Shown here: in pieces, positions 1-64,000 of the stretch
How positions within the stretch are numbered: position 1 is the stretch's first letter
How the letters are laid out: each line of letters opens with the position of its first letter
Source of the DNA: an uncultured Sangeribacter sp.
GTDB taxonomy: Bacteria; Bacteroidota; Bacteroidia; Bacteroidales; Muribaculaceae
Reading direction: 5' to 3'
NCBI GenBank assembly: GCA_964499025.1
Contig: CAZCJC010000009.1
Span: 3,519-67,518, forward strand
DNA length: 64,000 bases
Made by a program: the position numbers and the translations under genes
The notes under the pieces: model-generated
The model's database searches: none
What the model saw: the letters and a program-made list of their open reading frames with translations, nothing else
What the model was told of the DNA's origin: nothing

Positions 1-840
1 TGATGCTCCATATGTAGCGGCTGCCTTAATAGATTTGCGGCGGGATTTATTCTGCTTAAGGAAGAAACTAACTGTCATCGGTATCATTGGCCACACACAA
101 GGTGTTACCAAAGCAATTAGTCCGCCAATGAATCCTGCTATGAAAATATACCACAGACTTCGGCTCTGTTGCTCGGGTGCATTCTTGAAGGCCCGGATCT
201 CAGCTTCGCAGTTTCTCCACCAATTATCCGCGTGAACATTTGAAAGGTTGGCAGCCGGCATCATGAAAGATTCCGAGGATTGAAGTGAATCAGTCATTTC
301 TACTAATTCTTCCAATTTAGTTTCATCCTGGACTTCCTTAGTGTTTTCAGTTACAGATTTGTTCTCTTGCTCTGCTTTGCTGGCCAAGGAATTATTTACG
401 ATTCCGGTTCCGGAAACAGTATGAGAATCGAAAACTTGGTAACACCCATTATCATCACAAACCTGACCTTGAATCTCAATTTTAGCTGTAAAATGTTTGT
501 CAGTTGGTATCAGCTTCTGTGAAAATTTTACGGTTCCGGTATAGTAGTGCTCGTTGGTTTCAAAGATGTCGTTATAAGCTTTCGTGTATGGTCGATCCGC
601 TTTAATAGGTCCATCAGTCTTGCATCCCGTCAAATCAAAATGAATCTCCAACGCACCTGCACCACCTTCCGGATTGTCGAGAGAATACAGATGATAACCT
701 CGGTCAATTTTGGCTGTTATCTCAATAACCGGGGTAGCAGTATTATCTCCAGTTAGGTTAAATGACCAGTTCACATGTTCTGCGCCATATGCCCCTAAGA
801 CAGCAACGAGGGATATAAGAATTGATAGAAATCGAGTCAT
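1..840 (-). CDS. dsbD: Thiol:disulfide interchange protein DsbD family (C-terminal part runs off the window)
   Basis: Not in ORF track; read manually from ATG at 840: MTRFLSILISLVAVLGAYGAEHVNWSF..., N-domain Cys pair QVCDDNGC, transmembrane motif GGLIALVTPCVWPMIPMTVSFFLK; open to base 1. Confidence 0.85.
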   Translation of the reverse strand, partial: MTRFLSILISLVAVLGAYGAEHVNWSFNLTGDNTATPVIEITAKIDRGYHLYSLDNPEGGAGALEIHFDLTGCKTDGPIKADRPYTKAYNDIFETNEHYYTGTVKFSQKLIPTDKHFTAKIEIQGQVCDDNGCYQVFDSHTVSGTGIVNNSLASKAEQENKSVTENTKEVQDETKLEELVEMTDSLQSSESFMMPAANLSNVHADNWWRNCEAEIRAFKNAPEQQSRSLWYIFIAGFIGGLIALVTPCVWPMIPMTVSFFLKQNKSRRKSIKAAATYGAS

Positions 841-858
841 GATAATGTATAAAAATTT

Positions 859-890
859 TTTGTAAAATTAATAATTTCTTCTTATATTTG
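859..890 (+). promoter_or_regulatory. Bacteroidetes housekeeping-sigma promoter for the ior operon
   Basis: TTTG (859-862) - 20 nt - TATATTTG (883-890) matches TTTG-N19-21-TAnnTTTG. Confidence 0.7.
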
Positions 891-975
891 CAATCATCCA
901 AACTATAGAACTCCGTGATTTGAGATAAATTGTTTTTGGATCGAACTGATTCTAATTACTACGAAATAACCAACC

Positions 976-2598
976 ATGAAAACCAAGCATTTATTACTGG
1001 GTGATGAAGCTTTTGCTTTAGGAGCCCTGAATGCCGGCCTTTCAGGCGCTTATGCCTATCCCGGTACCCCCTCTACAGAAATAATGGAATTTATTCAACT
1101 TCATCCTATAACCAAGGAGCGAAGTATTCATAGCCACTGGTCTTCAAATGAAAAGACTGCAATGGAGGAAGCATTGGGTATGTCGTTTTGCGGAAAGAGG
1201 GCAATCACATCAATGAAACATGTAGGCCTTAATGTAGCAGCTGATGCATTCGTGAATTCCGCAATGACAGGAGCAAATGGTGGTTTGCTTGTTGTGGCCG
1301 CTGATGATCCTTCGATGCATTCTTCTCAGAATGAACAGGATTCTCGTTTCTATGCAGATTTTGCAATGATTCCTGCACTTGAACCATCAAATCAGCAGGA
1401 AGCGTATGATATGGCAAGATACGGTTTTGAATTATCGGAAAAATTCGGGATACCGGTACTTTTGAGATTTGTAACTCGTCTTAGCCATTCTCGAGCAGTG
1501 GTTGAAGCTGATGATACCCCTATGGATCAGAATGAAAAGAGTTATCCCGTCAATCCGAAACAATGGGTTCTTATGCCAGCAATGTCCAAAATCAGGAATC
1601 GACAGCTCATTAAGGATCTGGAAAGTTTTGTAGATAGCTCTGACAGCTCTCCATTTAATAAATTTGAGGATGGTAACAACCATAAAATAGGAATAGTAGC
1701 AAGTGGAATAGGTTATAACTATCTTAAAGAAGCGTTTGGGGGCGTGGTGCCATTCCCGGTTGTTAAGGTTAGCCAGTATCCTTTACCAAAGAAGCTTATA
1801 AAGAAATTGTATAATGAATGTGACTCAATTCTGGTTCTTGAGGAGGGACAGCCTTTCATTGAGCAAAAATTAAGAGGCCTTCTTGATGTCGGTAAGCGTA
1901 TTTATGGTAAGTTAACCGGGGAAGTTGTAAGGGATGGTGAACTTACTCCCGATGAAGTAAAAAAGACTTTTGGTAAGATAGCTCCGGAGGTTGTCGGGTC
2001 AGAAGGAGAGGGTAAATTATCTATTTCAGAATCTGTTGTGTCACGTCCGCCGGCTTTGTGTCAAGGTTGCGGACATAGGGACGTGTATGGTGCTCTAAAT
2101 GAAGTATTGGCATCTTATGACTCTCCGAAAGTATTTGGGGATATAGGTTGTTATACTCTTGGATTCCTCAAGCCCTTCAATGCAATTGACACTTGTGTTG
2201 ATATGGGAGCTTCAATAACAATGGCTAAGGGTGCATCTGATGCCGGACAGCATCCGGCAGTGGCAATCATTGGAGATTCCACATTTACCCACAGCGGAAT
2301 GACTGGTTTACTTGACGCCATAAATGAGAATGCAAATATGACGGTCATAATATCTGATAATCTAACAACCGGAATGACCGGAGGTCAGGATTCACAGGGG
2401 ACAGGAAAAATTGAAGAGATTTGTCTGGGCTTGGGTGCTTCCGAAGGACATGTCAGGACTATTGATTCATTGCCGAAGAATCATGAGGAGATGGTAAAAC
2501 TTTTCAAAGAGGAGATAGATTATCCTGGCTTATCGGTAATTGTTTCCAGAAGGGAATGCATACAGACAGCGAGACGCCATGCATCGGCAAAAAAATAA
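976..2598 (+). CDS. iorA: Indolepyruvate:ferredoxin oxidoreductase alpha subunit
   Basis: LLGDEAFALGA, AYPGTPSTEI, NEKTAME, MKHVGLNVAAD, RPPALCQGCGH, GDIGCYTLG, TPP motif GDSTFTHSG. Confidence 0.93.
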   Translation: MKTKHLLLGDEAFALGALNAGLSGAYAYPGTPSTEIMEFIQLHPITKERSIHSHWSSNEKTAMEEALGMSFCGKRAITSMKHVGLNVAADAFVNSAMTGANGGLLVVAADDPSMHSSQNEQDSRFYADFAMIPALEPSNQQEAYDMARYGFELSEKFGIPVLLRFVTRLSHSRAVVEADDTPMDQNEKSYPVNPKQWVLMPAMSKIRNRQLIKDLESFVDSSDSSPFNKFEDGNNHKIGIVASGIGYNYLKEAFGGVVPFPVVKVSQYPLPKKLIKKLYNECDSILVLEEGQPFIEQKLRGLLDVGKRIYGKLTGEVVRDGELTPDEVKKTFGKIAPEVVGSEGEGKLSISESVVSRPPALCQGCGHRDVYGALNEVLASYDSPKVFGDIGCYTLGFLKPFNAIDTCVDMGASITMAKGASDAGQHPAVAIIGDSTFTHSGMTGLLDAINENANMTVIISDNLTTGMTGGQDSQGTGKIEEICLGLGASEGHVRTIDSLPKNHEEMVKLFKEEIDYPGLSVIVSRRECIQTARRHASAKK

Positions 2599-2625
2599 TT
2601 ATGAACCAGTTTATATTATAATACA

Positions 2626-3210
2626 ATGAAATCAGATATAGTACTGGCCGGAGTAGGTGGTCAGGGAATCTTGACAATAGCTACTATTCTTGGAGCTGCT
2701 GCACTCAAAGCAAATTTATATCTAAAGCAAGCTGAGGTTCATGGGATGAGCCAACGCGGAGGAGATGTTCAATCCAATCTCCGTATAAGTTCATCACCTA
2801 TTTATTCAGATCTTATTCCATTCAAAGGGGCCGATATGATCGTGTCGCTAGAGCCGATGGAGGCCCTTCGATATTTACCCTATTTATCTCCGGAAGGATG
2901 GCTTGTAACGAATACTAATCCTTTTATCAATATTGACAACTATCCTGAGATAGATATCCTAATGTCAGAGTTGAATCAATTGCCGAGAGTTGTAGCTTTT
3001 GATATGGATAAAATGGCAAAAGAACTTGGTTCGCCAAGAAGTTCAAATATGATATTATTAGGAGCTGCCTCTCCATTTATAGATATTCCTGAAAAAGATA
3101 TTGAGGAAGGAATAGCAAATCTATTTTCGAAAAAAGGAGAAAAAATAGTAGAAAGTAATATCCGGGCGTTTAAAGCAGGACGGAGCTTTTCAGAACAAAT
3201 AAAAAGGTAA
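2626..3210 (+). CDS. iorB: Indolepyruvate oxidoreductase beta subunit
   Basis: AGVGGQGILT, EVHGMSQRGGDV; follows iorA. Confidence 0.93.
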   Translation: MKSDIVLAGVGGQGILTIATILGAAALKANLYLKQAEVHGMSQRGGDVQSNLRISSSPIYSDLIPFKGADMIVSLEPMEALRYLPYLSPEGWLVTNTNPFINIDNYPEIDILMSELNQLPRVVAFDMDKMAKELGSPRSSNMILLGAASPFIDIPEKDIEEGIANLFSKKGEKIVESNIRAFKAGRSFSEQIKR

Positions 3211-3213
3211 GCT

Positions 3214-4527
3214 ATGTTTCCACTGAGTTTAGATTCTATGGAAGCCGCAATTCAGCGTTTGTCCATAATAGATTTAGGTTCTGCAACGATAAGACAGATC
3301 TGTTCTCTTGCTAATGAACTTGAGAATGAGGCCTCTGAAAAGATGGTTCACCTGGAAATTGGAAATCCGGGATTGGAAGCGGAGAGTTTAGGAGTCGAAG
3401 CAGAGATAAAAGCTTTGAGGAACGGGGTTGCCAATAAATATCCCAATATTCAGGGTATTCCCGTTTTGAAAAAAGCCGGAAGCGATTTTGTTAAGGCCTT
3501 TTTAAATGTTGACATTCCGGATAAATGTATAGTCCCTACTGTGGGGTCTATGCAAGGAAGTTTCACATTGATGCTTTTGTTGGGTCAGAGATTGAAAGGG
3601 AAGGATACCATGCTATTCCTTAATCCCGGATTTCCTGCTCAACGTCACCAGGCAAAAGTGTTGGGTCTTAAAGAAGCAGCCTTTGATATTTACTCATACA
3701 GAGGAGAGAAATTAAAGGCGAAACTTGAAAGTATCCTAAAGGAGGGAAATGTGACCGGAATAATATACAGTAATCCCAATAATCCGGCATGGACAAATCT
3801 AACCGAAGAGGAATTAGAGATAATAGGAACGCTTGCTACGAAATATGATGCCATTGTATTGGAGGATCTTGCATATTTCGGAATGGATTTCCGTTCTGAT
3901 ATCAGCACCCCTTATGCCTCTCCGTACGTTCCGACCGTGGCTAATTATACTGATAATTATATATTATTGTTATCCGGTTCTAAAATTTTCAGTTATGCCG
4001 GCCAGAGAATAGCCTTGGTTTGTATGAGCAAGTCGGTTTATGAGCGTAAGTATGATTTTTTCCAGAATTTTTATGAGATGCCGGCTTTAGGCGACGCATA
4101 TATCTATGGTGTGTTGTATTGCTCCTCTTCCGGAACATCCCATTCTGCTCAATATGCGCTTGCTGCAATGATGGAGGCAGCTGTAAAAGGTGAACTCGAT
4201 TTTGTTGGTCATTGCAAGGAATATGCAGATAAAGCGGAAAAAGCAAAAGAGATTTTCTTAAAAAATGGTTTTCATATCGTTTACGAACTTGATGGAGACC
4301 GACCGATTTCAGATGGGTTCTTTTTTACTGCCGGTTATGAAGGATTCTCTGCTGATGAATTGCAAAAAGAACTGCTCCGCTATGGTGTAGCATCTATTTC
4401 ATTGCAATCTACAGGAAGTACGCGTGACGGAGTAAGGGTATGTGTATCCATGATTCCGGATGAAGAAACGTTCGAAAAGCTCGATGGTTTCCTGAGAAAA
4501 TTTAATGAAGATCACGGTAAGAGATAA
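3214..4527 (+). CDS. PLP-dependent class I/II aminotransferase
   Basis: YSNPNNP, DLAY, SGSKIFSYAGQR (PLP lysine), VRVC; 3 nt after iorB. Confidence 0.88.
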   Translation: MFPLSLDSMEAAIQRLSIIDLGSATIRQICSLANELENEASEKMVHLEIGNPGLEAESLGVEAEIKALRNGVANKYPNIQGIPVLKKAGSDFVKAFLNVDIPDKCIVPTVGSMQGSFTLMLLLGQRLKGKDTMLFLNPGFPAQRHQAKVLGLKEAAFDIYSYRGEKLKAKLESILKEGNVTGIIYSNPNNPAWTNLTEEELEIIGTLATKYDAIVLEDLAYFGMDFRSDISTPYASPYVPTVANYTDNYILLLSGSKIFSYAGQRIALVCMSKSVYERKYDFFQNFYEMPALGDAYIYGVLYCSSSGTSHSAQYALAAMMEAAVKGELDFVGHCKEYADKAEKAKEIFLKNGFHIVYELDGDRPISDGFFFTAGYEGFSADELQKELLRYGVASISLQSTGSTRDGVRVCVSMIPDEETFEKLDGFLRKFNEDHGKR

Positions 4528-4532
4528 TCTTA

Positions 4533-5840
4533 ATGATACAGAATAAAATCAACTACATGTCGGCTTCTGAAGCCGTAGCATTGATTGAGAGTGGGGATCA
4601 TGTCTATATCCAGGGTTCCACTTCAATTCCTGAAGTATTGGTCGAAGCTTTGTCTGAAAGAGGGAATCAACTTAGGGATGTTACCATTTATTGCGCATTT
4701 GCGGTAGGTCGTCGGCCTTCACCGTTGTGTAAACCTGAATATAAGGACAGTTTTCTTGTAGACTCTTTCTTTGTATCGAATTCATTCAGAAACTGGATAG
4801 CAGAAGGATACGGGACTATGACTCCCAGGTTCCTTGGAGAAGTGCCAGAATTATTCAGGGATGGCACCTGTCGAGTAGATGTTGCTCTAATAAATTGTTC
4901 GCTACCTGATGAGGATGGGTTTGTCAGTTTTGGAGTATCAGCCGATCTTGCCACAAGCGCCGTTGAATGTGCTAATCTGGTGATAGCACAAATAAATCCG
5001 AATGTTCCCTTCACTCCGGGGGATGCTACGATTCATATTTCCAAACTGGCTGCTGCGGTAGAGGTAGATGAAGAGTTGGTTGAGGTTCCCACAGCTATTC
5101 CTACAGAGAAAGAAATTGCAATAGGAAATTATATTGCAGAACTGATTCCTGATGGCGCTACATTGCAGATCGGGGTTGGTGGAATACCCAATGCCGTGAT
5201 ACGGGCCCTCGAGAACCACAAGCATCTGGGCTTGCATACGGAGGCAATGACCGATGGAGTGTTACCTTTGCTGGAAAAAGGAATAATTGATAATTCTCAG
5301 AAACGTGTGATGCCCGGAAAATCCGTTGCTTCGCTTGCCCTCGGTTCCAAATCTCTATATAAATTCCTGGATCATAATGAGGATGTCATATTTAAGGATG
5401 TTGCATGGACAAATGATCCCTTTATCATTGCCCAAAATCCAAAGGTAATGTCGATTAATTCATGCCTGGAAATTGACCTTACCGGTCAAGTATGTGCTGA
5501 CTCAATCGGTAAGAAGATTTATTCCGGAGTAGGGGGGCAACATGACTTTGTATATGGGTCCTCAAAAAGTGAGGGAGGAATTTCATTCCTCGCAATGTTA
5601 GCAACTACCGGAAAAGGAGAAAATAAGATAAAACCGGTTCTCACGTCAGGAGCCGGAGTTGTCACTACACGTTTTCAGACAAATTATGTAGTCACTGAAT
5701 ATGGGGCTGTCAATCTCCGGGGCAAAAATCTTGCGGAGAGAGCCAAGCTAATGATTTCTATAGCTGCACCTCAGTTCAGGGAGGAACTTGAAAGAGAGGC
5801 AGCTGAAAGATTCGGTTACTCATTTTTACGCCTTAAGTAA
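4533..5840 (+). CDS. Acetyl-CoA hydrolase/CoA-transferase family protein (4-hydroxybutyrate CoA-transferase-like)
   Basis: GATLQIGVGGIPNA, HLGLHTE (catalytic Glu), YSGVGGQHDF, VVTEYG. Confidence 0.88.
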   Translation: MIQNKINYMSASEAVALIESGDHVYIQGSTSIPEVLVEALSERGNQLRDVTIYCAFAVGRRPSPLCKPEYKDSFLVDSFFVSNSFRNWIAEGYGTMTPRFLGEVPELFRDGTCRVDVALINCSLPDEDGFVSFGVSADLATSAVECANLVIAQINPNVPFTPGDATIHISKLAAAVEVDEELVEVPTAIPTEKEIAIGNYIAELIPDGATLQIGVGGIPNAVIRALENHKHLGLHTEAMTDGVLPLLEKGIIDNSQKRVMPGKSVASLALGSKSLYKFLDHNEDVIFKDVAWTNDPFIIAQNPKVMSINSCLEIDLTGQVCADSIGKKIYSGVGGQHDFVYGSSKSEGGISFLAMLATTGKGENKIKPVLTSGAGVVTTRFQTNYVVTEYGAVNLRGKNLAERAKLMISIAAPQFREELEREAAERFGYSFLRLK

Positions 5841-5938
5841 CAATCCGGAACTTAGATAGACCATCATAGACGTAGATTTATACCTTAACTGAACATTCAG
5901 CTCTTTTTTGTTCTGAATGCATTTTAACGATTCTGATA

Positions 5939-5980
5939 AATAAATTGGAGTTGCTTAAATTTAGGCAACTCCAATTTATT
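5939..5980. terminator. Intrinsic terminator of the ior operon
   Basis: 16-bp perfect IR aataaattggagttgc / gcaactccaatttatt with A/T tails. Confidence 0.8.
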
Positions 5981-6156
5981 TTACTGATTTAATATTTTTG
6001 AAGTAATAAGAGCAGATTTAGATGTTTACTTAGTCAAGTGAAAGTATTTGAGAATTCTAAAATTTTTTTGAAAAAAATTAACAAAGAATTAAACCTATTG
6101 TATTATTAATGTGTTTAAAGTTCGGTTAATAATCAAAACAATCAAATGAATTCACT

Positions 6157-6258
6157 ATGAAAAGTAGAATCTTAGATGCAATTAAATCAGCCCTTGGAAA
6201 TTTTGGGGGTTATGGCTCTCCGAGACTACAGCCGGTACCGGTTAGAGTGAATCGTTGA
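6157..6258 (+). CDS. Small ORF, 33 aa (MKSRILDAIKSALGNFGGYGSPRLQPVPVRVNR)
   Basis: Read manually; ATG after an A-rich leader, TGA at 6256-6258; below the ORF-track cut-off. Confidence 0.5.
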   Translation: MKSRILDAIKSALGNFGGYGSPRLQPVPVRVNR

Positions 6259-6296
6259 TAAGAGAGGAGGGTTTAACCCAATCTTATCGGTGAGGC

Positions 6297-7277
6297 TTGA
6301 AGAGTGGCTATTATTCTTTAGAAAGAATGGATCATAGACATGAACATGGAAACTCCATACAGGAGTTAATGACAATTCATGCAGGTTGGGAAGCTCGCAT
6401 AATCAGGCGTGCGGTGATGATCGGATGTGCGGTCAACATCGCACTTATGTTACTTAAGCTCTCATTTGGATATTATGGTCACAGTGATGCTTTGAGGGCA
6501 GACGGATTCCATTCTTTGAGTGATGTCTGTTCAGACATTATCATGCTCGCATTTGTGGGAATATCCTTTCGGCCATCTTCTCGTAAATTTTCATATGGAT
6601 ATGGAAAATTTGAGACTTTCGCCTCATTGCTTATTTCCTGTCTGCTTCTATTTGTGACTTATCATATTTCCGAGCATGCGATTGAAGCAATCTCTTTATA
6701 TGCCCGTGGTGGAGTTCTCCCTCATCCAGATGGCTGGACGGTAATTGCTGTTTTAGTCGCTATGGGGGCGAAGGAGACACTTTTCCATTATTATAAATCT
6801 ACCGGTAAAAAAACGCGATGTTCTGCATTAATTTCAAGTGCGTGGCATCATCGTGCAGATGCAATGGCCTCTATTGCTACGTTAATAGGGGTTGGTTGTG
6901 CTCATTTTCTTGGTGAAAATTGGAGAATTCTTGATCCTGTTGCATCATTACTTATAGCATTATTGATACTTGTAACCGGATTACGGCTATTTATAAGAGC
7001 ATTCAATGAATTAATGGATACTTCTCTGCCGCGAGAAGATGTTGAAGAGGCAACAAATATTATTTTAAATTGTAAAGGAGTTGAAGGTATCTCCAAGATA
7101 AGGTGTAGGAAAAGTGGCCCTTACATGATATTTAACGTTATGATAGAGATTGATGGAAAATTTTCTATAAACCAGGGCTCCGTCATTGCCTCTGAAGTGA
7201 AGAACGCACTGATAGAGTGTTTCGGTTCTCACACAATGGTAGGTATAGAAACAAAACCATTTGTCAATTTTGAATAA
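6297..7277 (+). CDS. Cation diffusion facilitator family transporter (true start may be the ATG of MDHRHEHG)
   Basis: ADGFHSLSD and AWHHRADA (HxxxD/HxxxD metal site), YGYGKFE, cytoplasmic C-terminal domain. Confidence 0.9.
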   Translation: MKSGYYSLERMDHRHEHGNSIQELMTIHAGWEARIIRRAVMIGCAVNIALMLLKLSFGYYGHSDALRADGFHSLSDVCSDIIMLAFVGISFRPSSRKFSYGYGKFETFASLLISCLLLFVTYHISEHAIEAISLYARGGVLPHPDGWTVIAVLVAMGAKETLFHYYKSTGKKTRCSALISSAWHHRADAMASIATLIGVGCAHFLGENWRILDPVASLLIALLILVTGLRLFIRAFNELMDTSLPREDVEEATNIILNCKGVEGISKIRCRKSGPYMIFNVMIEIDGKFSINQGSVIASEVKNALIECFGSHTMVGIETKPFVNFE

Positions 7278-7920
7278 ATGTGATATCCTTAATGATTAGG
7301 GTTTGTTTGCCGAATGTATAGAACCCGATACCAGAATAGTCCAAAGGCATGTATTTTACTTTAAGGATCTCCAATCCATCTACAAAGAAATAAAGATCCT
7401 CTCCGTCATATATTAGTTTCCATTCCTGATCAAGTTTTTTCTTTTTTGTCCATTTTATGCCTTGCATGATATTTCCGACCATTCGATTTTCATAGTAACG
7501 AGTAAAATTTACCATTTCATCATTAAAGTTGAAGCAATAGAAATTCCCGCCATCTTTGTAGTTGAACACAAAACCACAAACTCGATCATTTGCCAATTTG
7601 TCAATCTTGACATTCGCCTCTACTTCAAATGGCTTTGTCACGTCAATAGGTGCATAGCAATGAGTTTCAAAAAATGTGTTTTCTCCGACTTGAGTAGGAA
7701 TTCCACTCATTGCGGAAAGAATGGCTCCCGCAGTCTTATTATCACCTTTTGACTTAATTGTCAAAACTCCGTTGTCAATTATAGCAGAACCACTCCGGCT
7801 TTGAAATGGGCATTCTGTCCAACCAAGAGAGTTAGTGTCGAAAGTTTCGATAAAATTTTGTGCATTAACTGCAGAGGCTACAGATGCAATCAAAAATATA
7901 AAAGTTATAATTTTATTCAT
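7264..7920 (-). CDS. Secreted hypothetical protein, beta-sandwich-like
   Basis: Signal peptide (ASAVNA-Q), beta-strand-rich sequence with CGFVFNYKDGGNFYCF; no confident family. Confidence 0.65.
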   Translation of the reverse strand: MNKIITFIFLIASVASAVNAQNFIETFDTNSLGWTECPFQSRSGSAIIDNGVLTIKSKGDNKTAGAILSAMSGIPTQVGENTFFETHCYAPIDVTKPFEVEANVKIDKLANDRVCGFVFNYKDGGNFYCFNFNDEMVNFTRYYENRMVGNIMQGIKWTKKKKLDQEWKLIYDGEDLYFFVDGLEILKVKYMPLDYSGIGFYTFGKQTLIIKDITFIQN

Positions 7921-7983
7921 GTCGTTTGAATTTAAATATTGGTTGCTTATACTTTTAATCGTGTATTACTCTTGAATACTATA

Positions 7984-8029
7984 TAAAAAAACTGCACCAT
8001 AAAAGGAATTAAAATCTTTTAGGTGCAGT
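7984..8029 (-). terminator. Intrinsic terminator downstream of GH35 gene
   Basis: actgcacc/ggtgcagt stem followed by a T7 run on the minus strand. Confidence 0.7.
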
Positions 8030-8070
8030 CCTAATTTTAACGCTTAATATCTACAAAAGGTATTTTGTAT

Positions 8071-10470
8071 TTAGAATTTAAACGGAGTCTGGCTAACGTA
8101 TATTTTTACATCTTTTATGGCTCCAGGAGCGCCACTCTCCATACGAGGGAGATATTGTAGAGCCGTAAGATCATGGTCTGCACCAAGATCAAGAACTATA
8201 TAATGAGGATAAGCTACCTTCCTTTTTGTTGACCAATATGTAGACTCCTGTAGGTCAAAGGTCTTATCAGCAGAACGATTCACTCCATCGACATCCTCAC
8301 TATCAGCATACACTACTGTCCAAGGTTCTCTGGATAACCTCTCTCCTTCATTGTCTACAAGATACAGTTCTGCAATTGCAGCTTTCTCTTTGCCATCAAT
8401 TGAGCTTTCAGCTTCAATACATACATATCTTCCTTTAGCCGGATTCTGGAATTTAACCTCTTTCCAACCATTTCCGGCCGGGAAAGTACCGGAAAATACA
8501 GGAGTTGAACCTGTTAAATCAAGTTCTTGTCCCGGTTCTCTGTGAATAAGAGGTTTTTTAACTTGCAATTTGTCAAGTTCCGGATTCTTGGTTCCAAAAG
8601 ATACCGTTTCCTTAGGGCCAATTATATCAAAAACTATAATCTCGTTTTCCCCCTTCTTCAACCAGCATCCGGGAACATATAAAGTTTGCTGCGGACCAAT
8701 CTCCCATATTCTCCCTAATGCATGACCATTTACATAAACAAGGCCTTTACCCCATGATTCGAAATTGAGAAAAGTATCAGCGGGTTTATCAATTGAGAAT
8801 TTAGCTTTGTAAGCACCTCTTGGCATACGGCCAGACTCATCAGCAGAGACAGAAGAAATAGGTACGTAAGTATAATTAGCATAAGTGTTATACTCATCCT
8901 CAATATTATATACCTTCCAATTGTTGAGTTCACATGTAAACATATAGCCATTTCTGTCCTCGGTAATGCTAACCTTGTCGGTTATTCCTTTGAAGTCCTT
9001 GATAGCCCGACCGAAATTGATACGACCCATTGCTTCTACAAGAATATCCAGTTTTGCACCATTCTTACATGCTGGAATCGGGATCTGTTTCTCACCGTTT
9101 CTCCTGTCGAGTTTACCAATGAATTTACCATCTATGAAAACCTGGGCATAATCGTGTGCATCTTTAACAGTTAGAATGCCACCATTTACCAGTTCCGGTA
9201 AGGAAGTCTGATAAAGAATACTTCCGAAACCTTGATCATATTCTTCCATGGTTTTGAGAATAAGGTCGGATTTAGGATCAGGGAGATTGCTAAAAAGAGG
9301 AGCGACCTCAGTGAAATTAAATTTTGCAATCTCACGTGTTTTTATGGGAGCAGGAACTGGAGATTGTTTTCCGTCAGTATATTTCTCCAATGCTTTTCTC
9401 AATTCCCAATATTTTGGAGTAGGGGAGCCTTGCTCGTTAATCGGAGCGTCGTAATCATAAGATGTTACGTCGGGAGCAAAACCGGGAGAATTTGCACCTG
9501 CCCAGTGACCCCAGTTTGTACCTCCATGGGTCATATATAAGCTGAATGAAATCCCTTTTGACAGCATTTCATCTATTCCGGCAATCATGTCAGTTGCAGG
9601 ACGTGTCTCGTGATTCGCACCCCATTTGTCAAACCATCCGCTCCAAAATTCCGAACACATTAACGGACTGTTGGGCCGAAGTTCCTTGAGACGTTTAAAT
9701 TGTTCGTCAATATTTGCACCGGTACCGAAATTCATTGTCCAGATAAGATCATCGAGACCATTATTTTCAAAGTTTGACGACCAATCGCATTGAAATAAAG
9801 TGACATCCGGTCCGAAGTTTTTACGCAGCATATCCCTGATATTAGATACGTATGGCTTGTCGATACCATATGACCCATATTCATTTTCAACCTGCACCAT
9901 GATTATCGGCCCACCATCTGCAATCGTAAGGTCGCTGACCTGATCAGCCACTGCTTTCTGAAATTTATTGACCCTTTCAAGGAAATAGGGGTCATTTTCG
10001 CGAAGTTTAATATCTTTTTTCTTGAGTAACCACCAAGGAAGTCCACCCATTTCCCATTCTGCACATACATATGGCCCGGGCCTAAGGATAACTTTCATAT
10101 CATTTTTCTGGCATAACTTTATGAATTCCCTCAAATCATTTTGACCAGTAAAGTCAAACTGATCCTCTTTAGGCTCATGAGCATTCCAGAATGTGTAAAG
10201 GCAAATGGTGTTCATTCCCAAAGCTTTACTCATTTTTATCCTATGCTCCCAATATTCTTTCGGTATACGAGGATAATGCAACTCCGCCGCTTTTACCACA
10301 AATGGTTCTCCATTCAATAAGAAAGTTCCCTCTCCAGCTTCAAATTTACCTTTATTCAAAGTTGTGGTAGAGTTCTTTTTTGCCGAGATCCCAACAAAAG
10401 TCGGAATTAAAGGCGAAAATAAGAAGATTGATGCTACTGAAAGAATACAGATTTTTAGGTTAATTTTCAT
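8071..10470 (-). CDS. GH35 beta-galactosidase with C-terminal F5/8 type C (CBM32-like) domain
   Basis: ELHYPRIP, LRPGPYVCAEW, QVENEYG (acid/base), SEFWSGWFD (nucleophile), YMTHGGTN, SYDYDAP; C-terminal HYIVLDLG...LQYLPR. Confidence 0.93.
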   Translation of the reverse strand: MKINLKICILSVASIFLFSPLIPTFVGISAKKNSTTTLNKGKFEAGEGTFLLNGEPFVVKAAELHYPRIPKEYWEHRIKMSKALGMNTICLYTFWNAHEPKEDQFDFTGQNDLREFIKLCQKNDMKVILRPGPYVCAEWEMGGLPWWLLKKKDIKLRENDPYFLERVNKFQKAVADQVSDLTIADGGPIIMVQVENEYGSYGIDKPYVSNIRDMLRKNFGPDVTLFQCDWSSNFENNGLDDLIWTMNFGTGANIDEQFKRLKELRPNSPLMCSEFWSGWFDKWGANHETRPATDMIAGIDEMLSKGISFSLYMTHGGTNWGHWAGANSPGFAPDVTSYDYDAPINEQGSPTPKYWELRKALEKYTDGKQSPVPAPIKTREIAKFNFTEVAPLFSNLPDPKSDLILKTMEEYDQGFGSILYQTSLPELVNGGILTVKDAHDYAQVFIDGKFIGKLDRRNGEKQIPIPACKNGAKLDILVEAMGRINFGRAIKDFKGITDKVSITEDRNGYMFTCELNNWKVYNIEDEYNTYANYTYVPISSVSADESGRMPRGAYKAKFSIDKPADTFLNFESWGKGLVYVNGHALGRIWEIGPQQTLYVPGCWLKKGENEIIVFDIIGPKETVSFGTKNPELDKLQVKKPLIHREPGQELDLTGSTPVFSGTFPAGNGWKEVKFQNPAKGRYVCIEAESSIDGKEKAAIAELYLVDNEGERLSREPWTVVYADSEDVDGVNRSADKTFDLQESTYWSTKRKVAYPHYIVLDLGADHDLTALQYLPRMESGAPGAIKDVKIYVSQTPFKF

Positions 10471-10640
10471 GATATAATATTATATTTGCAAATGTTAGCT
10501 ATGCTGAAATAAATACTATCTTTAGTTTTGAGATGTTCAAAATTCACGTTGTTTCCGAGAGGTATAATTTTGAATATCTATTAAAATACAAAGTTACAAT
10601 TCGAAGGGGACATAGAAAAGAGAAAGCTGGATAATAAAAA

Positions 10641-10656
10641 TATGTTGTAAAACATA
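10641..10656. promoter_or_regulatory. Cur (BT4338, CRP-like) binding-site candidate
   Basis: Palindrome TATGTT-g-TA-a-AACATA in an A/T-rich context; matches the motif wwwTATGTTnTAnAACATAwww as I recall it. Confidence 0.7.
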
Positions 10657-10677
10657 TTAGTAATTTCAGTAGATTTA
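10645..10677 (+). promoter_or_regulatory. Putative araM promoter (TTG ... TAGATTTA)
   Basis: One mismatch to TAnnTTTG; sits 5 nt before the AraR-like box, the same spacing as at 27634-27647. Confidence 0.45.
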
Positions 10678-10682
10678 CTGAA

Positions 10683-10703
10683 TAAGTGTTAAATTTACAC
10701 CCA
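10683..10703. promoter_or_regulatory. AraR operator candidate upstream of araM
   Basis: TAAGTGTTAAATTTACACCCA, GTGT-N7-ACAC dyad ending about 20 nt before the araM ATG. Confidence 0.7.
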
Positions 10704-10721
10704 TAAATAACCATATCAGTC

Positions 10722-11879
10722 ATGAAACATTTAGGATATTGTGCAATATTCCTGGCATTGACAGGAATTTGCTCGTGTGGTTCGCAGAAAGAATCTGCGG
10801 AATTAACGAAATCAGGTCTTGATCCAAAGAATTTCGAAACAGTCATCAATGGAGACTCTACTGCTCTGATTACATTGAAGAATGCATCCGGAATGGAAGT
10901 TTGCATCACTAATTATGGAGGGCGTATTGTCTCTATCATGGTTCCTGATAAAGATGGAAATTTCAAAGATGTTGTTTTGGGATTTGATAGTGTTGCATCT
11001 TATTTGCCGTCCAATAATCCCAGTGACTTTGGTGCAGCAATAGGTAGATATGCAAATAGAATAGCTCAAGGAAGGTTTGTGCTTGATGGTGATACAATTC
11101 AATTACCTCAGAATAATTTCGGTCATTGTCTCCACGGAGGAACAGATATGGGTACGCTTGGCTGGCAATATAGGATATACGATATAGAGGAGGTTACAGA
11201 CAGCACTCTTACTATTTCAATTGATTCTCCGGATGGAGACAATAATTTCCCGGGTAATGTAAAGGCTCAGGTAAAGTATACACTTCAGGCTGACAATGCT
11301 ATTCGTATTGATTATTCCGCTACCACAGATAAGCCAACCATCATCAACATGACCAATCATTCATATTTCAATTTGTCGGGAGATCCCGAACAAAGCGTAG
11401 AGGATGAATTGGTCTGGATCAACGGATCAAATTATACTCCCGTCGACAGTACATTTATGACTACGGGTGAGATCGTTTCGGTAAAGGATACCCCCATGGA
11501 TTTTACGGAGGAGAAAATTCTTGGAAAGGATATCAACGCTGATTTTATACAGATAAAAAATGGCAATGGGTATGATCATAACTGGGTTCTTGATACCAAA
11601 GGAAGCCTTGCAGAGGTAGCCGCCAAAGTGACTGATCCTCGTTCCGGAATCGTTCTTGAGGTATATACCACAGAACCAGGTATCCAGTTTTATACGGGTA
11701 ATTTCCTTGATGGTACTGTGAAAGGTAAGAAGGGAATTGTTTATAACAAACGTCATGGCCTATGCCTTGAGACGCAGAAATATCCGGATACTCCTAACAA
11801 ACCGTCATGGCCATCAGCAACGCTTCGTCCGGGAGAAACTTATACCAGCACATGCATCTATAAGTTCCTTACTAAGTAA
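10722..11879 (+). CDS. araM: Aldose 1-epimerase (mutarotase), lipoprotein
   Basis: GRYANRI, LHGG, NMTNHSYFNL, YDHNW, CLETQ; lipobox ICSC; first gene of ara cluster. Confidence 0.9.
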   Translation: MKHLGYCAIFLALTGICSCGSQKESAELTKSGLDPKNFETVINGDSTALITLKNASGMEVCITNYGGRIVSIMVPDKDGNFKDVVLGFDSVASYLPSNNPSDFGAAIGRYANRIAQGRFVLDGDTIQLPQNNFGHCLHGGTDMGTLGWQYRIYDIEEVTDSTLTISIDSPDGDNNFPGNVKAQVKYTLQADNAIRIDYSATTDKPTIINMTNHSYFNLSGDPEQSVEDELVWINGSNYTPVDSTFMTTGEIVSVKDTPMDFTEEKILGKDINADFIQIKNGNGYDHNWVLDTKGSLAEVAAKVTDPRSGIVLEVYTTEPGIQFYTGNFLDGTVKGKKGIVYNKRHGLCLETQKYPDTPNKPSWPSATLRPGETYTSTCIYKFLTK

Positions 11880-11924
11880 AAAATTTTTTCAAAACTTTTT
11901 AAACTATATCTAACATTTAACATT

Positions 11925-13604
11925 ATGGGTATATTAGACTGGGTTGTGATTGGCTTGTTTGCCCTCGCCCTGATTCTGATTATTGTCTGGGTATCTCGCC
12001 AGAAACAGAACACTGCCTCCGATTACTTCTTGGGAGGTAAGGATGCCACATGGATTGCAATCGGTGCATCTATTTTTGCTTCTAACATTGGATCTGAACA
12101 TCTTATTGGTCTTGCTGGTGCGGGTGCATCAAGTGGAATGGCAATGGCGCATTGGGAAATACAGGGTTGGATGATCCTGATTCTCGGATGGGTTTTCGTG
12201 CCTTTCTATACTCGTTCAATGGTTTATACCATGCCGGAATTCCTTGAGCGCCGTTATAACGGCACCTCGAGAACAATCCTGTCATTGATTTCCTTGATCA
12301 GTTATGTCTTGACTAAAGTAGCTGTTACGGTTTATGCAGGTGGTCTTGTATTCCAGCAGGTTTTCGGTATTGACACTTTATGGGGAATTGACTTCTTTTG
12401 GATTGCAGCGATCGGACTTGTTGTTATCACAGCAATTTACACAGTTCTGGGAGGTATGAAATCCGTTCTATATACATCAGTTCTTCAGACCCCGATCCTT
12501 CTTCTTGGTTCTTTAATTATTCTCGTTCTCGGTCTTAAAGCTCTTGGGGGCTGGGATGAAATGATGCGTATCTGTTCAGCTGTGACAGTAAATGATTATG
12601 GTGACACTATGACTAATCTTATCAGAGACAATTCTGATGAGCAGTATCCTTGGCTCGGAGCTTTAATCGGTTCGGCTGTAATTGGATTCTGGTATTGGTG
12701 TACCGATCAGTTCATCGTTCAGCGTGTTTTATCTGGTAAAGATGAAAAACAGTCACGTCGTGGAACCATATTCGGAGCATACCTTAAACTCTTGCCGGTA
12801 TTCCTTTTCCTCATTCCGGGTATGATTGCATTTGCCTTACATAACCAGGGAATAGTAGTTAATGGTCAGGTATTCCATCTCTCAACTCCTGATGCTGCAT
12901 TCCCGACTCTTGTAGCCCGTCTTCTTCCTGCGGGTGTAAAAGGTTTGATCGTGTGTGGAATTTTGGCGGCACTTATGTCTTCACTTGCCTCTCTGTTCAA
13001 CTCATCTTCTGCATTGTTCACAATTGACTTCTATCAAAGATTCCATCCCAAGACGGATGCGAAAAAACTCGTCCGTATCGGTCAGGCTGCTACCGTCGTA
13101 ATTGTGTTTCTGGGCATTATCTGGATTCCCGTGATGCGATCAATGGGTGATGTGCTATATAATTATTTGCAAGAGGTGCAGTCAGTTCTGGCTCCCGGTA
13201 TAGCAGCCGCCTTCCTAATGGGTATTGTTTGGAAACGGACTTCGGCTGAAGGAGGTATGTGGGGCTTGATAGCAGGTCTGGTTATCGGTCTTACACGTCT
13301 GAGTGCGAAGATCTGGTATGACTTTAATCCAGTTGAAGGGGATCATAATTGGTTCCAATTCATGTTCTATGATTGCAACTGGCTCTTCTTCTGCGGTTGG
13401 ATGCTTCTCTTCTGTCTTGCAGTTGTATTTGTTGTATCACTATGCACCAAGGCTCCTGAGAAATCAAAAATCCAGGGATTGGTATTTGGAACATCAACAC
13501 CCGATCAGCGCATTGCAACCCGAAACAGCTGGAACACTTGGGATATCATCAATACAGTGATAATTCTTGGTATTACAGCAGCATTCTATTGGTATTTCTG
13601 GTAA
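11925..13604 (+). CDS. araP: Sodium:solute symporter, probable L-arabinose transporter
   Basis: DYFLGG, FASNIGSEHLIGLAG, WYWCTDQFIVQRVL; ara context. Confidence 0.85.
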   Translation: MGILDWVVIGLFALALILIIVWVSRQKQNTASDYFLGGKDATWIAIGASIFASNIGSEHLIGLAGAGASSGMAMAHWEIQGWMILILGWVFVPFYTRSMVYTMPEFLERRYNGTSRTILSLISLISYVLTKVAVTVYAGGLVFQQVFGIDTLWGIDFFWIAAIGLVVITAIYTVLGGMKSVLYTSVLQTPILLLGSLIILVLGLKALGGWDEMMRICSAVTVNDYGDTMTNLIRDNSDEQYPWLGALIGSAVIGFWYWCTDQFIVQRVLSGKDEKQSRRGTIFGAYLKLLPVFLFLIPGMIAFALHNQGIVVNGQVFHLSTPDAAFPTLVARLLPAGVKGLIVCGILAALMSSLASLFNSSSALFTIDFYQRFHPKTDAKKLVRIGQAATVVIVFLGIIWIPVMRSMGDVLYNYLQEVQSVLAPGIAAAFLMGIVWKRTSAEGGMWGLIAGLVIGLTRLSAKIWYDFNPVEGDHNWFQFMFYDCNWLFFCGWMLLFCLAVVFVVSLCTKAPEKSKIQGLVFGTSTPDQRIATRNSWNTWDIINTVIILGITAAFYWYFW

Positions 13605-13612
13605 TTATTCCG

Positions 13613-13648
13613 AGTATGGATGAGACCCAAAAGGGGCTCATCCATACT
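13613..13648. other. Intergenic RNA hairpin without a U-tract between araP and araR
   Basis: agtatggatgag / ctcatccatact 12-bp perfect stem. Confidence 0.6.
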
Positions 13649-13665
13649 ACTTAAATTTACACCTA

Positions 13666-14355
13666 ATGACAGCGATTGAACGTCAATATTATTCATCGCA
13701 TGAAAAACTTTATCTGAGTGTTGATTGCATTGTCTTTGCTCTAAACGAAGGATCTCTTCAACTTCTTCTTGTTAAGAGAGATTTTGAACCATTCAAGGGA
13801 GAATGGTCTTTAATGGGAGGGTTTGTAAGAGCAGAAGAAAGTGTTGATAAAGCAGCTCAAAGAGTATTGCGCGATCTGACCGGGCTCGATGGAGTCTATA
13901 TGCATCAGATAGGCACATTTGGAAATATAGACCGTGATCCGGGAGAAAGAGTGGTTTCTGTGGCATATTCGGCCCTTCTGAACTATCCCGATGTCAACCA
14001 TGAAGCAGTAAAGGCTCATAATGCATCCTGGTTTGACATTCATGAGGTTCCTTCATTGATTTTGGATCATAATGAAATGATAGATAAGGCTATAGTCAAG
14101 ATTCAGCATAAATTCAGAGTTGAACCTTTGGCTTTCCGTCTTCTTCCTCAACATTTCACTTTGACGCAGTTGCAACAGCTTTATGAGACATTGCTCGGAG
14201 AAAAGATTGACAAGAGAAATTTCAGAAGGAGAGCTCTGGAGAATGAATGTATAGTTTCTACCGACATGGTGGATAAAGAGAGTTCCAGAAGGGGAGCGCG
14301 TCTATATATTTATAGTCCACGAAAAAAATATGGCGAAAGATCTTTTAAAATCTGA
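13666..14355 (+). CDS. araR: NrtR-family (NUDIX + wHTH) L-arabinose repressor
   Basis: SVDCIVF, WSLMGGFV, DRDPGERVVSVAY, FTLTQLQQLYE, DKRNFRR, GARLY. Confidence 0.85.
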   Translation: MTAIERQYYSSHEKLYLSVDCIVFALNEGSLQLLLVKRDFEPFKGEWSLMGGFVRAEESVDKAAQRVLRDLTGLDGVYMHQIGTFGNIDRDPGERVVSVAYSALLNYPDVNHEAVKAHNASWFDIHEVPSLILDHNEMIDKAIVKIQHKFRVEPLAFRLLPQHFTLTQLQQLYETLLGEKIDKRNFRRRALENECIVSTDMVDKESSRRGARLYIYSPRKKYGERSFKI

Positions 14356-14572
14356 CCGCCAAATATACATTCAATGTAAACTGATGGATTATTAGACATG
14401 ATTTTATTTTCAGAAATTTAATTATTGACAATCAATTATTTTATAAAATTTAAACCATATCGTTTAATAATTCATAATGAAATTGTTAATTTAATTTTAC
14501 TATAGCTTAAATTAAATTAAAAGGGTTAGGAAAAAGGGGAAATATTTGTTTTACACATAAAACTAATACAAG

Positions 14573-15262
14573 ATGTTGGAGGAACTTAAAGAGAAAGTAT
14601 ATAAAGCTAACCTTGATCTGGTCAAACATGGATTGGTTATTTTTACCTGGGGAAATGTATCAGGAATCGACAGGGAGAAGGGATTAGTTGTTATAAAGCC
14701 GAGTGGAGTAAGCTATGATGATATGAAGGCTGATGATATGGTAGTAGTAGATCTACAAACGGGGAGTGTTGTGGAAGGCTCCTTGAAACCGTCCTCTGAT
14801 ACACCTACTCATCTGGCATTATATAGAGCATTCCCTGAGATCGGTGGAGTGGTTCATACCCATTCTACTTATGCTACTGCATGGGCTCAGGCCGGTATGG
14901 ATATTCCGAATATTGGAACTACGCACGCCGATTATTTCCATCAGGCAATCCCTTGTACTCGCGATATGACTGAAGCTGAAGTAAAAGGTGATTACGAACT
15001 TGAAACAGGAAATGTGATAATCGAAAGATTCAAGGAATTAAATCCGATTCACACCCCCGGAGTACTTGTTAAAAATCACGGGCCGTTCTCATGGGGAAAG
15101 ACTCCGGATGAAGCTGTTCATAATGCAGTAGTAATGGAGCAGGTAGCAAAGATGGCAAATATCGCTTATCTTGTTAATCCGTCCTTGACCATGAATCCAT
15201 TACTAATTGAGAAACATTTCTCACGCAAGCATGGGCCGAATGCTTATTATGGTCAACGTTAA
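14573..15262 (+). CDS. araD: L-ribulose-5-phosphate 4-epimerase
   Basis: [40 protein letters not shown]. Confidence 0.95.
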
Positions 15263-15289
15263 TAAAATCAATCAATAATATTATTTATC

Positions 15290-16825
15290 ATGAGTCTATT
15301 TGATCAATATGAAATTTGGTGGGTAACTGGTGCCCAGCTTCTTTATGGAGGAGATGCAGTTGTAAAAGTTGATTCTCACTCAAAAGAGATGGTGGATGGT
15401 CTCAACAAATCCGGTATCCTTCCTGTAAAAGTAGTTTATAAAGGTACGGCTAATTCCTCTAAGGAGGTGAGTGATGTTATGAAAGCCGCCAATAATGATC
15501 CTAAATGTGCGGGTATCATTACATGGATGCATACTTTCTCTCCTGCAAAAATGTGGATACACGGTCTTCAACTTTTGAAGAAACCTCTCCTTCACTTCCA
15601 TACTCAGTTTAATGCAGAGATTCCATGGAATGATATAGATATGGATTTCATGAATCTTAACCAAAGTGCACATGGCGACCGTGAATTTGGTCACATCTGT
15701 ACTCGCATGCGAATACGTCGTAAGGTAGTAGTAGGTCACTGGACAGATCCAGAGGTTCTGAAAAAAATAGCTGTATGGGAGCGTGTAGCAGTGGCTTGGG
15801 CTGATTCACAGGATATGCTGATTTTGCGATTCGGCGATCAGATGAATAACGTGGCTGTTACTGACGGTGATAAAGTAGAAGCAGAACAGAGACTTGGATA
15901 TCATGTTGATTATTGTCCGGTGAGCACCCTTATGGAATACCATAAGAAAATTAAATCAGAAGATATCAAGGCCTTAGTAGAAGAGTATTTTAAATTATAT
16001 ACCCATGAAGCCAAGTTAGAGGATGAATCATCTGAAGATTATAAGTCAGTATGGGATGCTGCTCATGCAGAGTTGACACTCCGTGCTATCCTTAAAGAAA
16101 CGGGCGCAAAAGGATTTACCACAAACTTTGATGATCTGGGAACAGCAGATATAGAAGATGAAAAGTTTGTTGGTTTTTCACAGATTCCTGGACTCGCTTC
16201 ACAGAGATTGATGGCTGAGGGCTATGGCTTTGGTGCAGAAGGGGATTGGAAATCAGCAGCCCTTTATCGTTCGGTATGGGTAATGTCAGAAGGGAAAGCT
16301 TGTTCTTTCCTTGAAGATTACACCCTGAATTTTGCTGGGAAGGATAGCTCGATTCTTCAAGCTCATATGCTTGAGGTATGTCCGCTCATTGCAGAGGAAA
16401 AACCTCGTCTTGAGGTACATTTCCTCGGAATTGGTATACGTAAGGCTCAGACAGCTCGATTAGTATTCACTTCACGTCCCGGAAATGGAATCACAGCAAC
16501 AGTAGTTGATCTCGGTAATCGTTTCCGTCTGATAGTTAATGACGTAGAATGCATCAAATCAAAACCGATGCCCAAACTTCCTGTCGCTTCTGCTCTGTGG
16601 AAGCCGATGCCTGACTTTGAAGTTGGAGCTGGAGCATGGATTCTTGCCGGTGGTACTCACCATTCTTGCTTCTCATATGAGTTGTCACAGGAATATTGGG
16701 AGGATTATGCAGAAATTGCCGGCATAGAGATGGCTGTTATTGATAAAGACACCACAATTCCAGAGTTTAAGAACACTCTTCGTTGGAACGAAGTTTACTA
16801 TATGCTTAACCGTTCACTCTGCTAA
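15290..16825 (+). CDS. araA: L-arabinose isomerase
   Basis: [42 protein letters not shown]. Confidence 0.95.
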
Positions 16826-16827
16826 GA

Positions 16828-18420
16828 ATGGATGCAAAGGATATAATAAAAGAGGGTAAAGCCGTGCTCGGAATAGAGCTCGGCTCTACCCGAATTAAGG
16901 CGGTATTGATTGATGATCATAATCGCCCGATTGCTCAAGGAGCTCATGAATGGGAGAATCAGCTTGTTGACAATTTGTGGACATACAGTATTGACGCAAT
17001 ATGGTTCGGTATTCAGGATTGCTATCGTGATCTTAGAGCAAATGTATTGGAGAAATACGGTGTTGAAATAGAAAATCTTGCAGCAATTGGAGTAAGTGCG
17101 ATGATGCATGGCTATATGCCTTTTGACAAGGATGGCAAAATTCTCGTACCCTTCAGGACTTGGAGAAATACTAACACCGGAGAGGCAGCTGCAAAATTGT
17201 CGGAATTGTTTGTTTACAATATTCCATTGAGATGGAGCATATCGCACCTTTATCAAGCAATTCTTAACAATGAGAAACATGTGTATGAGATTGAATATCT
17301 TACTACACTTGCCGGCTACATTCATTGGCAATTGACCGGTGAAAAGGTTTTAGGAATAGGAGATGCATCCGGAATGTTGCCCATTGATCCTGAAACTAAG
17401 AATTATTCATCCGCAATGGTTGAAAAATTTAATCAATTAATTTCTCCAAAGGGATTCTCATGGAAGCTTGAAGACATTCTCCCCAAAGTATTGTTGGCTG
17501 GTGAGAGTGGAGGAACTTTAACCGAGGCTGGTGCTGAAAAACTTGATATTTCCGGCCATCTAAAAGCGGGGATCCCTGTTTGTCCTCCGGAAGGTGATGC
17601 TGGAACCGGTATGGTTGCTACCAATGCCGTTAAGCAAAGAACAGGAAACGTCTCTGCCGGAACATCCTCATTCTCGATGATAGTTGTAGAAAAGGAATTG
17701 TCCAAGCCATATGAGATGATTGATATGGTAACTACTCCTGATGGAAGCTTGGTAGCGATGGTTCACTGTAATAATTGCACATCAGATCTTAATGCATGGG
17801 TAAATATTTTCAAAGAATTCATGGAAGTTACCGGGATGCAGGTAGATATGAATGATTTGTATGGAAAGCTTTACAATCACGCACTTACAGGTGATGCAGA
17901 TTGCGGAGGATTGCTATCATATAATTATTTTTCAGGAGAACCTGTGACCGGTCTTGATGAAGGAAGGCCTTTATTTGTCCGTTCAGTTTCAGATAAATTT
18001 AATCTTGCCAATTTCATGAGGGCTCATCTTTGTGGGTCGGTTGCTGTGTTGAAAATAGGGAACGATATTCTATTTAACGAAGAGAAAATTAAGGTAGATA
18101 GAATCACGGGCCATGGCGGATTATTCAAAACAAAAGGAGTTGGGCAGAGAATATTGGCCGCTGCACTTAATTCTCCGATTTCAGTAATGGAAACAGCAGG
18201 TGAAGGTGGTGCATGGGGAATGGCACTTCTTGCTTCTTATCTGGTGAATAATGCCGATGAAAGATCACTTCCTGATTATCTCGATACAGTCGTTTTTGGA
18301 GGAAATGTTGGAAACAGCATATCTCCAACCGCTGAAGAAGTAGAAGGTTTCAATAGATATATTAAAGGCTATATCAAAGGACTGCCCATTGAACAGTCTG
18401 CCGTAGATAACAAAAGATAA
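16828..18420 (+). CDS. araB: FGGY-family kinase, L-ribulokinase by context
   Basis: [36 protein letters not shown]; 2 nt after araA. Confidence 0.85.
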
Positions 18421-18435
18421 TATTTTCAAAATCAA

Positions 18436-18632
18436 TTATTACGCGTTCAATTTAAAACGCTATTATTTACAATTATCTGTGTATTCTGTTCACCTACAAT
18501 CTACTTGTTCTTTTTGGTGATTTTTCCATCCTCACATCAGTCGCATAGCCCGCTATGCTCCCTCTTAGAGAATGCAAAATACCTCAAAAATAACTGCTCA
18601 TATAGTATGTTTTTAATATGAACAGCATCTTA
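18436..18632 (-). repeat. Dispersed structured element, divergent copy D (MITE-like)
   Basis: Minus-strand core gagggagcatagcgggctatgcgactga...aaaagaacaagt shared with other copies; imperfect terminal IR; lies between araB stop and its terminator. Confidence 0.7.
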
Positions 18633-18635
18633 AGT

Positions 18636-18674
18636 AAAAAAGACTGATAACTTCTTTAGTTATCGGTCTTTTTT
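18636..18674. terminator. Intrinsic terminator of ara operon
   Basis: aaaaaagactgataac / gttatcggtctttttt. Confidence 0.8.
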
Positions 18675-18675
18675 A

Positions 18676-18707
18676 TTTGCTAAATAGGCGATATATCATT
18701 AATTTTG
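18676..18707 (+). promoter_or_regulatory. Housekeeping promoter for ddl-ileS-lspA
   Basis: TTTG (18676-18679) - 20 nt - TAATTTTG (18700-18707). Confidence 0.7.
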
Positions 18708-18798
18708 CAGTTCAGACTCAGGTTTGTTAAAATTTAATTCTTAAGGTATTGGAGGCAAGGTTGAATTAATTCATACAGCCTCTTATATATATCTGATT

Positions 18799-19992
18799 AT
18801 GAAGACCAATATAGCAGTTTTTTTCGGTGGACGTTCAGTAGAACATGAAATTTCAGTTATTTCTGCGTTGCAAGCTATCAATGCATTTGATAAGGAGAAA
18901 TACAACATAATTCCCGTATATATTTCCAAACAGGGGAGATGGTATACAGGAGACAATCTTCTTGAGATCCGGAATTATCGAGACATGAATTCGTTGGTGA
19001 ATAATGCTGAAGAAGTGTTCATGCGCCCCGAATACGGAGATTATAATCTATATAAAGCCCAAACGGGATTATTCAGCAAAAGAAATCCGATAGTTGCGGA
19101 ACTTCACGCGGTTGTACCGGTTCTTCATGGCACAAATGGAGAGGATGGAATATTCGAAGGTGTACTTGAGACAATTGGAATACCTTATGCCGGTTGTAAT
19201 ACTCTTTCGAGTGCCAATGGAATGGATAAGATAACCATGAAAATGATCCTCAGAGAAAGTGGGATTCCTGTAGTAGATTATGTTTGGTTCACCGATAAGG
19301 AATGGCTATCGAAAAGAGATGCAATCATTTCCAAAGTTGAAGAAAAGCTTTCATATCCGGTGATAGTTAAGCCTGCAAATCTTGGGTCAAGTGTAGGTAT
19401 CGGAAAGGCTTCCAACAGAAGTGAGTTAATAGAAAAAATAGACAATGCAGAGAAGTTTTCCAACAGAATAATTGTCGAACATATGATTGAACAGTTAAAA
19501 GAAATTAACTGCTCAGTGCTTGGAGATTGCGATGAACATCAATCTTCTGTTTGTGAGGAACCGATAAAGACAGGCGATTTTCTTTCGTATGAAGATAAAT
19601 ATATGGGAGGATCTAAAACAACTGCAGGAATGCAAGCAAGTGATAAGAGAATCCCGGCTGACCTTCCGGAAGAGATGAGTGAAAAGATACGTCATCTTGC
19701 CGGCGAAACATTCCGAGTCCTGTCATGTCATGGAGTAAGTCGGATTGATGTAATGATTGATGAGAAAGACAATAAAATATATGTCAACGAAATAAATACC
19801 ATTCCCGGTTCGCTTTCTTTCTATCTTTGGGAGGCATCTGGAATAAGATTTGACCAATTAATGGACAAACTTGTGCAGCTTGCACTTAAGAGAAAGCGTG
19901 CAATTGATAGAAAAACGTTTACTTACGACAGCAATATCTTTGCTCTTGGAGGAGGCGTAAAGGGAGCTAAAGGTGTAAAAGGGGTAAAATAA
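18799..19992 (+). CDS. ddl: D-alanine--D-alanine ligase
   Basis: FGGRSVEHEIS, LHGTNGEDG, VKPANLGSSVG, SYEDKY, SRID, VNEINTIPGS. Confidence 0.93.
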   Translation: MKTNIAVFFGGRSVEHEISVISALQAINAFDKEKYNIIPVYISKQGRWYTGDNLLEIRNYRDMNSLVNNAEEVFMRPEYGDYNLYKAQTGLFSKRNPIVAELHAVVPVLHGTNGEDGIFEGVLETIGIPYAGCNTLSSANGMDKITMKMILRESGIPVVDYVWFTDKEWLSKRDAIISKVEEKLSYPVIVKPANLGSSVGIGKASNRSELIEKIDNAEKFSNRIIVEHMIEQLKEINCSVLGDCDEHQSSVCEEPIKTGDFLSYEDKYMGGSKTTAGMQASDKRIPADLPEEMSEKIRHLAGETFRVLSCHGVSRIDVMIDEKDNKIYVNEINTIPGSLSFYLWEASGIRFDQLMDKLVQLALKRKRAIDRKTFTYDSNIFALGGGVKGAKGVKGVK

Positions 19993-19998
19993 AGTGAA

Positions 19999-22900
19999 TT
20001 GATTATGAGTAAGAATTTCAAGGAATATAGCAACCAATTAAACCTATCCGACATCAATAAGGAGATGTTGGAGCTTTGGGATGCCAATAATCTTTTTGAG
20101 GCCAGTATGAAAGAGAGGGAGGGTTGTCCTACTTTCGTATTTTATGAAGGGCCACCCTCAGCTAACGGAATGCCCGGTATTCATCATGTGATGGCGCGTA
20201 CTATAAAGGATATCATATGTCGCTATAAGACAATGAAGGGCTTTCACGTGAAACGTAAAGCCGGTTGGGATACTCATGGCCTTCCGGTGGAGTTGGGTGT
20301 AGAGAAAACCCTTGGAATTACAAAAGAGGATATCGGAACCAAAATTTCTGTGGATGAATACAATTCAGCCTGTAGAAAAGAGGTGATGAAATATACAAAG
20401 GAATGGACTGACCTAACACACAAGATGGGTTATTGGGTCGATTTGAAGAATCCTTATATCACCTATGACAACAGGTATATCGAGTCTGTGTGGTGGCTGC
20501 TCAAAGAATTGTATAAGAAAGGTTATCTTTACAAAGGTTACACAATTCAGCCGTATTCTCCGGCCGCAGGTACTGGTCTTAGCTCTCATGAGTTAAATCA
20601 GCCGGGTTGTTATAGAGATGTAAAGGATCTCACTGCAACGGCGCTTTTTGATATTAAAGATCCAAAGCCTGAGATGACAGGTTGGGGACGCCCTTGTTTC
20701 CTCGCATGGACAACAACCCCCTGGACATTGCCATCAAATACCGCTTTGTGTGTCGGACCCAAGTTTGAATATGTTGCTCTTCGTACATTCAATCCATATA
20801 ATGGTGAGAAACTCACAGTAGTTATGGCCTCCGATCTTGTAAATTCGTATTTCAAGAAAGAGGGGGAAAATGCTGATTTCAATTCATATAAGGCAGGAGA
20901 TAAGATTATCCCCTATGAAATAGTTGGAAGATATCGAGGAGAAGAACTTGTTGGAATGCATTACAACCAATTGCTTCCTTGGGTAAAGCCGACGGAGAAA
21001 TTGAATGAGTATTCTGCTGAATACGTAAAGAATTATGCAAAAGAGTATCCCAATAAGGTGTTTACTGTAGGGTCAGATTCTTTCGTTGAGATGGAGTCTC
21101 AGGCTTTTCGTGTTATACCGGGTGATTATGTTACGACCGACGATGGTACAGGAATCGTGCATATCGCTCCCACATTTGGAGCCGATGACGCGAAAGTGGC
21201 AAAAGCAGCGGATATCCCTTCTCTATTCATGATAAATAAGAAAGGGGAGACTCGTCCGATGGTTGACCTTCAGGGACGCTTCTATGTAATTGATGAACTT
21301 GCACCGGAGTTTGTAGAAACCTGTGTAAATATTGATCTATATAAGAAATTTGCCGGAGAATATGTGAAAAATGCATATGATCCGCAGTTCTCACCGGAAG
21401 GAAAATATGATGAAGCGGCTGCTACCAAGGCTGAGGACCTTAACGTGAGATTATGTATAGATATGAAACAGTCTGGGAAGGTGTTCCGGACTGAAAAGCA
21501 TGTGCATAATTATCCTCATTGTTGGAGAACAGATAAGCCTGTGATATATTATCCACTTGACAGTTGGTTTATCCGTACTCCGGAAGCACGCGAACGGTTA
21601 ATTGAACTCAACGATACTATCAAATGGAAACCGGCAGCTACCGGAACCGGTAGATTTGGTAAATGGCTTGAAAATCTTCAAGATTGGAACCTCTCCAGAA
21701 GTCGTTATTGGGGTACGCCTCTTCCTATATGGCGTACAGAAGATGGAAAAGAGGAGTATTGTATAGGATCTTATGAAGAACTCTGTCAAAAAATAGATGA
21801 GGCAGTAAATGCCGGGCTTATGAATTCGAATCCCTTTACTGATAAGGGTTTCATTCCCGGGTCTTTTACCGCAGAGAATTATGACAGAATTGACATTCAT
21901 CGTCCCTATGTGGATGATATTATTCTTGTTTCTCCATCGGGCAAACCCATGAAACGGGAGACAGACCTTATCGACGTTTGGTTTGATTCCGGGGCTATGC
22001 CATATGCTCAGATCCATTATCCTTTTGAAAACAAGGAATTACTCGATACAAAGGAAGTATATCCTGCTGATTTTATTGCTGAGGGTGTGGATCAAACAAG
22101 AGGATGGTTCTTTACTCTTCATGCAATTGCGGGTATGGTTTTTGACTCAGTTGCATATAAGGCTGTTATTTCAAATGGCCTTGTTCTTGACAAGAATGGA
22201 AATAAAATGTCTAAGCGACTCGGGAATGCGATAGATCCATTTGGAAATATTGAGCGTTTCGGTAGTGATCCTGTAAGGTGGTATATGATTTCCAATTCAT
22301 CACCCTGGGATAATCTCAAATATGATGAGGAGGGTGTTGCAGAAGTTAGCAGAAAACTTTTCTCAACACTTTATAATACCTATAAATTCTTTGCTCTATA
22401 TGCAAATGTAGATGGATTTTCCGGAAATGAGACTCAGGTTCCTTTAAAAAATCGTCCGGAGATCGACAGATGGATACTATCGTTGTTGAACAGTCTTATC
22501 CTGGAAGTTGAGAAAGATCTCGATGATTATGAACCCACGAAAGCTGCGAGGGCGATTGATGAATTTGTGAATGACAATCTCAGCAACTGGTACGTTCGTC
22601 TGAACAGGAAACGTTTCTGGGCAGGAGATATGAATGAGGATAAACTTTCGGCATATCAGACACTCTATACCTGTCTTAAGGTCATAGCCCAGTTAATGGC
22701 TCCGTTTGCCCCATTCTATGCTGATAAACTATATTCTGACTTGGTTGCTCCTACCTTGGATGGGAAGGATTATGAATCGGTTCATCTGTCGGATTTTCCC
22801 AAGGCAGAAAAAGAAACAATTGATAAGGAACTTGAAGATAGAATGGATCTTGCTCAGCGCATCACATCAAGTGTGCTTGCATTACGAAGGAAAGTAAACC

Positions 22901-23574
22901 TGAAGGTGAGACAGCCTCTTCAGACTTTGCTGATTCCCGTCATTGATGATTCTCAAAGAGAAAAAATTAGTGCGATAAAGAATATTATCCTTGATGAGGT
23001 GAATGTAAAGGAGCTTAAGATTGTAGATAATGAGGAAAGCGGGCTTGTGAAGAAAGTTAAAGCAGATTTCAAAAAGCTCGGTCCTCGTTATGGGAAGATA
23101 ATGAAAGCTCTTGGAAAGGCAATAACAGAAATGTCTCAGAAGGATATAGCTGTTTTAGAGAAGGAAGGCCGATTTGAGTTTAAAGAATTACCCGAAACTC
23201 CAGTTGTTACTGTAGAAGATGTTGAAATTATTCCGGAAGATGTGCCCGGATGGCTCGTAAGTAACGAAGGAAATATAACGGTAGCACTCGATGTTACAGT
23301 CACTCCGGAGTTGAAAAACGAAGGAATGGCTCGGGAGTTGATCAATAGAATTCAGAATATTCGGAAATCCTCAAATTTTGAGATAACTGATAAAGTCAAT
23401 GTCGAGCTTTCTGATTCTGAATCAGTAAGAGGTGCGCTGGCTCAATATAAAGATTATATTGCTGCTCAGGTTCTCGCAGATAATATTGCCATTGTAGACA
23501 AGGTCGAAGGTGACAACGTTGTCGAACTCGATATTGACGGAGAAAAGTTATTGGCAAAAGTAACAAGAAAATGA
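19999..23574 (+). CDS. ileS: Isoleucyl-tRNA synthetase, type 2 (likely start ATG at 20005)
   Basis: EGPPSANGMPGIHH (HIGH-like), GWDTHGLPVE, WTTTPWTLP, GTGIVHIAP, KMSKR. Confidence 0.96.
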   Translation: MIMSKNFKEYSNQLNLSDINKEMLELWDANNLFEASMKEREGCPTFVFYEGPPSANGMPGIHHVMARTIKDIICRYKTMKGFHVKRKAGWDTHGLPVELGVEKTLGITKEDIGTKISVDEYNSACRKEVMKYTKEWTDLTHKMGYWVDLKNPYITYDNRYIESVWWLLKELYKKGYLYKGYTIQPYSPAAGTGLSSHELNQPGCYRDVKDLTATALFDIKDPKPEMTGWGRPCFLAWTTTPWTLPSNTALCVGPKFEYVALRTFNPYNGEKLTVVMASDLVNSYFKKEGENADFNSYKAGDKIIPYEIVGRYRGEELVGMHYNQLLPWVKPTEKLNEYSAEYVKNYAKEYPNKVFTVGSDSFVEMESQAFRVIPGDYVTTDDGTGIVHIAPTFGADDAKVAKAADIPSLFMINKKGETRPMVDLQGRFYVIDELAPEFVETCVNIDLYKKFAGEYVKNAYDPQFSPEGKYDEAAATKAEDLNVRLCIDMKQSGKVFRTEKHVHNYPHCWRTDKPVIYYPLDSWFIRTPEARERLIELNDTIKWKPAATGTGRFGKWLENLQDWNLSRSRYWGTPLPIWRTEDGKEEYCIGSYEELCQKIDEAVNAGLMNSNPFTDKGFIPGSFTAENYDRIDIHRPYVDDIILVSPSGKPMKRETDLIDVWFDSGAMPYAQIHYPFENKELLDTKEVYPADFIAEGVDQTRGWFFTLHAIAGMVFDSVAYKAVISNGLVLDKNGNKMSKRLGNAIDPFGNIERFGSDPVRWYMISNSSPWDNLKYDEEGVAEVSRKLFSTLYNTYKFFALYANVDGFSGNETQVPLKNRPEIDRWILSLLNSLILEVEKDLDDYEPTKAARAIDEFVNDNLSNWYVRLNRKRFWAGDMNEDKLSAYQTLYTCLKVIAQLMAPFAPFYADKLYSDLVAPTLDGKDYESVHLSDFPKAEKETIDKELEDRMDLAQRITSSVLALRRKVNLKVRQPLQTLLIPVIDDSQREKISAIKNIILDEVNVKELKIVDNEESGLVKKVKADFKKLGPRYGKIMKALGKAITEMSQKDIAVLEKEGRFEFKELPETPVVTVEDVEIIPEDVPGWLVSNEGNITVALDVTVTPELKNEGMARELINRIQNIRKSSNFEITDKVNVELSDSESVRGALAQYKDYIAAQVLADNIAIVDKVEGDNVVELDIDGEKLLAKVTRK

Positions 23575-24254
23575 ACTTGAATATGGAGGATAAAAATTTG
23601 ACTCCATCTAATGGCAAGTCATCGGGACTTTCATCCGGATGGCTTGCCATTATCATCGCCATTCTGGTGATAATTGCTGACCAGACATTAAAGATATGGA
23701 TAAAGACCCATTATTATCTTGGGGAAGATCATGAGATAACATCATGGTTCCATATCAAGTTTATAGAGAACAATGGCATGGCTTTTGGTCTTGAATTATG
23801 GAGTAAACTTGCTCTTACAATTGGGAGGATCATAGCCGTAATCCTTTTCATATGGTTTATCCTCAAGGTTAGGAATGTTCCGGGTATAAGGCGGGGATTC
23901 ATAATTGCGGTTGCATTGATCACTGCCGGGGCTGCAGGGAATATTTTTGACTGTGTCTTTTATGGTAAGATTTTCAACAACCCGATGCCACCTGAAATAG
24001 CTGTTCTTTTTCCTCCAGAAGGAGGTTATGCGGGATGGTTTGAAGGTAGGGTAGTGGATATGTTATATTTCCCGTTTTTCGACTTTTATTGGCCAGAATG
24101 GATTCCAGTAATAGGTGGGAAATATTATGAATTTTTCGCTTATATCTTCAATATCGCTGATGCTTCTATTTGCGTTGGAGTTGCGATGCTTTTGATATTC
24201 TTTTCTAAAGATGCTTCTTTAGCATTCAGAGCAATCGGTAAAAATAAGGAATGA
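23571..24254 (+). CDS. lspA: Lipoprotein signal peptidase II
   Basis: ADQTLK, ENNGMAFG, GAAGNIFD, VVDM, IFNIADASI; ATGA overlap with ileS. Confidence 0.93.
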   Translation: MNLNMEDKNLTPSNGKSSGLSSGWLAIIIAILVIIADQTLKIWIKTHYYLGEDHEITSWFHIKFIENNGMAFGLELWSKLALTIGRIIAVILFIWFILKVRNVPGIRRGFIIAVALITAGAAGNIFDCVFYGKIFNNPMPPEIAVLFPPEGGYAGWFEGRVVDMLYFPFFDFYWPEWIPVIGGKYYEFFAYIFNIADASICVGVAMLLIFFSKDASLAFRAIGKNKE

Positions 24255-25204
24255 CGGATTTGAGAATAATATTAAGTGTCTTTGTCATTTCCCTCATTCT
24301 TGTAGGATGTGATAAGCGTCCGGGCAACGTTTTGGATGAGGATGAGATGGTAAGATTGATTGCTGACATGGAAGTTGCAGAAATATATTTTCAACAATAT
24401 CCCGGTGGATATTATAATGATAGTATCCGTGACAGAGCAATTCAATTCGTACTTGACAAGCATCATATATCCAAGAAAGATTTTGATTCGACACTTACAT
24501 GGTACGGAAAAAATATTGATGTCTATCAGCAGCTTTATTCAAAAGTAGACAAAGAACTTCTTAATCGTCAGAAAAAAATCACCGGTAAGTCTGAAACAGA
24601 TTTAGTATCCAATGATCTCTGGCCATTTTCGCGTCATTATTTTATTGATTCCAAATCGGGTCGCCATGATATTAATTTTGCAATTCAGTCTTCAGAAGTA
24701 GAATCAGGAGAAAGACTGATATGGAGACTCCGGACAAATTCAATGCCATCAGGTCAGATTCTACTCGGAGTTGAATATGAAAATGGCACTTCATCTGTAA
24801 CCTATCAATCCACTAATTCAAAAATCTCGGAAATTACTTTACAGACCGACTCCAGTCAAAGAGTTAAAAGGATAATGGGACAATTCAGATTGAAGGATTC
24901 TTCCTCTCTCCCTGTTTGGATTGATAGCATTTCTTTAAAAAGTCTTCCTTTCGATAGTACGGAATATTACAGAATATATTCTCAAAGATTGTATCGTGGT
25001 CCAAAAAGACGCTTGAATATAAAGGAAAAAGCAGATTCCATTGATAATGAAGAGAACTCAATTGAAGAGAAGAAAGGTGATGATTCTTCTGCCTCTCATC
25101 ACAAATCTGTCAGAAGGCTTCAACCTGCGGAACTTGATATCGACAAGAATTTCAAACCAACAAAATTGGAAGATAAAGCAAGAAGTCCCAAAAGACCAAA
25201 TTAG
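24251..25204 (+). CDS. DUF4296-family lipoprotein
   Basis: Lipobox LVGC, FDSTLTWYGKN motif; usual position after lspA. Confidence 0.75.
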   Translation: MTDLRIILSVFVISLILVGCDKRPGNVLDEDEMVRLIADMEVAEIYFQQYPGGYYNDSIRDRAIQFVLDKHHISKKDFDSTLTWYGKNIDVYQQLYSKVDKELLNRQKKITGKSETDLVSNDLWPFSRHYFIDSKSGRHDINFAIQSSEVESGERLIWRLRTNSMPSGQILLGVEYENGTSSVTYQSTNSKISEITLQTDSSQRVKRIMGQFRLKDSSSLPVWIDSISLKSLPFDSTEYYRIYSQRLYRGPKRRLNIKEKADSIDNEENSIEEKKGDDSSASHHKSVRRLQPAELDIDKNFKPTKLEDKARSPKRPN

Positions 25205-25315
25205 AATCTAAATAGCTATTCATATTTAGCACATATATTAATAATTATAAATCATAGAGTCTTAATTTGAACATCTACTAAATACTAATATCGAAACTCT
25301 AAAAAAGTTATTCAA

Positions 25316-25597
25316 TTGGATCTTTCTTCATTGCAACAAATAAAATTTCTTACTCGGAAAGTTGAGATAGTTGATAGAAAAGGAATAGGAAGAATTTTGA
25401 TTCTTCCTATAATCACATTATATGTAGAGAGTAAGAATAACTTTGGATCAACTTACTTCAGATCACCGGTTCGGGTAAAAATTATATCTTATGATGTGGA
25501 GGAATTCTTAGGAGAAGTTCCTCAAGTCACTTATATCGATTACAGTGTTAGAATAATTGATGATGGCGAAAATTTATGGCTTGAACCCATCAATTGA
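25316..25597 (+). CDS. Hypothetical 93-aa ORF (TTG start; uncertain or remnant)
   Basis: ORF track only; no recognisable motif. Confidence 0.3.
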   Translation: MDLSSLQQIKFLTRKVEIVDRKGIGRILILPIITLYVESKNNFGSTYFRSPVRVKIISYDVEEFLGEVPQVTYIDYSVRIIDDGENLWLEPIN

Positions 25598-26063
25598 GAG
25601 GAATATTTATATTAATTGAAGGTATTGGAGTCCAGAATGATTCCGGTGACCAGTGTATATTTATTACCCCTGGTGCGCCATATCTTCCCGAATATGGGTA
25701 AAGTTTCTGGATATAATGGCGACCATTTCTATAATATCTTACAATAAAGGTATCGCTATTTATTCTCCAAACCTTTACATCTCGGCTTCCACGAGTGGCG
25801 TATCTAATCATCTTTTCAAGTTCTCGATTAGGGGAATGGTGATTCTTCCGAATGTTCTGACCCGGTCTATTTACAAAATTATTGTGTTTTTTCTTATGAT
25901 CTTTTGTGGCATGTTGCCGGTGTGGTCTATCATTCCTATGATGATCCCTATTTCTGTCGGTATGCTCTAAGTGACCTCTGTTATTTTTGTGATGGTCAGC
26001 AAATACTTCTCCAGTTCCTGCCAGAGAGAATGCTATTATAATCAAAATTATTATTCTTTTCAT
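25590..26063 (-). CDS. Secreted His/Arg-rich hypothetical protein
   Basis: Signal peptide, about 12 His in residues 23-78, C-terminal PSININIPLN. Confidence 0.7.
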   Translation of the reverse strand: MKRIIILIIIAFSLAGTGEVFADHHKNNRGHLEHTDRNRDHHRNDRPHRQHATKDHKKKHNNFVNRPGQNIRKNHHSPNRELEKMIRYATRGSRDVKVWRINSDTFIVRYYRNGRHYIQKLYPYSGRYGAPGVINIHWSPESFWTPIPSININIPLN

Positions 26064-26177
26064 AATTATTCTGTTTTAATGTTTACTCCGAAGTATACAT
26101 TAATGACCAAAAATTTATGTAAAAGTTTATTTTATGCTGCTAATAAATAAATTTTTAAGGCATAAAGGCATAACAAT

Positions 26178-26254
26178 CATTTACATTTATAGATTAGAGA
26201 CTATTTGGATCATACATTTACATTTATAGATTAGAGACTATTTGGATCATACAT
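26178..26254. repeat. Perfect 37-bp tandem duplication
   Basis: catttacatttatagattagagactatttggatcata x2 plus cat; no spacer. Confidence 0.95.
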
Positions 26255-26265
26255 AAGAATATATT

Positions 26266-27573
26266 TTAAAAAGAGAACGACACAAAAGCACCTACTCTTC
26301 TTGCCCAGGCAGACTGACCGCTGAAATTCAGTCTTCTACCTAAGTTGAATTCAGCTGCGCATGATATTCTTGGAGTCAGATACCAGAAAACATTAGCTGC
26401 AATGTAAAGCCCCTGTTTATAATCATCGGGTTGAACTGCGTATCGGGGTGCATATCGAGTTCCTCCAAAAGTTGCGGATGCAAATATTGAAGGTGTAAAA
26501 TTATACTGTCCGGCAATGTATCCTCCGTAGCATAATGGAGAATATAAATCTCCCGGTTTTAGTGGATTTTCGACTAAGTCATAGGCACCCATCAACCAGT
26601 CGCCACCAAGACTTGCATACCCGTGTCCTGCGTTCATCATTCCATACACCGTAACGGCATGGTGAGGATGAAATACAGTGGAGATTTGAGTACCCCACCC
26701 GATTTTATTATGATTTTTTTCCTGAATTAAATTTCGGTATGGGAGTGAACGCAGAATACCGGAAAGTCGAATATGATTTGATCCCGGCCATGTCCATTGA
26801 AGGAACGCTGCCACATCAGGAATATATTGCTCGACTTTTGCAGTCTTATCAGGAATAATCTCTATCTGATCGGAAGGAGTTTCCACGGAAGCAGCAATGT
26901 AGAAGCCTTTGGGCAAGTTATGGAGCCAACGTATGAGAACCGCTGTTGCACTCATTTTTGCATTTGGACCCGATGCATCCACAGCCGGAGGGAGTGCGGT
27001 CGGATCGCTGAATGTAGAGCTGTCGTAACCGAATGTCCAATCGTTTATTCTTGCATATGCTTTTTTAAGATGAAAATCGCGCGCCTGATATCCATTAAAG
27101 TTAGCTTCAATATAAAGTTGATATTCACCAAATAGTTTATTAGTTCCGATGAGTCTGAAATAGAGAGCTGTTCCGGCTGGTGTGGTTCCAAAATATTTAT
27201 TCCGTAGAGGATTGTTTTGCATAGGGATAAGATAGGGGGCGAAACCCGGGGAAGGGATGGAACCACCCCAGTCAAAATAACCTCTCATCCTCACACATCC
27301 TCCCATTCCCATAGCAAGATTCGAATCTTTCGACAGAAACAGAAAATAAGGAGCTAAAGGATCTTGGAAATGCCGAAACTGATCTTCGTAAAATTTTCGG
27401 ATAAGATTGGACACTGTATCATTGGAGGGTGCATCATTTTTTCCGAAATAAATAATTTTATGCGAATTTATGGATGAATCCAAAAGAATATCTGTCATAT
27501 TTTTTGTTTGAGACAAAGCAATATTAAATGTGACGCTCAATAGGAAAATTATAATAAGCCTAATAATTTTCAT
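26266..27573 (-). CDS. DcaP-like outer-membrane porin
   Basis: Signal peptide, YIEANF...FHLKKAY...WTFGYDSSTFSD, PDVAAFLQW, C-terminal FVSFSF (BAM signal). Confidence 0.75.
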   Translation of the reverse strand: MKIIRLIIIFLLSVTFNIALSQTKNMTDILLDSSINSHKIIYFGKNDAPSNDTVSNLIRKFYEDQFRHFQDPLAPYFLFLSKDSNLAMGMGGCVRMRGYFDWGGSIPSPGFAPYLIPMQNNPLRNKYFGTTPAGTALYFRLIGTNKLFGEYQLYIEANFNGYQARDFHLKKAYARINDWTFGYDSSTFSDPTALPPAVDASGPNAKMSATAVLIRWLHNLPKGFYIAASVETPSDQIEIIPDKTAKVEQYIPDVAAFLQWTWPGSNHIRLSGILRSLPYRNLIQEKNHNKIGWGTQISTVFHPHHAVTVYGMMNAGHGYASLGGDWLMGAYDLVENPLKPGDLYSPLCYGGYIAGQYNFTPSIFASATFGGTRYAPRYAVQPDDYKQGLYIAANVFWYLTPRISCAAEFNLGRRLNFSGQSAWARRVGAFVSFSF

Positions 27574-27610
27574 CGGGTAAATGGTTAATTAAAATGATTT
27601 TCTATATGTC

Positions 27611-27641
27611 TTGATAAAGTTATAAAAAATCCCTATCTTTG
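27611..27641 (+). promoter_or_regulatory. Promoter of GH43-GH97/GH51/fdtAB operon
   Basis: TTG (27611-27613) - 20 nt - TATCTTTG (27634-27641). Confidence 0.7.
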
Positions 27642-27646
27642 CACAA

Positions 27647-27667
27647 TAAGTGTAAATATTACACTTA
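27647..27667. promoter_or_regulatory. AraR operator candidate
   Basis: Perfect dyad TAAGTGTAA-ATA-TTACACTTA (GTGT-N7-ACAC), 5 nt after the -7 box. Confidence 0.75.
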
Positions 27668-27733
27668 ACTATAAATACACATCCCGAGAATATAATTTTG
27701 ACATACTAATATTTAAACCTAACCTATCGTACC

Positions 27734-30610
27734 ATGAATCGACGTTATTTTTGTACGCTCATGGCAGTAATTTTTGTTGCCATAAGTATTAACGCCAAAG
27801 TAAAACTTCCGACCGAGAAAGATTATGCCGGATATCTTTTCACTTATTTTACTGGTAATGACAATAAGAAAAACCAGGAAGCTATCCGTTTTGCGATAAG
27901 TGATGACGGTTATAATTTCAAGGCTTTGAATGGCAATCATCCTGTAATCTCCTCGGTTGACATAAGTGAGACCGGAGGAGTAAGAGATCCTCATATTTAC
28001 AGAGGTCCGGATAATTGTTTTTACATGGTTGTTACGGATATGGTTTGTGCAAACGGTTGGGATTCCAATCGAGGAATGACTTTTCTTAAATCATGTGATC
28101 TCATCAATTGGACCTCATCGGTTATAAATATTCAAAAGAAATATCCGGGACAGGAAGATTTGAAAAGGGTATGGGCACCTCAATCAATATATGATCCTAA
28201 AGCTAAAAAGATGCTTGTATATTGGTCAATGAAACATGGAGATGGCCCAGATATTATTTATTATGCGTACGCAAACAAGGATTTTACAGATATAGAGGGA
28301 ACGCCCAAACCTTTCTTTGTTCCGGCTGATGGAAAGTCGTGTATAGATGGTGATATAGTTGTTAAAGATGGTGCATATTATCTTTTCTATAAAACTGAAG
28401 GTCACGGCAATGGGATAAAAGTTGCTACAACAAAAGATCTTACATCAGGGAAATGGACGGAAGATCCGGAATATAAACAGCAGACGAAAGAGGCTGTTGA
28501 AGGGGCAGGGACATTCAAGTTGATCGGTGAGGATAAATATATCCTTATGTATGATGTTTATATCAAACATGGATATGATTTTACAGAAACGACAGATCTT
28601 AAGAATTTCAAAAATGTAGAGAAGAAGGTCTCAATGGATTTTCATCCACGTCATGGTACGGTTATCCCTATTACCGCAGATGAAATGAAACGTCTCAAAG
28701 AGAAATGGGGTGAGCCGGGAAAAGGCATCTCCGAAGCATCGGTATCAAGCCCGGATGGTAAGATATTTGTTACAGTAAAAGATAATAACGGTGTCCCGAC
28801 GTATAGTGTTAAATATAACGGGATAGAAATGATAAAGAACTCATCATTAGGCCTTCTTACGGATTATGCTGACTTTACTAAAGACCTAATTATGACTGCC
28901 CGTGAGGATTTCTCGGTTAATAAATCCTATAAGCTTGACAGGATTAAAAAATCAGAAATTAATTATGAGGCTAACCGTATGATCTGTGATTTCAAAACTA
29001 CATCAGGTGAGAAGATGAGTGTTGAGTTTATGGTTTCTGATAATGATGTGGCTTTCCGATATGTCTTGGGTAAACCAAAGAAAATTGGTTCTGTAAGAGT
29101 GATGGATGAAGTTACAGGGTTTACTTTACCAGACTATGCTACAGTATTTCTATCGCCACAAAGTGATGCTATGATTGGGTGGAAGAGAACTAAGCCCAGT
29201 TATGAAGAGGAATACATAATTGACGCTCCCCTTGAAACCAAATCTCAATATGGACATGGTTTTACATTCCCGGCACTCTTTAAGCTTGGGAATGATGGCT
29301 GGGTCTTGATCAGTGAGACAGGTGTTGACCGAAATTATTGTGGATCCCGCCTGTCGGATCAAAGTAATGGGACTTATACCATAGAGTTTCCTATGCCGGA
29401 GGAGAATAATGGTAATGGCACAGTCGAACCTGCTTTTGCGCTTCCAGGTGCCACGCCATGGCGAACCATAACGCTGGGTAATTCACTTGCTCCAATTGTG
29501 GAAACAACTGCAGCCTGGAATACAGTTGAACCTCGTTTTGATACAGAATTCTCATATGAACCTGACAAAGGAACCTGGAGTTGGATTCTCTGGCAGGATG
29601 ATTCAATAAATAAGGAAGACTTAACGAAGTTTATTGATCTTGCAGCTGCAATGGGATATAAGTATACTCTGATCGACTGTGGTTGGGATAAGTCGATCGG
29701 ATGGGATGGAATTGAGAAGTTGGTGGAATATGGTAAAACCAAAGGTGTTACTCCATTGATGTGGTATAGTTCCAGCGGTTATTGGAATGATATTGAGCAA
29801 AGTCCGATAAATATCATGGATAATCCCATAACCCGTAAAAAGGAGATGGCATGGCTGCAAAAGATTGGTATCAAAGGTATAAAGGTTGACTTTTTCGGTG
29901 GGGACAAACAGGAGACAATGCGATTGTATGAAGATATTCTTAGCGATGCGAACGATCATGGCCTGATGGTAATTTTCCATGGTTGTACACTTCCACGCGG
30001 ATGGGAAAAGCTCTATCCTAACTATGTCGGAAGTGAGGCCGTGTTAGCATCGGAGAATCTGATCTTCCAGCAGCATTTCTGTGATAAGGAAGCCGAAAAT
30101 GCCACTCTGCATCCTTTTATACGCAATTCAGTCGGATCTATGGAATATGGAGGAGTTTTCCTTAACAAGAGAATGAATAGAGGAAATAATGGCGGAAACT
30201 ATCGTCGCACTTCAGATGCATTCCAGCTTGCAATATCAGTATTGTTCCAAAGTCCAGCTCAGAATTTTGCTCTTGCACCCAATAATCTTGAAGATGCACC
30301 CAAAGATGCTCTTGACTTCTTAAAGATTGTGCCGACAAAATGGGATGATACCAAGTTTATTGACGGATATCCGGGGAAGTATGTAGTTATCGCAAGAGAG
30401 CATAAAGGAAAATGGTATTTATCCGGTGTGAATGCTACTGAGGAAACCATTGAAATTACGATCCCTTCTGATATTATTGGCCTTGGCTCGGGAATCCTTT
30501 ATAAGGATGGGGAGGGAAAAGAATTGGTAAAAGAAAATGTGGAATTGAAGAAAGGAAAAAAGTTTGTTGTCTCTATCCCTTCGCAAGGTGGTTTTGTTCT
30601 TGTGAAATAA
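27734..30610 (+). CDS. Fused GH43-like (arabinosidase-type beta-propeller) + GH97 glycoside hydrolase
   Basis: N-half: GVRDPH, WAPQS, CIDGD, EGAG, HPRHG; C-half: ASVSSPDGK, PSYEEEY, TWSWILW, GIKVDFF, FHGC, SEAVLASE. Confidence 0.88.
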   Translation: MNRRYFCTLMAVIFVAISINAKVKLPTEKDYAGYLFTYFTGNDNKKNQEAIRFAISDDGYNFKALNGNHPVISSVDISETGGVRDPHIYRGPDNCFYMVVTDMVCANGWDSNRGMTFLKSCDLINWTSSVINIQKKYPGQEDLKRVWAPQSIYDPKAKKMLVYWSMKHGDGPDIIYYAYANKDFTDIEGTPKPFFVPADGKSCIDGDIVVKDGAYYLFYKTEGHGNGIKVATTKDLTSGKWTEDPEYKQQTKEAVEGAGTFKLIGEDKYILMYDVYIKHGYDFTETTDLKNFKNVEKKVSMDFHPRHGTVIPITADEMKRLKEKWGEPGKGISEASVSSPDGKIFVTVKDNNGVPTYSVKYNGIEMIKNSSLGLLTDYADFTKDLIMTAREDFSVNKSYKLDRIKKSEINYEANRMICDFKTTSGEKMSVEFMVSDNDVAFRYVLGKPKKIGSVRVMDEVTGFTLPDYATVFLSPQSDAMIGWKRTKPSYEEEYIIDAPLETKSQYGHGFTFPALFKLGNDGWVLISETGVDRNYCGSRLSDQSNGTYTIEFPMPEENNGNGTVEPAFALPGATPWRTITLGNSLAPIVETTAAWNTVEPRFDTEFSYEPDKGTWSWILWQDDSINKEDLTKFIDLAAAMGYKYTLIDCGWDKSIGWDGIEKLVEYGKTKGVTPLMWYSSSGYWNDIEQSPINIMDNPITRKKEMAWLQKIGIKGIKVDFFGGDKQETMRLYEDILSDANDHGLMVIFHGCTLPRGWEKLYPNYVGSEAVLASENLIFQQHFCDKEAENATLHPFIRNSVGSMEYGGVFLNKRMNRGNNGGNYRRTSDAFQLAISVLFQSPAQNFALAPNNLEDAPKDALDFLKIVPTKWDDTKFIDGYPGKYVVIAREHKGKWYLSGVNATEETIEITIPSDIIGLGSGILYKDGEGKELVKENVELKKGKKFVVSIPSQGGFVLVK

Positions 30611-30623
30611 TCATATATACAAC

Positions 30624-33140
30624 ATGAAGAATAAGTTAATATATATTTTCGTTGCCGGCATGATGTCGGCAACATCCTTTTATTCTCATACCTCCTCTGC
30701 ATCTGTAGTTGAGAGCAATGATTCTGTCTATCTGTTTTCGTATTCTAAGTCAGGAGGTAAAAGTGGATTGAGACTTGCTTGGAGCGCGGAAGGAAAAGAA
30801 TGGCATTCGATCAAACCAAAGAGTATGTCAGACACAGAAGGATATGATTTCGTGAACTCAGATTTCGGCCCATGGGGAAGTTATAAGAAGATGGTCAATC
30901 CCAACCTTCGTCGCACGCAAGATGGTTGGGAGGTCCTATGGTTTGTCTCCGATAAAATGAAGACGCTGGGGTATGCACAGTCTCCCGATCTTATCCGGTG
31001 GTCTCCACAGTTATATAAGTCAGTAGAAAATATCAACGCAGGCTCAGGTGATGAAAAATATGTTGTGGCCAATATAGGTGGGAAAGAGAGAAGGGGAGAG
31101 ATAAGAAAGATTTCAGGAGATGATTTGAAAGTCTTGTTGTCTTATATGGATCATCGTGAGGATATGAACCAAAAACATGGTGAATTAATGAAGGATGATG
31201 CAGAAAGATTCCATAACTTAAAAACTTTAAAAGCCAATGTGTCTGTGGCCGGTTCACCAAAAAGTATAAGTGATAAGCTGATAGGGATATTTTTTGAAGA
31301 CATAAGTTATGCTGCAGATGGAGGTTTGTATGGTGAACTCATACAGAATCGTGATTTTGAATACAAACCTTCAGATAAGAACCGTGATAAGTGGGATGCT
31401 TCTTACTCTTGGACTTTTAAAGATGGAGCTGGTAATCCCCTTTCGATGACCTTCTCTGATGTTTCTCCTCTGCATCCAAATAATTCTACATATTTATCAA
31501 TAGAGGGTATTCCGGGGCAAACTAAACTTTCTAACGGAGGTTTTGATGGAATTTCCCTGTTAAAAGGTGATAAATATCTCTTTTCCCTGTATGGACGTGC
31601 TTCCCAAAAGAATGTTAAGGCAAAAGTGAATCTTGTGTCAAAAGATGGAGATCTGTTAGGAACAGGAACAATCAAGATATCCGGTAACAAGTGGAAAAAG
31701 TATGAGTTGACTCTCATCTCTAATCAGACTGCTTCGGGAGCGACCCTTGAGATAGAATTTCCTAAGGAATGTAAAGTAGACCTTGATTTCATATCTCTCT
31801 TTCCACAAAATACATTCAAGGGAAGGAAGAATGGTCTAAGAAATGATTTGGCAAACATTTTGGCCGATTTAAAGCCAAGATTTGTCAGATTCCCCGGAGG
31901 GTGTGTAGCGCATGGAGATGGAATAGATAATATATATGATTGGAAGGGATCTATTGGACCGTTGTATGCAAGAAAACCACTCAGGAATATTTGGAATTAT
32001 CATCAGTCAAGAGGACTTGGATATCATGAATATTTTGAGTTTTGTGAAGATTTAGGAGCAGAGCCGCTTCCTGTTCTTGCTGCTGGAGTACCATGCCAGA
32101 ACTCAGGCCGTCCATATTCCGGGTCGATAGACGAGTTGACTTCCTATGGGCAGCAATGCGGCATACCCATGCAAAAAATGGATGAATATGTGCAAGACAT
32201 ATTAGACCTTATAGAATATGCCAATGGTCCCGTTGATTCTGAATGGGGCTCAAAAAGGAAAGAAGCCGGTCATCCGGAACCATTCAATCTTAAATATATA
32301 GGGATAGGTAATGAAGATATGATTACCGAACCCTTTAAAGAGCGCTTCAAGTATATTCATGATATTTTAAAAGAAAAACATCCGGAGATCACTGTAATTG
32401 GTACTGTCGGCCCATTCTACGAAGGAACAGATTACACTGAAGGCTGGGATTTTGCGAAGAAGGAAAATGTGGCTATGGTTGATGAACACTATTATGTTGA
32501 GCCGGGGTGGTTCGTGAATCATAGAAACTTCTATGATGATTATGACCGCAATGGCCCAAAGGTTTATCTTGGGGAGTATGCATCTCACCTGAAAGATAGA
32601 AAAAATACTCTGGAGGCTGCTCTTACCATCGGTCTATATCTCACGGATGTAGAGCGTAACGGAGATGTAGTATCCATGACATCATACGCTCCTCTTCTTG
32701 CTAAGGAGGGACATGTTAATTGGCGTCCGGATTTGATCTTCTTCAATAACGACTCTATAAAGTTAACTCCTGATTATTATGTTCAGAAACTTTACGGGCA
32801 AAATTCTGGAGAACTATATTTCCCGGCTAATCTCACTATAAATGTGGAAGATCCGAATATAACTAAAAGAGTAGGCCAATCTATCGTAAAAGATGAAACG
32901 ACAGGGGATATTATAATAAAATTTGCCAATCTCCTACCGGTTTCAATTGAGGTTAACGAAGATCTTGGCGCGTTGATCTCTGGAAATTCGAAAGGAAATA
33001 TGACCTATATAGCAGGTAATCCGGCTGATGAAAGCACTAAACCGATTACCTCATCCGTTTCTATAGTAAATGGGAATGTTAATTTTGAAGCTCGTCCCTA
33101 TTCCTTCAGTGTATTAAGATTCAGCTCTGATTCTAAATGA
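30624..33140 (+). CDS. GH51 alpha-L-arabinofuranosidase with N-terminal extension
   Basis: GIFFEDISYAADGGLYGELIQNRDFE, RFPGGC, GIGNED, VDEHYY, YLGEYA, TSYAPLL. Confidence 0.92.
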   Translation: MKNKLIYIFVAGMMSATSFYSHTSSASVVESNDSVYLFSYSKSGGKSGLRLAWSAEGKEWHSIKPKSMSDTEGYDFVNSDFGPWGSYKKMVNPNLRRTQDGWEVLWFVSDKMKTLGYAQSPDLIRWSPQLYKSVENINAGSGDEKYVVANIGGKERRGEIRKISGDDLKVLLSYMDHREDMNQKHGELMKDDAERFHNLKTLKANVSVAGSPKSISDKLIGIFFEDISYAADGGLYGELIQNRDFEYKPSDKNRDKWDASYSWTFKDGAGNPLSMTFSDVSPLHPNNSTYLSIEGIPGQTKLSNGGFDGISLLKGDKYLFSLYGRASQKNVKAKVNLVSKDGDLLGTGTIKISGNKWKKYELTLISNQTASGATLEIEFPKECKVDLDFISLFPQNTFKGRKNGLRNDLANILADLKPRFVRFPGGCVAHGDGIDNIYDWKGSIGPLYARKPLRNIWNYHQSRGLGYHEYFEFCEDLGAEPLPVLAAGVPCQNSGRPYSGSIDELTSYGQQCGIPMQKMDEYVQDILDLIEYANGPVDSEWGSKRKEAGHPEPFNLKYIGIGNEDMITEPFKERFKYIHDILKEKHPEITVIGTVGPFYEGTDYTEGWDFAKKENVAMVDEHYYVEPGWFVNHRNFYDDYDRNGPKVYLGEYASHLKDRKNTLEAALTIGLYLTDVERNGDVVSMTSYAPLLAKEGHVNWRPDLIFFNNDSIKLTPDYYVQKLYGQNSGELYFPANLTINVEDPNITKRVGQSIVKDETTGDIIIKFANLLPVSIEVNEDLGALISGNSKGNMTYIAGNPADESTKPITSSVSIVNGNVNFEARPYSFSVLRFSSDSK

Positions 33141-33547
33141 AATATGAGATTGTTGAGTTACCGCGTCATCTTGACGTAAGAGGTAATCTTTCAGTTGTTG
33201 AAAGCGGTATAAATTTGCCATTTGATATAAAACGGGTATATTATATTTATGATGTCCCGGGAGGTGAAAGCCGAGGTAGCCATGCTCATAGGGCTACCCA
33301 GGAGATGATTATTGCTGTAGGGGGCAGTTTTAGCGTCAATCTTGAATACGATGGTAAAACTGAAAGCATATTGCTCAATAAACCCTACATCGGCCTTTTG
33401 ATCCATCCGGGAGTATGGCGGACACTCGTTGATTTTTCTTCCGGTGCAGTAGCGCTGGTTTTGGCCTCAGATTTCTTTGATGAAGGAGATTATATCAGGG
33501 ATTACCAGGAGTTCAAAAGCTTGCAGAATGATCCCAATACAAAATAA
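33137..33547 (+). CDS. fdtA: dTDP-6-deoxy-3,4-keto-hexulose isomerase (FdtA/QdtA cupin)
   Basis: DVRGNLSVVE, IKRVYYIYDVP, RGSHAH, YIRDY; ATGA overlap with GH51 stop. Confidence 0.85.
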   Translation: MKYEIVELPRHLDVRGNLSVVESGINLPFDIKRVYYIYDVPGGESRGSHAHRATQEMIIAVGGSFSVNLEYDGKTESILLNKPYIGLLIHPGVWRTLVDFSSGAVALVLASDFFDEGDYIRDYQEFKSLQNDPNTK

Positions 33548-33556
33548 CAATAGCCT

Positions 33557-34672
33557 ATGATAAAATTCCTTGATTTAAAAGCGGTTAACGACTCTTATGG
33601 AAAAGATGTCAATGCCGCTGTAAACAGGGTTATCTCTTCCGGCTGGTATCTGCTTGGGGATGAACTCAAAAATTTTGAAAAGGAATATTCCGACTATATT
33701 GGCGTGCCCTATACAATAGGGTGCGCCAATGGTTTGGATGCTCTTACTCTTATTTTAAAGGGTTATATTGAGCTGGGGGTATTTAATCCGGGAGATGAAA
33801 TAATTGTTCCCTCCAACACCTATATTGCTTCCATATTGGCCATATCTGAAAATGGATTGGTTCCTGTATTGGTTGAACCTGATATTGATACGCTCCAGAT
33901 AGCTCCCGAGAAAATTGAAGAGAGGATAACTTCGAGGACAAAAGGTATCATGCTTGTGCACCTTTATGGAAAATGTGCGTATACTCTAATGATAAAGGAT
34001 ATATGTGAAAAGTATAATCTAAAGTTGATAGAGGATAATGCACAGGCCCATGGTTGCGAGTATAAAGGTAGAAAGACAGGTTCTTTGGGAGACGCAGCAG
34101 GACATAGCTTTTATCCAGGAAAAAATTTAGGATGTCTTGGAGACGGAGGTGCAATAACTACCTCCGACCGGCTTCTTGCAGAAACAGTAAGGAGTCTTGC
34201 CAATTATGGTTCCCCTAAAAAATATATATTTGATTATAAAGGCAGAAATTCTAGATTGGATGAAATACAGGCAGCAGTATTAAGGACCAAACTTTCACGT
34301 TTGGAGGGAGATAATGAAAAGCGTAGATACGTTGCAAAGAGATATTCTGAAGAAATCATAACCCCTCATATAATTATCCCCCAGGGATTAAAAAAACCGG
34401 ATAAAGATAATGTTTATCATATCTTCCCTATATTATGTAGTGAGCGAGATCGTCTTCAGAAATATCTTCATGATTCAGGAATACAGACCCTGATTCATTA
34501 TCCAATTCCTCCTCATTTACAAAAATGTTATAAGTCAGGAGAATTGAATCTTCCCGACTCCCTAACTGTTACTGAACTCATTCATAACAGAGAACTTTCT
34601 TTACCGATTTCACCGGTAATGGATGAGAGAGAAGTAGATTACATAATTAAAAAATTGAATTCGTTTAAGTAG
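33557..34672 (+). CDS. fdtB: DegT/DnrJ/EryC1/StrS sugar aminotransferase (FdtB/QdtB-like)
   Basis: [49 protein letters not shown]. Confidence 0.85.
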
Positions 34673-34851
34673 TTGGTAAAAATTAATGAACAAATAAAAC
34701 GAAGTTATTTTTGAGCAGATTTTACTGCGGAAAGAGGGAGCAGACTTTCGTATGCTACTGAATGGCAATACAAAAGGTGCCGAAAAAGAACCAGTTTTAT
34801 TGTCCAAGATTATCAACTACAATATATCAATTAATTTAAAAAAACTACTTA
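34666..34851 (+). repeat. Dispersed structured element copy E (186 bp, TA-flanked, TIRs)
   Basis: taagtagttggtaaaaattaat ... attaatttaaaaaaactactta; core gagggagcagac-tttc-gtatgctactga. Confidence 0.85.
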
Positions 34852-34864
34852 AATAATAATAGAT

Positions 34865-35038
34865 ATGTTACCCAAAGATCCATTTATGCTTTACAGTGCT
34901 GTTAATATGAAACTCCGAGATTCTTATGATAATCTTGGTGAATTATGTGCTGCCGAAGGGATATCCAGAGATGAATTAGAGTCCAAATTAAAGTCCGTCG
35001 GATTTGAGTATGATCCCCAAATAAATCAGTTCAGATAA
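34865..35038 (+). CDS. DUF4250-family small protein (57 aa)
   Basis: Read manually: MLPKDPFMLYSAVNMKLRDSYDNLGELCAAEGISRDELESKLKSVGFEYDPQINQFR. Confidence 0.85.
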   Translation: MLPKDPFMLYSAVNMKLRDSYDNLGELCAAEGISRDELESKLKSVGFEYDPQINQFR

Positions 35039-35045
35039 AATAATT

Positions 35046-35516
35046 ATGGGTATAGAGATTGAAAGAAAATATCTTGTAAAAGATTCCTCTTTCAAAGGGA
35101 TGGCTGTATCAAAACATAACATGATACAGGGCTATTTGAGTAGGGATCCTGAACGGACAGTAAGAATAAGGTTAAAGGATAATACCGCATTTATCACTGT
35201 CAAAGGAATAACAAAAGGGGAAAGCCGTTTGGAATTTGAATATGAGATTCCTTACGAAGATGCTTTGGAATTAATTAAGTTGTGCGAATCTCCGGTGATT
35301 GATAAGACACGATATAATGTGCCTTATGGTAATTTTATATGGGAAGTTGATGAGTTCCATGGTCAACTTGAAGGGCTGACTTTAGCAGAGATAGAACTTC
35401 CTTCCACTGATACGGAATTTTTAATTCCTTCGTTTATCGGTAAGGATGTTACAGGCGATCCAACATATTATAATTCAAATTTGCATGCTCTTTCTATTTC
35501 TAATCTTCATGAGTAA
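35046..35516 (+). CDS. CYTH domain protein (triphosphate tunnel metalloenzyme)
   Basis: EIERKYL, QGYL, RIR, EFEYEIP, WEVDEF, AEIEL. Confidence 0.9.
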   Translation: MGIEIERKYLVKDSSFKGMAVSKHNMIQGYLSRDPERTVRIRLKDNTAFITVKGITKGESRLEFEYEIPYEDALELIKLCESPVIDKTRYNVPYGNFIWEVDEFHGQLEGLTLAEIELPSTDTEFLIPSFIGKDVTGDPTYYNSNLHALSISNLHE

Positions 35517-35520
35517 AGTA

Positions 35521-35706
35521 TAAGTAGTTGTTAAAAATTAATTGATATATTGTAGTTGATAATCTTGGACAATAAAAACTGGCTCTTTTTGGTATCTTTT
35601 ACCTTGTCATTCAGTCACATCCGAAAGGTAGCTCCCTCTTTTCGGAGCAAAATCCACTCAAAAATAACTTCGTTTTGTACGTTCATTAATTTTTGCCAAC
35701 TACTTA
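35521..35706 (-). repeat. Dispersed structured element copy F (186 bp), inverted relative to E
   Basis: Reverse complement begins taagtagttggcaaaaattaatgaac; 43 bp identical to E. Confidence 0.85.
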
Positions 35707-35762
35707 AAAAGTTGAGAATAGTATAACCTTTCGCCCTAATATAAATATCCAGGTTAAAGAGA

Positions 35763-38183
35763 ATGAAATACACCTCCGGTGCTAATAAGTTTATTGAAAC
35801 AATTGTTTGCGTCATTTTTTTGATGACGTTTACCTTTGTATGCGCCGATAAAATCTATTCTCAAGATAAACCGCCGGGAATTTATTCAGAGAAAAAAGAT
35901 TCCATACCTGTTTCTGAAGAGGAGTTGAAGAATGCCAAAGCACGTGATTTAAAAGAGGTAATAGTAACAAAAAAGCATCAAAAATATTCTAAGAAAAATA
36001 ATCCGGCCGTAGATCTTATGCAACGCATAAGAAAAGATAAAGAAAGTCACAATCCGGAGCGGGAACCATATTATAGTTTCGACAAATATGATAAAATGGT
36101 TCTTGCATTCAATGAATTTGATGTTGACCTGACAATGCCAAGCGGGAAATGGAAGAATAAAGTAAGATTTTTCTCCAATTATGTTGATACGGCAGCCTGG
36201 ACCGGAAAAAGAATTCTTGATTTATCATTGAAGGAAAAATACTCGGTTGTTCTTTCAGGTGAAAAAAGAGGAAAAAGGAAAGAGATTATTACCGGTTTGC
36301 GTAGCAATGGCTTGGATGAAGGATTTAATCAGGATAATATCCGATATGTCCTCGAAGATGTTTTCAGAGAAATCGATGTCTATGATAACGACATTACCCT
36401 GATGCAAAATAGATTTGTATCTCCATTATCATCCATAGGAGCGGATTATTATAAATATGAAATAACAGATACTGTCGTTGTTGGTGGTGAAGATTGTGTT
36501 GAATTGTCTTTTTATCCGCATAATCCCGAATCATTCAGTTTTAATGGCAAATTGTTCATTCCGGTTGCTGACTCAGTAAAATATGTTAAGAGGGTAAGCA
36601 TGCGCATTCCGAAAGCAATTAACTTGAATTATATAGAGGGATTGTACATTAGTCAAAATTTTACCCGTGATAGTCTTGGCAATACTCATAAGACGTTGGA
36701 TGATATAAGTGTGGAGTTCAAGATCCTGCCAAATATTCCCAAGCTTTTTACTTCCCGTCAGACTCGTTATGATAATTTCTCATATGATTCGATGCCCCTA
36801 TATGATGAGTACGAAGGAATGTCAGGGGAGGTAATTATAAAAGAGGGTGCAGAAAAAAGATCTGCAGAGTATTGGGAGACTGTAAGGATGCTACCGTTGT
36901 CTTCGGCACAATCAAAAATTGGAGATATGATGAGCCGCTTCCGTAGTGTTCCCTTGTTCTATTGGGCTGAAAAAGTCCTGAATGTGTTGGTCAATGGATA
37001 CATCACTACCGGAAACCCCAGTAAATTTGATATTGGCCCAATGAATACGACACTCAGCTACAACACTGTGGAGGGAATGAGATTCAGGGTAGGTGGTATT
37101 ACTACTCCGGCACTTTCACGTAGATGGTTCGGTCGAGGATATGTGGCTTATGGTTTAAGAGATCGCAAATTAAAATATAAGGGAGAAGTTGAATATTCTT
37201 TTATAGATAAAAAATATAGTTCCCGAGAATTCCCTTTAAATTCAATTCGTGCAACTTATCAGTATGATACTGACCAATTAGGACAGCATTATCTTTTCAC
37301 CAACTCAGATAACGTTTTTTTATCTTTAAAAAGAAAGAGCAGCGACTTGGTGACTTATCGCCGGCTGGCTCAGTTAGAGTATAATCTTGAGTTGAAGAAT
37401 AATCTTTCGTTCGGTGTGGAACTACGTCATGAGGTTCAGGAAGCCACTCCTTGGGTTCCGTTTATTACTGGTACCGGAATTGAAGTTAATAAATTTACAC
37501 AAGCAGTTGGTAAAATTAGAATCAGATATGCTCCCGGTGAGAAATTTGTGCAGGGCATGACAACGAGAATGCCTATAAATATGGATGCTCCAGTCATTAT
37601 GTTGACGCATGAATTTGGTCCGAAAGGATTTTTAGGTTCAGATTTTACTTTGAATAAGACGGAATTATCTGCTCAGAAAAGAATATGGTTCTCCTCCTTT
37701 GGCTATTCAGACATAGTTCTGAAAGGGGGAATTATCTGGAGTAAAGTGGAGTTCCCGGCATTGTTGTGGCAGAATGCAAATTTGTCTTATACAATTCAGC
37801 CTGAATCATACTCACTTCTTAATCCCATGGAATTTGCTATGGATAAATATATGTCTCTTGATTTTACATATTTTATGAATGGATTGATTTTTAATAGGAT
37901 TCCTCTTGTCAAAAAACTAAAATTAAGGGAGGTTTTTACTTTCAAAGGATTCATGGGGTCGTTAAGTGATAAGAACAATCCATATTTAAATAATGAACTT
38001 TTCAGGTTTCCGACCGATAGTTATACAATGCCGATTGGACGAAAACCATATATGGAGATTGGGGCTGGAATAGATAATATATTTTCCATTCTTAGAGTAG
38101 ATTATGTTTGGCGGCTTACATATAGAGATAATCCCGGAATTGATAAAAGCGGATTGAGGATCTCTCTCCATTTTTCTTTTTAG
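35763..38183 (+). CDS. DUF5686-family outer-membrane protein
   Basis: KYSKKNNPAV, FVSPL, YNTVEGMRFRVGG, PYMEIGAGIDNI, terminal HFSF. Confidence 0.8.
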   Translation: MKYTSGANKFIETIVCVIFLMTFTFVCADKIYSQDKPPGIYSEKKDSIPVSEEELKNAKARDLKEVIVTKKHQKYSKKNNPAVDLMQRIRKDKESHNPEREPYYSFDKYDKMVLAFNEFDVDLTMPSGKWKNKVRFFSNYVDTAAWTGKRILDLSLKEKYSVVLSGEKRGKRKEIITGLRSNGLDEGFNQDNIRYVLEDVFREIDVYDNDITLMQNRFVSPLSSIGADYYKYEITDTVVVGGEDCVELSFYPHNPESFSFNGKLFIPVADSVKYVKRVSMRIPKAINLNYIEGLYISQNFTRDSLGNTHKTLDDISVEFKILPNIPKLFTSRQTRYDNFSYDSMPLYDEYEGMSGEVIIKEGAEKRSAEYWETVRMLPLSSAQSKIGDMMSRFRSVPLFYWAEKVLNVLVNGYITTGNPSKFDIGPMNTTLSYNTVEGMRFRVGGITTPALSRRWFGRGYVAYGLRDRKLKYKGEVEYSFIDKKYSSREFPLNSIRATYQYDTDQLGQHYLFTNSDNVFLSLKRKSSDLVTYRRLAQLEYNLELKNNLSFGVELRHEVQEATPWVPFITGTGIEVNKFTQAVGKIRIRYAPGEKFVQGMTTRMPINMDAPVIMLTHEFGPKGFLGSDFTLNKTELSAQKRIWFSSFGYSDIVLKGGIIWSKVEFPALLWQNANLSYTIQPESYSLLNPMEFAMDKYMSLDFTYFMNGLIFNRIPLVKKLKLREVFTFKGFMGSLSDKNNPYLNNELFRFPTDSYTMPIGRKPYMEIGAGIDNIFSILRVDYVWRLTYRDNPGIDKSGLRISLHFSF

Positions 38184-38250
38184 GTAGGTTATATTGATTT
38201 TGTACTAAATTATCAACTTATTATAGGATGAGTTTTATACTGATATATAA

Positions 38251-38928
38251 ATGATATTAACATCGGAATATTTGCAGGAACGCTTTTGTTTTTGGATTGA
38301 TAAAATTGCAGAAGCCGGTATATGGGATAGATCAAAATTCTTACCAGTGGAATTGATAATGAGAAAGAAGTCTAAAAGATTTGCCGGAAAATTTGTGAGA
38401 AAGTATAAATTAGGAGTAGGTGGAGAACGCTTCAAAGATCATATCATCATATATCGGAAGTCAACGGATATATCACCCAAGGAAATAGATGAAATTTTGG
38501 TCCATGAGATGATTCATTTATATATCTGTCAGAATAATTTGAAGGATACGTCTGCCCATGGGAAATTGTTTAAATATTATATGAATGAGATAAATAGGGC
38601 ATTTGGTGATCTTATTAACATATCATTACGATTATCCGGTACAAATGAGAAAGGATCAGGAAGTAAAAATCATTTGTTATTAGTATTATGGTTTGACAAT
38701 AATGAAATTTATTGCTGCGATATAAATCCTAAAAAGATTAATTACTTCCGCAGATTTTTGGATGAGAATCGCTTTAGAAAGAATCTCATGAAATTCGGAT
38801 GGTATACTTCTAACAACACCTATTTTGACTCCTTTGTCACCTGTTATAGGAGCCTCCACGGGAAGAAAATGTCAGCAATTCAATTGGACCAGTTATTTGA
38901 AGAGTGCAAAATAACCCCGATATTATAA
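38251..38928 (+). CDS. SprT-like zinc metalloprotease domain protein
   Basis: ILVHEMIH (HExxH) followed by HGKLF. Confidence 0.8.
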   Translation: MILTSEYLQERFCFWIDKIAEAGIWDRSKFLPVELIMRKKSKRFAGKFVRKYKLGVGGERFKDHIIIYRKSTDISPKEIDEILVHEMIHLYICQNNLKDTSAHGKLFKYYMNEINRAFGDLINISLRLSGTNEKGSGSKNHLLLVLWFDNNEIYCCDINPKKINYFRRFLDENRFRKNLMKFGWYTSNNTYFDSFVTCYRSLHGKKMSAIQLDQLFEECKITPIL

Positions 38929-39085
38929 TAGTTCTTAATTAGTTGAGAACTATATAATTGTGATGGGTAACAAATTTAGGGTAGAATAATCTGTATTCGA
39001 TATTCAGAAGAATACATAAATAGTCTCCCGCCTTTGTTTTTTCTCTTTATAAAGAAAGGCTAAATTTTAGTTTCAAGGCTGTCAT

Positions 39086-39269
39086 TAAGTAGCTCGCTGA
39101 AATAACTGAATATATAAAACGCCGTGATTTTGAATTAATTTTGGTTTCGGATGAAGGAGCATAGCGGCCTATGTAGCTGAAGTCGAAGTCAAAAGTAATA
39201 CAAAAGAACAAGTTTTAGCATTCATTATTCTCATTTTATTTTCATTAATTAATTTTTGTGAGCCACTTA
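39086..39269 (+). repeat. Dispersed structured element copy A (184 bp)
   Basis: taagtagctcgctgaaat ... atttttgtgagccactta; core gaaggagcatag-cggc-ctatgtagctga. Confidence 0.9.
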
Positions 39270-39324
39270 TACTGAATTTTTAATTAAATTTGTAAATTCT
39301 AATCGACATCCATGCATTGAATAT

Positions 39325-41268
39325 ATGAGGATAATAAAAAACATAGGGATAGCAATTGTAACATTGAGTGTATCTTTTGGCGCTTTGTTTGCTGCTCCCA
39401 AGCTCCCGGTAGTAGAGATTCTTGGAAAGAATTATTATGTATATGAGATAAAAAAGGGTGATTCATTATTTGGAATTTCCAGAGAATATGATTGGGATTA
39501 TACGGAATTGCAGAAATTGAATCCTAATGCGATTGCCCCCCTTCAAAAGGGGATGAAAATTTATTATCCCGTTACCGAGAATGATGATCATGTTTACACC
39601 CCGGTAGTAGTTCCGGAAGAAACAGAGTTAACTCCGGTAAAACATGTGGTTAGAAGAGGTGAGACAGTTTACGGAATCTCTCGGATGTATAAGATTCCAA
39701 TTGAAACAATATATGCCCTTAATCCTTCAAGTAGGGAAGGGATAAAGGAAAATGAGATCTTAAAGCTTCAGACGGAAGTGAAAGAGGAGAATGATTCTAA
39801 TACTCCAGAGTATTATACAATAAAGAGTGGAGACACTCTTTATCGTCTTGCCAAGACCTACAATACTTCGGTTGCTGCAATTCTTAAGAAAAATCCAGGT
39901 ATCTCAGAGAAGAATTTCAGGGCAGGAGAAACCATTCGTCTCCCCGAAAGAGGCACAGGGATAAGGAAAACAATTAAAACCGTTGAAGAGGAGAGACTTG
40001 CGTCCTTCTCAACTTATAAAGTAGAAAAGAAGGACACATGGGAATCTATTGCAGAAAAAACAGGTGTCGATAAAGAAGAATTAAAGGAAGCAAATAAAGA
40101 ATTTGGAGACAAACCGAAAAACAAGGCTTTGGTTTCCATCCCCAATATAGATACAATCAGTGTTGAAAGAGTAGTTATTGAGGAGGATCCGCGAGAGTTG
40201 ACGGCTGAGGGTATAGCAGAGATATATGAAGATGTTCACGGACTTTCGGATTCAATTCAGAATGGCTCAGTAAAAGTAGCCTTGGTTCTGTCTGAGCCAA
40301 CCTCCCGGAAAGATCTCGAATTTTCTCGTGGGTTCTTGGCTGGGATTGACAGAATAAAGAGGGGTAAGATAAAAATTGAACTTTCCATTATTGATGGAAA
40401 TAGGCCCTCATCGGAAGTGCTGGAAAATTTATCAGAATTTGAGCCGGATATCTTGTTCCTGACTACGGAGAAGGGGATACCTACTTATCTGTCGGAATAT
40501 GCAGAAATAAGTCAGACACCGATGGTGAATACATTTGATGTTAAGAACGAGTTGTATACTCGCAATCCATACGTGATTCAGCTTCTGACCCCCTCCAATT
40601 ATTTTAATGATGAAATAGCATCGCGTGTGAAAAGTGACTACAGCGATTATACATTGGTTTTTGTTGGAGAGGAAGAATCCGGAGATCAATTGGCTGCTGC
40701 TCTTAAAGATGATTGGAATAAGGTCATCTCTCTTTCTATAGAAGATTTATCATCTTTCAGAATGTCAGAATCCGGGAAATATCTATTTTATGGAAACCCA
40801 TCTAAAAAAGACCAGATAGAAAGTCTGCTTTCGGGAATTATCGAATTAAGGAACACCAATCCTCTTTCTGAAATTATAGTATTAGGAAGACCGAGTTGGA
40901 TCGTGTTTGATGATACAATGGAGGAACAGTTTCACAAATGTAACGTATTGTTGCCATCAAGATTTTATTACGATAAGGATTCCACTGAAGGAAGAAGGTT
41001 TGCTTCTGCATATACATCGTTATTTGATAGAACACCGGCTAAATCTTATCCGATGTATGCCGGCGTAGGCTATGATGCAGCTCATTATTTTATTGAAGGG
41101 CTTGCTAAGTCTGGAAGAGACATGAACATGATGGGAGCCTCAAGATCCGGGGCACAAAGTGATTTTGACCTCTATAGGCCTGGAAACTGGACTGGTTTTA
41201 TGAATCCGACAGTATTCTTAGTTAGATTTACACCATTCAATACAATAGAAAAAATCGTTGTAAAATGA
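39325..41268 (+). CDS. Multi-LysM peptidoglycan-binding protein with C-terminal periplasmic-binding-protein-like domain
   Basis: Four LysM repeats (YEIKKGDSLFGI, HVVRRGETVYGI, YTIKSGDTLYRL, YKVEKKDTWESI), signal peptide. Confidence 0.85.
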   Translation: MRIIKNIGIAIVTLSVSFGALFAAPKLPVVEILGKNYYVYEIKKGDSLFGISREYDWDYTELQKLNPNAIAPLQKGMKIYYPVTENDDHVYTPVVVPEETELTPVKHVVRRGETVYGISRMYKIPIETIYALNPSSREGIKENEILKLQTEVKEENDSNTPEYYTIKSGDTLYRLAKTYNTSVAAILKKNPGISEKNFRAGETIRLPERGTGIRKTIKTVEEERLASFSTYKVEKKDTWESIAEKTGVDKEELKEANKEFGDKPKNKALVSIPNIDTISVERVVIEEDPRELTAEGIAEIYEDVHGLSDSIQNGSVKVALVLSEPTSRKDLEFSRGFLAGIDRIKRGKIKIELSIIDGNRPSSEVLENLSEFEPDILFLTTEKGIPTYLSEYAEISQTPMVNTFDVKNELYTRNPYVIQLLTPSNYFNDEIASRVKSDYSDYTLVFVGEEESGDQLAAALKDDWNKVISLSIEDLSSFRMSESGKYLFYGNPSKKDQIESLLSGIIELRNTNPLSEIIVLGRPSWIVFDDTMEEQFHKCNVLLPSRFYYDKDSTEGRRFASAYTSLFDRTPAKSYPMYAGVGYDAAHYFIEGLAKSGRDMNMMGASRSGAQSDFDLYRPGNWTGFMNPTVFLVRFTPFNTIEKIVVK

Positions 41269-41951
41269 AATTGCGAGCGATCGGTTTATTATTTTTGATG
41301 ATTGGCTTAGCAAGTCTGTCGGCAATGGGACAGACCCATTATTCATCAAACGTAGCAGTTGGAGTGAAGGGTGGAGTGGATCTCTCAAGAGTAATGTTCA
41401 CCCCAAGTATTAAACAAAGTTTTTTATTGGGAGCAAATGCCGGACTTACCTTTAGATATATTGAAGAAAATCACTTCGGTTTGATAGCAGAAGTCAATTT
41501 TGAACAACGAGGATGGAAGGAGGATTTTGAAGAATATCCATTCGAGTATTCGCGAACAGTTGACTACATTCAGATTCCTCTTTTAGCACACATATATTTC
41601 GGTGGGAGAGGACGTTTCTTTTTAAATCTTGGCCCGGAAATAGGCTTTAGGATAGGAGAATCAACAAAAGCAAATTTCGACTATAACAATATAGCCTCAA
41701 TACCTGATTTCCCATCATCAATAAGAAATACCTACCAATATCAGATGGCCGCTGAAAATAAGGTGGATTTTGGTATATCTGCAGGTCTCGGCGGAGAATA
41801 CAATATTACAAAAAGAAATTCGCTTTATCTTGAGGCAAGAGTATATTATGGGTTGGGGAACGTCCTTAAATCCGGTCGTACCGAACACTTCAGAGGTTCA
41901 AATTCTTTATCCATCATGGCAAGTATTGGATATTGGTTTAGAATTAAATAA
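41265..41951 (+). CDS. Outer-membrane beta-barrel (porin family, PorT-like)
   Basis: GVKGG, EVNFEQRGW, YIQIPLL, LEARVYYGL, terminal YWFRIK. Confidence 0.8.
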   Translation: MKLRAIGLLFLMIGLASLSAMGQTHYSSNVAVGVKGGVDLSRVMFTPSIKQSFLLGANAGLTFRYIEENHFGLIAEVNFEQRGWKEDFEEYPFEYSRTVDYIQIPLLAHIYFGGRGRFFLNLGPEIGFRIGESTKANFDYNNIASIPDFPSSIRNTYQYQMAAENKVDFGISAGLGGEYNITKRNSLYLEARVYYGLGNVLKSGRTEHFRGSNSLSIMASIGYWFRIK

Positions 41952-41982
41952 CTAATGGATATCTCCATTGATCCCTAATAAT

Positions 41983-42021
41983 AAAAGTCCGCATATCAGA
42001 TTGGTTGATACGCGGACTTTT
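41983..42021. terminator. Bidirectional intrinsic terminator between porin gene and cdsA
   Basis: aaaagtccgc...gcggactttt stem with A/T tails. Confidence 0.75.
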
Positions 42022-42025
42022 GTTT

Positions 42026-42215
42026 TAAGTTGCCTAAACTAATTTACGAAAGCTAAAAAGCGTGTAAAATAAATTCTTTTATTAATCTTTACAGATCTTT
42101 TGGGCGCATTTTACTCTTCATCGATGTCAACCAAAAGGTTTCCGCCTATCCAAATGAAAAAAGTCAGCTTCAAAATATCTCGAAAAAATTAACAAAAATT
42201 AGTTTATGCGACTTC
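42026..42215 (-). repeat. Dispersed structured element, subfamily 2, copy G (190 bp)
   Basis: TIR aagttgcctaaactaattt / aaattagtttatgcgactt; colinear with 54513-54702. Confidence 0.85.
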
Positions 42216-42224
42216 TATATAATA

Positions 42225-43049
42225 TCAAAGGAAATAAACATCCAAAATTATCAGGTAAATAAGTACTGCTGGAGCAACCAGGAGAAGGGAATCAATTCTA
42301 TCTAAAATCCCTCCATGACCAGGAATAAGATTACCTGAATCTTTGATATGGAGATTTCTTTTTATCAAGGATTCCACAAGATCACCCCACGTAGAGAACA
42401 AAGTCACTATTATAGCAAATGTTATCCAGAGCATTATTTTAGCAGGGAAACCGAAGAAGGCTGAACATGTATAATTGAAAAGGATAGCTAATCCTATATT
42501 AAACAGAAGACCACCGAAGAAACCTTCCCAAGATTTTTTTGGGGATATTCTCTCAAATAACCTGTGTTTCCCTATCAGACTCCCCGTAATAAAAGCGCCT
42601 GTATCGTTAACCCATATAAATATAAATAGAGCTAAAAGCAACATAGGATTATTAAATATATCCGCTATCGCTACCATGCAACCCATAGGAATTCCGATAT
42701 AAATCTGGCTCATCATTGAGGTTGTAAGGCTCTTTACCGAATCATCTGATTGAATATAGAGCTGTTCAATAAAACGCGCTATAATAATAGCTATCCAGAT
42801 TATTATCGGGAAACCGTAAATGCCGAAGCATAGAGAAATGATTCCGGCAATATCAAGTAGAAGAATAGGAATGTTGGTTCTATTCAGTAGTCCGGAGATT
42901 TTACTGAACTCTATTACAGCCAATGTGCCGAATAGAACTCCTAATGCAATAATAGCATCAATGCCGAGAAAGATACAAACTACTATTATTCCGGCATATA
43001 TCACCCCAGATACAGTGCGTATTGCTAATTTTTTTATATCCATGGCCAT
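42225..43049 (-). CDS. cdsA: Phosphatidate cytidylyltransferase
   Basis: WVNDTGAF, ISPKKSWEG, GDLVESLIKR, KDSGNLIPGHGGILDRIDS. Confidence 0.95.
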   Translation of the reverse strand: MAMDIKKLAIRTVSGVIYAGIIVVCIFLGIDAIIALGVLFGTLAVIEFSKISGLLNRTNIPILLLDIAGIISLCFGIYGFPIIIWIAIIIARFIEQLYIQSDDSVKSLTTSMMSQIYIGIPMGCMVAIADIFNNPMLLLALFIFIWVNDTGAFITGSLIGKHRLFERISPKKSWEGFFGGLLFNIGLAILFNYTCSAFFGFPAKIMLWITFAIIVTLFSTWGDLVESLIKRNLHIKDSGNLIPGHGGILDRIDSLLLVAPAVLIYLIILDVYFL

Positions 43050-43063
43050 TTCAAATATTGCAA

Positions 43064-43246
43064 TAAGTAGCTCGCAGAAATTAATGAATAGATAAAACGC
43101 AGTGATTTTGAGTTGATTTCGGTTTTGGCTGAAGAAGCATAGCGGGCTATGTGACTGAATGCAAGACTGGAATTAATATAAAAGAACAAGTTTTAGCATT
43201 CATTAAGCCATTTTATATACATTAATTAATTTTTGTGAGCTACTTA
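43064..43246 (+). repeat. Dispersed structured element copy B (183 bp)
   Basis: taagtagctcgcagaaattaat ... attaatttttgtgagctactta; core gaagaagcatag-cggg-ctatgtgactga. Confidence 0.9.
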
Positions 43247-43411
43247 TCAATTATAAGCTGATTGATTGCATCATAATATTAATGATTCAAGACAAATTGA
43301 AATATTTGGTTGAATCAAGACAAAGTTATAAATTATCCGGTATATATGCAAGAAGAGGGCGTTGTGTCAAAATTCAAAATTTTAGCACAACGCCCTCTTG
43401 GAGAATAAATC

Positions 43412-44209
43412 TTATAACTCCCCTATATCCTTTGGAAGAGCAGCTATTCGATAGTCATGTTTTTTAATAAATTTTGTAATGGCATCACGTATATCACTCG
43501 GATCAATATCAACCTCTATTCTCTTTACAGCATTGAAAAGTGAAGTTTGAGATTGATAGATATGCCGATAGCACTTTGCAATATCATCAATTATTTCCTC
43601 CTTAAACTTCCCTTTTCTCAGAATATAGGCATTTACCCCGAAGTATTCTATGGGATTATGAGCCATTATACAGAATGGAGGTACATTGTTGTTGACACGG
43701 CATCCTCCTTTGATAAGAACCCATTCAGCAACATCGCAATTCTCATGAACCAGAGCATTTGAAGAAAGGATTGTATAATCACCTATCCTGCAAGCACCGG
43801 CAATCTTTGCTGCGTTTCCAATCACGACATAGTTCCCCACCATCGTATCGTGGCCAATGTGGCTCTGAGCCATGATGAAAGAGTTGCTTCCTATCATCGT
43901 GGATTTTCCTTCATGGATACTTCTATTAATGATAACATGTTCTCTGATTACATTGTTATCACCGATTTCCACATAAGAATCTTCTCCTTTCCAGCGGAAA
44001 TCCTGCGGAGACGCAGAAATTACACAACCATCGTAGAATTTGTTGTTCTTTCCGATTCTTGCGCCCGACCGAATACTGACGTGAGGGCCAATCACACATC
44101 CTTCGCCTATCTCAACATTGCCATCGACAAAAGCAAAAGCCATGATCGTGACATTATCTCCAATTTTGGCATCCGGGTGTACAAATGCCAGCGGACTAAT
44201 ATTAAACAT
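43412..44209 (-). CDS. LpxA-like left-handed beta-helix acyltransferase (divergent paralog)
   Basis: Hexapeptide repeats, SPQDF, SHIGHD, VPPF, FGVN; several E. coli LpxA active-site residues differ. Confidence 0.8.
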   Translation of the reverse strand: MFNISPLAFVHPDAKIGDNVTIMAFAFVDGNVEIGEGCVIGPHVSIRSGARIGKNNKFYDGCVISASPQDFRWKGEDSYVEIGDNNVIREHVIINRSIHEGKSTMIGSNSFIMAQSHIGHDTMVGNYVVIGNAAKIAGACRIGDYTILSSNALVHENCDVAEWVLIKGGCRVNNNVPPFCIMAHNPIEYFGVNAYILRKGKFKEEIIDDIAKCYRHIYQSQTSLFNAVKRIEVDIDPSDIRDAITKFIKKHDYRIAALPKDIGEL

Positions 44210-44230
44210 GGTTAAAAGATTTTAGGCTGT

Positions 44231-45610
44231 TTATCTTCCGCCACCTACTGCCTGATAAAGGCTAATCAGGGAAGCAACCTGAGTATGCCAGGATGCAAGG
44301 CTCGATAACTGCGCGCTCAATAAGCTTGATCGGGCTGTCAGAACCTCAAGATAGGTGGTTTTCTGATCTAAAGTTAATAATTCTTGTGTATATTCAACTG
44401 ATTTTTCGAGATTATCAATCTGTTGCTCAAGATATGTCCTCTTTTCCTTATTGTTAGCAATCTTAGCAAGAGCGTCACTGACATCAGCGCTTGCACTCAA
44501 TACAGATTTCTCAAAAGCATTCATAGCTTGTTTCTGGCGTGCTTTGGCAGCCTCAAGGGTAGCTATATTCTGTCCTCTGGAGAACAATGGAGCTGCGAGC
44601 TGACCGGCAAGCTGAATAAACCATTTGCCAGGGTTGGTAATAAATGACCCTAAAAGATTTGTAAAACCGCCTTGAGCAGATATGGAAAGGGTAGGATAGA
44701 AAGCAGCACGAGCACTGTTGGTTGTGTAATATGCAGCTGCCAAACCTCTTTCCGCAGCTTTAACATCAGGCCTGACAGCAAGATACGACATGGGAATTCC
44801 TGCATTGATATCCACGGGCAAGTTAAAATTCAGGTCAGATGTAACTTTCCATTCTTGTGGATAGGTGTTGAGCAAAAGGGAAAGAGTGTTGGAAGTTTCA
44901 ATAATTCCTTGCTCAATATCCGGAATTGAGGACATGATGCTCCAATAGTTGGCAGTACTCTGAACAACGGCAGCTTCATTTACATAAGCAGCTTCCTTCA
45001 TCAGTTTCATGGATTCTACCTGATCTTTCCAAATCTCTGACGTGCGTTTAGTCAGGTCAAGCTGCTGATTGAGGAGCACCAGAGCATAATATGTGTTTGC
45101 AACGCCACATATAATTTGAGATCTTACAGCTTGCTCATAAGCTTCCATCTGCTCAACGCTTACTTTCGCTCCACGTTTCCTGTTGAGAATTTTAGCAAAA
45201 ACATCTATTTCCCAAGATGATGCCAATGGAATCGTATAACTCCAATCCATATGACTTCCACCATAGCTTGCCGTTCCGCCATTGGGATTCAACGCAAGTG
45301 AGGGAAAATAGCTGAGCTTGGCTCCTTTCAGCTGAGCCTGAGCGATCTCGACATTCTTTTTTGCATCATCCAAATCTGTATTATTAGCAAGTGCCTGACG
45401 GATATAATCCTGGAGAATGGGATCGGTGAATACTTTTTCCCAGCCAAGATAAGGAAGTGAAGTGGAATCAGGTTGAATCTCAGACGCTTTCTGATACTCC
45501 TGAGTAAATTTGTTATTTTCGGCCGGGAAGTCATATTTCCGGTAGATGTGACAGCTGCTCAATGCAACTGTCACTACCGTTAATAAGAAATATTTAATTG
45601 ATTTATTCAT
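44231..45610 (-). CDS. RND efflux outer-membrane factor lipoprotein (TolC/OprM family)
   Basis: Lipobox LSSC, ALANNTDL, SWEIDVF, RPDVKAAE, LYQAVGGG. Confidence 0.92.
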   Translation of the reverse strand: MNKSIKYFLLTVVTVALSSCHIYRKYDFPAENNKFTQEYQKASEIQPDSTSLPYLGWEKVFTDPILQDYIRQALANNTDLDDAKKNVEIAQAQLKGAKLSYFPSLALNPNGGTASYGGSHMDWSYTIPLASSWEIDVFAKILNRKRGAKVSVEQMEAYEQAVRSQIICGVANTYYALVLLNQQLDLTKRTSEIWKDQVESMKLMKEAAYVNEAAVVQSTANYWSIMSSIPDIEQGIIETSNTLSLLLNTYPQEWKVTSDLNFNLPVDINAGIPMSYLAVRPDVKAAERGLAAAYYTTNSARAAFYPTLSISAQGGFTNLLGSFITNPGKWFIQLAGQLAAPLFSRGQNIATLEAAKARQKQAMNAFEKSVLSASADVSDALAKIANNKEKRTYLEQQIDNLEKSVEYTQELLTLDQKTTYLEVLTARSSLLSAQLSSLASWHTQVASLISLYQAVGGGR

Positions 45611-45619
45611 TGTTAGAAA

Positions 45620-48600
45620 TTATTCACGAGTGATACTATATTGCTCGATCTCAGATGTAATGCCGGTATTATCCTTATCTTTCCATTTGGGTGGAGATAG
45701 TTTCTCTTGCAGCGCTTGGAATGCCACAAATAGAGCAGGGACTATAAGAACCTGGAGGATCATACCGATGAGCATACCGCCGATTGCACCGGAACCGAGA
45801 GCCTGATTACCATTGCGTCCGGCTCCGTGGGCAAACATCATCGGGAGAAGACCGATGATCATTGCCAGAGATGTCATGAGAATTGGCCTTAGACGAGCCC
45901 TTGCACCATGAATGGCAGATTTAAGAATACTCATACCCGTCTTACGGCGGTCGAGGGCAAACTCAACTATAAGGATTGCGTTCTTACAGAGAAGACCGAT
46001 AAGCATGATGAGTGCAATCTGGAGATAAATATTGTTGGCGATATCCATCATTCGTGCGAAGATAAACGCTCCCATCAAACCAAACGGAACTGAAAGAATA
46101 ACCGACCAAGGCAGTATATAACTTTCATACTGAGCTGAAAGGATTAGGTACACAAATAGAAGAACAAGTATAAATACGTAGCCCGTTGATCCGCTTGATC
46201 CGGATGCTTCCTCACGGGTCATACCTGAATACTCATAACCATAACCCGTTGGCAAAGTTTCAGCGGCAATCTTCTCAATAGCTTCAATAGCCTGACCGGA
46301 AGAGACCCCTTCTGCCGGTGTACCGGTAACTGAGATAGCGGTAAACATGTTGAAGCGGTTGATCATATCCGGGCCATATACACGAGTCAATTTGACAAAG
46401 TTGTCGATCGGAGCCATTGTAACCCCATTACGGACTTTGATCTGCTTAAGGGTTTCGGGAGATACTCGCGCATCAGGCTCAGCCTGCATCATGACGCGGT
46501 ATAGTTTTCCGAAACTGTTGAAGTTAGAGATATACATACCTCCATAGTATCCTTGTAGGGCAGATAGGATCTCACTCTGAGTTAAGCCTGCTTGTTTAAT
46601 CTTGGCCACATCAAGTTCCACCAGATACTGTGGGAATGTTGGATTGAAGTTAGAATAAGCCATCTGAATGTTGGGGTCAGCATTCAGAGCACCTATAAAC
46701 TTCTGATAGACTTCAAAGAATTTATCGAGACTTCCACCGGTCTTATCCTGAAGTTTGATCTCAAAACCATTAGTAGCTGAGTAACCTGTAATCATAGGGG
46801 GCTGGAAGAACATAATTCTACCATCCTTCACTATAGAAGTCTTCATGAATAGCTGACCAAGGATAGCATTTGCGCTCTCCGTGTTGTCATCTCGCTGATC
46901 CCAAGGTTTAAGTTTGATGATGAAAGATCCATAGGTGTTTCCTTGACCACCCACAAAACTATAACCTGTAATTGCCGTACGACTATTTACTGCAGGAATA
47001 GATCCAATAATACTGTCGACCTGATTCATTACAGCTTGCGTACGCTCCTGAGATGTTGCCGGAGGCATTGTAACTGCACCCATGATTGTACCTGTGTCCT
47101 CGGTAGGCACAAGGGCCGTCGGAGTGATGGCCATAAGCCAGACAAGCACTCCTATAGAAGCGGCTACAGAAGCGAAACCTATTATCTTATGATTCGTAAA
47201 CCAACTTACGCATTTCTCATACACGCTAAGTAGCTTTGCAAATGATTTGTTGAAAGCATCAATGAATGACTGAGTGAATACTCCGATGATTGCAAGGATT
47301 GCAACAATGACGGCGATTGAGCTAAGAGCGACATTTTCAAAAGTGTACCATCCAAGAACAAGGAATACAATAGCGGCAATGAGAAAAATAAGCGTAATGA
47401 TCGGTGGGAAAGTGAAACGCTTCTTGTAAGACTGAGCAACCGTTTTTGCAGCCTCACCATATGCTTCACTCATACGCTCTTTTAATGGTTTATCTTCATG
47501 TCCTTTTAAGAACAGCGCACAAAGGGCAGGGGATAGGGTGAGCGCGTTGATAGCGGAGAGGCCAATTGCCATTGCCATTGTAAGACCGAACTGACGATAG
47601 AAGATACCGGAAGTGCCTCCCAGGAAGGAGACGGGAATGAACACCAGCATCATTACGAGAGTAATGGAGATAAGGGCTCCGGCGATCTCATTCATTGCAT
47701 CAATAGAGGCTTTACGAGGAGATTTGTATCCTTGATCGAGCTTTGCGTGGACCGCCTCTACCACCACTATGGCATCATCGACCACTATTGCAATCGCAAG
47801 AACAAGAGCCGAGAGGGTAAGGAGGTTGAGGGTAAATCCGAATATATAGAGGAGAAAGAATGTACCTATGAGTGCAACAGGAATTGCAATCATAGGAATG
47901 AGTGTGGAACGGAAATCCTGAAGGAATATAAATACCACAAGGAACACAAGTATGAAAGCCTCAATAAGGGTCTTCACTACCTCATGGATTGATGCGAAAA
48001 GGAAGTCATTGACACTCATCGTAGTCATAAGGATCATACCAGCCGGGAGATCCTTACGCGCTTCATCAAGAAGTTTTTCTATATCCTCAATTACAGCGGT
48101 TGCATTTGAACCTGCCGATTGGAACACAATTGCGGAAGAACCGATATGTCCGTCATTAAGGTTTCCGAAACTGTAAGTAAGACGACCGAGCTCAATATCT
48201 GCAACGTCCTTTAGTCTTAAGATTTCACCATCAGAAGAGGCACGAAGGATAATATTTTCGAATTCTTCTTCCTTTGTAAAACGACCCTTATATTTAAGTA
48301 CATACTGGAAAGACTGGTCACCCTGCTCACCAAATTGTCCCGGAGCGGCTTCTACGTTTTGCTCAGCCAGAGCAGCCGATATATCGGAAGGCATAAGATT
48401 ATATTGAGCCATTACATCCGGCTTGAGCCAAATGCGCATAGAGTAATCAGCGCCGAATGCCATAGCCTCTCCTACACCCGGCACTCGTTTAATCTGAGGC
48501 AAGATGTTGATAGCCATATAGTTGTCGATAAACTGAGAAGAATATCTATCCTCAGGATCGTACATACCGATAACCATAAGCATTGAAGACTGACGCTTTT

Positions 48601-48991
48601 GTGTGGTGACACCAACCCGAGTAACCTCACTTGGAAGAAAAGATGTCGCCTTTGATACGCGGTTCTGAACATCTACTGCGGCCATATCAGGATCCATTCC
48701 TTGCTTGAAATGGACCTCAATGGATGCTGATCCGTCGTTAGTTGCAGATGACAACATGTAATCCATGTTTTCCGCACCGTTAATTTGTTCCTCAAGAGGA
48801 GCGATGACAGCATTAAGAACTGTCTGAGCGTTGGCACCGGTATATGTTGTGGATACCCTGATAGTAGGTGGAGCTATATCAGGATATTGTTCTATCGGTA
48901 GGCTGAACAGACCGAGAAGACCGAATATCACGATGAAAACCGAGATTACGGTAGAAAGCACCGGCCTGTTAATAAAAGTATCAAGTTTCAT
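45620..48991 (-). CDS. RND efflux permease (AcrB/HAE1 family), 1123 aa with insertion
   Basis: FINRPV, EQYPDIAPP, IVVDDAIVVVE, KNAILIVE, RLRPILMT. Confidence 0.95.
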   Translation of the reverse strand: MKLDTFINRPVLSTVISVFIVIFGLLGLFSLPIEQYPDIAPPTIRVSTTYTGANAQTVLNAVIAPLEEQINGAENMDYMLSSATNDGSASIEVHFKQGMDPDMAAVDVQNRVSKATSFLPSEVTRVGVTTQKRQSSMLMVIGMYDPEDRYSSQFIDNYMAINILPQIKRVPGVGEAMAFGADYSMRIWLKPDVMAQYNLMPSDISAALAEQNVEAAPGQFGEQGDQSFQYVLKYKGRFTKEEEFENIILRASSDGEILRLKDVADIELGRLTYSFGNLNDGHIGSSAIVFQSAGSNATAVIEDIEKLLDEARKDLPAGMILMTTMSVNDFLFASIHEVVKTLIEAFILVFLVVFIFLQDFRSTLIPMIAIPVALIGTFFLLYIFGFTLNLLTLSALVLAIAIVVDDAIVVVEAVHAKLDQGYKSPRKASIDAMNEIAGALISITLVMMLVFIPVSFLGGTSGIFYRQFGLTMAMAIGLSAINALTLSPALCALFLKGHEDKPLKERMSEAYGEAAKTVAQSYKKRFTFPPIITLIFLIAAIVFLVLGWYTFENVALSSIAVIVAILAIIGVFTQSFIDAFNKSFAKLLSVYEKCVSWFTNHKIIGFASVAASIGVLVWLMAITPTALVPTEDTGTIMGAVTMPPATSQERTQAVMNQVDSIIGSIPAVNSRTAITGYSFVGGQGNTYGSFIIKLKPWDQRDDNTESANAILGQLFMKTSIVKDGRIMFFQPPMITGYSATNGFEIKLQDKTGGSLDKFFEVYQKFIGALNADPNIQMAYSNFNPTFPQYLVELDVAKIKQAGLTQSEILSALQGYYGGMYISNFNSFGKLYRVMMQAEPDARVSPETLKQIKVRNGVTMAPIDNFVKLTRVYGPDMINRFNMFTAISVTGTPAEGVSSGQAIEAIEKIAAETLPTGYGYEYSGMTREEASGSSGSTGYVFILVLLFVYLILSAQYESYILPWSVILSVPFGLMGAFIFARMMDIANNIYLQIALIMLIGLLCKNAILIVEFALDRRKTGMSILKSAIHGARARLRPILMTSLAMIIGLLPMMFAHGAGRNGNQALGSGAIGGMLIGMILQVLIVPALFVAFQALQEKLSPPKWKDKDNTGITSEIEQYSITRE

Positions 48992-49034
48992 ATAATGTCA
49001 ATTCAAGTATTTTACCTGTTTATGATACGTTTAA

Positions 49035-50210
49035 TTACTTTGCTGGCTGAGCCTGCTCGGCCGGGGTAGTCTGTTGAATCGGGGCTGTTTCTGATTTCGG
49101 AGTTATAATGAGACCATCTTTAGCTGTGATACCAACACCTTCAGTTACGATTACATCTCCGGTCTTAAGACCTGAGGTCACGATAAAGTTCTTGCCATCA
49201 TTTTCTGATGCAACAGTAATCGGGGTAGAATGAAGTTTTGCAGAATCACCGACAACATATACAAAGCGCATATCCTGAATTTCAAAAGTTGCGCTTTGTG
49301 GAATCTGAATAGTTGAATTATGTTCTGTCGGAATAAGTACCCGACCTGTATTACCACTTCTCAACATACCATCAGGATTCGGGAAATCAGCCTTTGTCTG
49401 GGCACTACCGGTGGCTGAGCTGATAACTCCGGAGATAGAGATGATTTTTCCCTTGTGTGGATAGATTGAGCCGTCAGCAAGGCGTAAGGTTACCTCCGGC
49501 ATAGCAGCTATAGCCTCATTAATTGTGCGTTTCCCTCCATCTGTAAATTCAAGAAGTGTCTTTTCATTAATTGAGAATACGGCTTGCATAGTACTGTTGT
49601 CAGAAAGCATCGTCAATAAAGTAGATGGACTAACAAGAGTACCCTCCTTAAACGGTATTTCACCCACATACCCCGACACCGGAGCAGTTACAGTGGAATA
49701 TGACAAATTCTTGCGGGCCGAGATCAACCCTGCCTGTGCTTGCTGAAGCTGAGCCTTGGCAGCATTGAGGGCATCTACAGAAGTCTGGTATGCCGGTGCA
49801 CTGATAATATTTTTATCAAGAAGAATCTTATTATTGTTTGCATTTGTCTGGGCTGTGTTGACATTGGCCTGAGCAACAGCTACAGCAGCCTGTGCCTGAT
49901 CCACGGCAGCCTGGAGCTGAACCTGATCAATTGTAAATAGCACTTGACCTTTGCGCACATATTGTCCGTCATCAACATGAACCTTAGTAAGAAAGCCAGT
50001 GATCTGTGGGCGAATCTCAACGTCGTTTGTTCCTTCAAGTGTTGCGGGGATTGCAGTTTCAAGTGATGCATCCGATTCGCTGATCGTCATTACTGTTAAT
50101 TCAGGTGCGTTCCCCATTTGCTGTTGTTGATTGTTTCCTTTGCATGAAGGAAGAGCCATCGCTACTGTTACTCCCAATAACGATAATGCACTCAGTTTTC
50201 TAATTCTCAT
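49035..50210 (-). CDS. RND efflux periplasmic adaptor lipoprotein (AcrA family)
   Basis: Lipobox LPSC, VEIRPQITG, GQVLFTID, VTAPVSG, GLKTGDVIVTEG. Confidence 0.93.
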   Translation of the reverse strand: MRIRKLSALSLLGVTVAMALPSCKGNNQQQQMGNAPELTVMTISESDASLETAIPATLEGTNDVEIRPQITGFLTKVHVDDGQYVRKGQVLFTIDQVQLQAAVDQAQAAVAVAQANVNTAQTNANNNKILLDKNIISAPAYQTSVDALNAAKAQLQQAQAGLISARKNLSYSTVTAPVSGYVGEIPFKEGTLVSPSTLLTMLSDNSTMQAVFSINEKTLLEFTDGGKRTINEAIAAMPEVTLRLADGSIYPHKGKIISISGVISSATGSAQTKADFPNPDGMLRSGNTGRVLIPTEHNSTIQIPQSATFEIQDMRFVYVVGDSAKLHSTPITVASENDGKNFIVTSGLKTGDVIVTEGVGITAKDGLIITPKSETAPIQQTTPAEQAQPAK

Positions 50211-50295
50211 TTTAAATTGTGTTTAGTAGATATTTTACCTGTTTATCGGGAATTACGGAGAAGGGTCGAGGGTCAAAACTATAATACCCTTCATA

Positions 50296-50478
50296 TAAGC
50301 AGCTCACAAAAATAAATTAATGTAAATAAAATGATATTAATGAAAGCTAAACCTGGTTCTTTTGTGTTACTTTTGGCCCTGACTTAGTCACATAGTCTAC
50401 TATGCTCCTTCAGCCGAAACCAAAATCAATTCAAAATCACGGCGTTTTATCTATTCATTAATTTCTGCGAGCTACTTA
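50296..50478 (-). repeat. Dispersed structured element copy C (183 bp), inverted relative to A and B
   Basis: First 37 nt of reverse complement identical to B; core gaaggagcatag-taga-ctatgtgact. Confidence 0.9.
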
Positions 50479-50617
50479 CATAGTAATCCACAATACAAAA
50501 TTAACAAAATTTATTCAGAAATAACCAATAAGAGTACAATAAAGGGAAAATATGACCAATATTGCGCCAATCTATAAAACTGATTCCAGGTTATTAGTTT
50601 TATTAAGTTTTACTATT

Positions 50618-50693
50618 GAAGTCCTCTAAACTAATATACGAAAGTTAAAAATCGTCTTCGAAAATCTTAATAAAAATTAGTTTAGACAGCTTC
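50618..50693. repeat. Internally deleted subfamily-2 element H (76 bp; ends only)
   Basis: gaagtcctctaaactaatatacgaaagttaaaaatcgtcttc ... aaaaattagtttagacagcttc, flanked by att/att. Confidence 0.8.
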
Positions 50694-50703
50694 ATTCTGA
50701 AAC

Positions 50704-50745
50704 AATAAATCGCTGCAGTTGAAATTTCTACTGCAGCGATTTATT
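50704..50745. terminator. Intrinsic terminator downstream of ftsH
   Basis: aataaatcgctgcagt / actgcagcgatttatt perfect IR. Confidence 0.85.
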
Positions 50746-50764
50746 ATAATGTTAGTATTACTGT

Positions 50765-52819
50765 TTATTTGGTAAAAGGAGGGGGAGTACCGGGATCCGA
50801 ATCATCCTGTGTGATTTCGAAACCATCTGCGGGAATAAATTCAGAGTCATCATTATTATCAGGATTAAGTTTCTCCTTTTCCTCCTCTTTCTTGGAAAGC
50901 TCAATTATCTCATCCGTGCGGGATTTCCACTGACGTTTACCCAGAATTTTCTCAACATCATCATGATAAATAACCTCTCGTTCAACAAGAAGGTCACGAA
51001 TCTGATTATGTTGTGTAGCATATTTTCTGAGAATATCTTTTGCTCTTTCATATTGCTCGTTAACAATTCTCATCACCTCGGCATCAATGATCTTTGCTGT
51101 GTCATCTGAATACGGCTTGGTAAAGCCCATATCCTGACCTGTAGAATCGTTATAATTCAGATTAGGGAGCTTATCACTCATACCGTAGACAAGAACAAGG
51201 GATCTTGCAATTTTTGTGCATTTTTCCAAGTCATCACTTGCTCCTGTGCCAACTTGCCCCATGAACACCTCTTCTGCAGCTCTTCCGGCAAGAAGGCCGC
51301 ACATTGTGTCTAATAACGCCTGAGTCGGAATAATCTGTCTCTCTTCGGGTGCATACCAGGCAGCTCCCAAAGCACGCCCACGAGGCACAATCGTAACTTT
51401 AACGAGAGGATTGCCATATTGAAGCATCCATGTTATTGTGGCGTGGCCTGCTTCGTGCGTTGCGATGGCATGTTTCTCCTCATCTGTAATAATACGAGAT
51501 TTCTTCTCCATTCCTCCAACTATCCTGTCAATTGCGGCCATGAAGTCATCCCAGTCTACTGCCTGTTTATTATTTCTCGCCGCTATAAGTGCTGCCTCAT
51601 TACATACGTTTGCAATATCTGCTCCGGAGAATCCTTGAGTCTGACGAGCAAGCTGCTCAACATCCAGACGGCTATTTACCTTGATGTTTCTCAGATGAAC
51701 ATTGAAAATCTCAACACGATCGGTCAATTCGGGAAGATCCACATAAATCTGGCGGTCAAAACGACCCGGGCGTAACAGAGCTTTGTCAAGCATGTCGGCG
51801 CGGTTAGTCGCCGCAAGACATATGACACCATTGTTTGATTGGAAACCATCCATCTCAGTCAGCATCTGATTGAGAGTGTTTTCACGCTCATCATTTGAAC
51901 CCATGTTAGGATTCTTACCGCGGGCTCTACCCACCGCGTCAATCTCATCAATAAATACGATACATGGAGCTTTCTCCTTGGCCTGTTTGAAAAGATCCCT
52001 TACGCGGGCGGCTCCCACTCCGACAAACATCTCAACAAAATCGGAACCAGACATAGAAAGGAAGGGGACATTTGCTTCTCCGGCCACCGCCTTTGCAAGA
52101 AGGGTCTTACCCGTTCCGGGAGGGCCTACCAATAATGCTCCACGCGGTATCTTTGCACCAAGTTCAGTATATTTTTGTGGATTTTTCAGGAATTCTACGA
52201 TTTCCTCAATCTCCACTTTGGCCTCAGCAAGCCCGGCTACATCTTTAAATGTGACATTTGTGCCATTATTTTTATCAAAAACCATGGCTTTGGATTTTCC
52301 GACATTGAAAATACCCCCACCGCCACCGGGACCACTGCTCATCCTCTTTGACATGTAGACCATGAAGATCACAATAAGGATGATTGGGCCAAATGACCAG
52401 AATATTTTCATAAAGTCACTTCCTTTCTGGTAATTGACTTTAATCTCTGCCTTACCTTCACTCGAAAGAGTCGTGTTCCAAGCATCTATCTTTTCCTGAA
52501 TTTTATCCGATGAGGGGATGGTTGTCTTGATCTTTTTCTCTCCTGAAAAGGAATTGTCCATATCGAACTTCAGCTTTTTTGCACCCTGATCGGTAAGAAT
52601 ACCCTCAGCTATCCCATTTTCAGAAAAGACAATGATTTTGCTGATGTCACCGGCCACAGCTGTTTTTTCAAAATCTGTCCAGTTGACATCCTTGGTCTGT
52701 GAACTGTCCTGAAAATAGTAGAGAGCCAGAATTGAAAGTCCGATCAATACATACATCCAGTACATATTGAAAAGTGGACGTTTGTTTCGATTTCCTTGTT
52801 TTTTATTAGATGGAAACAT
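50765..52819 (-). CDS. ftsH: ATP-dependent zinc metalloprotease FtsH
   Basis: [27 protein letters not shown]. Confidence 0.97.
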
Positions 52820-52863
52820 TATTTATTAGGCTTATGTTTTATGGAAAATATCTGTATTTTTTA

Positions 52864-53226
52864 TCAATCCAAATCTGGAACCTTCAGGAAGTCTGCGTCG
52901 CTCCATAGGTCTTCAAGATTGTAGAATTCCCTTACCTCAGGCATAAACACATGAATCATCAGATTTCCGTAATCCAGAACTATCCATTGTGAGTTCTTAT
53001 AGCCATCGTAATTATAGGGTTTGAGATTAAGTTTCTCCCGCAATTCCTCTCGGATATTATCAGCAATTGCTGCCACCTGTGAAGTTGATCGGCCTTGACA
53101 GATAATAAAATTGAAAGCAGGCGCACTTTCAATCTTTTCGAGATCAAGGACAGTGATTTGTTTACCTTTTATATTTTGAATTGCTTCGATTGCAAGCGAA
53201 ACAGGTTCGGATAAATTTCTATTCAT
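52864..53226 (-). CDS. rsfS: Ribosomal silencing factor RsfS
   Basis: KGKQITVLD, WIVLDYG, HVF..REFYNLEDLW. Confidence 0.93.
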   Translation of the reverse strand: MNRNLSEPVSLAIEAIQNIKGKQITVLDLEKIESAPAFNFIICQGRSTSQVAAIADNIREELREKLNLKPYNYDGYKNSQWIVLDYGNLMIHVFMPEVREFYNLEDLWSDADFLKVPDLD

Positions 53227-53317
53227 AACTAATTATTAACAAATAATATGCCAATTCAGATTAATGAAATTTGCATTTGGGGCACGAATTTAACAATTAT
53301 TATTTATAAATCCGTTG

Positions 53318-53854
53318 TTAATCCTCTTTATCGGTTAATTTTTTTGTAAAAACATTCATACCTATTGACTTATTTCCAGATATAAGCCAATCAGGCAGAG
53401 TCCCTCTGAGACTGTACCCCGCATTCTTGAAAAGAATAGTACTAATGAGATTTGTCTCAGCTATTTTTGCACCCAGCTGAACAAGATTTAGCAATTTGAA
53501 GGCATATGATTCAAGAAGCTTTAGTGATCTTTTTGCATATCCGTTATTTCTCTCGCTCTTCATGATATATATCCCGACAAGAGCTCTTCTATGTTGAGCC
53601 GAAATCTCATAAAGATCAATCGCTCCAATCTGTCGTGATGAGTCTTTGTTTTCTATTATAAGCCTGAGTTGGCCGGAAGAGAATGGGTTGGAGTCGTAGG
53701 TCAAAGCATATTGCTGCATATTTTCTTTCGAGTAAGGTGCCAACAATGAATTTTCAATCCATTGTGAGGAGTCGGCCTCAATCAGCGACATAAAAGAAGC
53801 ATCTTCAGGCTCAACCGGCCTTAATCTCAATCTATCATCCTCAAGAAATATCAT
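53318..53854 (-). CDS. GNAT (RimJ/RimL-like) N-acetyltransferase
   Basis: [21 protein letters not shown]...RNNGYA. Confidence 0.85.
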
Positions 53855-54483
53855 AACTTGTCATAAAATGTATCCGAGAAAAGCATTCTGTTCTGTATTG
53901 ATCTTCCGAGGGTGAGTTCATCGGCATATTCCAATTCGTTTCCGATACTGAGTCCTCTTGCAAGCATAGTAATCTTCACCGGGAGATGTGAGAGCTTTCT
54001 ATATATATAGAAATTTGTAGTGTCACCCTCCATAGTCGGACTTAGAGCAAGGATCACTTCTTGAACCTGATCATTCTCGACCCTTTCCACCAGACTTTCT
54101 ATTTCAAGATCGGTTGGGCTAACACCATCAAGAGGTGAGATCAAACCACCCAGAACATGATATAGACCTTTATGTTCATGTGTTGACTCAATGGTGATGA
54201 CATCCTTTACGTTTTCAACCACGCATACTGTCTCTTTATCTCTTCTCGGATCGGAACATATCGGACAAACTTCATTCTCACTTATATTATGGCAGTGAGA
54301 ACAATACCTCACGTTCTCTCTCATTTCAATGATTGAATTTCCCAGACTTAATGCCACTTCCTTATCTTGACGCAGCAGGTGTAACGCTAATCGCAATGCT
54401 GTTTTACTTCCGATTCCCGGGAGCTTTGAAAGCTCTGACACGGCATTATCAAGCAATCTTGAATTAAAACTTTGTTCTATCAT
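53851..54483 (-). CDS. recR: Recombination mediator RecR
   Basis: [13 protein letters not shown]4 zinc finger CSHCH...[19 protein letters not shown]. Confidence 0.96.
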
Positions 54484-54512
54484 GAACTAACCATTCAGTT
54501 ATTTGACCCAAT

Positions 54513-54702
54513 GAAGTTGTCTACACTAATTTACGAAAGTTAAAAATCGTCTTCAAAAAATCTTTTATTAACCTTTCCGGATCTTTTGGGGTGCTTTTTC
54601 CCTTTTCATCGGTGCCAACCGAGAGGTTGCCACCTCTTCAAATTAAATATCATCTCCAAAATATCTCGAATATGTTAATAAAAAATTAGTTTAGACAACT
54701 TC
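54513..54702 (-). repeat. Dispersed structured element, subfamily 2, copy I (190 bp)
   Basis: 20-bp TIR gaagttgtctacactaattt / aaattagtttagacaacttc (1 mismatch), flanked by aat/aat. Confidence 0.88.
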
Positions 54703-54745
54703 AATCTAAAATCCTCCTGGACTTGAATTTTTATCTTCGACACTA

Positions 54746-54753
54746 CAAAATTA
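54746..54753 (-). promoter_or_regulatory. -7 box candidate (TAATTTTG) for recR-GNAT
   Basis: Matches TAnnTTTG on the minus strand, upstream of element I. Confidence 0.45.
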
Positions 54754-55000
54754 GTAAAAAACAATAATTATCCCTAATTTTACACTCTCAACCATATAGA
54801 ACCCGATTATAATGAACTCAATAATCTTGACGGTGTGTGATAATATATCATCTGCTGCCAGCTTTCTGAATTAGCCTTGCTCCAGATGCATACTGACGCA
54901 CCTTAGGGGCTGACCCTAATATATCCTAATATATATTGACGTAGCCTCAATTTCTCAAACATACTTATAATTGATGAAGTTAAAATAGGATCCTTTAATT

Positions 55001-55579
55001 ATGATAGATTATATTTCAGGACAGATTACAGAGCTCACTCCAACCTCTGCCGTCATCGATTGCTCCGGAATAGGATATGAGATAAATATCACCCTCATAG
55101 ACTATTCCAATATTAATACTGCTAAAACATGCAAACTATTTATTCATGAATCAATACGGGAGGATGCGCATCTTTTGTATGGCTTCCTTTCAAAACAGAC
55201 ACGTGAATTGTTCAGATTACTGATCGGGGTAAGCGGTGTTGGTCCCAATACTGCCCGTCTAATTCTTTCCTATCTGACAACCGGCCAGCTTGAGAGTTCC
55301 ATAGCTTCAGGTGATGATAAACCTCTCAAAGCTGTGAAAGGGATAGGGGGGAAAACAGCTCAACGAATAATCGTTGACCTAAAAGATAAAATAAAAGTAG
55401 AGTCGGAGGCGTTAATTACAAGTACGCCGGCAAATGAATCATACAATGATTCAGTGGCAGCCTTGGTAATGCTTGGATTTACTACTCAACAGAGTCAGAA
55501 AGTACTGAAGAAACTTTTTGCTGAACATCCATCGCTAACCACCGAGAAAGCCATCAAGCTCGCATTGACTATGCTCTGA
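55001..55579 (+). CDS. ruvA: Holliday junction branch migration protein RuvA
   Basis: [39 protein letters not shown]. Confidence 0.96.
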
Positions 55580-58500
55580 TGCTATTAAAGCGTGTAATTA
55601 AAAATAGACAAATATATCTTCTTGGGGCAGTATTGATTTCAATACTGCTATACTCATTTACAGCCCGTTCGCAACAGCCTGTTCAGAAAACTGTGCCTGA
55701 AATCAAGCAAGCGAATCCATTAGTAAAGGGGGAATATCCGGCAGATCTAAAGACTCCTTCCAATATAAAAACCGAGGCTATTTATGATCCGGGGATTGGG
55801 ATGTTCGTGATACACACCAAACTTGGAGAGAAAGATATTGTGACCCCATTTCTGCTCACGCCGGAGGAATATGCTAAGTATGCCTTCCGACAGGATATGT
55901 TTGATTATTTTAATCAGCGAAATTCTGAATCCTTTGAAAAAAAGGATAAGCAGCCATTCAATATCTTCGATATGAATTTCTCATTGGGCCCACTTGAAAA
56001 GATCTTCGGCCCGGGAGGAGTGCGTCTCACCACACAAGGGTCTTTGCAGGTGTCGATGGGAATCAAGAGTAACAAGACTGATAATCCTTCGTTATCACTC
56101 AAGAACCGTAGAAAGACATATTTTGATTTTGACCAGAAGATACAGGCAACCATAAATGCCTCAGTCGGTGATAAGTTAAAATTCAACATGACTTACAACA
56201 CCGACGCAACATTTGATTTTGATTCAAAAAATATCAAACTGAACTATGAGGGAAAAGAGGATGAAATAATCAAGAGTATTGAGGCCGGTAATGTCAGTAT
56301 GACCACAGGGTCAAGCCTTATCAGGGGAGGAACAGCACTGTTCGGTCTTAAAACTAAACTTCAATTTGGAAAACTAACTCTTACCGGTCTTCTTTCGCAA
56401 CAGAATTCGGAGTCTCAGACAGTTTCAACTTCAGGGGGAGTTCAGACAACTAAATTCAGTATTAAGGCTGATGAATATGACGCGAACCGCCATTTCTTTC
56501 TCGCACAGTATTTCTACGACAATTACGACACTTTCGCTGCTCGTCTTCCTCATGTTTCATCCGGTATAAAGATCACAAGAATAGAGGTTTGGATCACTAA
56601 CAAAAACGGGAATTACAATGAGTCGCGAAATTTTGTGGGATTTATGGATCTGGCCGAAAGGGATAGGCTTGCCAACAATTATTGGCAGCCGAACCGATCT
56701 ATTCCCGTGCCGTGCAATCAAAGTAACAACCTCCTAAGTGTTATAAAGTCTGATTATCCGCTTGCCAGAAATATAAATCAGGTGACGCAGGCTCTTGAAC
56801 CGCTTCAGGCATACGGAATAGAGGGTGGTAAGGATTATGAGAAGGTTGAGAGTGCCCGACTACTTAATTCAAGCGAATATACTCTTAATTCGGAACTCGG
56901 TTACATAAGTTTGAAATCCGCACTTACTACAGATGAAGTTTTAGCGGTGGCTTATGAATATACCTATCAGGGTAAAGTTTATCAGGTAGGTGAATTTTCA
57001 AGTGACGTTACAACCACATCTGAATCGCTTTATCTCAAGATGCTTAGAAGCACGACTGTATCTCCAAAGTTGCCTATGTGGCGGCTCATGATGAAGAATG
57101 TCTATGCTTTGGGTGCTTATCAGCTCTCTAAAAACAAATTCAAACTCAATATTAAATTCCTTAGTGATACCACAGGAACAGAGATCAATTACCTTCCAGT
57201 TCAACCGATAGCTAACCAACCGTTGCTACAGGTAATGAACCTTGACCGCATAGATTCAAATCAGGAATCAAATTCTGATGGTTTCTTTGACTATATCGAA
57301 GGTTATACAGTTCAATCATCATCCGGCAAGATTATCTTCCCTGTTGCCGAACCATTTGGTGCTCATTTGGAACGGAAAATAGGGAATCCGGCCATAGCTT
57401 CTCAATACGTATATAAGGAATTGTATGATTCTACGCTCATAATTGCCAGACAGTTTGCAGATAAGAATAAATTCTCTCTTTCCGGCGAATATCAGGCTTC
57501 CAATGGAGCGCAGATCCGACTTAATGCCATGAATGTGCCGAGAGGTTCGGTTGTAGTAATGGCAGGAGGTGTTGTGCTAACTGAAAATAGCGATTATACT
57601 GTTGATTATTCAATGGGTATTGTAACTATTACGAATCAGAGTATAATAGATTCAGGCACAAATGTGAGTGTAACTCTCGAGAATCAGTCTATGTTCAGTA
57701 TGCAGAGAAAGACTTTGCTTGGACTTGATGCTCAATACCGATTCAATAAAGATTTCACACTTGGAGCCACATTGCTTCATTTTTCCGAAAAGGCACTTAC
57801 GGAAAAGGTAAATATCGGTGACGAGACCATAAACAACAGCATGTGGGGTATGAACTTATCCTATAACAAGGAATTTATGTGGCTTACAAATCTTTTGAAT
57901 AAGATTCCCACAGTAAATGCCACGGCCCCGTCAAGAATAAATGTGAATGCCGAATTTGCTCAACTCATACCCCATAAACAGAAAAGCGGTACTAACAAGG
58001 GCTCAAGCTATATCGATGATTTTGAAGCGACTCAGACTGGAATTGATTTGCGGTCGCCTTATTCATGGTTTCTGGCTTCGACTCCTTATGACGGAGGTTC
58101 TGATGCTTTATTCCCTGAAGCAAAGTTAAGTGATAACATTGATTATGGAAAGAACCGGGCTCTGTTGGCATGGTATTTTATCGACAGGCTTTGGACTCAG
58201 AAGAATTCATCCATTCTTCCGGGATATATGAAGAATGACCTTCATATGCTTTCGAATCCATATGTAAGGGAGATAAAGATTGATGAAATCTTCCCTTATC
58301 GTGATCTTGCCTATGGAGAGGCAAATTATATCCAGACCCTCAATCTGTCATATTATCCGACGGAGCGCGGACCCTATAATCTTGATTCGGATAACATTGA
58401 TGATTCAGGGAATCTCCTCAATCCGGAGAAGAGATGGGGTGGTATTATGAGAAAGATGGATAATACTAATTTCGACAGTAATAATGTCGAATATATCCAG

Positions 58501-61500
58501 TTTTGGATGATGGACCCATTTCTTGATCCTGAAAATCCGAATACAGAGGGTGGAGATCTCTATTTCAATTTCGGTGAGATAAGTGAGGATATCCTGAAGG
58601 ATGGAATGAAGAGCTATGAAAACGGTTTGCCGATCGATGGAAATAATTCTTTCATTACAGAGACTGTTTGGGGTAAAGTGTCACGGCAAAACTCCCTGAC
58701 ATATGCTTTTGAAAATGCAGAGAATGCCCGTCCGACTCAGGATGTGGGTTTAGACGGATTGAAGAATGATGAAGAATTCACGTTCCCGGCCTATAAGGAT
58801 TATCTTGACAAATTAAGGAGTAAGTTATCGGTATCTGCAGTTCAGGAGATGCAGGATAACCCGTTCTCGGCGATGAATGACCCGGCAGGAGATAATTATC
58901 ATTTTTTCAGAAGCGATTATTATGACAATACAAGGGCCGGTATACTTGAACGTTATAAGAGATACAATGGGGTAGAGGGAAACTCCCTCTCTCCGGAGCA
59001 GTCTCCAAATCCCATGTATCAGTCTTCACGTGCGGTGCCCGATGTTGAAGATATCAATCAGGACAATACCCTGAATGAATATGAGAGATATTACCAATAT
59101 AAGGTTTCGATTCGTCCTGAGGATCTTGAGGTAGGGAAGAACTACGTAACCGATAAAGTTGAGAGAGAAGTATCCACCAGAGAGGGGAAGCAGAGAGCTG
59201 TATGGTATCAGTTTAAGATTCCTTTAAATGATCCTGAAAAAGTGATCGGTGGGATAAATGATTTCTCTACAATCCGTTTTGCACGTATCTTCATGACAAA
59301 TTTTAAGGCGGTGACGCATCTGCGTTTCGCTACCCTCGAACTTGTAAGAGGAGAATGGCGTGATTATGCTTTCAACCTCAATAGCCGTAATGATTCTCCT
59401 GCTGAAGGTGAGATCGACATGACGGTAGTAAATATAGAGGAGAACTCAGGGCGTACTCCGGTCAATTATGTATTGCCTCCGGGTGTGGATCGAATCCAGG
59501 ATCCGGGTCAATCACAGGCAACGCAGCTCAATGAGCAATCTTTGTCCGTTACTGTGAAAGGTCTGCAACCAGGTGATGCACGCGGTATCTATAAGAATAC
59601 ACAGCGTGACATGCGTATCTACAAGCGTCTCCAGATGTGGATTCATGCAGAAGCATTGGTAGATAATGCCACAGCCTTGAAAAATGGTGATCTCTCGCTG
59701 TTCATTCGTCTTGGCTCTGACGTAAAGAATAATTATTACGAGTATGAGATTCCATTAGATCTGACAGCACCCGGCAATTATAATAACTACAACAGTGCTG
59801 ACCGAGCAAAAGTATGGCCCGCAGCAAACTATCTCAATATTCCTCTCGATATCTTCACTACCCTGAAAACTCAGAGAAATAGGGATAAGAGTGCCAATAT
59901 TGATGGGGTAGGTTATAGCATTCTATATTCTCAGCATGATCCTGAGAATGTCAAGAACACTGCATCGGTGCTTGGAAATCCGAGTCTGAGTGATGTGAGG
60001 GTTATGCTTATCGGAATCAGAAACCGGTCGAATAGTGTAAAGGATGGAAACGTCTGGGTTAATGAATTGCGAGTCACGGAGTTCAATGAGTCAGGTGGTT
60101 GGGCAGCTAATGCAAATGTAAATCTTTCTTTAAGTGACCTGGCTATGGTCAATTTCTCCGCCCACAAGGAGACGGCCGGTTTTGGATCTGTGGATCAAGC
60201 TCTTGCCCAAAGAAGATTGGAAGATTACGAACAGTATAATGTGGCTGTACAAGGTGACCTCGGAAAGTTCCTTCCCGAGAAGGCAAAACTCTCCGCGCCA
60301 ATCTACTTCTCCAAATCGCAGGAGACAGTTACACCAAAATATAATCCGCTGGATCAGGATATCCTCCTAAAAGAGGCATTGGATGCAGCCACCACAAAAC
60401 ATGAGAAAGATTCGATAAAGAATTATGCTGTGACAAAGAAAAGTGTGGAAAGTTTCTCGTTGTCAAGTTTGAGATTTAATGTTCAGAGTGAGAATCCGAT
60501 GCCATGGGATCCGGCAAACTTTCAGGTTTCATTTTCTTACAATAAGCAGAAGAATATGGATCCTACCACGGAATATGAAAATACTAACGATTATAGGGGT
60601 AGTTTCCAATATACGTATTCACCGCTGGTCAAACCGTTGAAGCCTTTCTCCTGGATAAAGGGGAAAAGCAAGACAGCGAAGTTCTTCCAGGACTGGGAAG
60701 TGAACTGGCTATTCAACAACCTGACATTCTACACCGGCATGAATCGTTATTATTACGAACAGCAGACGCGAAGTGAAGTTGATGTTGATTTCCAGCTTCC
60801 AGTCCAGGTAAGTAAGAATTTCGTTTGGGATCGCCAGCTGAGCATCACATGGAATCTCATAAAATCCTTGAGTCTCTCTTTCTCAAGTAATACCACAGCG
60901 AGAATAGAGGAGACTATTGGTGCGGTAAACAAACGCCTATTTGCGGATAAATATCAGCAGTGGAAAGATACAGTGCTTTCCTCCTTAAGCCATATGGGTA
61001 CGCCCTGGAATTATAACCAGACTTTCTCAGGTACTTATAGGACTCCCTTCAATAAGATTCCGGCACTTGATTATCTGACAGGAACCGTATCCTACAATTC
61101 GACATACCGATGGGATAAAGGTGCCACGGTAGATGGATTGTTCTTAGGCAACAGTATTCAGAATCAATCATCATGGAATGCTGATGCTCGGTTCAATTTT
61201 GAAACCCTATATAATAAATCAAAATATCTGCAAAAGATAAACAAACGTTTCTCCACTTCTACAAGTGCGAGAAATAATAATGCCAAGAATCAGCGTAAGC
61301 AGAGGGAGAAAAAGTTTGAGCGGGCAATTACACTGTCCCCTGATACGAGTACTCTGGTGAAACATAATCTTAAGACGAAGAAAATTCGTTTTGCAGCAGT
61401 GCAGGATGGTAATCCGAAGAAAATTAACTTCAAGGTTATAGATGAAAATACGGTTGAGATTCTTGATAGGGGCACAGGAAATCTGAAAGTCACCATCAGG

Positions 61501-62958
61501 GAGAATACTCAGGAGAAAAAGAATTTTGCATCTGAGATTGCCGAATATGGCTTAAGATTCCTTATGATGCCACGAAGCTTATCTTTCAGATGGAAAGAAA
61601 GCCATTCGATGAATCTTCCTCTTTTCACCCCTGATGTGGGTAATGTATTGGGTCAGTCGCTATCCCACGGCCCGATGTCGCCGGGTCTTGACTTCGCCTT
61701 CGGTTTCTATGACAGGGATTATGTGAATAAGGCACTCGACCGCGGGTGGCTGATAACATCAAGTGATCAGATCTCACCCGCACTCTGGACCAATAGCAAG
61801 GAATTCAATTTTGAATTGACGCTTGAACCGATCAGAGGATTGAAGATTTTGCTAACATCCAATCTGACAGATAGCAGAACAGAGCAGATACAATTCATGT
61901 ATGCCGGAATGCCGACGGCTTATTCGGGATCTTATGTGCGCACACATGTTGCAATCAAATCGGCGATGCGCAATTCAAAGGCTGAAAATGGATATTATTC
62001 TGATGCGTTTGCTAATTTCCTTGCATATATTCCCAGAGTTGCCTCCAGGGTGGAAGGAGAATATGCCGGAACAGTTTATCCTAAAACGGGCTTCCTTGAG
62101 GATAGCCCCTTAGGTGGGACAGTCTATAATCCGGAGATCGGTTCGGTGAGTGCCACAAGTTCAGATGTCTTGATTCCTGCATTCTTGGCAGCCTACAGCG
62201 GAACAAATCCAGAAAAGATATCCCTGAAACATTTTGAGGGTCTCGGAGCCATGCGGCCAAACTGGAAAATCACATATGATGGGTTGGTTAGACTTGGGAA
62301 TCTCAGCAAGTGGTTTAAGGCGTTTACGCTTACACATGCCTATCAATGTACATATTCAGTCGGTTCCTATTCAAGCTATATGAATTGGATAGGGGGAGCA
62401 AACGATAGGGGCTTCATCCTAAATGAGCAGACAGGTCAGCCTATCCCATCGTCACCATTCAATATAACCTCAGTGGCTATTACTGAGAAATTCGCGCCAC
62501 TGTTGGGTGTTAAACTCACTCTGTTCAATGACATGACTTTCAATGCTGAATACAGGGACGCAAGAACACTTAACCTGAATACTTCTGCGGGCCAGGTGGT
62601 TGAGACAACGAGTAAGCAACTCTCGATTGGAGCCGGATATAAGATAGCCAACTTTAATAAGATTATTAAGATTGGAAGTAAGCAGGGTGGAGTATCGAAT
62701 GATTTGTCGCTGAATCTTGATATAGCATTCTCTAACAATCAGTCGTTAATAAGAAGGATTGAGACTGCTTATACACAGGCAACCAATGGCACACAGACAT
62801 TCTCAATAAATTTCATGGCAAGTTATATATTGAGCAAGAGAATCACTCTGTCGGCATTTTTCGATCATCAGGTTAATACTCCGCTGGTTTCCAATTCGGC
62901 ATATCCCACTTCCAACTCCAATTATGGTATGGCAGTCAATGTGTCGTTGGCGAGATAG
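55579..62958 (+). CDS. sprA: Type IX secretion system translocon SprA/Sov
   Basis: 2459 aa; FDQKIQ, YEGKEDEIIKSIEAGNV, WGGIMR, TEDINQD-like EDINQDNTL, VWVNELR; follows ruvA. Confidence 0.93.
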   Translation: MLLKRVIKNRQIYLLGAVLISILLYSFTARSQQPVQKTVPEIKQANPLVKGEYPADLKTPSNIKTEAIYDPGIGMFVIHTKLGEKDIVTPFLLTPEEYAKYAFRQDMFDYFNQRNSESFEKKDKQPFNIFDMNFSLGPLEKIFGPGGVRLTTQGSLQVSMGIKSNKTDNPSLSLKNRRKTYFDFDQKIQATINASVGDKLKFNMTYNTDATFDFDSKNIKLNYEGKEDEIIKSIEAGNVSMTTGSSLIRGGTALFGLKTKLQFGKLTLTGLLSQQNSESQTVSTSGGVQTTKFSIKADEYDANRHFFLAQYFYDNYDTFAARLPHVSSGIKITRIEVWITNKNGNYNESRNFVGFMDLAERDRLANNYWQPNRSIPVPCNQSNNLLSVIKSDYPLARNINQVTQALEPLQAYGIEGGKDYEKVESARLLNSSEYTLNSELGYISLKSALTTDEVLAVAYEYTYQGKVYQVGEFSSDVTTTSESLYLKMLRSTTVSPKLPMWRLMMKNVYALGAYQLSKNKFKLNIKFLSDTTGTEINYLPVQPIANQPLLQVMNLDRIDSNQESNSDGFFDYIEGYTVQSSSGKIIFPVAEPFGAHLERKIGNPAIASQYVYKELYDSTLIIARQFADKNKFSLSGEYQASNGAQIRLNAMNVPRGSVVVMAGGVVLTENSDYTVDYSMGIVTITNQSIIDSGTNVSVTLENQSMFSMQRKTLLGLDAQYRFNKDFTLGATLLHFSEKALTEKVNIGDETINNSMWGMNLSYNKEFMWLTNLLNKIPTVNATAPSRINVNAEFAQLIPHKQKSGTNKGSSYIDDFEATQTGIDLRSPYSWFLASTPYDGGSDALFPEAKLSDNIDYGKNRALLAWYFIDRLWTQKNSSILPGYMKNDLHMLSNPYVREIKIDEIFPYRDLAYGEANYIQTLNLSYYPTERGPYNLDSDNIDDSGNLLNPEKRWGGIMRKMDNTNFDSNNVEYIQFWMMDPFLDPENPNTEGGDLYFNFGEISEDILKDGMKSYENGLPIDGNNSFITETVWGKVSRQNSLTYAFENAENARPTQDVGLDGLKNDEEFTFPAYKDYLDKLRSKLSVSAVQEMQDNPFSAMNDPAGDNYHFFRSDYYDNTRAGILERYKRYNGVEGNSLSPEQSPNPMYQSSRAVPDVEDINQDNTLNEYERYYQYKVSIRPEDLEVGKNYVTDKVEREVSTREGKQRAVWYQFKIPLNDPEKVIGGINDFSTIRFARIFMTNFKAVTHLRFATLELVRGEWRDYAFNLNSRNDSPAEGEIDMTVVNIEENSGRTPVNYVLPPGVDRIQDPGQSQATQLNEQSLSVTVKGLQPGDARGIYKNTQRDMRIYKRLQMWIHAEALVDNATALKNGDLSLFIRLGSDVKNNYYEYEIPLDLTAPGNYNNYNSADRAKVWPAANYLNIPLDIFTTLKTQRNRDKSANIDGVGYSILYSQHDPENVKNTASVLGNPSLSDVRVMLIGIRNRSNSVKDGNVWVNELRVTEFNESGGWAANANVNLSLSDLAMVNFSAHKETAGFGSVDQALAQRRLEDYEQYNVAVQGDLGKFLPEKAKLSAPIYFSKSQETVTPKYNPLDQDILLKEALDAATTKHEKDSIKNYAVTKKSVESFSLSSLRFNVQSENPMPWDPANFQVSFSYNKQKNMDPTTEYENTNDYRGSFQYTYSPLVKPLKPFSWIKGKSKTAKFFQDWEVNWLFNNLTFYTGMNRYYYEQQTRSEVDVDFQLPVQVSKNFVWDRQLSITWNLIKSLSLSFSSNTTARIEETIGAVNKRLFADKYQQWKDTVLSSLSHMGTPWNYNQTFSGTYRTPFNKIPALDYLTGTVSYNSTYRWDKGATVDGLFLGNSIQNQSSWNADARFNFETLYNKSKYLQKINKRFSTSTSARNNNAKNQRKQREKKFERAITLSPDTSTLVKHNLKTKKIRFAAVQDGNPKKINFKVIDENTVEILDRGTGNLKVTIRENTQEKKNFASEIAEYGLRFLMMPRSLSFRWKESHSMNLPLFTPDVGNVLGQSLSHGPMSPGLDFAFGFYDRDYVNKALDRGWLITSSDQISPALWTNSKEFNFELTLEPIRGLKILLTSNLTDSRTEQIQFMYAGMPTAYSGSYVRTHVAIKSAMRNSKAENGYYSDAFANFLAYIPRVASRVEGEYAGTVYPKTGFLEDSPLGGTVYNPEIGSVSATSSDVLIPAFLAAYSGTNPEKISLKHFEGLGAMRPNWKITYDGLVRLGNLSKWFKAFTLTHAYQCTYSVGSYSSYMNWIGGANDRGFILNEQTGQPIPSSPFNITSVAITEKFAPLLGVKLTLFNDMTFNAEYRDARTLNLNTSAGQVVETTSKQLSIGAGYKIANFNKIIKIGSKQGGVSNDLSLNLDIAFSNNQSLIRRIETAYTQATNGTQTFSINFMASYILSKRITLSAFFDHQVNTPLVSNSAYPTSNSNYGMAVNVSLAR

Positions 62959-63021
62959 CGTACTCATCCGGAAATTCAGCTGTGGTTATATGAGTTGAAA
63001 AGATTCAAAGTATTGTCTAAT

Positions 63022-64000
63022 ATGGATTGGATTAAAAGTATTCTTTTCGAGCATAGTGCGGTTCAGGCAGTGGTTGTAATCTCTATAATCATAGCCATAG
63101 GCCTTGCATTGGGGAAGATTCACGTCAAGGGAATCTCTCTTGGAGTTACCTGGGTGTTTTTTGCCGGGATTATGGCAGGTCATGTCGGATTGTCGATAGA
63201 TCCTGGTATGTTGAATTTTGCAGAGAGTTTCGGACTGATTCTTTTCATCTACGAATTGGGTCTTAAGGTTGGTCCCGGTTTCTTCAGTTCATTCAGGAAG
63301 GGTGGTATAACATTAAATATATTGGGTTTATCCACTGTGTTGCTTGGCACCGCTATTGCTATCGGTCTCACTTATCTATTCAGGATTCCAATGGCAGATA
63401 TGGTTGGAATCATCAGTGGAGCTACAACCAATACACCAGCTCTCGGCGCGGCGCAGCAGGCTTTGAAACAGGTTGGGGTGTCAGCAAGCGGGGCTGCATT
63501 GAGTTGCGCGGTGACTTATCCTCTCGGTGTTGTCGGGGTTATTCTGGCCATGATAGCGATGAGAAAATTTTTTGTTTCCAATTCAGATATTGCAGATAAA
63601 GAGGCCGGAGAGGATAATAACACATTTATCGCGACATTCAAGGTTAAGAACCCGGGAGTATACAATAAGAGCATAAAAGAGATCGCGTCATTGACTCCAA
63701 TTAAATTCGTGATATCGAGGTTATGGCGGGATGGGGAAGTAACAATCCCCACGGGAGAAACAATAGTTAGGGCCAATGACCGGTTGATGATTATAACGAC
63801 GGAAGCGGATGTGGAAAAACTGACGATTCTATTTGGCGAGCATGAGAGTCGCGACTGGAATACAGGAGATATAGACTGGAACAAAATCGACAGCAGTTTG
63901 ACATCCAAACATCTGATTATCTCCAAGCCGGAACTCAACGGGAAAAGGCTGGGCTCTCTCCGGCTTCGTAATAACTATGGCATTAACATCACGCGTGTCA
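63022..64000 (+). CDS. AspT/YidE/YbjL-family transporter (partial, runs off window)
   Basis: Read manually: MDWIKSILFEHSAVQAVVV...LGLKVGPGFF...SGATTNTPALGAAQQ; not in ORF track. Confidence 0.88.
   Translation, partial: MDWIKSILFEHSAVQAVVVISIIIAIGLALGKIHVKGISLGVTWVFFAGIMAGHVGLSIDPGMLNFAESFGLILFIYELGLKVGPGFFSSFRKGGITLNILGLSTVLLGTAIAIGLTYLFRIPMADMVGIISGATTNTPALGAAQQALKQVGVSASGAALSCAVTYPLGVVGVILAMIAMRKFFVSNSDIADKEAGEDNNTFIATFKVKNPGVYNKSIKEIASLTPIKFVISRLWRDGEVTIPTGETIVRANDRLMIITTEADVEKLTILFGEHESRDWNTGDIDWNKIDSSLTSKHLIISKPELNGKRLGSLRLRNNYGINITRV

Follow-up and report, generated by a model that had tools for sequence, protein, structure and literature searches.

A CoA-transferase-containing iorAB operon in Muribaculaceae that possibly connects aromatic amino acids with arylacetates

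Organization of the four-gene locus

The DNA analysed here (the window, a stretch of 64,000 nt taken at its full length) belongs to a Muribaculaceae metagenome-assembled genome, G000, which is 95% complete. The remainder of the window presumably holds mainly glycan-degradation genes. Four plus-strand ORFs follow one another with intergenic gaps of exactly 27, 3 and 5 nt. The first two, iorA (976..2598, 540 aa) and iorB (2626..3210, 194 aa), encode the alpha subunit, in its short Bacteroidales form, and the beta subunit of an indolepyruvate (arylpyruvate):ferredoxin oxidoreductase. They precede genes for a PLP-dependent class I/II aminotransferase of the PDB 3g0t family (3214..4527, 437 aa), probably an arylpyruvate/aromatic amino acid aminotransferase, and for a family I CoA-transferase of the 4-hydroxybutyrate CoA-transferase (AbfT/Cat2) subfamily (4533..5840, 435 aa), a candidate arylacetyl-CoA:short-chain-acid CoA-transferase.

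Approximately 85 nt upstream of the iorA start, a Bacteroidetes-type promoter was read from the sequence on the plus strand (859..890; -33 element TTTG at 859-862, 20-nt spacer, -7 element TAtaTTTG at 883-890). It fits the Bacteroides -33/-7 consensus and differs from the sigma-70 type, which is the type sought by the consensus scan. No element was returned by an Rfam search of the 5' leader. Downstream of the CoA-transferase stop codon, a weaker first hairpin (5894..5919, plus strand), which the minimum-free-energy fold shows with an outer stem of 7 bp, is followed by a terminator-like perfect palindrome with a 20-bp stem, a 4-nt loop and A/T-rich flanks (5938..5981), which could act on either strand. 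The palindrome region had a dG of -34.5 kcal/mol over 106 nt (z -8.0), and none of 200 shuffles was equally stable. The hairpin at 5938-5981 was absent from the output of the consensus terminator scan, and its Rfam matches, far under their gathering scores, were microRNA models fitting a generic hairpin. With one strand, short gaps, a single promoter and a single terminator, the four genes are predicted to form an operon. The ORF coordinates, the promoter read and the hairpin fold thus bear out an earlier sequence-only reading of four genes spaced by 27, 3 and 5 nt between one promoter and one terminator, and Pfam, NCBIfam and PDB matches confirmed its gene identities (IorAB, aminotransferase and CoA-transferase). 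Its description of the operon as self-contained was too strong, since ferredoxin, the CoA donor/acceptor and the amino donor/acceptor are encoded elsewhere.

IorA combines POR_N (PF01855) and TPP-binding TPP_enzyme_C (PF02775) domains. It matched positions 2-540 of the 595 in the equivalog TIGR03336 (E 6e-164) with 546.6 bits, under the cut-off of 650.9; the short form (~530-545 aa) is common to all Bacteroidales orthologs. Archaeal IorA has a built-in 2x[4Fe-4S] ferredoxin domain, which is absent here: neither a CxxCxxCxxxC ferredoxin motif nor a Fer4 Pfam match was found in IorA. All 37 homologs compared conserve Cys362, 365, 392, 483 and 528, consistent with a proximal [4Fe-4S] cluster. IorB matched PF01558 (E 2e-38) and, with 303.3 bits, exceeded the cut-off of 222 of the equivalog NF005324. 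Single-copy IorA orthologs with 55-64% identity were present in 167 of 201 Bacteroidales genomes. For these oxidoreductases, sequence is a poor predictor of substrate range (bioRxiv 10.64898/2026.01.29.702580).

The aminotransferase matched PF00155 with 85.6 bits (cut-off 19.7) and PDB 3g0t over its full length (~50% identity, E 3.5e-129), and no NCBIfam equivalog was over its cut-off. It shares with 3g0t the SGSK motif that holds the Schiff-base Lys257, and it contains NPNNP and EDLAY motifs. The 3g0t entry, presumably from Porphyromonas gingivalis, is a structural genomics 'putative aminotransferase' that carries no substrate assignment. Among the 151 family genomes, the aminotransferase always occurred together with IorA (37/37) and adjoined iorB in 36 of these 37. 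Across Bacteroidales, 165 of 201 genomes had both proteins, 16 the aminotransferase alone, 2 IorA alone and 18 neither. A four-subunit VOR-like oxidoreductase is the neighbour of this aminotransferase in two other families. Gene context and co-occurrence suggest that the enzyme is tied to IorAB and to aromatic substrates.

A CoA-transferase at the position of PaaK

The CoA-transferase carries PF02550 (E 1e-21) and PF13336 (E 2e-57), domains of the acetyl-CoA hydrolase/transferase family. Its top PDB matches are 4-hydroxybutyrate CoA-transferases (E 1e-100 to 1e-113), and public records give its close relatives this same name. It resembles the AbfT/Cat2 enzymes (PDB 3gk7, 2oas, 3eh7, 3d3u) in fold family, length, catalytic Glu and the conserved GVGGQ motif; Glu237, invariant in 45/45 homologs, aligns with Glu238 of 3gk7, the catalytic residue that forms the enzyme-CoA thioester. 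It differs from them in its gene context, which is aromatic rather than succinate-to-butyrate, and in having no detected 4-hydroxybutyrate pathway partner, as 4-hydroxybutyryl-CoA dehydratase (HpaB_N/AbfD type, PF11794) was not found in the 95% complete G000. The butyryl-CoA:acetate equivalog TIGR03948 gave 277 bits and its cut-off of 674.8 was not reached. To our knowledge, no member of the AbfT/Cat2 subfamily uses or releases arylacetates. Just two alignment positions differ between operon-linked and stand-alone CoA-transferases, so the sequence does not clearly point to a pocket specialised for arylacetates.

The CoA-transferase sits exactly where sister operons of the same family and order hold PaaK, the AMP-forming phenylacetate-CoA ligase. 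One type of sister operon reads amidase-iorA-iorB-aminotransferase-PaaK plus a small 135-aa ORF, and the other iorA-iorB-PaaK together with a 140-aa ORF and genes for a PaaI-like thioesterase and an aminotransferase. The PaaK proteins of these loci scored 578 and 570 bits against TIGR02155 (E 8e-174 and 3e-171), under the equivalog cut-off of 646.3. The small ORFs 3' of PaaK, which are presumably ACT-like, had no NCBIfam match; they are absent from the CoA-transferase operon, as is the omega-amidase-like gene of PaaK operons. No PaaK ortholog was found in G000, where the top match was a 30-31% identical paralog outside the locus. Because G000 lacks this ortholog and sister operons hold PaaK at the corresponding place, the CoA-transferase is a non-orthologous replacement of PaaK, probably acting on arylacetyl-CoA. 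The statement in the sequence-only reading that Bacteroides iorAB is usually paired with a phenylacetate-CoA ligase agrees with our neighbourhood survey and with PMC13285125, where assays showed the enzyme encoded beside the Bacteroides IOR to be an arylacetate-CoA ligase. Taken with PaaK at the matching place in sister loci, that report makes aromatic substrates well supported by context.

One of the closest known systems is the BT0430 locus of Bacteroides thetaiotaomicron, in which IorAB (alias phenylpyruvate:ferredoxin oxidoreductase) lies next to an arylacetate-CoA ligase. Deletion of the IorA homolog BT0430 abolished phenylacetate production in vitro and lowered host phenylacetylglutamine (bioRxiv 10.64898/2026.09.28.754936, citing Zhu 2023). 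BT0430 is likely among the 55-64% identical orthologs. Both loci share a two-subunit short IorAB and an arylacetyl-CoA intermediate, whereas ours has a family I CoA-transferase for PaaK and an aminotransferase between iorB and the CoA-handling gene. Judging from BT0430 genetics and from the PaaK and PaaI genes that accompany iorAB in sister operons, the oxidoreductase may act on indole-, phenyl- and 4-hydroxyphenylpyruvate. The HpdDEFG-HpdJ-HpdK pathway of Clostridium scatologenes (PMC13285125) likewise couples an arylpyruvate:ferredoxin oxidoreductase to a reversible, energy-conserving arylacetate release. It differs in its four-subunit oxidoreductase, in having no aminotransferase in the cluster and in releasing the acid through a phosphotransacylase and a kinase, for which a single CoA-transferase would stand here.

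Distribution of the operon and amino acid pathway losses

The four-gene order was syntenic in all 17 genus relatives with enough contig. In the family, 27 of 151 genomes carried the CoA-transferase cluster, which reached 10 further genera, and the operon was also found in two other Bacteroidales families. Such recurrence of one gene order indicates that the arrangement is not due to chance. In the IorA tree, PaaK-type operons from six families grouped in one supported clade, and 2 changes sufficed to explain the CoA-transferase label, versus 11 expected from shuffled labels. Our literature search found no published description of this operon, which is a variant, with a CoA-transferase for PaaK, of the known Bacteroidales iorAB arrangement.

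Prephenate dehydratase was not found in G000 (95% complete), whereas the B. thetaiotaomicron control has one. Neither prephenate dehydrogenase nor the pathway aminotransferase that relatives encode in their pheA operon had an ortholog in G000; TrpA, TrpC and canonical TrpB were also not found, and HisD and IlvD are absent from it. The genome retains DAHP synthase-chorismate mutase and chorismate synthase, and has acetate kinase and, for branched-chain acids, a separate VOR-like enzyme. Lacking HisD and IlvD, it depends on amino acid uptake in any case, and prephenate dehydratase may have been lost as one element of that dependence.

This loss tracks the cluster. Prephenate dehydratase was absent from 23 of the 27 carriers versus 9 of the 124 other family genomes (odds ratio 73), and losses of HisD, IlvD and TrpA had odds ratios of 16-19 with the cluster in the same 151 genomes; as these genomes are related, the Fisher tests overstate significance. 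IlvD was missing in 22 of the 27 carriers. Among family genomes without HisD and IlvD, the dehydratase was absent in 20/21 carriers versus 5/18 non-carriers, and several carrier/dehydratase contrasts fall inside a single genus (g19, g33, g44, g28, g43). Over approximately 148 Bacteroidales families, 115 genomes lacked prephenate dehydratase and 112 of them had the aminotransferase; of the 20 that lacked the aminotransferase, 17 kept the dehydratase. The two carriers of the CoA-transferase operon from outside the family are likewise without prephenate dehydratase, but they count for little, since 57% of the sampled Bacteroidales genomes lack it as well.

Reversible chemistry and the direction of flux

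Direction aside, we consider it very likely that the operon connects aromatic amino acids to arylacetates through three fully reversible steps. The aminotransferase would interconvert amino acid and arylpyruvate; IorAB would interconvert arylpyruvate, CoA and oxidised ferredoxin with arylacetyl-CoA, CO2 and reduced ferredoxin; and the CoA-transferase would exchange CoA between arylacetyl-CoA and a short-chain acid (acetate or succinate), yielding arylacetate and acyl-CoA. Here we infer the enzyme substrates, the CoA donor and the direction of flux. The gene set does not fix the direction, as each of the three steps can run either way, and the biosynthetic direction is at least as likely as arylacetate production.

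The explanation that we favour, while giving it slightly less than even weight, joins this chemistry to an anabolic direction, namely arylacetate salvage into Phe and Tyr (Trp) through reductive carboxylation. Gut phenylacetate and 4-hydroxyphenylacetate, perhaps also indole-3-acetate, would be activated through CoA transfer at a cost of about one ATP equivalent versus two by PaaK. The arylacetyl-CoA would be carboxylated with ferredoxin reduced in sugar fermentation, and the arylpyruvates would be transaminated to Phe and Tyr (Trp), replacing the lost prephenate branch. If the rest of the window is indeed mainly devoted to glycan degradation, this would be in keeping with a cell that ferments sugars and has reduced ferredoxin and acyl-CoA to spare. 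Rumen Bacteroidales reportedly carboxylate phenylacetate and indoleacetate to Phe and Trp, an observation attributed to Allison in the 1960s, and among methanogens Methanococcus maripaludis has an anabolic IOR. The proposed route shares with these methanogen and rumen systems the sequence from arylacetate through arylacetyl-CoA and arylpyruvate to amino acid, with reduced ferredoxin; in those systems an ATP-dependent ligase activates the acid, a step that CoA transfer would take over here. PMC13285125 cites the anabolic IOR of Methanobacterium thermoautotrophicum and argues that the Bacteroides IOR may likewise be anabolic, and PMC7356843 refers to the formation of Phe from phenylacetate. Several points stand against salvage. 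BT0430 is needed for phenylacetate formation, so the enzyme can run oxidatively in Bacteroidales, and the CoA-transferase version no longer has what would drive the pathway to the amino acid, namely an ATP-driven ligase, the small, presumably ACT-like ORF and the linked omega-amidase-like gene. The general need of G000 for imported amino acids and the near identity of operon-linked and stand-alone CoA-transferases at distinguishing positions, with two differences, also weigh against it.

The reverse direction, in which the operon is a complete route to arylacetates, was the claim of the sequence-only reading and is not supported as stated: its steps are reversible, G000 lacks prephenate dehydratase and dehydrogenase, TrpA and TrpC, the dehydratase loss tracks the cluster, and none of 66 Bacteroidota strains screened yielded quantifiable indole-3-acetate (bioRxiv 10.64898/2026.01.29.702580). 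Imported Phe, Tyr and Trp would be transaminated and oxidised by IorAB to arylacetyl-CoA, CoA would pass to acetate (or succinate), and phenylacetate, 4-hydroxyphenylacetate and indole-3-acetate would be released, with ATP gained via acetate kinase, which G000 has. We regard such a catabolic operon as a serious possibility, but one that we lean against. The BT0430 phenotype (bioRxiv 10.64898/2026.09.28.754936) speaks for it, as does the fact that the operon here has neither the small, presumably ACT-like ORF nor the omega-amidase-like gene. Unlike an AMP-forming ligase or a thioesterase, a transferase preserves the thioester, and the exchange of PaaK for it would make the oxidative direction pay. 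With several pathways missing, G000 depends on imported amino acids or peptides, which would supply the substrate and make the dehydratase loss plain auxotrophy. However, among family genomes without His and branched-chain synthesis, the dehydratase is kept in 13 of 18 non-carriers and 1 of 21 carriers, an odd pattern if imported Phe were simply plentiful, and a glycan specialist would run a risk in breaking down an amino acid that it has no means of making. The indole-3-acetate screen also weighs against catabolism, and no arylacetate-releasing CoA-transferase of the AbfT subfamily is known to us.

Less probable, and in our view unlikely, is an operon that is not specific to aromatics, handling branched-chain or other 2-oxoacids and short-chain acyl-CoAs (isovalerate, isobutyrate and 2-methylbutyrate to and from Leu, Val and Ile), or in which a 4-hydroxybutyrate/butyrate CoA-transferase merely rides along. 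The public names of close relatives, the top PDB and NCBIfam matches to 4-hydroxybutyrate and butyryl-CoA:acetate transferases, and the two residues alone that separate operon-linked from stand-alone proteins are consistent with it, as are the IlvD loss in 22/27 carriers, the VOR-like neighbour of the aminotransferase in two other families and the poor predictability of oxidoreductase substrates (bioRxiv 10.64898/2026.01.29.702580). It is countered by the exact PaaK position of the CoA-transferase, a sister variant holding a PaaI-type hydroxyphenylacetyl-CoA thioesterase, the IorB score over its equivalog cut-off, the separate VOR-like enzyme for branched-chain acids, the failure to find an HpaB_N/AbfD-type dehydratase in G000 and the low TIGR03948 score (277 bits against 674.8). 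That the four genes are mere neighbours without a shared pathway seems very improbable given their identical order in 17/17 genus relatives, 10 further genera and two other families, gaps of 3-27 nt, the strict co-occurrence of IorA and aminotransferase in the family, and the IorA tree, with its PaaK-type clade over six families and 2 rather than 11 label changes.

Returning to salvage, a stronger version of it is conceivable, although we would sooner doubt than accept it: Muribaculaceae carriers, and perhaps many dehydratase-less Bacteroidales, may make Phe and Tyr only from neighbours' arylacetates, through a new AbfT-subfamily arylacetate:acyl-CoA CoA-transferase and reductive carboxylation. 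This would amount to an obligate cross-feeding dependency, and the carriers, which are abundant gut bacteria, would act as sinks rather than sources of phenylacetate, from which the host metabolite phenylacetylglutamine is formed.

Organization of the ior operon

The window carries four forward-strand ORFs of 540, 194, 437 and 435 aa (976-5840), separated by gaps of 27, 3 and 5 nt. Direct reading upstream of iorA revealed TTTG (859-862) and TAtaTTTG (883-890) on the same strand with a 20-nt spacer, a pair that we take to fit the Bacteroidetes -33/-7 promoter pattern, and folding placed a perfect 20-bp hairpin (5938-5981, z -8.0) downstream of the last gene. A sigma-70/terminator consensus scan picked out neither of these elements. 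The sequence-only reading had described the four genes, gaps, promoter and terminator, and this description was right throughout. Rfam searching of positions 1-6400 found no riboswitch or leader, the sole matches being sub-threshold microRNA models on the terminator hairpin. The operon is flanked by a divergent gene for a DsbD-like thiol:disulfide protein (1-840, reverse strand) and by a CDF cation-efflux transporter gene (6297-7277, forward strand). Both also lie beside it in several genus relatives (L014, L020, L022 and L023), with no apparent functional tie to it.

Using Pfam and NCBIfam, the first product was identified as IorA of the indolepyruvate (arylpyruvate):ferredoxin oxidoreductase (IOR), with POR_N and TPP-binding domains (TIGR03336, E 6e-164). 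It is the short Bacteroidales form, which has five invariant cysteines and lacks the 2x[4Fe-4S] ferredoxin motif. IorB passed its equivalog model (NF005324, 303 bits against a cut-off of 222). The third gene encodes a class I/II PLP aminotransferase with the SGSK lysine motif and approximately 50% identity over its full length to PDB 3g0t, a structural-genomics entry named "putative aminotransferase". The fourth product belongs to the acetyl-CoA hydrolase/transferase family and matches solved 4-hydroxybutyrate CoA-transferases with E values between 1e-100 and 1e-113; it retains the GVGGQ motif, and in alignment its Glu237 falls on Glu238 of 3gk7.

Other Muribaculaceae and other families carry two sister operons. 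Variant A consists of an omega-amidase-like gene, iorA, iorB, the same aminotransferase gene, the gene for the AMP-forming phenylacetate-CoA ligase PaaK and a 135-aa ORF. Variant B has the amidase gene, iorA, iorB, paaK, a 140-aa ORF, a gene for a PaaI-like hydroxyphenylacetyl-CoA thioesterase and a different aminotransferase gene. No NCBIfam model matched the small ORFs, which we presume from Bacteroides loci to be ACT-like. The CoA-transferase gene of the window operon (variant C) occupies the exact position of paaK, and no PaaK ortholog was found in the source genome (95% complete). The ligase adjoining the Bacteroides IOR is reported to be an arylacetate-CoA ligase (PMC13285125); this report and our neighborhood survey bear out the pairing of Bacteroides iorAB with a phenylacetate-CoA ligase, which the sequence-only reading had put forward. 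Given the shared position, the missing ortholog and the reported ligase activity, the simplest reading is that the CoA-transferase is a non-orthologous displacement of PaaK and would act on arylacetyl-CoA/arylacetate.

The amidase gene that opens the PaaK-type operons encodes a 248-aa carbon-nitrogen hydrolase of the PRK10438 type (278 bits for L055) and was observed upstream of iorA in loci L054, L055, L056, L059, L070, L072 and L073. Its position beside an aminotransferase suggests glutamine as the amino donor, with hydrolysis of 2-oxoglutaramate pulling amination forward. The sole omega-amidase-like copy of the source genome is unlinked and 42% identical (L088:3694-4494).

Distribution and phylogeny

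The order iorA-iorB-aminotransferase-CoA-transferase was conserved in all 17 genus relatives with contigs long enough to show it. One carrier is a cultured isolate, Muribaculaceae bacterium Isolate-036 (Harlan), with the operon on contig RIAY01000025 (L040). Across an even sample of Muribaculaceae, 27 of 151 genomes carried all three marker genes, which share one contig at operon spacing in every carrier except G043 and G121. Identical gene order was confirmed in the five more distant family carriers retrieved as well as in two genomes from further Bacteroidales families (G275 and G215). One genus relative (G023) has two full clusters on separate contigs (C160 and C136; loci L032 and L033), which could reflect a duplication or two strains in one bin.

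In the IorA tree, aminotransferase-linked sequences formed one clade (support 97), and variant A formed another that spans six families (support 98). This topology supports the view that operon types may be handled as units. The IorA of G275 clustered with Muribaculaceae sequences, suggesting that the operon moved between families.

The 3g0t-type aminotransferase was present in 37 genomes of the Muribaculaceae sample; all 37 had IorA, and the aminotransferase gene adjoins iorB in 36. Among 201 genomes from approximately 148 Bacteroidales families, 165 had both proteins, 16 only the aminotransferase, 2 only IorA and 18 neither, and the linkage to iorAB was seen again in at least eight other families. 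Judged by this co-occurrence, the aminotransferase is predicted to belong to the IOR pathway.

Stand-alone CoA-transferases, from genomes without ior genes, all fell into one clade (support 100) with a long stem, nested inside the operon-linked copies. Those of nine such Muribaculaceae genomes (L045-L053) are 63-68% identical to the protein of the window, with no conserved neighbors, and they may serve another role than the operon-linked enzymes. A comparison of specificity-determining residues separated the two groups at T30 and A140 only, which is too few to argue for a reshaped substrate pocket in the operon-linked enzyme.

Aromatic amino acid pathways in carriers

The source genome (95% complete) retains chorismate synthase and a DAHP synthase-chorismate mutase. 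Searches of this genome did not find prephenate dehydratase, orthologs of the prephenate dehydrogenase and pathway aminotransferase of the relatives' pheA operon, or TrpA, TrpC and canonical TrpB. The DAHP synthase with its C-terminal chorismate mutase fusion (contig C11, L089:3300-4385, forward strand) is followed by an ECF sigma factor gene, whereas pheA-operon genes are found there in relatives (L066); either nothing is known to use the prephenate it makes, or its mutase domain serves regulation alone. A stand-alone TrpB-like PLP enzyme (contig C40, L087:3499-4872, forward strand; NF009057, 702 bits against a cut-off of 366) may salvage indole with serine into tryptophan, which would be a second sign of aromatic-precursor scavenging.

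Prephenate dehydratase was absent from 23 of 27 carriers and 9 of 124 other family genomes (odds ratio 73), compared with 26 and 77 for TrpA (16), 24 and 39 for HisD (17) and 22 and 23 for IlvD (19); these absences were scored by six-frame HMM searching in MAGs rather than in finished genomes, and kinship among the genomes makes the association look statistically stronger than it is. Carriers are broad auxotrophs, since TrpA, HisD and IlvD are often missing alongside prephenate dehydratase. Of the four losses compared, that of the phenylalanine branch was tied tightest to the operon. Its specificity is weakened by the parallel absence of HisD and IlvD; what remains of it is the higher odds ratio and a set of contrasts inside single genera. 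Genus g19 provides one such contrast, its sole member without the operon being the sole member that keeps prephenate dehydratase, and similar cases occur in genera g33, g44, g28 and g43. Among genomes already lacking both HisD and IlvD, prephenate dehydratase was absent in 20 of 21 carriers versus 5 of 18 non-carriers.

Order-wide, PF00800 searching detected no prephenate dehydratase in 115 of the 201 Bacteroidales genomes (57%; most >90% complete), 112 of which had the aminotransferase and 103 IorA. The aminotransferase was missing from 20 genomes, and 17 of these keep the dehydratase. Apparent phenylalanine auxotrophs thus make up a surprisingly large share of the sample, nearly all with IorA and the aminotransferase. 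Both out-of-family carriers, G275 and G215, lack prephenate dehydratase, a result we count as weak because the same holds for 57% of the sampled genomes.

Direction of flux and significance

The sequence-only reading had proposed a complete route from Trp, Phe and Tyr to arylacetates, with the CoA-transferase releasing the free acid. Such a direction is not established from the genes, since all three reactions are reversible and gene content cannot fix it. We lean tentatively, with confidence short of even, to anabolic use, from arylacetates to aromatic amino acids. Arylacetates would be carboxylated to arylpyruvates and then aminated, and the IOR module would make the prephenate branch dispensable, as suggested by the absence of prephenate dehydratase tracking the distribution of the operon, aminotransferase and IorA. 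Rumen Bacteroidales also carboxylate arylacetates to arylpyruvates and aminate these. The methanogen IOR has been proposed to work anabolically in the same way (PMC13285125), and quantifiable indole-3-acetate was obtained from none of 66 Bacteroidota strains screened (bioRxiv 10.64898/2026.01.29.702580), which fits anabolic use.

Catabolic use, from aromatic amino acids to arylacetates, is somewhat doubtful but has several points in its favor. Three features that would drive synthesis are gone from the CoA-transferase operon, namely the ATP-dependent ligase, the linked amidase and the small, presumably ACT-like ORF. For conserving energy in oxidation a transferase would be the logical choice, and acetate kinase was found in the source genome, which also lacks HisD and IlvD, so that histidine and branched-chain amino acids would be imported anyway. 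Moreover, deleting BT0430, the IorA homolog of B. thetaiotaomicron, abolishes phenylacetate formation (bioRxiv 10.64898/2026.09.28.754936), so oxidative flux is real within Bacteroidales. These points, together with the kinship of the genomes, the MAG-based absences and the mere two distinguishing CoA-transferase residues, limit our confidence in the anabolic reading. A broader or different substrate range is unlikely. A homology search with the CoA-transferase matched only close Muribaculaceae relatives, which are publicly annotated as "4-hydroxybutyrate CoA-transferase". Against this name, no 4-hydroxybutyryl-CoA dehydratase-type gene was found in the source genome, and the butyryl-CoA:acetate equivalog model scored far below its cut-off. 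That the four genes share no pathway is highly improbable.

IorAB with PaaK is already known, as is the involvement of IOR in phenylacetate metabolism. Our literature search (Muribaculaceae operon; IOR and CoA-transferase pairing) turned up no account of an IOR-aminotransferase-CoA-transferase operon or of its tie to prephenate dehydratase loss. Gut-bacterial phenylacetate, 4-hydroxyphenylacetate and indole-3-acetate feed into host-active metabolites, among them phenylacetylglutamine, p-cresol conjugates and aryl hydrocarbon receptor ligands. Which way the Bacteroidales IOR works is contested in current papers, with B. thetaiotaomicron genetics indicating production and ligase biochemistry indicating biosynthesis. 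The operon offers a natural experiment on this question, as an ATP-driven ligase was apparently exchanged for a reversible transferase, coinciding with loss of the classical Phe/Tyr branch. An anabolic operon would make Muribaculaceae consumers of arylacetates, and their genome-based auxotrophy predictions would be wrong. A catabolic one would add a further energy-conserving end to the oxidative aromatic pathway, besides ADP-forming synthetases and the phosphotransacylase-kinase pair. Whichever the direction, the AbfT/Cat2 subfamily probably gains a new substrate class and the widespread 3g0t-type aminotransferase a role. This aminotransferase may serve more than aromatic substrates, because in two other Bacteroidales families it adjoins a four-subunit VOR-like 2-oxoacid:ferredoxin oxidoreductase. 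There, its gene lies directly upstream of alpha, beta and gamma subunit genes (L084 in G277 and L086 in G200), with a small delta-like ORF in L086, and the source genome carries the same VOR-like oxidoreductase (C1:34999-37898).

Follow-up and report, generated by a model that had tools for sequence, protein, structure and literature searches.

A new family of TA-duplicating miniature inverted-repeat transposable elements with a strand-specific rod-like fold in an uncultured Muribaculaceae lineage

We analyzed a window of 64,000 nucleotides from an uncultured Sangeribacter sp. (Muribaculaceae; contig CAZCJC010000009.1). Muribaculaceae are dominant bacteria of the rodent gut; most are uncultured, and the mobile DNA they carry has barely been described. 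The host belongs to an uncultured lineage, and its CdsA protein shares no more than 68% identity with any other in the database. The window genes around the repeats described here include the essential genes cdsA, lpxA, ftsH, recR, ruvA and ddl. Nine copies of a dispersed repeat lie among them and occupy about 2.5% of the sequence. An earlier note, made from the sequence alone, had reported these nine copies, and all were located at the positions it gave, with nhmmer E-values of 1e-32 to 1e-46, far past chance. No tenth copy was found in the window with an nhmmer profile and a covariance model (filters off). The reported length of full copies (183-197 bp) and the match between the two ends of each copy were also borne out, and the terminal inverted repeats are 25-35 bp long. 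Six copies belong to subfamily 1 (A, B, C, E, F and the decayed D) and three to subfamily 2 (G, I and the internally deleted H). The copies are listed below with the position of the apex, a module at the tip of their fold; CM R1 denotes a covariance model derived from subfamily 1 copies only.

~18436-18632, minus strand: copy D, an old, diverged relative of subfamily 1 (nhmmer 109 bits, covariance model 74.5 bits)
34666-34851, plus strand: copy E, subfamily 1 E-type, starting TA-AGTAGTTGGT; apex 34734-34761; found by nhmmer and CM R1
35521-35706, minus strand: copy F, E-type; apex 35611-35638, stem GCUACC/GGAUGU; found by nhmmer and CM R1
39086-39269, plus strand: copy A, subfamily 1 A-type, with ends TA-AGTAGCTCGC...GTGAGCCACT-TA; apex 39153-39180
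42026-42220, minus strand: copy G, subfamily 2; degraded apex 42118-42151; subfamily 2 profile 196 bits
43064-43246, plus strand: copy B, A-type; apex 43131-43158; found by nhmmer and CM R1
50296-50478, minus strand: copy C, A-type; apex 50384-50411, loop UAGA; found by nhmmer and CM R1
50618-50700, minus strand: copy H, subfamily 2 derivative with its interior gone and both ends kept; 3-bp flanking duplication ATT
54513-54705, minus strand: copy I, subfamily 2, terminal inverted repeat GAAGTTGTCTAAACTAATTT; 3-bp flanking duplication AAT

The structured strand of copies G, H and I is the minus strand, opposite to the orientation in which the earlier note had listed them. Its description of all copies as intergenic holds with the exception of copy E, whose first TAA is the stop codon of a DegT-family aminotransferase gene (33557-34672). 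Copy A has an SprT-like gene on one side and a LysM gene on the other, the left end of copy B lies 15 nt from the cdsA start codon, and copy C is positioned upstream of an RND-pump operon. Copy A scored 149 bits with nhmmer and 87 bits with CM R1 and is 91.8% identical to the A-type consensus, while copy C shows 92.4% consensus identity. The window copies are decaying: this is the case for D, G and H, and the remaining ones are 90-92% identical to their consensus. Identity to the A-type and E-type consensus is down to 49-53% in copy D, whose outermost ends have decayed, with the inner arms and apex (18537-18564) still intact. Copy G reached only 14.6 bits with CM R1. The longest ORF within any copy encodes 34 amino acids and is unconserved, and no ORF is common to the copies. 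No transposase was found among the window ORFs scanned (Pfam on non-nested ORFs of at least 100 amino acids), and the elements are thus non-autonomous, as had been proposed.

We found direct traces of transposition in metagenome contigs, where five nested insertions show a single TA before insertion and an exact TA duplication after it. In one of these (L018/L052), an element sits inside an A-type arm as AATGAA-TA-(AGTAG...CTACT)-TA-GATAAAACG; the others are L023/L040, L013, L026 and L041. All 32 distinct insertion sites of subfamily 1 are TA, with no longer consensus, and this subfamily goes into TA dinucleotides within the AT-rich spacers that separate closely packed housekeeping genes. The terminal TA had previously been counted as part of the subfamily 1 element; it is the duplicated target, and the element proper reads AGTAG...CTACT. 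Subfamily 2 is bordered by duplications of 3 bp outside of the inverted repeats (AAT/AAT at copy I, ATT/ATT at copy H). Beyond the window there were 52 module matches in 41 other loci, and unrelated loci carry copies that are 98-99.5% identical to their subfamily consensus. Some subfamily 1 elements have lost their interior by hairpin deletion, among them a 38-bp remnant consisting of two terminal repeats only (L012:3383-3420) and a copy in L054. Others are chimeras joined at the common core (L051 and L021).

Empty orthologous sites, an earlier suggested check on mobility, were found in a syntenic relative (L060), which has the gene order of the window and no elements. Its spacers at the E, F, G and B sites measure 2, 64, 12 and 138 nt, in a comparison that spans lineages (CdsA ~64% identical) rather than strains. 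The DegT-DUF4250 spacer holding copy E is 192 nt in the window, the CYTH-DUF5686 spacer holding copy F is 246 nt, and the OMP-cdsA spacer holding copy G is 273 nt; the 138-nt spacer of the relative lies between cdsA and lpxA and is element-free. No element was found in the syntenic relatives L060/L061 and L062/L063. The only metagenome contig from the same organism (L055) carries copies E and F in the orientation seen in the window. These observations show that the nine repeats are genuine, mobile MITEs inserted between housekeeping genes. They form a new family of TA-duplicating MITEs, a known kind of element, comparable to Correia and RUP. Invertons, the invertible promoters of Bacteroidales that a site-specific recombinase flips at one fixed locus, were also considered and rejected: the elements are scattered over more than 32 unrelated sites, duplicate their target and nest in one another, the E and F orientation is unchanged in L055, and no recombinase gene was found near the elements.

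Searches for known relatives gave no hits. Rfam 15, which had been suggested as a way to recognize a catalogued family, returned no match on any copy in the whole window at the gathering threshold, nothing at E-values up to 5 over positions 34000-55500, and nothing at E-values up to 1 on four loci with other element types. Its RNA families, including the Bacteroides and Bacteroidales motifs, FopS, HEARO, 6S and ribozymes, were therefore rejected for want of a covariance-model match. The core 15-mer and the 16-nt end sequence were absent from the literature searched, and phages and plasmids yielded no match to the family. An autonomous element with matching ends was found neither in the window nor in 63 loci (~330 kb), viral contigs, plasmids and phages, and the fetched DNA contained no IS630-like gene. 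The sole transposase fragment adjoining a terminal repeat is an IS982 fragment in L003, where the second terminal repeat is missing; it is probably a chance neighbor.

The entire element is an imperfect palindrome, one strand of which folds into a rod with 50 consensus pairs and 95.9% of cells paired. Compensatory changes on both sides were found in 27 of the 50 pairs, compared to a shuffle mean of 10 (none of 500 shuffles reached 27) and to 8-11 in slid controls. Template-switch correction in quasi-palindromes can imitate compensatory change without selection. In Helix 1 (columns 1-24 with 169-193, paired at 96.3%), end-to-end covariation occurs at 8:186 (C-G/U-A) and 10:184 (G-C/C-G); covariation in the terminal repeats is expected anyway from both ends co-evolving with one transposase. 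The covarying flanking stems and variable loops noticed earlier were upheld, as was the single rod-like core under different ends: CM R1 matches copy I of subfamily 2 on the minus strand (35.1 bits, E = 6.5e-5).

The two strands do not fold equally; equal folding had been named as evidence against a functional structure. The mean minimum free energy is -56.6 kcal/mol for the forward strand versus -44.7 for the reverse strand, and the forward fold is the more stable one in 29 of 31 copies (31 of 31 with DNA folding parameters). For copy B, the RNA minimum free energy is -61.9 kcal/mol (z -8.2) on the plus strand versus -35.9 (z -3.8) on the other, and copy D folds at -52.8 forward versus -30.6 kcal/mol reverse. 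The mismatches are polarized in the same way, which agrees with the claim that G-U and tandem G-A pairs are confined to one strand. G-U outnumbers A-C by 110 to 12 in the tally of paired cells (G-U ~7%), departures from the subfamily consensus run from Watson-Crick to G-U in 35 cases and to A-C in 10, and the six non-Watson-Crick consensus pairs are without exception G-U, never A-C; many G-U pairs are founder-inherited within subfamilies, so the events counted here are not independent of one another.

At the rod tip lies the apex, a module of 28 nt in which 5'-GA-RG-GA and GA-CU-GA-3' enclose a covarying stem of 6 bp with a free loop of 4 nt. It forms two tandem G·A pairs with two Watson-Crick pairs between them. 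Across 50 distinct modules, the four GA dinucleotides are conserved at 80-96% with no conversion to Watson-Crick pairs, while the apical stem pair varies between G-C (~24 modules), C-G (~17) and U-A (~9). Stem variants include GCAUAG/CUAUGY, GCAUAC/GUAUGC, GAAUAU/AUAUUC, GUUUAG/CUAAAC and AUGAUG/CAUCAU. In copy I the apex (54606-54639) reads UUU-GA-A-GA, followed by a 10-bp stem with loop UCUC and then GA-U-GA. The core recurs in no fewer than three additional element types whose ends are unrelated, and CM R1 matches the L012-, L010-, L058- and L047-type elements.

Taken as a whole, we consider it likely that these are non-autonomous MITEs moved in trans by a DDE transposase, with a strand-specific fold that is needed in cis. 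The transposase that would be supplied to subfamily 1 is most likely IS630/Tc1-mariner-like, an assignment to the IS630 group for which the TA duplication is the one indication. Subfamily 2 does not fit the IS630/Tc1-mariner group, as its duplications are 3 bp long. The fold would be selected since the element requires it in cis for its propagation, and recognition would occur while the element is single-stranded, in the form of folded DNA or of a transcript. We favor a need in cis over a benefit to the host because copies are oriented at random to host genes, promoter motifs are not conserved among them, types with different ends and duplication sizes have the module in common, and old copies decay. 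As a side effect, each copy would put a long hairpin into the adjacent polycistronic mRNAs that could be a substrate for a double-strand RNase, like Correia and ERIC. IS630/Tc1-type transposases work on double-stranded DNA, and a strand-specific fold therefore lies outside their textbook mechanism. This is the weak joint between the fold and the assigned mechanism.

Of the other readings, we give some weight, short of an even chance, to one in which the rod and its G·A apex act as host RNA, that is, as a co-transcribed processing, stability or insulating hairpin bound by RNase III or another protein. Selection at the level of the host, which has been suggested for Correia/NEMIS and ERIC, would then account for the retention of the fold. 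Such a role would suit the tandem sheared G·A pairs, a classic kind of protein-binding platform in RNA, and the share of G-U pairs, which are near-neutral in RNA. The copies lie within densely packed operons, in many cases 5-20 nt away from a start or stop codon, so transcription must run through them, and RNase III binding and cleavage of MITE hairpins has precedent (PMC2649163, PMC2229807). However, the orientation to co-directional flanking genes is random (13 co-oriented versus 12 anti-oriented), so half of the copies give a transcript with the poorly folding C·U/A·C strand. The decay of the window copies and the life of a relative without elements at the corresponding sites (L060) also speak against host-level selection. 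The fold could alternatively be functionless, its palindromy, covariation and purine-rich mismatches being by-products of repeat co-evolution, template-switch or gene-conversion repair and founder inheritance. This is improbable in our estimation. Many G-U pairs are indeed fixed subfamily differences and hence inherited, the core-joined chimeras imply that copies swap sequence, and the internal deletions imply a mutationally active palindrome. Yet template-switch repair should yield Watson-Crick pairs, whereas the G·A sites stay purine-purine, and they do so across types with unrelated arms while the adjoining pairs covary freely. The excess of G-U over A-C, both among consensus departures and among non-Watson-Crick consensus pairs, likewise argues against a functionless fold.

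A strand-specific fold that persists with DNA parameters would also suit single-strand-DNA elements such as REP/REPIN-RAYT or the IS200/IS605 PATE, in which an HUH tyrosine transposase recognizes the folded top strand. REP sequences have a GT[AG]G head, which the TAA-GTAG...CTAC-TTA ends of subfamily 1 recall, and what looks like a TA duplication could in principle combine a target TA with one carried by the element. These GTAG/CTAC ends are the only reminiscent feature: the ends are long symmetric inverted repeats rather than two same-strand subterminal hairpins, single arms are not self-complementary REP-like hairpins, and subfamily 2 has true 3-bp duplications outside its inverted repeats. 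No Y1/HUH gene was found among the window ORFs scanned, nor any match to HEARO or another Rfam family, and we regard this origin as very unlikely. Lower still are the chances that the copies are multicopy genes for a trans-acting small RNA, FopS/GibS-like as in Bacteroides, and mere look-alikes of transposons. Their structure is conserved on one strand and the E-type carries a perfect Bacteroidota -7 box (TATTTTTG, forward-strand positions 41-48), but this box is not conserved in the A-type (TGATTTTG), L004-type (TATTTCGG) and L003-type (CTATCGCG). Because each change is compensated on the opposite arm, pairing rather than a promoter is the constraint at this position. The elements lack a terminator, their TA duplication and nesting show transposition, and FopS is in Rfam without matching them. 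FopS itself has a single-stranded 5' part and a terminator hairpin (PMC11697453). Among the three functions first guessed for the core (a mobilization signal, an RNase III or stability element and a trans-acting RNA), the last has the weakest backing, given the absence of a conserved promoter motif.

As MITEs that are probably moved in trans, the elements can be compared to several known systems. Bacterial MITEs measure about 100-200 bp, carry terminal inverted repeats that end in 5'-TA-3', duplicate their target site and give transcripts with long stem-loops (PMC2229807, PMC2649163). Correia elements (CREE/NEMIS) of Neisseria are similarly non-coding, ~100-160 bp long with ~25-bp terminal inverted repeats, and share with the present family a TA target duplication, numerous intergenic copies and a conserved core between the repeats. 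To our knowledge, no autonomous partner of Correia has been firmly identified. Correia transcripts form long hairpins that RNase III is able to bind or cleave (PMC2649163, PMC2229807). The two families differ in that they share no sequence similarity and that Correia has an IHF site in its core and promoter halves at its ends, whereas in the present family the core forms a covarying hairpin of marked strand polarity in which two tandem G·A pairs are invariant. Moreover, the present host phylum is Bacteroidota, and several end types and two duplication sizes surround one inner module. RUP of Streptococcus pneumoniae, the Stowaway-like Nezha and other IS630-derived elements resemble our family in TA insertion, terminal inverted repeats, small size and nesting in mobile elements. 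An IS630-family transposase has been proposed to mobilize RUP and IS630-derived MITEs in trans (PMC2229807). RUP terminal repeats match IS630-Spn1, while no partner was found for the present family.

ERIC/IRU and the enterobacterial RU elements are likewise imperfect palindromes (100-170 bp) in intergenic transcribed regions that form long RNA stem-loops (PMC2229807). Unlike the present family, with its long terminal repeats and with nesting and near-identical copies as signs of recent activity, ERIC is bounded by terminal repeats of only 7 bp and shows little sign of recent mobility. Orientation-dependent folding is another likeness between ERIC/IRU-type elements and the present ones. REPIN/RAYT and integron attC sites also conserve structure over sequence, derive strand selectivity from mismatches and, like our elements, occur in many intergenic copies. 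They make no target duplication, however, lack long terminal inverted repeats, and need an HUH transposase or an integrase, neither of which was found here; attC R/L boxes and REP-type short hairpins are in turn absent from the present elements.

The apex pattern is unusually clear for a MITE. Considering that the purine-purine pairs are constant, the adjacent stems covary and G-U is favored over A-C, this pattern may be taken as comparative evidence, from sequence, for a selfish DNA repeat that is read in single-stranded form. We also entertain, with low confidence, the idea that the apex is a dedicated strand-specific recognition element, common to and exchanged among MITE families with different ends and duplication sizes. 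If this were true, such elements would be mobilized or controlled via a folded single-stranded DNA or RNA intermediate bound by a transposase or a host protein, a mode that we know of for no bacterial MITE. Copies of the element break metagenome assemblies, and the family, which recombines at its core, probably has an influence on operon transcripts and on how the genomes of these bacteria rearrange.

Repeat finding and direct reading of the window recovered the nine intergenic repeats (copies A to I) at the positions where the earlier note had placed them. Neither a profile made from the copies nor a covariance model run with filters off found any further copy in the window. The six copies of subfamily 1 matched the copy-derived profile with E-values of 1e-32 to 1e-46. 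The element ends read AGTAGYTSGY... and GAAGTTGTCTAAAC..., and the nine copies combined make up about 2.5% of the window, which has a G+C content of 40%.

Copies of the repeat in the window
About 18436-18632, minus strand: copy D, subfamily 1, an old copy
34666-34851, plus strand: copy E, subfamily 1
35521-35706, minus strand: copy F, subfamily 1
39086-39269, plus strand: copy A, subfamily 1
42026-42220: copy G, subfamily 2
43064-43246, plus strand: copy B, subfamily 1
50296-50478, minus strand: copy C, subfamily 1
50618-50700: copy H, subfamily 2, interior lost and both ends kept
54513-54705: copy I, subfamily 2

All window ORFs scanned are housekeeping genes. None encodes a transposase, as had been noted earlier. 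They include genes for pyruvate:ferredoxin oxidoreductase, arabinose genes, Ddl, IleRS, LspA, a DegT-family aminotransferase, CdsA, LpxA, an RND pump, FtsH, RsfS, RecR, RuvA and SprA. The CdsA protein is just 62-68% identical to its nearest relatives, and several lower-ranked matches (55-62% identity) carry the source name Muribaculaceae, which marks the host, judged from this protein, as an undescribed Muribaculaceae lineage. Other repeated or structured sequences also occur in the window. A perfect 37-bp tandem duplication of two copies (CATTTACATTTATAGATTAGAGACTATTTGGATCATA) lies at 26178-26251, in the spacer between two minus-strand ORFs (25590-26063 and 26266-27573) that both have no Pfam match. 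Perfect G+C-containing hairpins followed by T-rich sequence are found downstream of the ftsH stop codon at 50708-50745 (AATCGCTGCAGT...ACTGCAGCGATTT) and at 5944-5990 (AAATTGGAGTTGC...GCAACTCCAATTT). Both look like ordinary intrinsic terminators that bear no relation to the repeat family.

A degenerate pattern of the left end occurred in only seven places among 185,579 species genomes, all of them Muribaculaceae-type MAGs, including Sangeribacter and bank-vole 'Bacteroides sp.' MAGs. The pattern also matched 51 metagenome contigs, about 40 of which came from one assembly. One locus (L055) belongs to the window's own organism; it contains copies E and F, and a 1125-nt stretch of it matches the window with 99.1% identity. 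In contigs L018 and L052, an element of the E type (the end type of copies E and F) is nested in the left arm of an element of the A type (that of copies A, B and C). The junction reads AATGAA-TA-[AGTAG...CTACT]-TA-GATAAAACG, and the intact A-type arm reads AATGAATAGATAAAACG. More cases of an element within an element were found in L023/L040, L013, L026 and L041. The nested copies reveal the sequence before insertion and an exact 2-bp duplication of TA. Each of the 32 distinct insertion sites of subfamily 1 is a TA in AT-rich surroundings, and the sites share no consensus beyond these two bases. In subfamily 2, 3-bp repeats flank the inverted repeats on the outside (AAT in copy I, ATT in copy H).

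Mobility, which the earlier note had only inferred, is borne out by these nested copies together with a syntenic relative that lacks the elements. This relative, contig L060, shares with the window the gene order FdtA, DegT, DUF4250, CYTH, DUF5686, LysM, OMP, CdsA, LpxA and RND pump without any element, and its spacers are the empty orthologous sites.

Spacer lengths in L060 and in the window
DegT-DUF4250: 2 nt in L060, 192 nt in the window, which has copy E
CYTH-DUF5686: 64 nt in L060, 246 nt in the window, which has copy F
OMP-CdsA: 12 nt in L060, 273 nt in the window, which has copy G
CdsA-LpxA: 138 nt in L060, 362 nt in the window, which has copy B

The two also differ in a SprT-like gene (38251-38928). 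In the window it sits between the genes for DUF5686 and LysM and immediately upstream of copy A; in L060 a spacer of just 107 nt takes its place, and the gene was therefore gained in the window lineage or lost in L060. Identity to the subfamily consensus is 98-99.5% in some metagenome copies, a sign of recent activity of the elements. The window copies, with 90-92.5%, are therefore older.

We assessed the fold in an alignment of 31 distinct full copies. The consensus is a 50-pair rod with 95.9% of cells paired. Both sides had changed in 27 of the 50 pairs, compared to a mean of 10 in shuffled alignments, none of which reached 27 (0/500), and 8-11 in slid controls. Double changes were found in 13 of the 19 pairs of inner helices 5-7; covariation extends beyond the terminal repeats, where it is expected anyway. 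The covarying rod-like core described from the sequence alone thus reappears here, inner helices included. The fold also favors one strand, here called forward. Mean minimum free energy was -56.6 kcal/mol on the forward and -44.7 kcal/mol on the reverse strand, the forward strand being better in 29 of 31 copies and, with DNA parameters, in all 31, although such strand-bias statistics are inflated by the shared ancestry of the copies. For copy B, the z-score was -8.2 forward versus -3.8 reverse. The G-U wobbles that the earlier note had seen on a single strand were borne out in the counts: paired cells contained 110 G-U versus 12 A-C, departures from the consensus went to G-U in 35 cases versus 10 to A-C, and the consensus sequences of the two subfamilies had six non-Watson-Crick pairs, each of them G-U. 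These counts are partly non-independent.

The tip of the rod is formed by a hairpin module, the apex, which reads on the folding strand 5'-GA-RG-GA, then a 6-bp stem closed by a 4-nt loop, then GA-CU-GA-3'. It thus consists of two tandem G·A/A·G pairs with two Watson-Crick pairs between them (G·U in the E type) and a hairpin cap. Among 50 distinct modules, the four GA dinucleotides were 80-96% conserved and were not converted to Watson-Crick pairs. Conversely, the apical stem pair was G-C (about 24 modules), C-G (about 17) or U-A (about 9), and the loop was free. Stem variants included GCAUAG/CUAUGY, GCAUAC/GUAUGC, GAAUAU/AUAUUC, GUUUAG/CUAAAC, AUGAUG/CAUCAU and GCUACC/GGAUGU. The tandem G·A pairs are confined to one strand, as first noticed; the opposite strand would have C·U/U·C mismatches. 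Invariant mismatches beside covarying stems look like the signature of a selected structural motif, unlike a decaying palindrome.

We next determined how the element types are related. A covariance model of the inner 88 nt, made from subfamily 1 copies only, matched the whole of copy I on the minus strand (35.1 bits, E = 6.5e-5) and the degraded copy G with 14.6 bits. A subfamily 2 profile weakly matched copy F in reverse orientation. The proposed homology of the centers therefore stands, since a model of subfamily 1 alone finds copy I, but the orientation of copies G, I and H is the reverse of that first listed. In the subfamily 2 apex, a single pair lies between the two tandem G·A pairs and the stem is 10 bp long. 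The same apex is found in further element types with unrelated arms and ends, namely the L012/L019/L021 type (ends AGTAAGTTTGAAAAATTAGCTAAT) and the L010/L058/L047 type (ends GAGCCCATCTCATAAA...), and singly at L012:3491 and L058:343. Another repeat type, richer in G+C and starting with GAGCCCATCTCATAAATTTGAGAGCC (L058:250-720, L010:7120-7400 and L047:3480-3760), shares this apex, with U·U/U·U between its two tandem G·A pairs (GAUUGA...GAUUGA); L058 contains two such copies, head to head.

Derivatives of the elements include internal deletions (copy H, a 38-bp terminal-repeat pair at L012:3383-3420, and L054), truncated copies, solo ends and chimeras joined at the core. L051 combines a subfamily 1 left half with an L012-type right half, and L021 the reverse. 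The two chimeras (L051:330-640 and L021:1-240) look reciprocal, with the junction in the core shared by subfamily 1 and the L012 type. This suggests that unlike elements recombine with each other, which would make chromosomal rearrangements possible.

With low confidence, we favor a role of the fold in cis in mobilization, where it would be read in the single-stranded state. Features kept across diverged subfamilies of a selfish, decaying repeat most simply serve propagation, and the conserved features are even common to types with different ends. Confidence is low because the transposase type suggested by the target duplication works on duplex DNA. Nearly as likely, the fold acts as an RNA hairpin that modulates how mRNAs of the surrounding operon are processed or how stable they are, and it may do so as a side effect in any case. 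However, the elements are oriented at random with respect to co-directional host genes (13 co-oriented, 12 anti-oriented), and half of the copies therefore place the poorly folding strand in the host transcript. A single metatranscriptome dataset yielded one contig from an E-type copy, 151 nt long and with a depth of 2, too little to be informative, and no sequencing runs containing the window or two related loci were found. A fold without function is disfavored, considering that the G·A pairs are invariant.

An internal promoter was also considered and rejected. E-type copies have one good Bacteroidota -7 box (TATTTTTG), but other subtypes have changes in its place, matched by compensating changes in the opposite arm. 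Therefore, pairing is the constraint and the promoter is not. REPIN, PATE, inverton, attC site and small-RNA gene readings each fail on defining features; inverton, attC, retron and 6S-like readings were ruled out on architecture, which also differs from that of the FopS/GibS small RNAs of Bacteroides.

By anatomy, the elements can be classed as bacterial MITEs, since they are small, non-coding, intergenic and multicopy, with terminal inverted repeats, TA termini, a target duplication and a long stem-loop. This anatomy agrees with what has been published on Correia/NEMIS, RUP, ERIC and RPE elements (PMC2229807, PMC2649163). Because no partner was found, the enzymes are inferred from the target duplications: the strict TA of subfamily 1 suggests a transposase of the IS630/Tc1-mariner type, and the 3 bp of subfamily 2 suggest another enzyme or a variant. 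No viral contig matched the terminal-repeat pattern, blastn found no similar DNA in plasmid and phage collections, fuzzy matching of the terminal repeats across all loci gave solo or truncated ends only, and an all-against-all ORF comparison found no multicopy ORF. The single viral match to the core pattern lies inside a coding sequence and was attributed to chance. The database contains no relative of an ORF in L042 that extends into a solo terminal repeat. Contig L003 (4890-5290) has a 26-nt terminal repeat of subfamily 1 that runs straight into the C-terminal third of a transposase gene with an internal stop. This fragment was rejected as a partner, as it is of the IS982 family and a second terminal repeat is absent downstream; the fusion is probably a truncation or assembly junction.

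The elements had not been recognized as a named family, and consistent with this, Rfam gave no match on any copy, either at the gathering threshold or at permissive E-values. Weak matches to the trpB ncRNA motif on both strands at 41925-42077 (27.7-29.1 bits versus a gathering score of 59, E 2-3.7), which reach from the OMP gene's end into the left end of copy G, were judged chance. A literature text search found the core 15-mer and a 16-nt end sequence in none of the papers searched, 9-mer matches were unrelated, and a search for Muribaculaceae repeats returned nothing. The repeat family thus looks undescribed; the kind of element is well known. What makes the family of note is that its strand-specific apex gives an unusually clean comparative signal and that it is abundant in a gut family of which little is known.

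Follow-up and report, generated by a model that had tools for sequence, protein, structure and literature searches.

Bacterial MITEs derived from IS630/Tc1-mariner transposons include RUP in Streptococcus pneumoniae and Nezha in cyanobacteria. The Correia repeat-enclosed elements of Neisseria (CREE or NEMIS) likewise duplicate a TA target. They are non-coding, about 100–200 bp long and bounded by terminal inverted repeats (TIRs) of about 25 nt, and they occur in many intergenic copies that form hairpins and insert into one another as well as at the ends of genes. In Neisseria these elements have been linked to rearrangements and inversion (PMC10969869, PMC2649163, PMC3454330). For Porphyromonas gingivalis, a member of the order Bacteroidales, MITE families such as BrickBuilt and MITE239 have been named (PMC10969869, PMC2575886). 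Inverted repeats around a short chromosomal segment also characterize the invertons of Bacteroidales, among them invertible promoters, shufflons and intragenic invertons, which are called with PhaseFinder or PhaVa. Known invertons possess short dedicated repeats, an invertase that is usually encoded nearby or acts globally, and both orientations in sequencing reads. They are common in Bacteroidales (PMC11892184, PMC10028968).

The window, that is the whole 64-kb stretch of DNA analysed here, contains an arrangement that can be compared with each of these systems. Element E (34666–34851, + strand) and element F (35521–35706, − strand) are each exactly 186 bp long and face each other, F lying between the stop codon of a CYTH gene and the start of a DUF5686 gene. 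A repeat finder returned arms of 188 nt (34664–34851 and 35521–35708) that are 83% complementary and spaced by 669 nt, and sequence comparison gave about 85% identity between the two elements, with the mismatches concentrated in the middle. Inside the inner arms, 34795–34837 in E is the exact reverse complement of 35535–35577 in F over 43 bp, and extension by a single base fails on either side. The only genes between E and F encode a DUF4250 protein of 57 aa (34865–35038, + strand; Pfam PF14056, E=1.7e-24) and a CYTH-domain protein of 156 aa (35046–35516, + strand; Pfam PF01928, E=1.3e-11). Direct checking of the letters and the Pfam assignments thereby bear out the geometry described in an earlier note on this DNA, from the facing 186-bp pair and its diverged cores to the perfect 43-bp repeat and the two enclosed genes. 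The description of E and F as paired MITEs proved right as well, both being copies of one MITE-like family. The same note had gone on to propose that the pair forms an inverton or a mini composite transposon. The findings below point to a different origin: with a probability of roughly 85%, E and F were inserted independently of each other as copies of a non-autonomous MITE family that duplicates TA targets and abounds in this uncultured Bacteroidales lineage; the pair neither constitutes a gene-carrying transposon nor bears the mark of a programmed switch.

At least six copies of the family, including E and F, are found in the window, all of them intergenic; the element measures about 185 bp (183–186 bp). 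Two subfamilies can be distinguished. E and F are type-1 copies with 92.5% and 90.3% identity to the type-1 consensus, respectively, while family matches identified copies C (39086–39269, + strand), D (43064–43246, + strand) and G (50296–50478, − strand) as type-2. A decayed core fragment at 18503–18595 (− strand) has lost its terminal repeats. These further copies, which the earlier note had not mentioned, correspond to a density of about one family copy per 10–13 kb of the window. The TIRs follow the pattern TAAGTAG...CTACTTA and are 22–24 nt long and 83–91% complementary in E and F; a 22-nt TIR pattern matched three times in the window compared to zero matches expected from shuffled sequences. 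TIRs are kept in about 40 copies, and both ends co-vary between the two subfamilies. In 130 fetched loci the family was matched at 92 places, many of them from a metagenome that also contains the E/F locus. A scan of representative genomes, a collection to which the window's own genome does not belong, yielded only a handful of genuine copies, located in Sangeribacter and other MAGs. Searches for the family in plasmid and phage collections as well as in viral contigs were negative.

The copies contain only ORFs of 56–68 aa with TTG starts, and no conservation between E and F was found at the protein level. Relative to the flanking genes they are oriented in both directions. As a single strand, copy D forms a long hairpin (−61.9 kcal/mol, z = −8.2) and F folds with z = −4.0, while E folds poorly (z = −2.7). 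Small size, non-coding character, TIRs, a target-site duplication and dispersed intergenic copies are thus all present, as expected for MITEs. Taken together, this appears to be an undescribed family of TA-duplicating MITEs with two subfamilies and frequent nesting, residing in uncultured Muribaculaceae-like bacteria, an affiliation indicated by the homologues of CYTH and by the syntenic loci. It shares no sequence similarity with the Correia elements, which belong to another host phylum. The functions attributed to the latter are promoters, an IHF site and RNase III cleavage; here, a scan for sigma-70 promoters and terminators revealed sites no commoner than expected from shuffling. The Bacteroides-type −7 motif TAnnTTTG was observed inside E and F; it occurs at 1.25 per kb in the window, without its −33 TTTG partner, and was set aside for these reasons. 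The resemblance to the MITEs of P. gingivalis concerns their occurrence in the same order and is drawn by description only.

The mode of insertion can be read from nested copies and from an empty site. In three nested insertions on metagenome contigs (L087, L062, L116) the host copy is broken at a single consensus TA, which is then found on both sides of the inserted copy. For E, the presumed duplicated target is TA at 34666–34667 and TA at 34850–34851. Reconstruction of the empty site with the closest relative, L002, gives TCGTT-TA-AATAA: removal of E and one TA restores TCG TTT AAA TAA and hence the C-terminus SFK followed by a stop, exactly as in L002, where the DegT protein ends ...SFK-TAA. 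The spacer behind the reconstructed DegT stop would be 8 nt long, compared to 9 nt in L002. Nested insertions and empty site agree in showing TA as the target duplicated by the family, a property shared, together with size and TIRs, with the IS630/Tc1-mariner-derived MITEs. Different from these, no IS630-type transposase with matching ends was found in the window or in the fetched loci. Within the fetched loci, no transposase gene is enclosed by TIRs lying 230–4000 bp from each other, so that the transposase family can be judged solely from the TA duplication, which makes an IS630/Tc1-mariner-type enzyme the best guess. Duplications of 2–4 bp are also made by some elements of the IS5 group. 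A transposase remnant beside a truncated family copy in L014 was considered as the partner and rejected, being of the unrelated IS982 type (PF13612). The elements would have been moved by a transposase acting in trans.

Both insertions lie inside an old row of co-directional genes. In the window a DegT/DnrJ/EryC1 aminotransferase gene (33557–34672, + strand) is located directly upstream of DUF4250, and the DUF5686 gene (35763–38183, + strand) is the conserved downstream neighbour. The DegT stop codon TAG (34670–34672) is situated inside E, a point also absent from the earlier note. The insertion of E rewrote the last lysine codon and the stop codon of DegT from AAA TAA to AAG TAG and left the protein unchanged; E thus illustrates cleanly how an insertion can alter a stop codon and leave the protein sequence intact. 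Eight loci of relatives (L002, L003, L131-L136) show the order GH97-GH51-FdtA-DegT-DUF4250-CYTH-DUF5686 on one strand, with LysM-OMP downstream. DUF4250 occupies the same position in all of them, and the CYTH homologues, 62–78% identical, keep the same gene order. The DegT-DUF4250 gaps of the relatives span 9–25 nt and are free of elements, and CYTH and DUF5686 either overlap or are at most 91 nt apart, with F absent. BLAST for family copies in these eight loci returned none, the sole match being 20 nt in L003 (E=0.002). Since eight syntenic loci carry the two genes without the elements, the DUF4250-CYTH cassette is, as judged by gene order, native to the locus and not a passenger.

The divergence of E and F is in line with separate origins. 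E differs from the type-1 consensus at 14 positions and F at 18, and only two of these changes are common to both. Copies closer to E were found at other loci (92.5%, 90.9% and 90.4% identity) and likewise copies closer to F (89.8% and 88.8%). The identity of about 85% between the two is what would be predicted from their respective identities to the consensus. Against this background the 43-nt run of perfect identity needs a special explanation, because it is the longest among 21 copy pairs of 83–87% identity (the next being 39, 39 and 36 nt) and its probability amounts to 0.003–0.017 if differences are placed uniformly. Runs of at least 43 nt do occur in 45 of 231 type-1 pairs, namely in the more similar ones. 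Mere subfamily-wide conservation or chance was considered as the source of the 43-mer and rejected, the E-F pair ranking first among pairs of comparable identity.

A second haplotype of E, found in L001 and L142, reveals how the run may have arisen. These two loci carry T at both 34804 and 34816 and match F without interruption over no more than 18 nt. Within the 43-mer, the window's E differs from them only at these two positions, where it has C and A, in both cases the state of F. L051, the nearest relative of E, shows T/T at these sites like L001 and L142, and C at 34804 is restricted to F copies and the window's E. Compared to the type-1 consensus, the left arm differs at two sites, 34804 and 34829. 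The suggestion of the earlier note that recent gene conversion lies behind the local identity therefore gains support from an E without the 43-mer and a window E changed to the F state. With moderate support from this sequence comparison, a short non-reciprocal conversion of E by F, spanning 34804–34816 or more, would have created the exact 43-bp repeat in the window's lineage. The argument presupposes that the haplotype of L001 and L142 is real; its E carries seven odd private changes, while the 669 bp of coding sequence show none. The two assemblies do not differ from one another and may stem from related samples. If the conversion took place as proposed, E and F represent a small, datable case of gene conversion between neighbouring copies that generates a substrate for recombination.

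One copy was inserted into the 8–9 nt spacer between DegT and DUF4250, by which the DegT stop codon was rewritten, and the other between CYTH and DUF5686. After both insertions, conversion from F to E would have erased two differences in that arm. Recombination of the RecA type between the two 43-bp arms might now and then invert the 697-bp segment 34838–35534 as a by-product.

Several other readings of the locus have to be weighed against independent MITE insertions. That the two elements brought DUF4250-CYTH here as the passenger of a mini composite transposon, as the earlier note had considered, is suggested by two genes flanked by two copies of one family, but it is contradicted by the same cassette at the same site and in the same orientation in the eight element-free loci. 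Moreover, each element is nearer to copies elsewhere than to its counterpart, the unit was seen at no other locus, and the exact DUF4250 and CYTH proteins were seen in this gene context only, so that neither a foreign passenger nor a second occurrence accompanies the flanking copies; we consider this origin hardly credible. Conserved synteny of DUF4250-CYTH without the elements was one half of what the earlier note had named as speaking against its proposal. The good folding of D and F and the intergenic position of all copies would also fit structured RNAs or regulatory elements (terminators or sRNAs, for example) that are kept for their function and are not mobile DNA. Against this speak the nested copies and TA duplications, which are marks of insertion events, the occurrence of copies in both orientations relative to genes, the poor folding of E, terminator and sigma-70-like sites at the shuffled level, and a search of Rfam that gave no match to the family at the gathering threshold or even at E<=1; a function of this kind is highly improbable. 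A programmed inverton, whose site-specific invertase would flip the cassette and so switch its read-through from the operon on or off, fits the geometry, since inverted repeats do flank a short segment in a member of the Bacteroidales. No recombinase, invertase or transposase gene, however, and in particular no tyrosine or serine recombinase gene, was found in the 64 kb (ORFs of at least 120 aa were scanned, eight overlapping scanned genes being left out), and in contrast to the dedicated repeats of invertons the repeats here are 186-bp transposon copies of an ordinary dispersed family, whose other copies bracket no invertible segments. A global invertase may be encoded at a distance from this DNA. 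The 43-mer is missing in the second haplotype, and the repeats are wholly absent in the relatives. With the three assemblies that resolve the orientation (the window, L001 and L142) all showing the native form, the inverton reading of the earlier note finds no support, and we regard it as very unlikely. The E/F pair is mobile-DNA litter of an ordinary kind and not a demonstrated genetic switch. Where a genome is dense in MITEs, genes come to lie between inverted copies by chance, a situation that mimics invertons or composite transposons and calls for caution; synteny in relatives quickly resolves such look-alikes.

A passive inversion polymorphism is compatible with independent MITE insertions and has to be judged on its own. 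RecA-type recombination across the 186-bp copies would flip 34838–35534 in part of the population and place DUF4250-CYTH antisense to the operon. A length of 43 bp exceeds the minimum usually quoted for efficient RecA-dependent recombination, and the signature of gene conversion indicates that E and F have interacted. In addition, the Logan contig L141 (1183 bp) carries the join that an inversion would give: the reverse-complemented 5' end of DUF5686 is followed by the outer part of F, the 43-mer, the inner part of E, DUF4250 and the start of CYTH. The changeover is located precisely within the 43-mer; elsewhere the contig is free of mismatches compared to the window, and it breaks off within CYTH at 35170. 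Logan assembles its contigs at k=31 and prunes the graph (PMC12424806), and all k-mers of L141 up to k=44 are also present in the native window, so that L141 decides nothing on the orientation, neither for nor against. It is the sort of mis-join to be expected at low coverage, and its use as proof of inversion was rejected on these grounds. The other inverted junction (the DegT end, E and the reverse-complemented CYTH end) had no match in the metagenome contigs, in which the organism is rare, with a pattern that fits the window haplotype only. Sequencing runs with this organism at 100% identity are SRR13282551, SRR13282552, SRR13282554, SRR13282568 and SRR13282578. As the three resolving assemblies are native, a passive inversion seems rather unlikely to us. 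It is still more doubtful that L141 represents a real inverted allele and that two chance MITE insertions, after gene conversion, act as a recombination-driven, invertase-independent flip-flop of DUF4250-CYTH in and out of the read-through of the sugar-modification operon. If this were the case, gut Bacteroidales would quite generally gain new gene-cassette invertons from dense MITE families.

For inversions bounded by exact repeats of more than 30 nt, assemblies at k=31 are unusable as a means of calling the orientation. Logan contigs of three other runs end at the edge of the 43-mer, and contig L143 has its first base at 35535, on the border of the repeat, which marks a branch point of the de Bruijn graph.

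E and F form a single long inverted pair, for which the repeat finder returned arms at 34664-34851 and 35521-35708 (188 nt, 83% complementary, 669 nt spacing), each arm with its own terminal inverted repeats of 22-24 nt (TAAGTAGTTGGTAAAAATTAAT ... ATTAATTT..CTACTTA). Script checks gave a length of 186 bp for both E (34666-34851, plus strand) and F (35521-35706, minus strand) and confirmed that 35535-35577 is the exact reverse complement of 34795-34837, a 43-nt match that cannot be extended on either side. Only the genes for DUF4250 (57 aa) and CYTH (156 aa) are enclosed. The geometry described in the earlier note is thus correct as stated; it overlooked that the DegT aminotransferase gene upstream has its stop codon (TAG, 34670-34672) within E. 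The structure is real and its explanation ordinary, two copies of a MITE-like family, to which a small and tidy case of probable gene conversion is added.

Searching the window with E and F by BLAST revealed further family copies at 39086-39269 (C, plus), 43064-43246 (D, plus) and 50296-50478 (G, minus) as well as a decayed core at 18503-18595. The window copies are all intergenic and occur in both orientations relative to the neighbouring genes. The best-preserved copy folds into a long hairpin (-61.9 kcal/mol, z = -8.2); the fold is weaker in F (z = -4.0) and weakest in E (z = -2.7). Rfam gave no match to the family, whether at the gathering threshold or with the limit relaxed to E<=1, and nothing resembling it was found in plasmid, phage and viral collections. 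With a degenerate terminal-repeat pattern, only a few true copies were recovered from representative genomes (uncultured Sangeribacter, another MAG, partial copies in 'Bacteroides sp.' MAGs), and 106 stretches matched in metagenome contigs, many of them in assembly WFLX01, which also contains the E/F locus itself. BLAST located family sequence at 92 sites across the fetched loci. Alignment of about 40 full-length copies resolved two subfamilies, type 1 (TAAGTAGTTGGTAAAAATTAATGAAC...) with E and F among its members and type 2 (TAAGTAGCTCGCAGAAATTAATGAAT...) including the other three window copies.

Type-1 copies carry TATTTTTG, matching the Bacteroides -7 promoter motif TAnnTTTG, at 34706-34713 (plus) and 35659-35666 (minus). 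It points from the 5' end inwards, in E towards DUF4250 and in F antisense into CYTH. Since the window contains TAnnTTTG 1.25 times per kb and no correctly spaced -33 TTTG accompanies the motif here, it is only a weak lead.

Transposition of the family is documented by copies nested within copies in four contigs; nesting was noted at L051/L086 (869-1236), L062 (2222-2588), L087 (941-1307) and L116/L043. In L087, L062 and L116 the consensus of the host subfamily shows just one TA where the copy is interrupted, and the insert is flanked by TA on both sides. Type 1 is found within type 2 and the reverse, which shows activity of the two subfamilies in shared genomes and the use of TA sites inside elements as targets. 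An empty site is provided by the closest relative, L002 (CYTH 78% identical), whose DegT-DUF4250 junction reads ...TCT TTT AAA TAA ATTATCTGT ATG, compared to ...TCG TT-TA-[AGTAG...CTACT]-TA-AATAATAATAGAT ATG in the window. Taking out E and one TA restores TCG TTT AAA TAA followed by an 8-nt spacer; insertion of E therefore turned AAA TAA into AAG TAG and left the DegT protein unaltered. TA duplication, nesting and an empty site in a relative are hallmarks of a MITE, and the E/F pair shows the testable defining features of this class, partner transposase aside. Duplication of TA is typical of IS630/Tc1-mariner-type transposases, which makes such an enzyme the candidate here, and is also caused by Correia/NEMIS and RUP-type elements. 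No autonomous element sharing these ends turned up among the fetched loci. The sole transposase remnant adjoining a truncated copy is in L014 (4891-5260), where a type-1 end of 25 nt runs into an IS982-type transposase gene (PF13612, E=3e-29) of which the C-terminal half is left, interrupted by a stop codon; we rejected this decayed junction as the partner.

The family can be likened to the Neisseria Correia/NEMIS elements and to RUP and other IS630-derived MITEs. Like them, it is small, has terminal repeats and the potential to form hairpins, nests within its own copies and inserts at gene ends (PMC10969869; PMC2649163, PMC3454330). The likeness does not extend to a sequence relationship, and scanning for sigma-70-like promoters and terminators gave only chance-level matches.

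The earlier note had considered that the MITE pair mobilises DUF4250-CYTH as a mini composite transposon. Contigs of CYTH homologues were collected and inspected. In L002 and L003 (CYTH identity 78% and 71%) the order (FdtA-)DegT-DUF4250-CYTH lies on one strand, with one more gene after CYTH in L003; the DegT-DUF4250 gap is 9 nt in L002 and 16 nt in L003, where 91 nt separate CYTH from that gene. Six more loci from Muribaculaceae-type MAGs and runs (62-63%) show GH97-GH51-FdtA-DegT-DUF4250-CYTH-DUF5686-LysM-OMP, the order of the window from 27734 to 41951, with DegT-DUF4250 gaps of 11-25 nt and CYTH and DUF5686 either overlapping by 4 nt or 70-82 nt apart. BLAST detected no family copy in these eight loci, the sole match being 20 nt in L003 (E=0.002). 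The cassette is native, in the same place without the elements, and not a foreign passenger, which rules out a composite transposon. Conserved synteny without the elements, one half of the outcome that the earlier note had named as speaking against its proposal, is thereby seen in eight loci, and the present cassette orientation is ancestral. A SprT-like gene (38251-38928) between DUF5686 and the LysM gene adjoins copy C and is missing from the relatives' syntenic loci, in which about 95-175 nt separate DUF5686 from LysM; a lineage-specific insertion may account for it.

Counted against the type-1 consensus, 14 changes are present in E and 18 in F, only 2 of them common to both. From their identities to the consensus (92.5% and 90.3%) about 84% would be expected between E and F, and 85% is observed. 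Both have nearer kin elsewhere: some copies at unrelated loci reach 92.5%, 90.9% and 90.4% identity with E, others 89.8% and 88.8% with F, more than E and F share. E and F are thus independent copies, and their diverged cores simply reflect separate descent from a common master.

The 43-bp identity points towards a later event. In this young subfamily long perfect runs are frequent, with at least 43 nt in 45 of 231 type-1 pairs, namely the more similar ones; among the 21 pairs at 83-87% identity, that of E/F is the longest (next 39, 39 and 36), with P = 0.003-0.017 under random placement of differences. A second haplotype is seen in contigs L001 (WFLX01) and L142 (VIDP01), which are mutually identical, come from assemblies that may not be independent and cover the locus in native order. 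Their coding sequence equals that of the window, as do the 669 bp enclosed by E and F; one position differs in F and 9 of 186 in E, including T at 34804 and at 34816; the longest E/F run in this haplotype is 18 nt. T/T is also present in L051, E's nearest relative, and C at 34804 occurs, apart from the window E, only in F copies. Hence the window E arm carries two derived changes, 13 nt apart, both to F's state, for which two random changes would have a rough chance of about (30/186 x 1/3)^2 = 0.003. The simplest reading is that a short F-to-E gene conversion produced the identity, and the proposal of gene conversion in the earlier note stands. As a caveat to this reading, seven of the nine variants, mostly transversions, are private, non-consensus changes towards the outer side of E, and one breaks the TAAGTAG end, which is invariant elsewhere. 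A mutation hotspot at this place, conversion from some copy outside the sample or an assembly error common to both contigs could be their source.

An inverton switching the cassette for phase variation was the other proposal, and nothing beyond the geometry points to such a programmed switch. Pfam scans of window ORFs of at least 120 aa, except eight overlapping scanned genes, yielded genes for housekeeping and glycan utilisation, none for a recombinase or transposase, so the nearby recombinase of an inverton is missing from the scanned ORFs. Exact-protein look-ups led to Logan contigs of the same strain. Four of them, L137-L140, match the window at 100% identity and stop 28 nt into E, and the start of L143 coincides with 35535, where the 43-mer has its inner edge. 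L141 (SRR13282568_6845, 1183 bp) joins window 36384-35521 to 34795-35170, giving reverse-complemented DUF5686, F-outer, 43-mer, E-inner, DUF4250 and the start of CYTH, within which it ends abruptly. This is an inverted junction with the switch within the 43-mer and otherwise no difference from the window. However, all its k-mers up to k=44 are present in the native window. Logan contigs are 31-mer-based and undergo graph simplification (PMC12424806); native and inverted genomes share identical 31-mer sets, so that such a contig can come from either when low coverage loses a branch. We therefore rejected L141 as proof of inversion. All three orientation-resolving assemblies (window, L001, L142) are native, and the reciprocal junction had no match in metagenome contigs, weak evidence given how rarely the organism occurs in them. 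General recombination could plausibly invert the segment, a hypothetical event of low probability. The type-2 copies D and G, with 91% identity over 93 nt, are likewise inverted relative to each other at a distance of 7.2 kb and enclose lpxA together with an RND efflux operon; this pair, too, should be called an inverton only with caution.

Intergenic regions at 42027-42215, 50619-50693 and 54514-54700 contain another repeat family that has no relation to the MITE, about 190 bp long in two copies and shorter in one, with the conserved core AAGTTGYCTAAACTAATTTACGAAAGTTAAAAATCGT. At 26178-26251 a 37-nt unit is perfectly duplicated in tandem in the intergenic region between the minus-strand ORFs 25590-26063 and 26266-27573, both without Pfam match.
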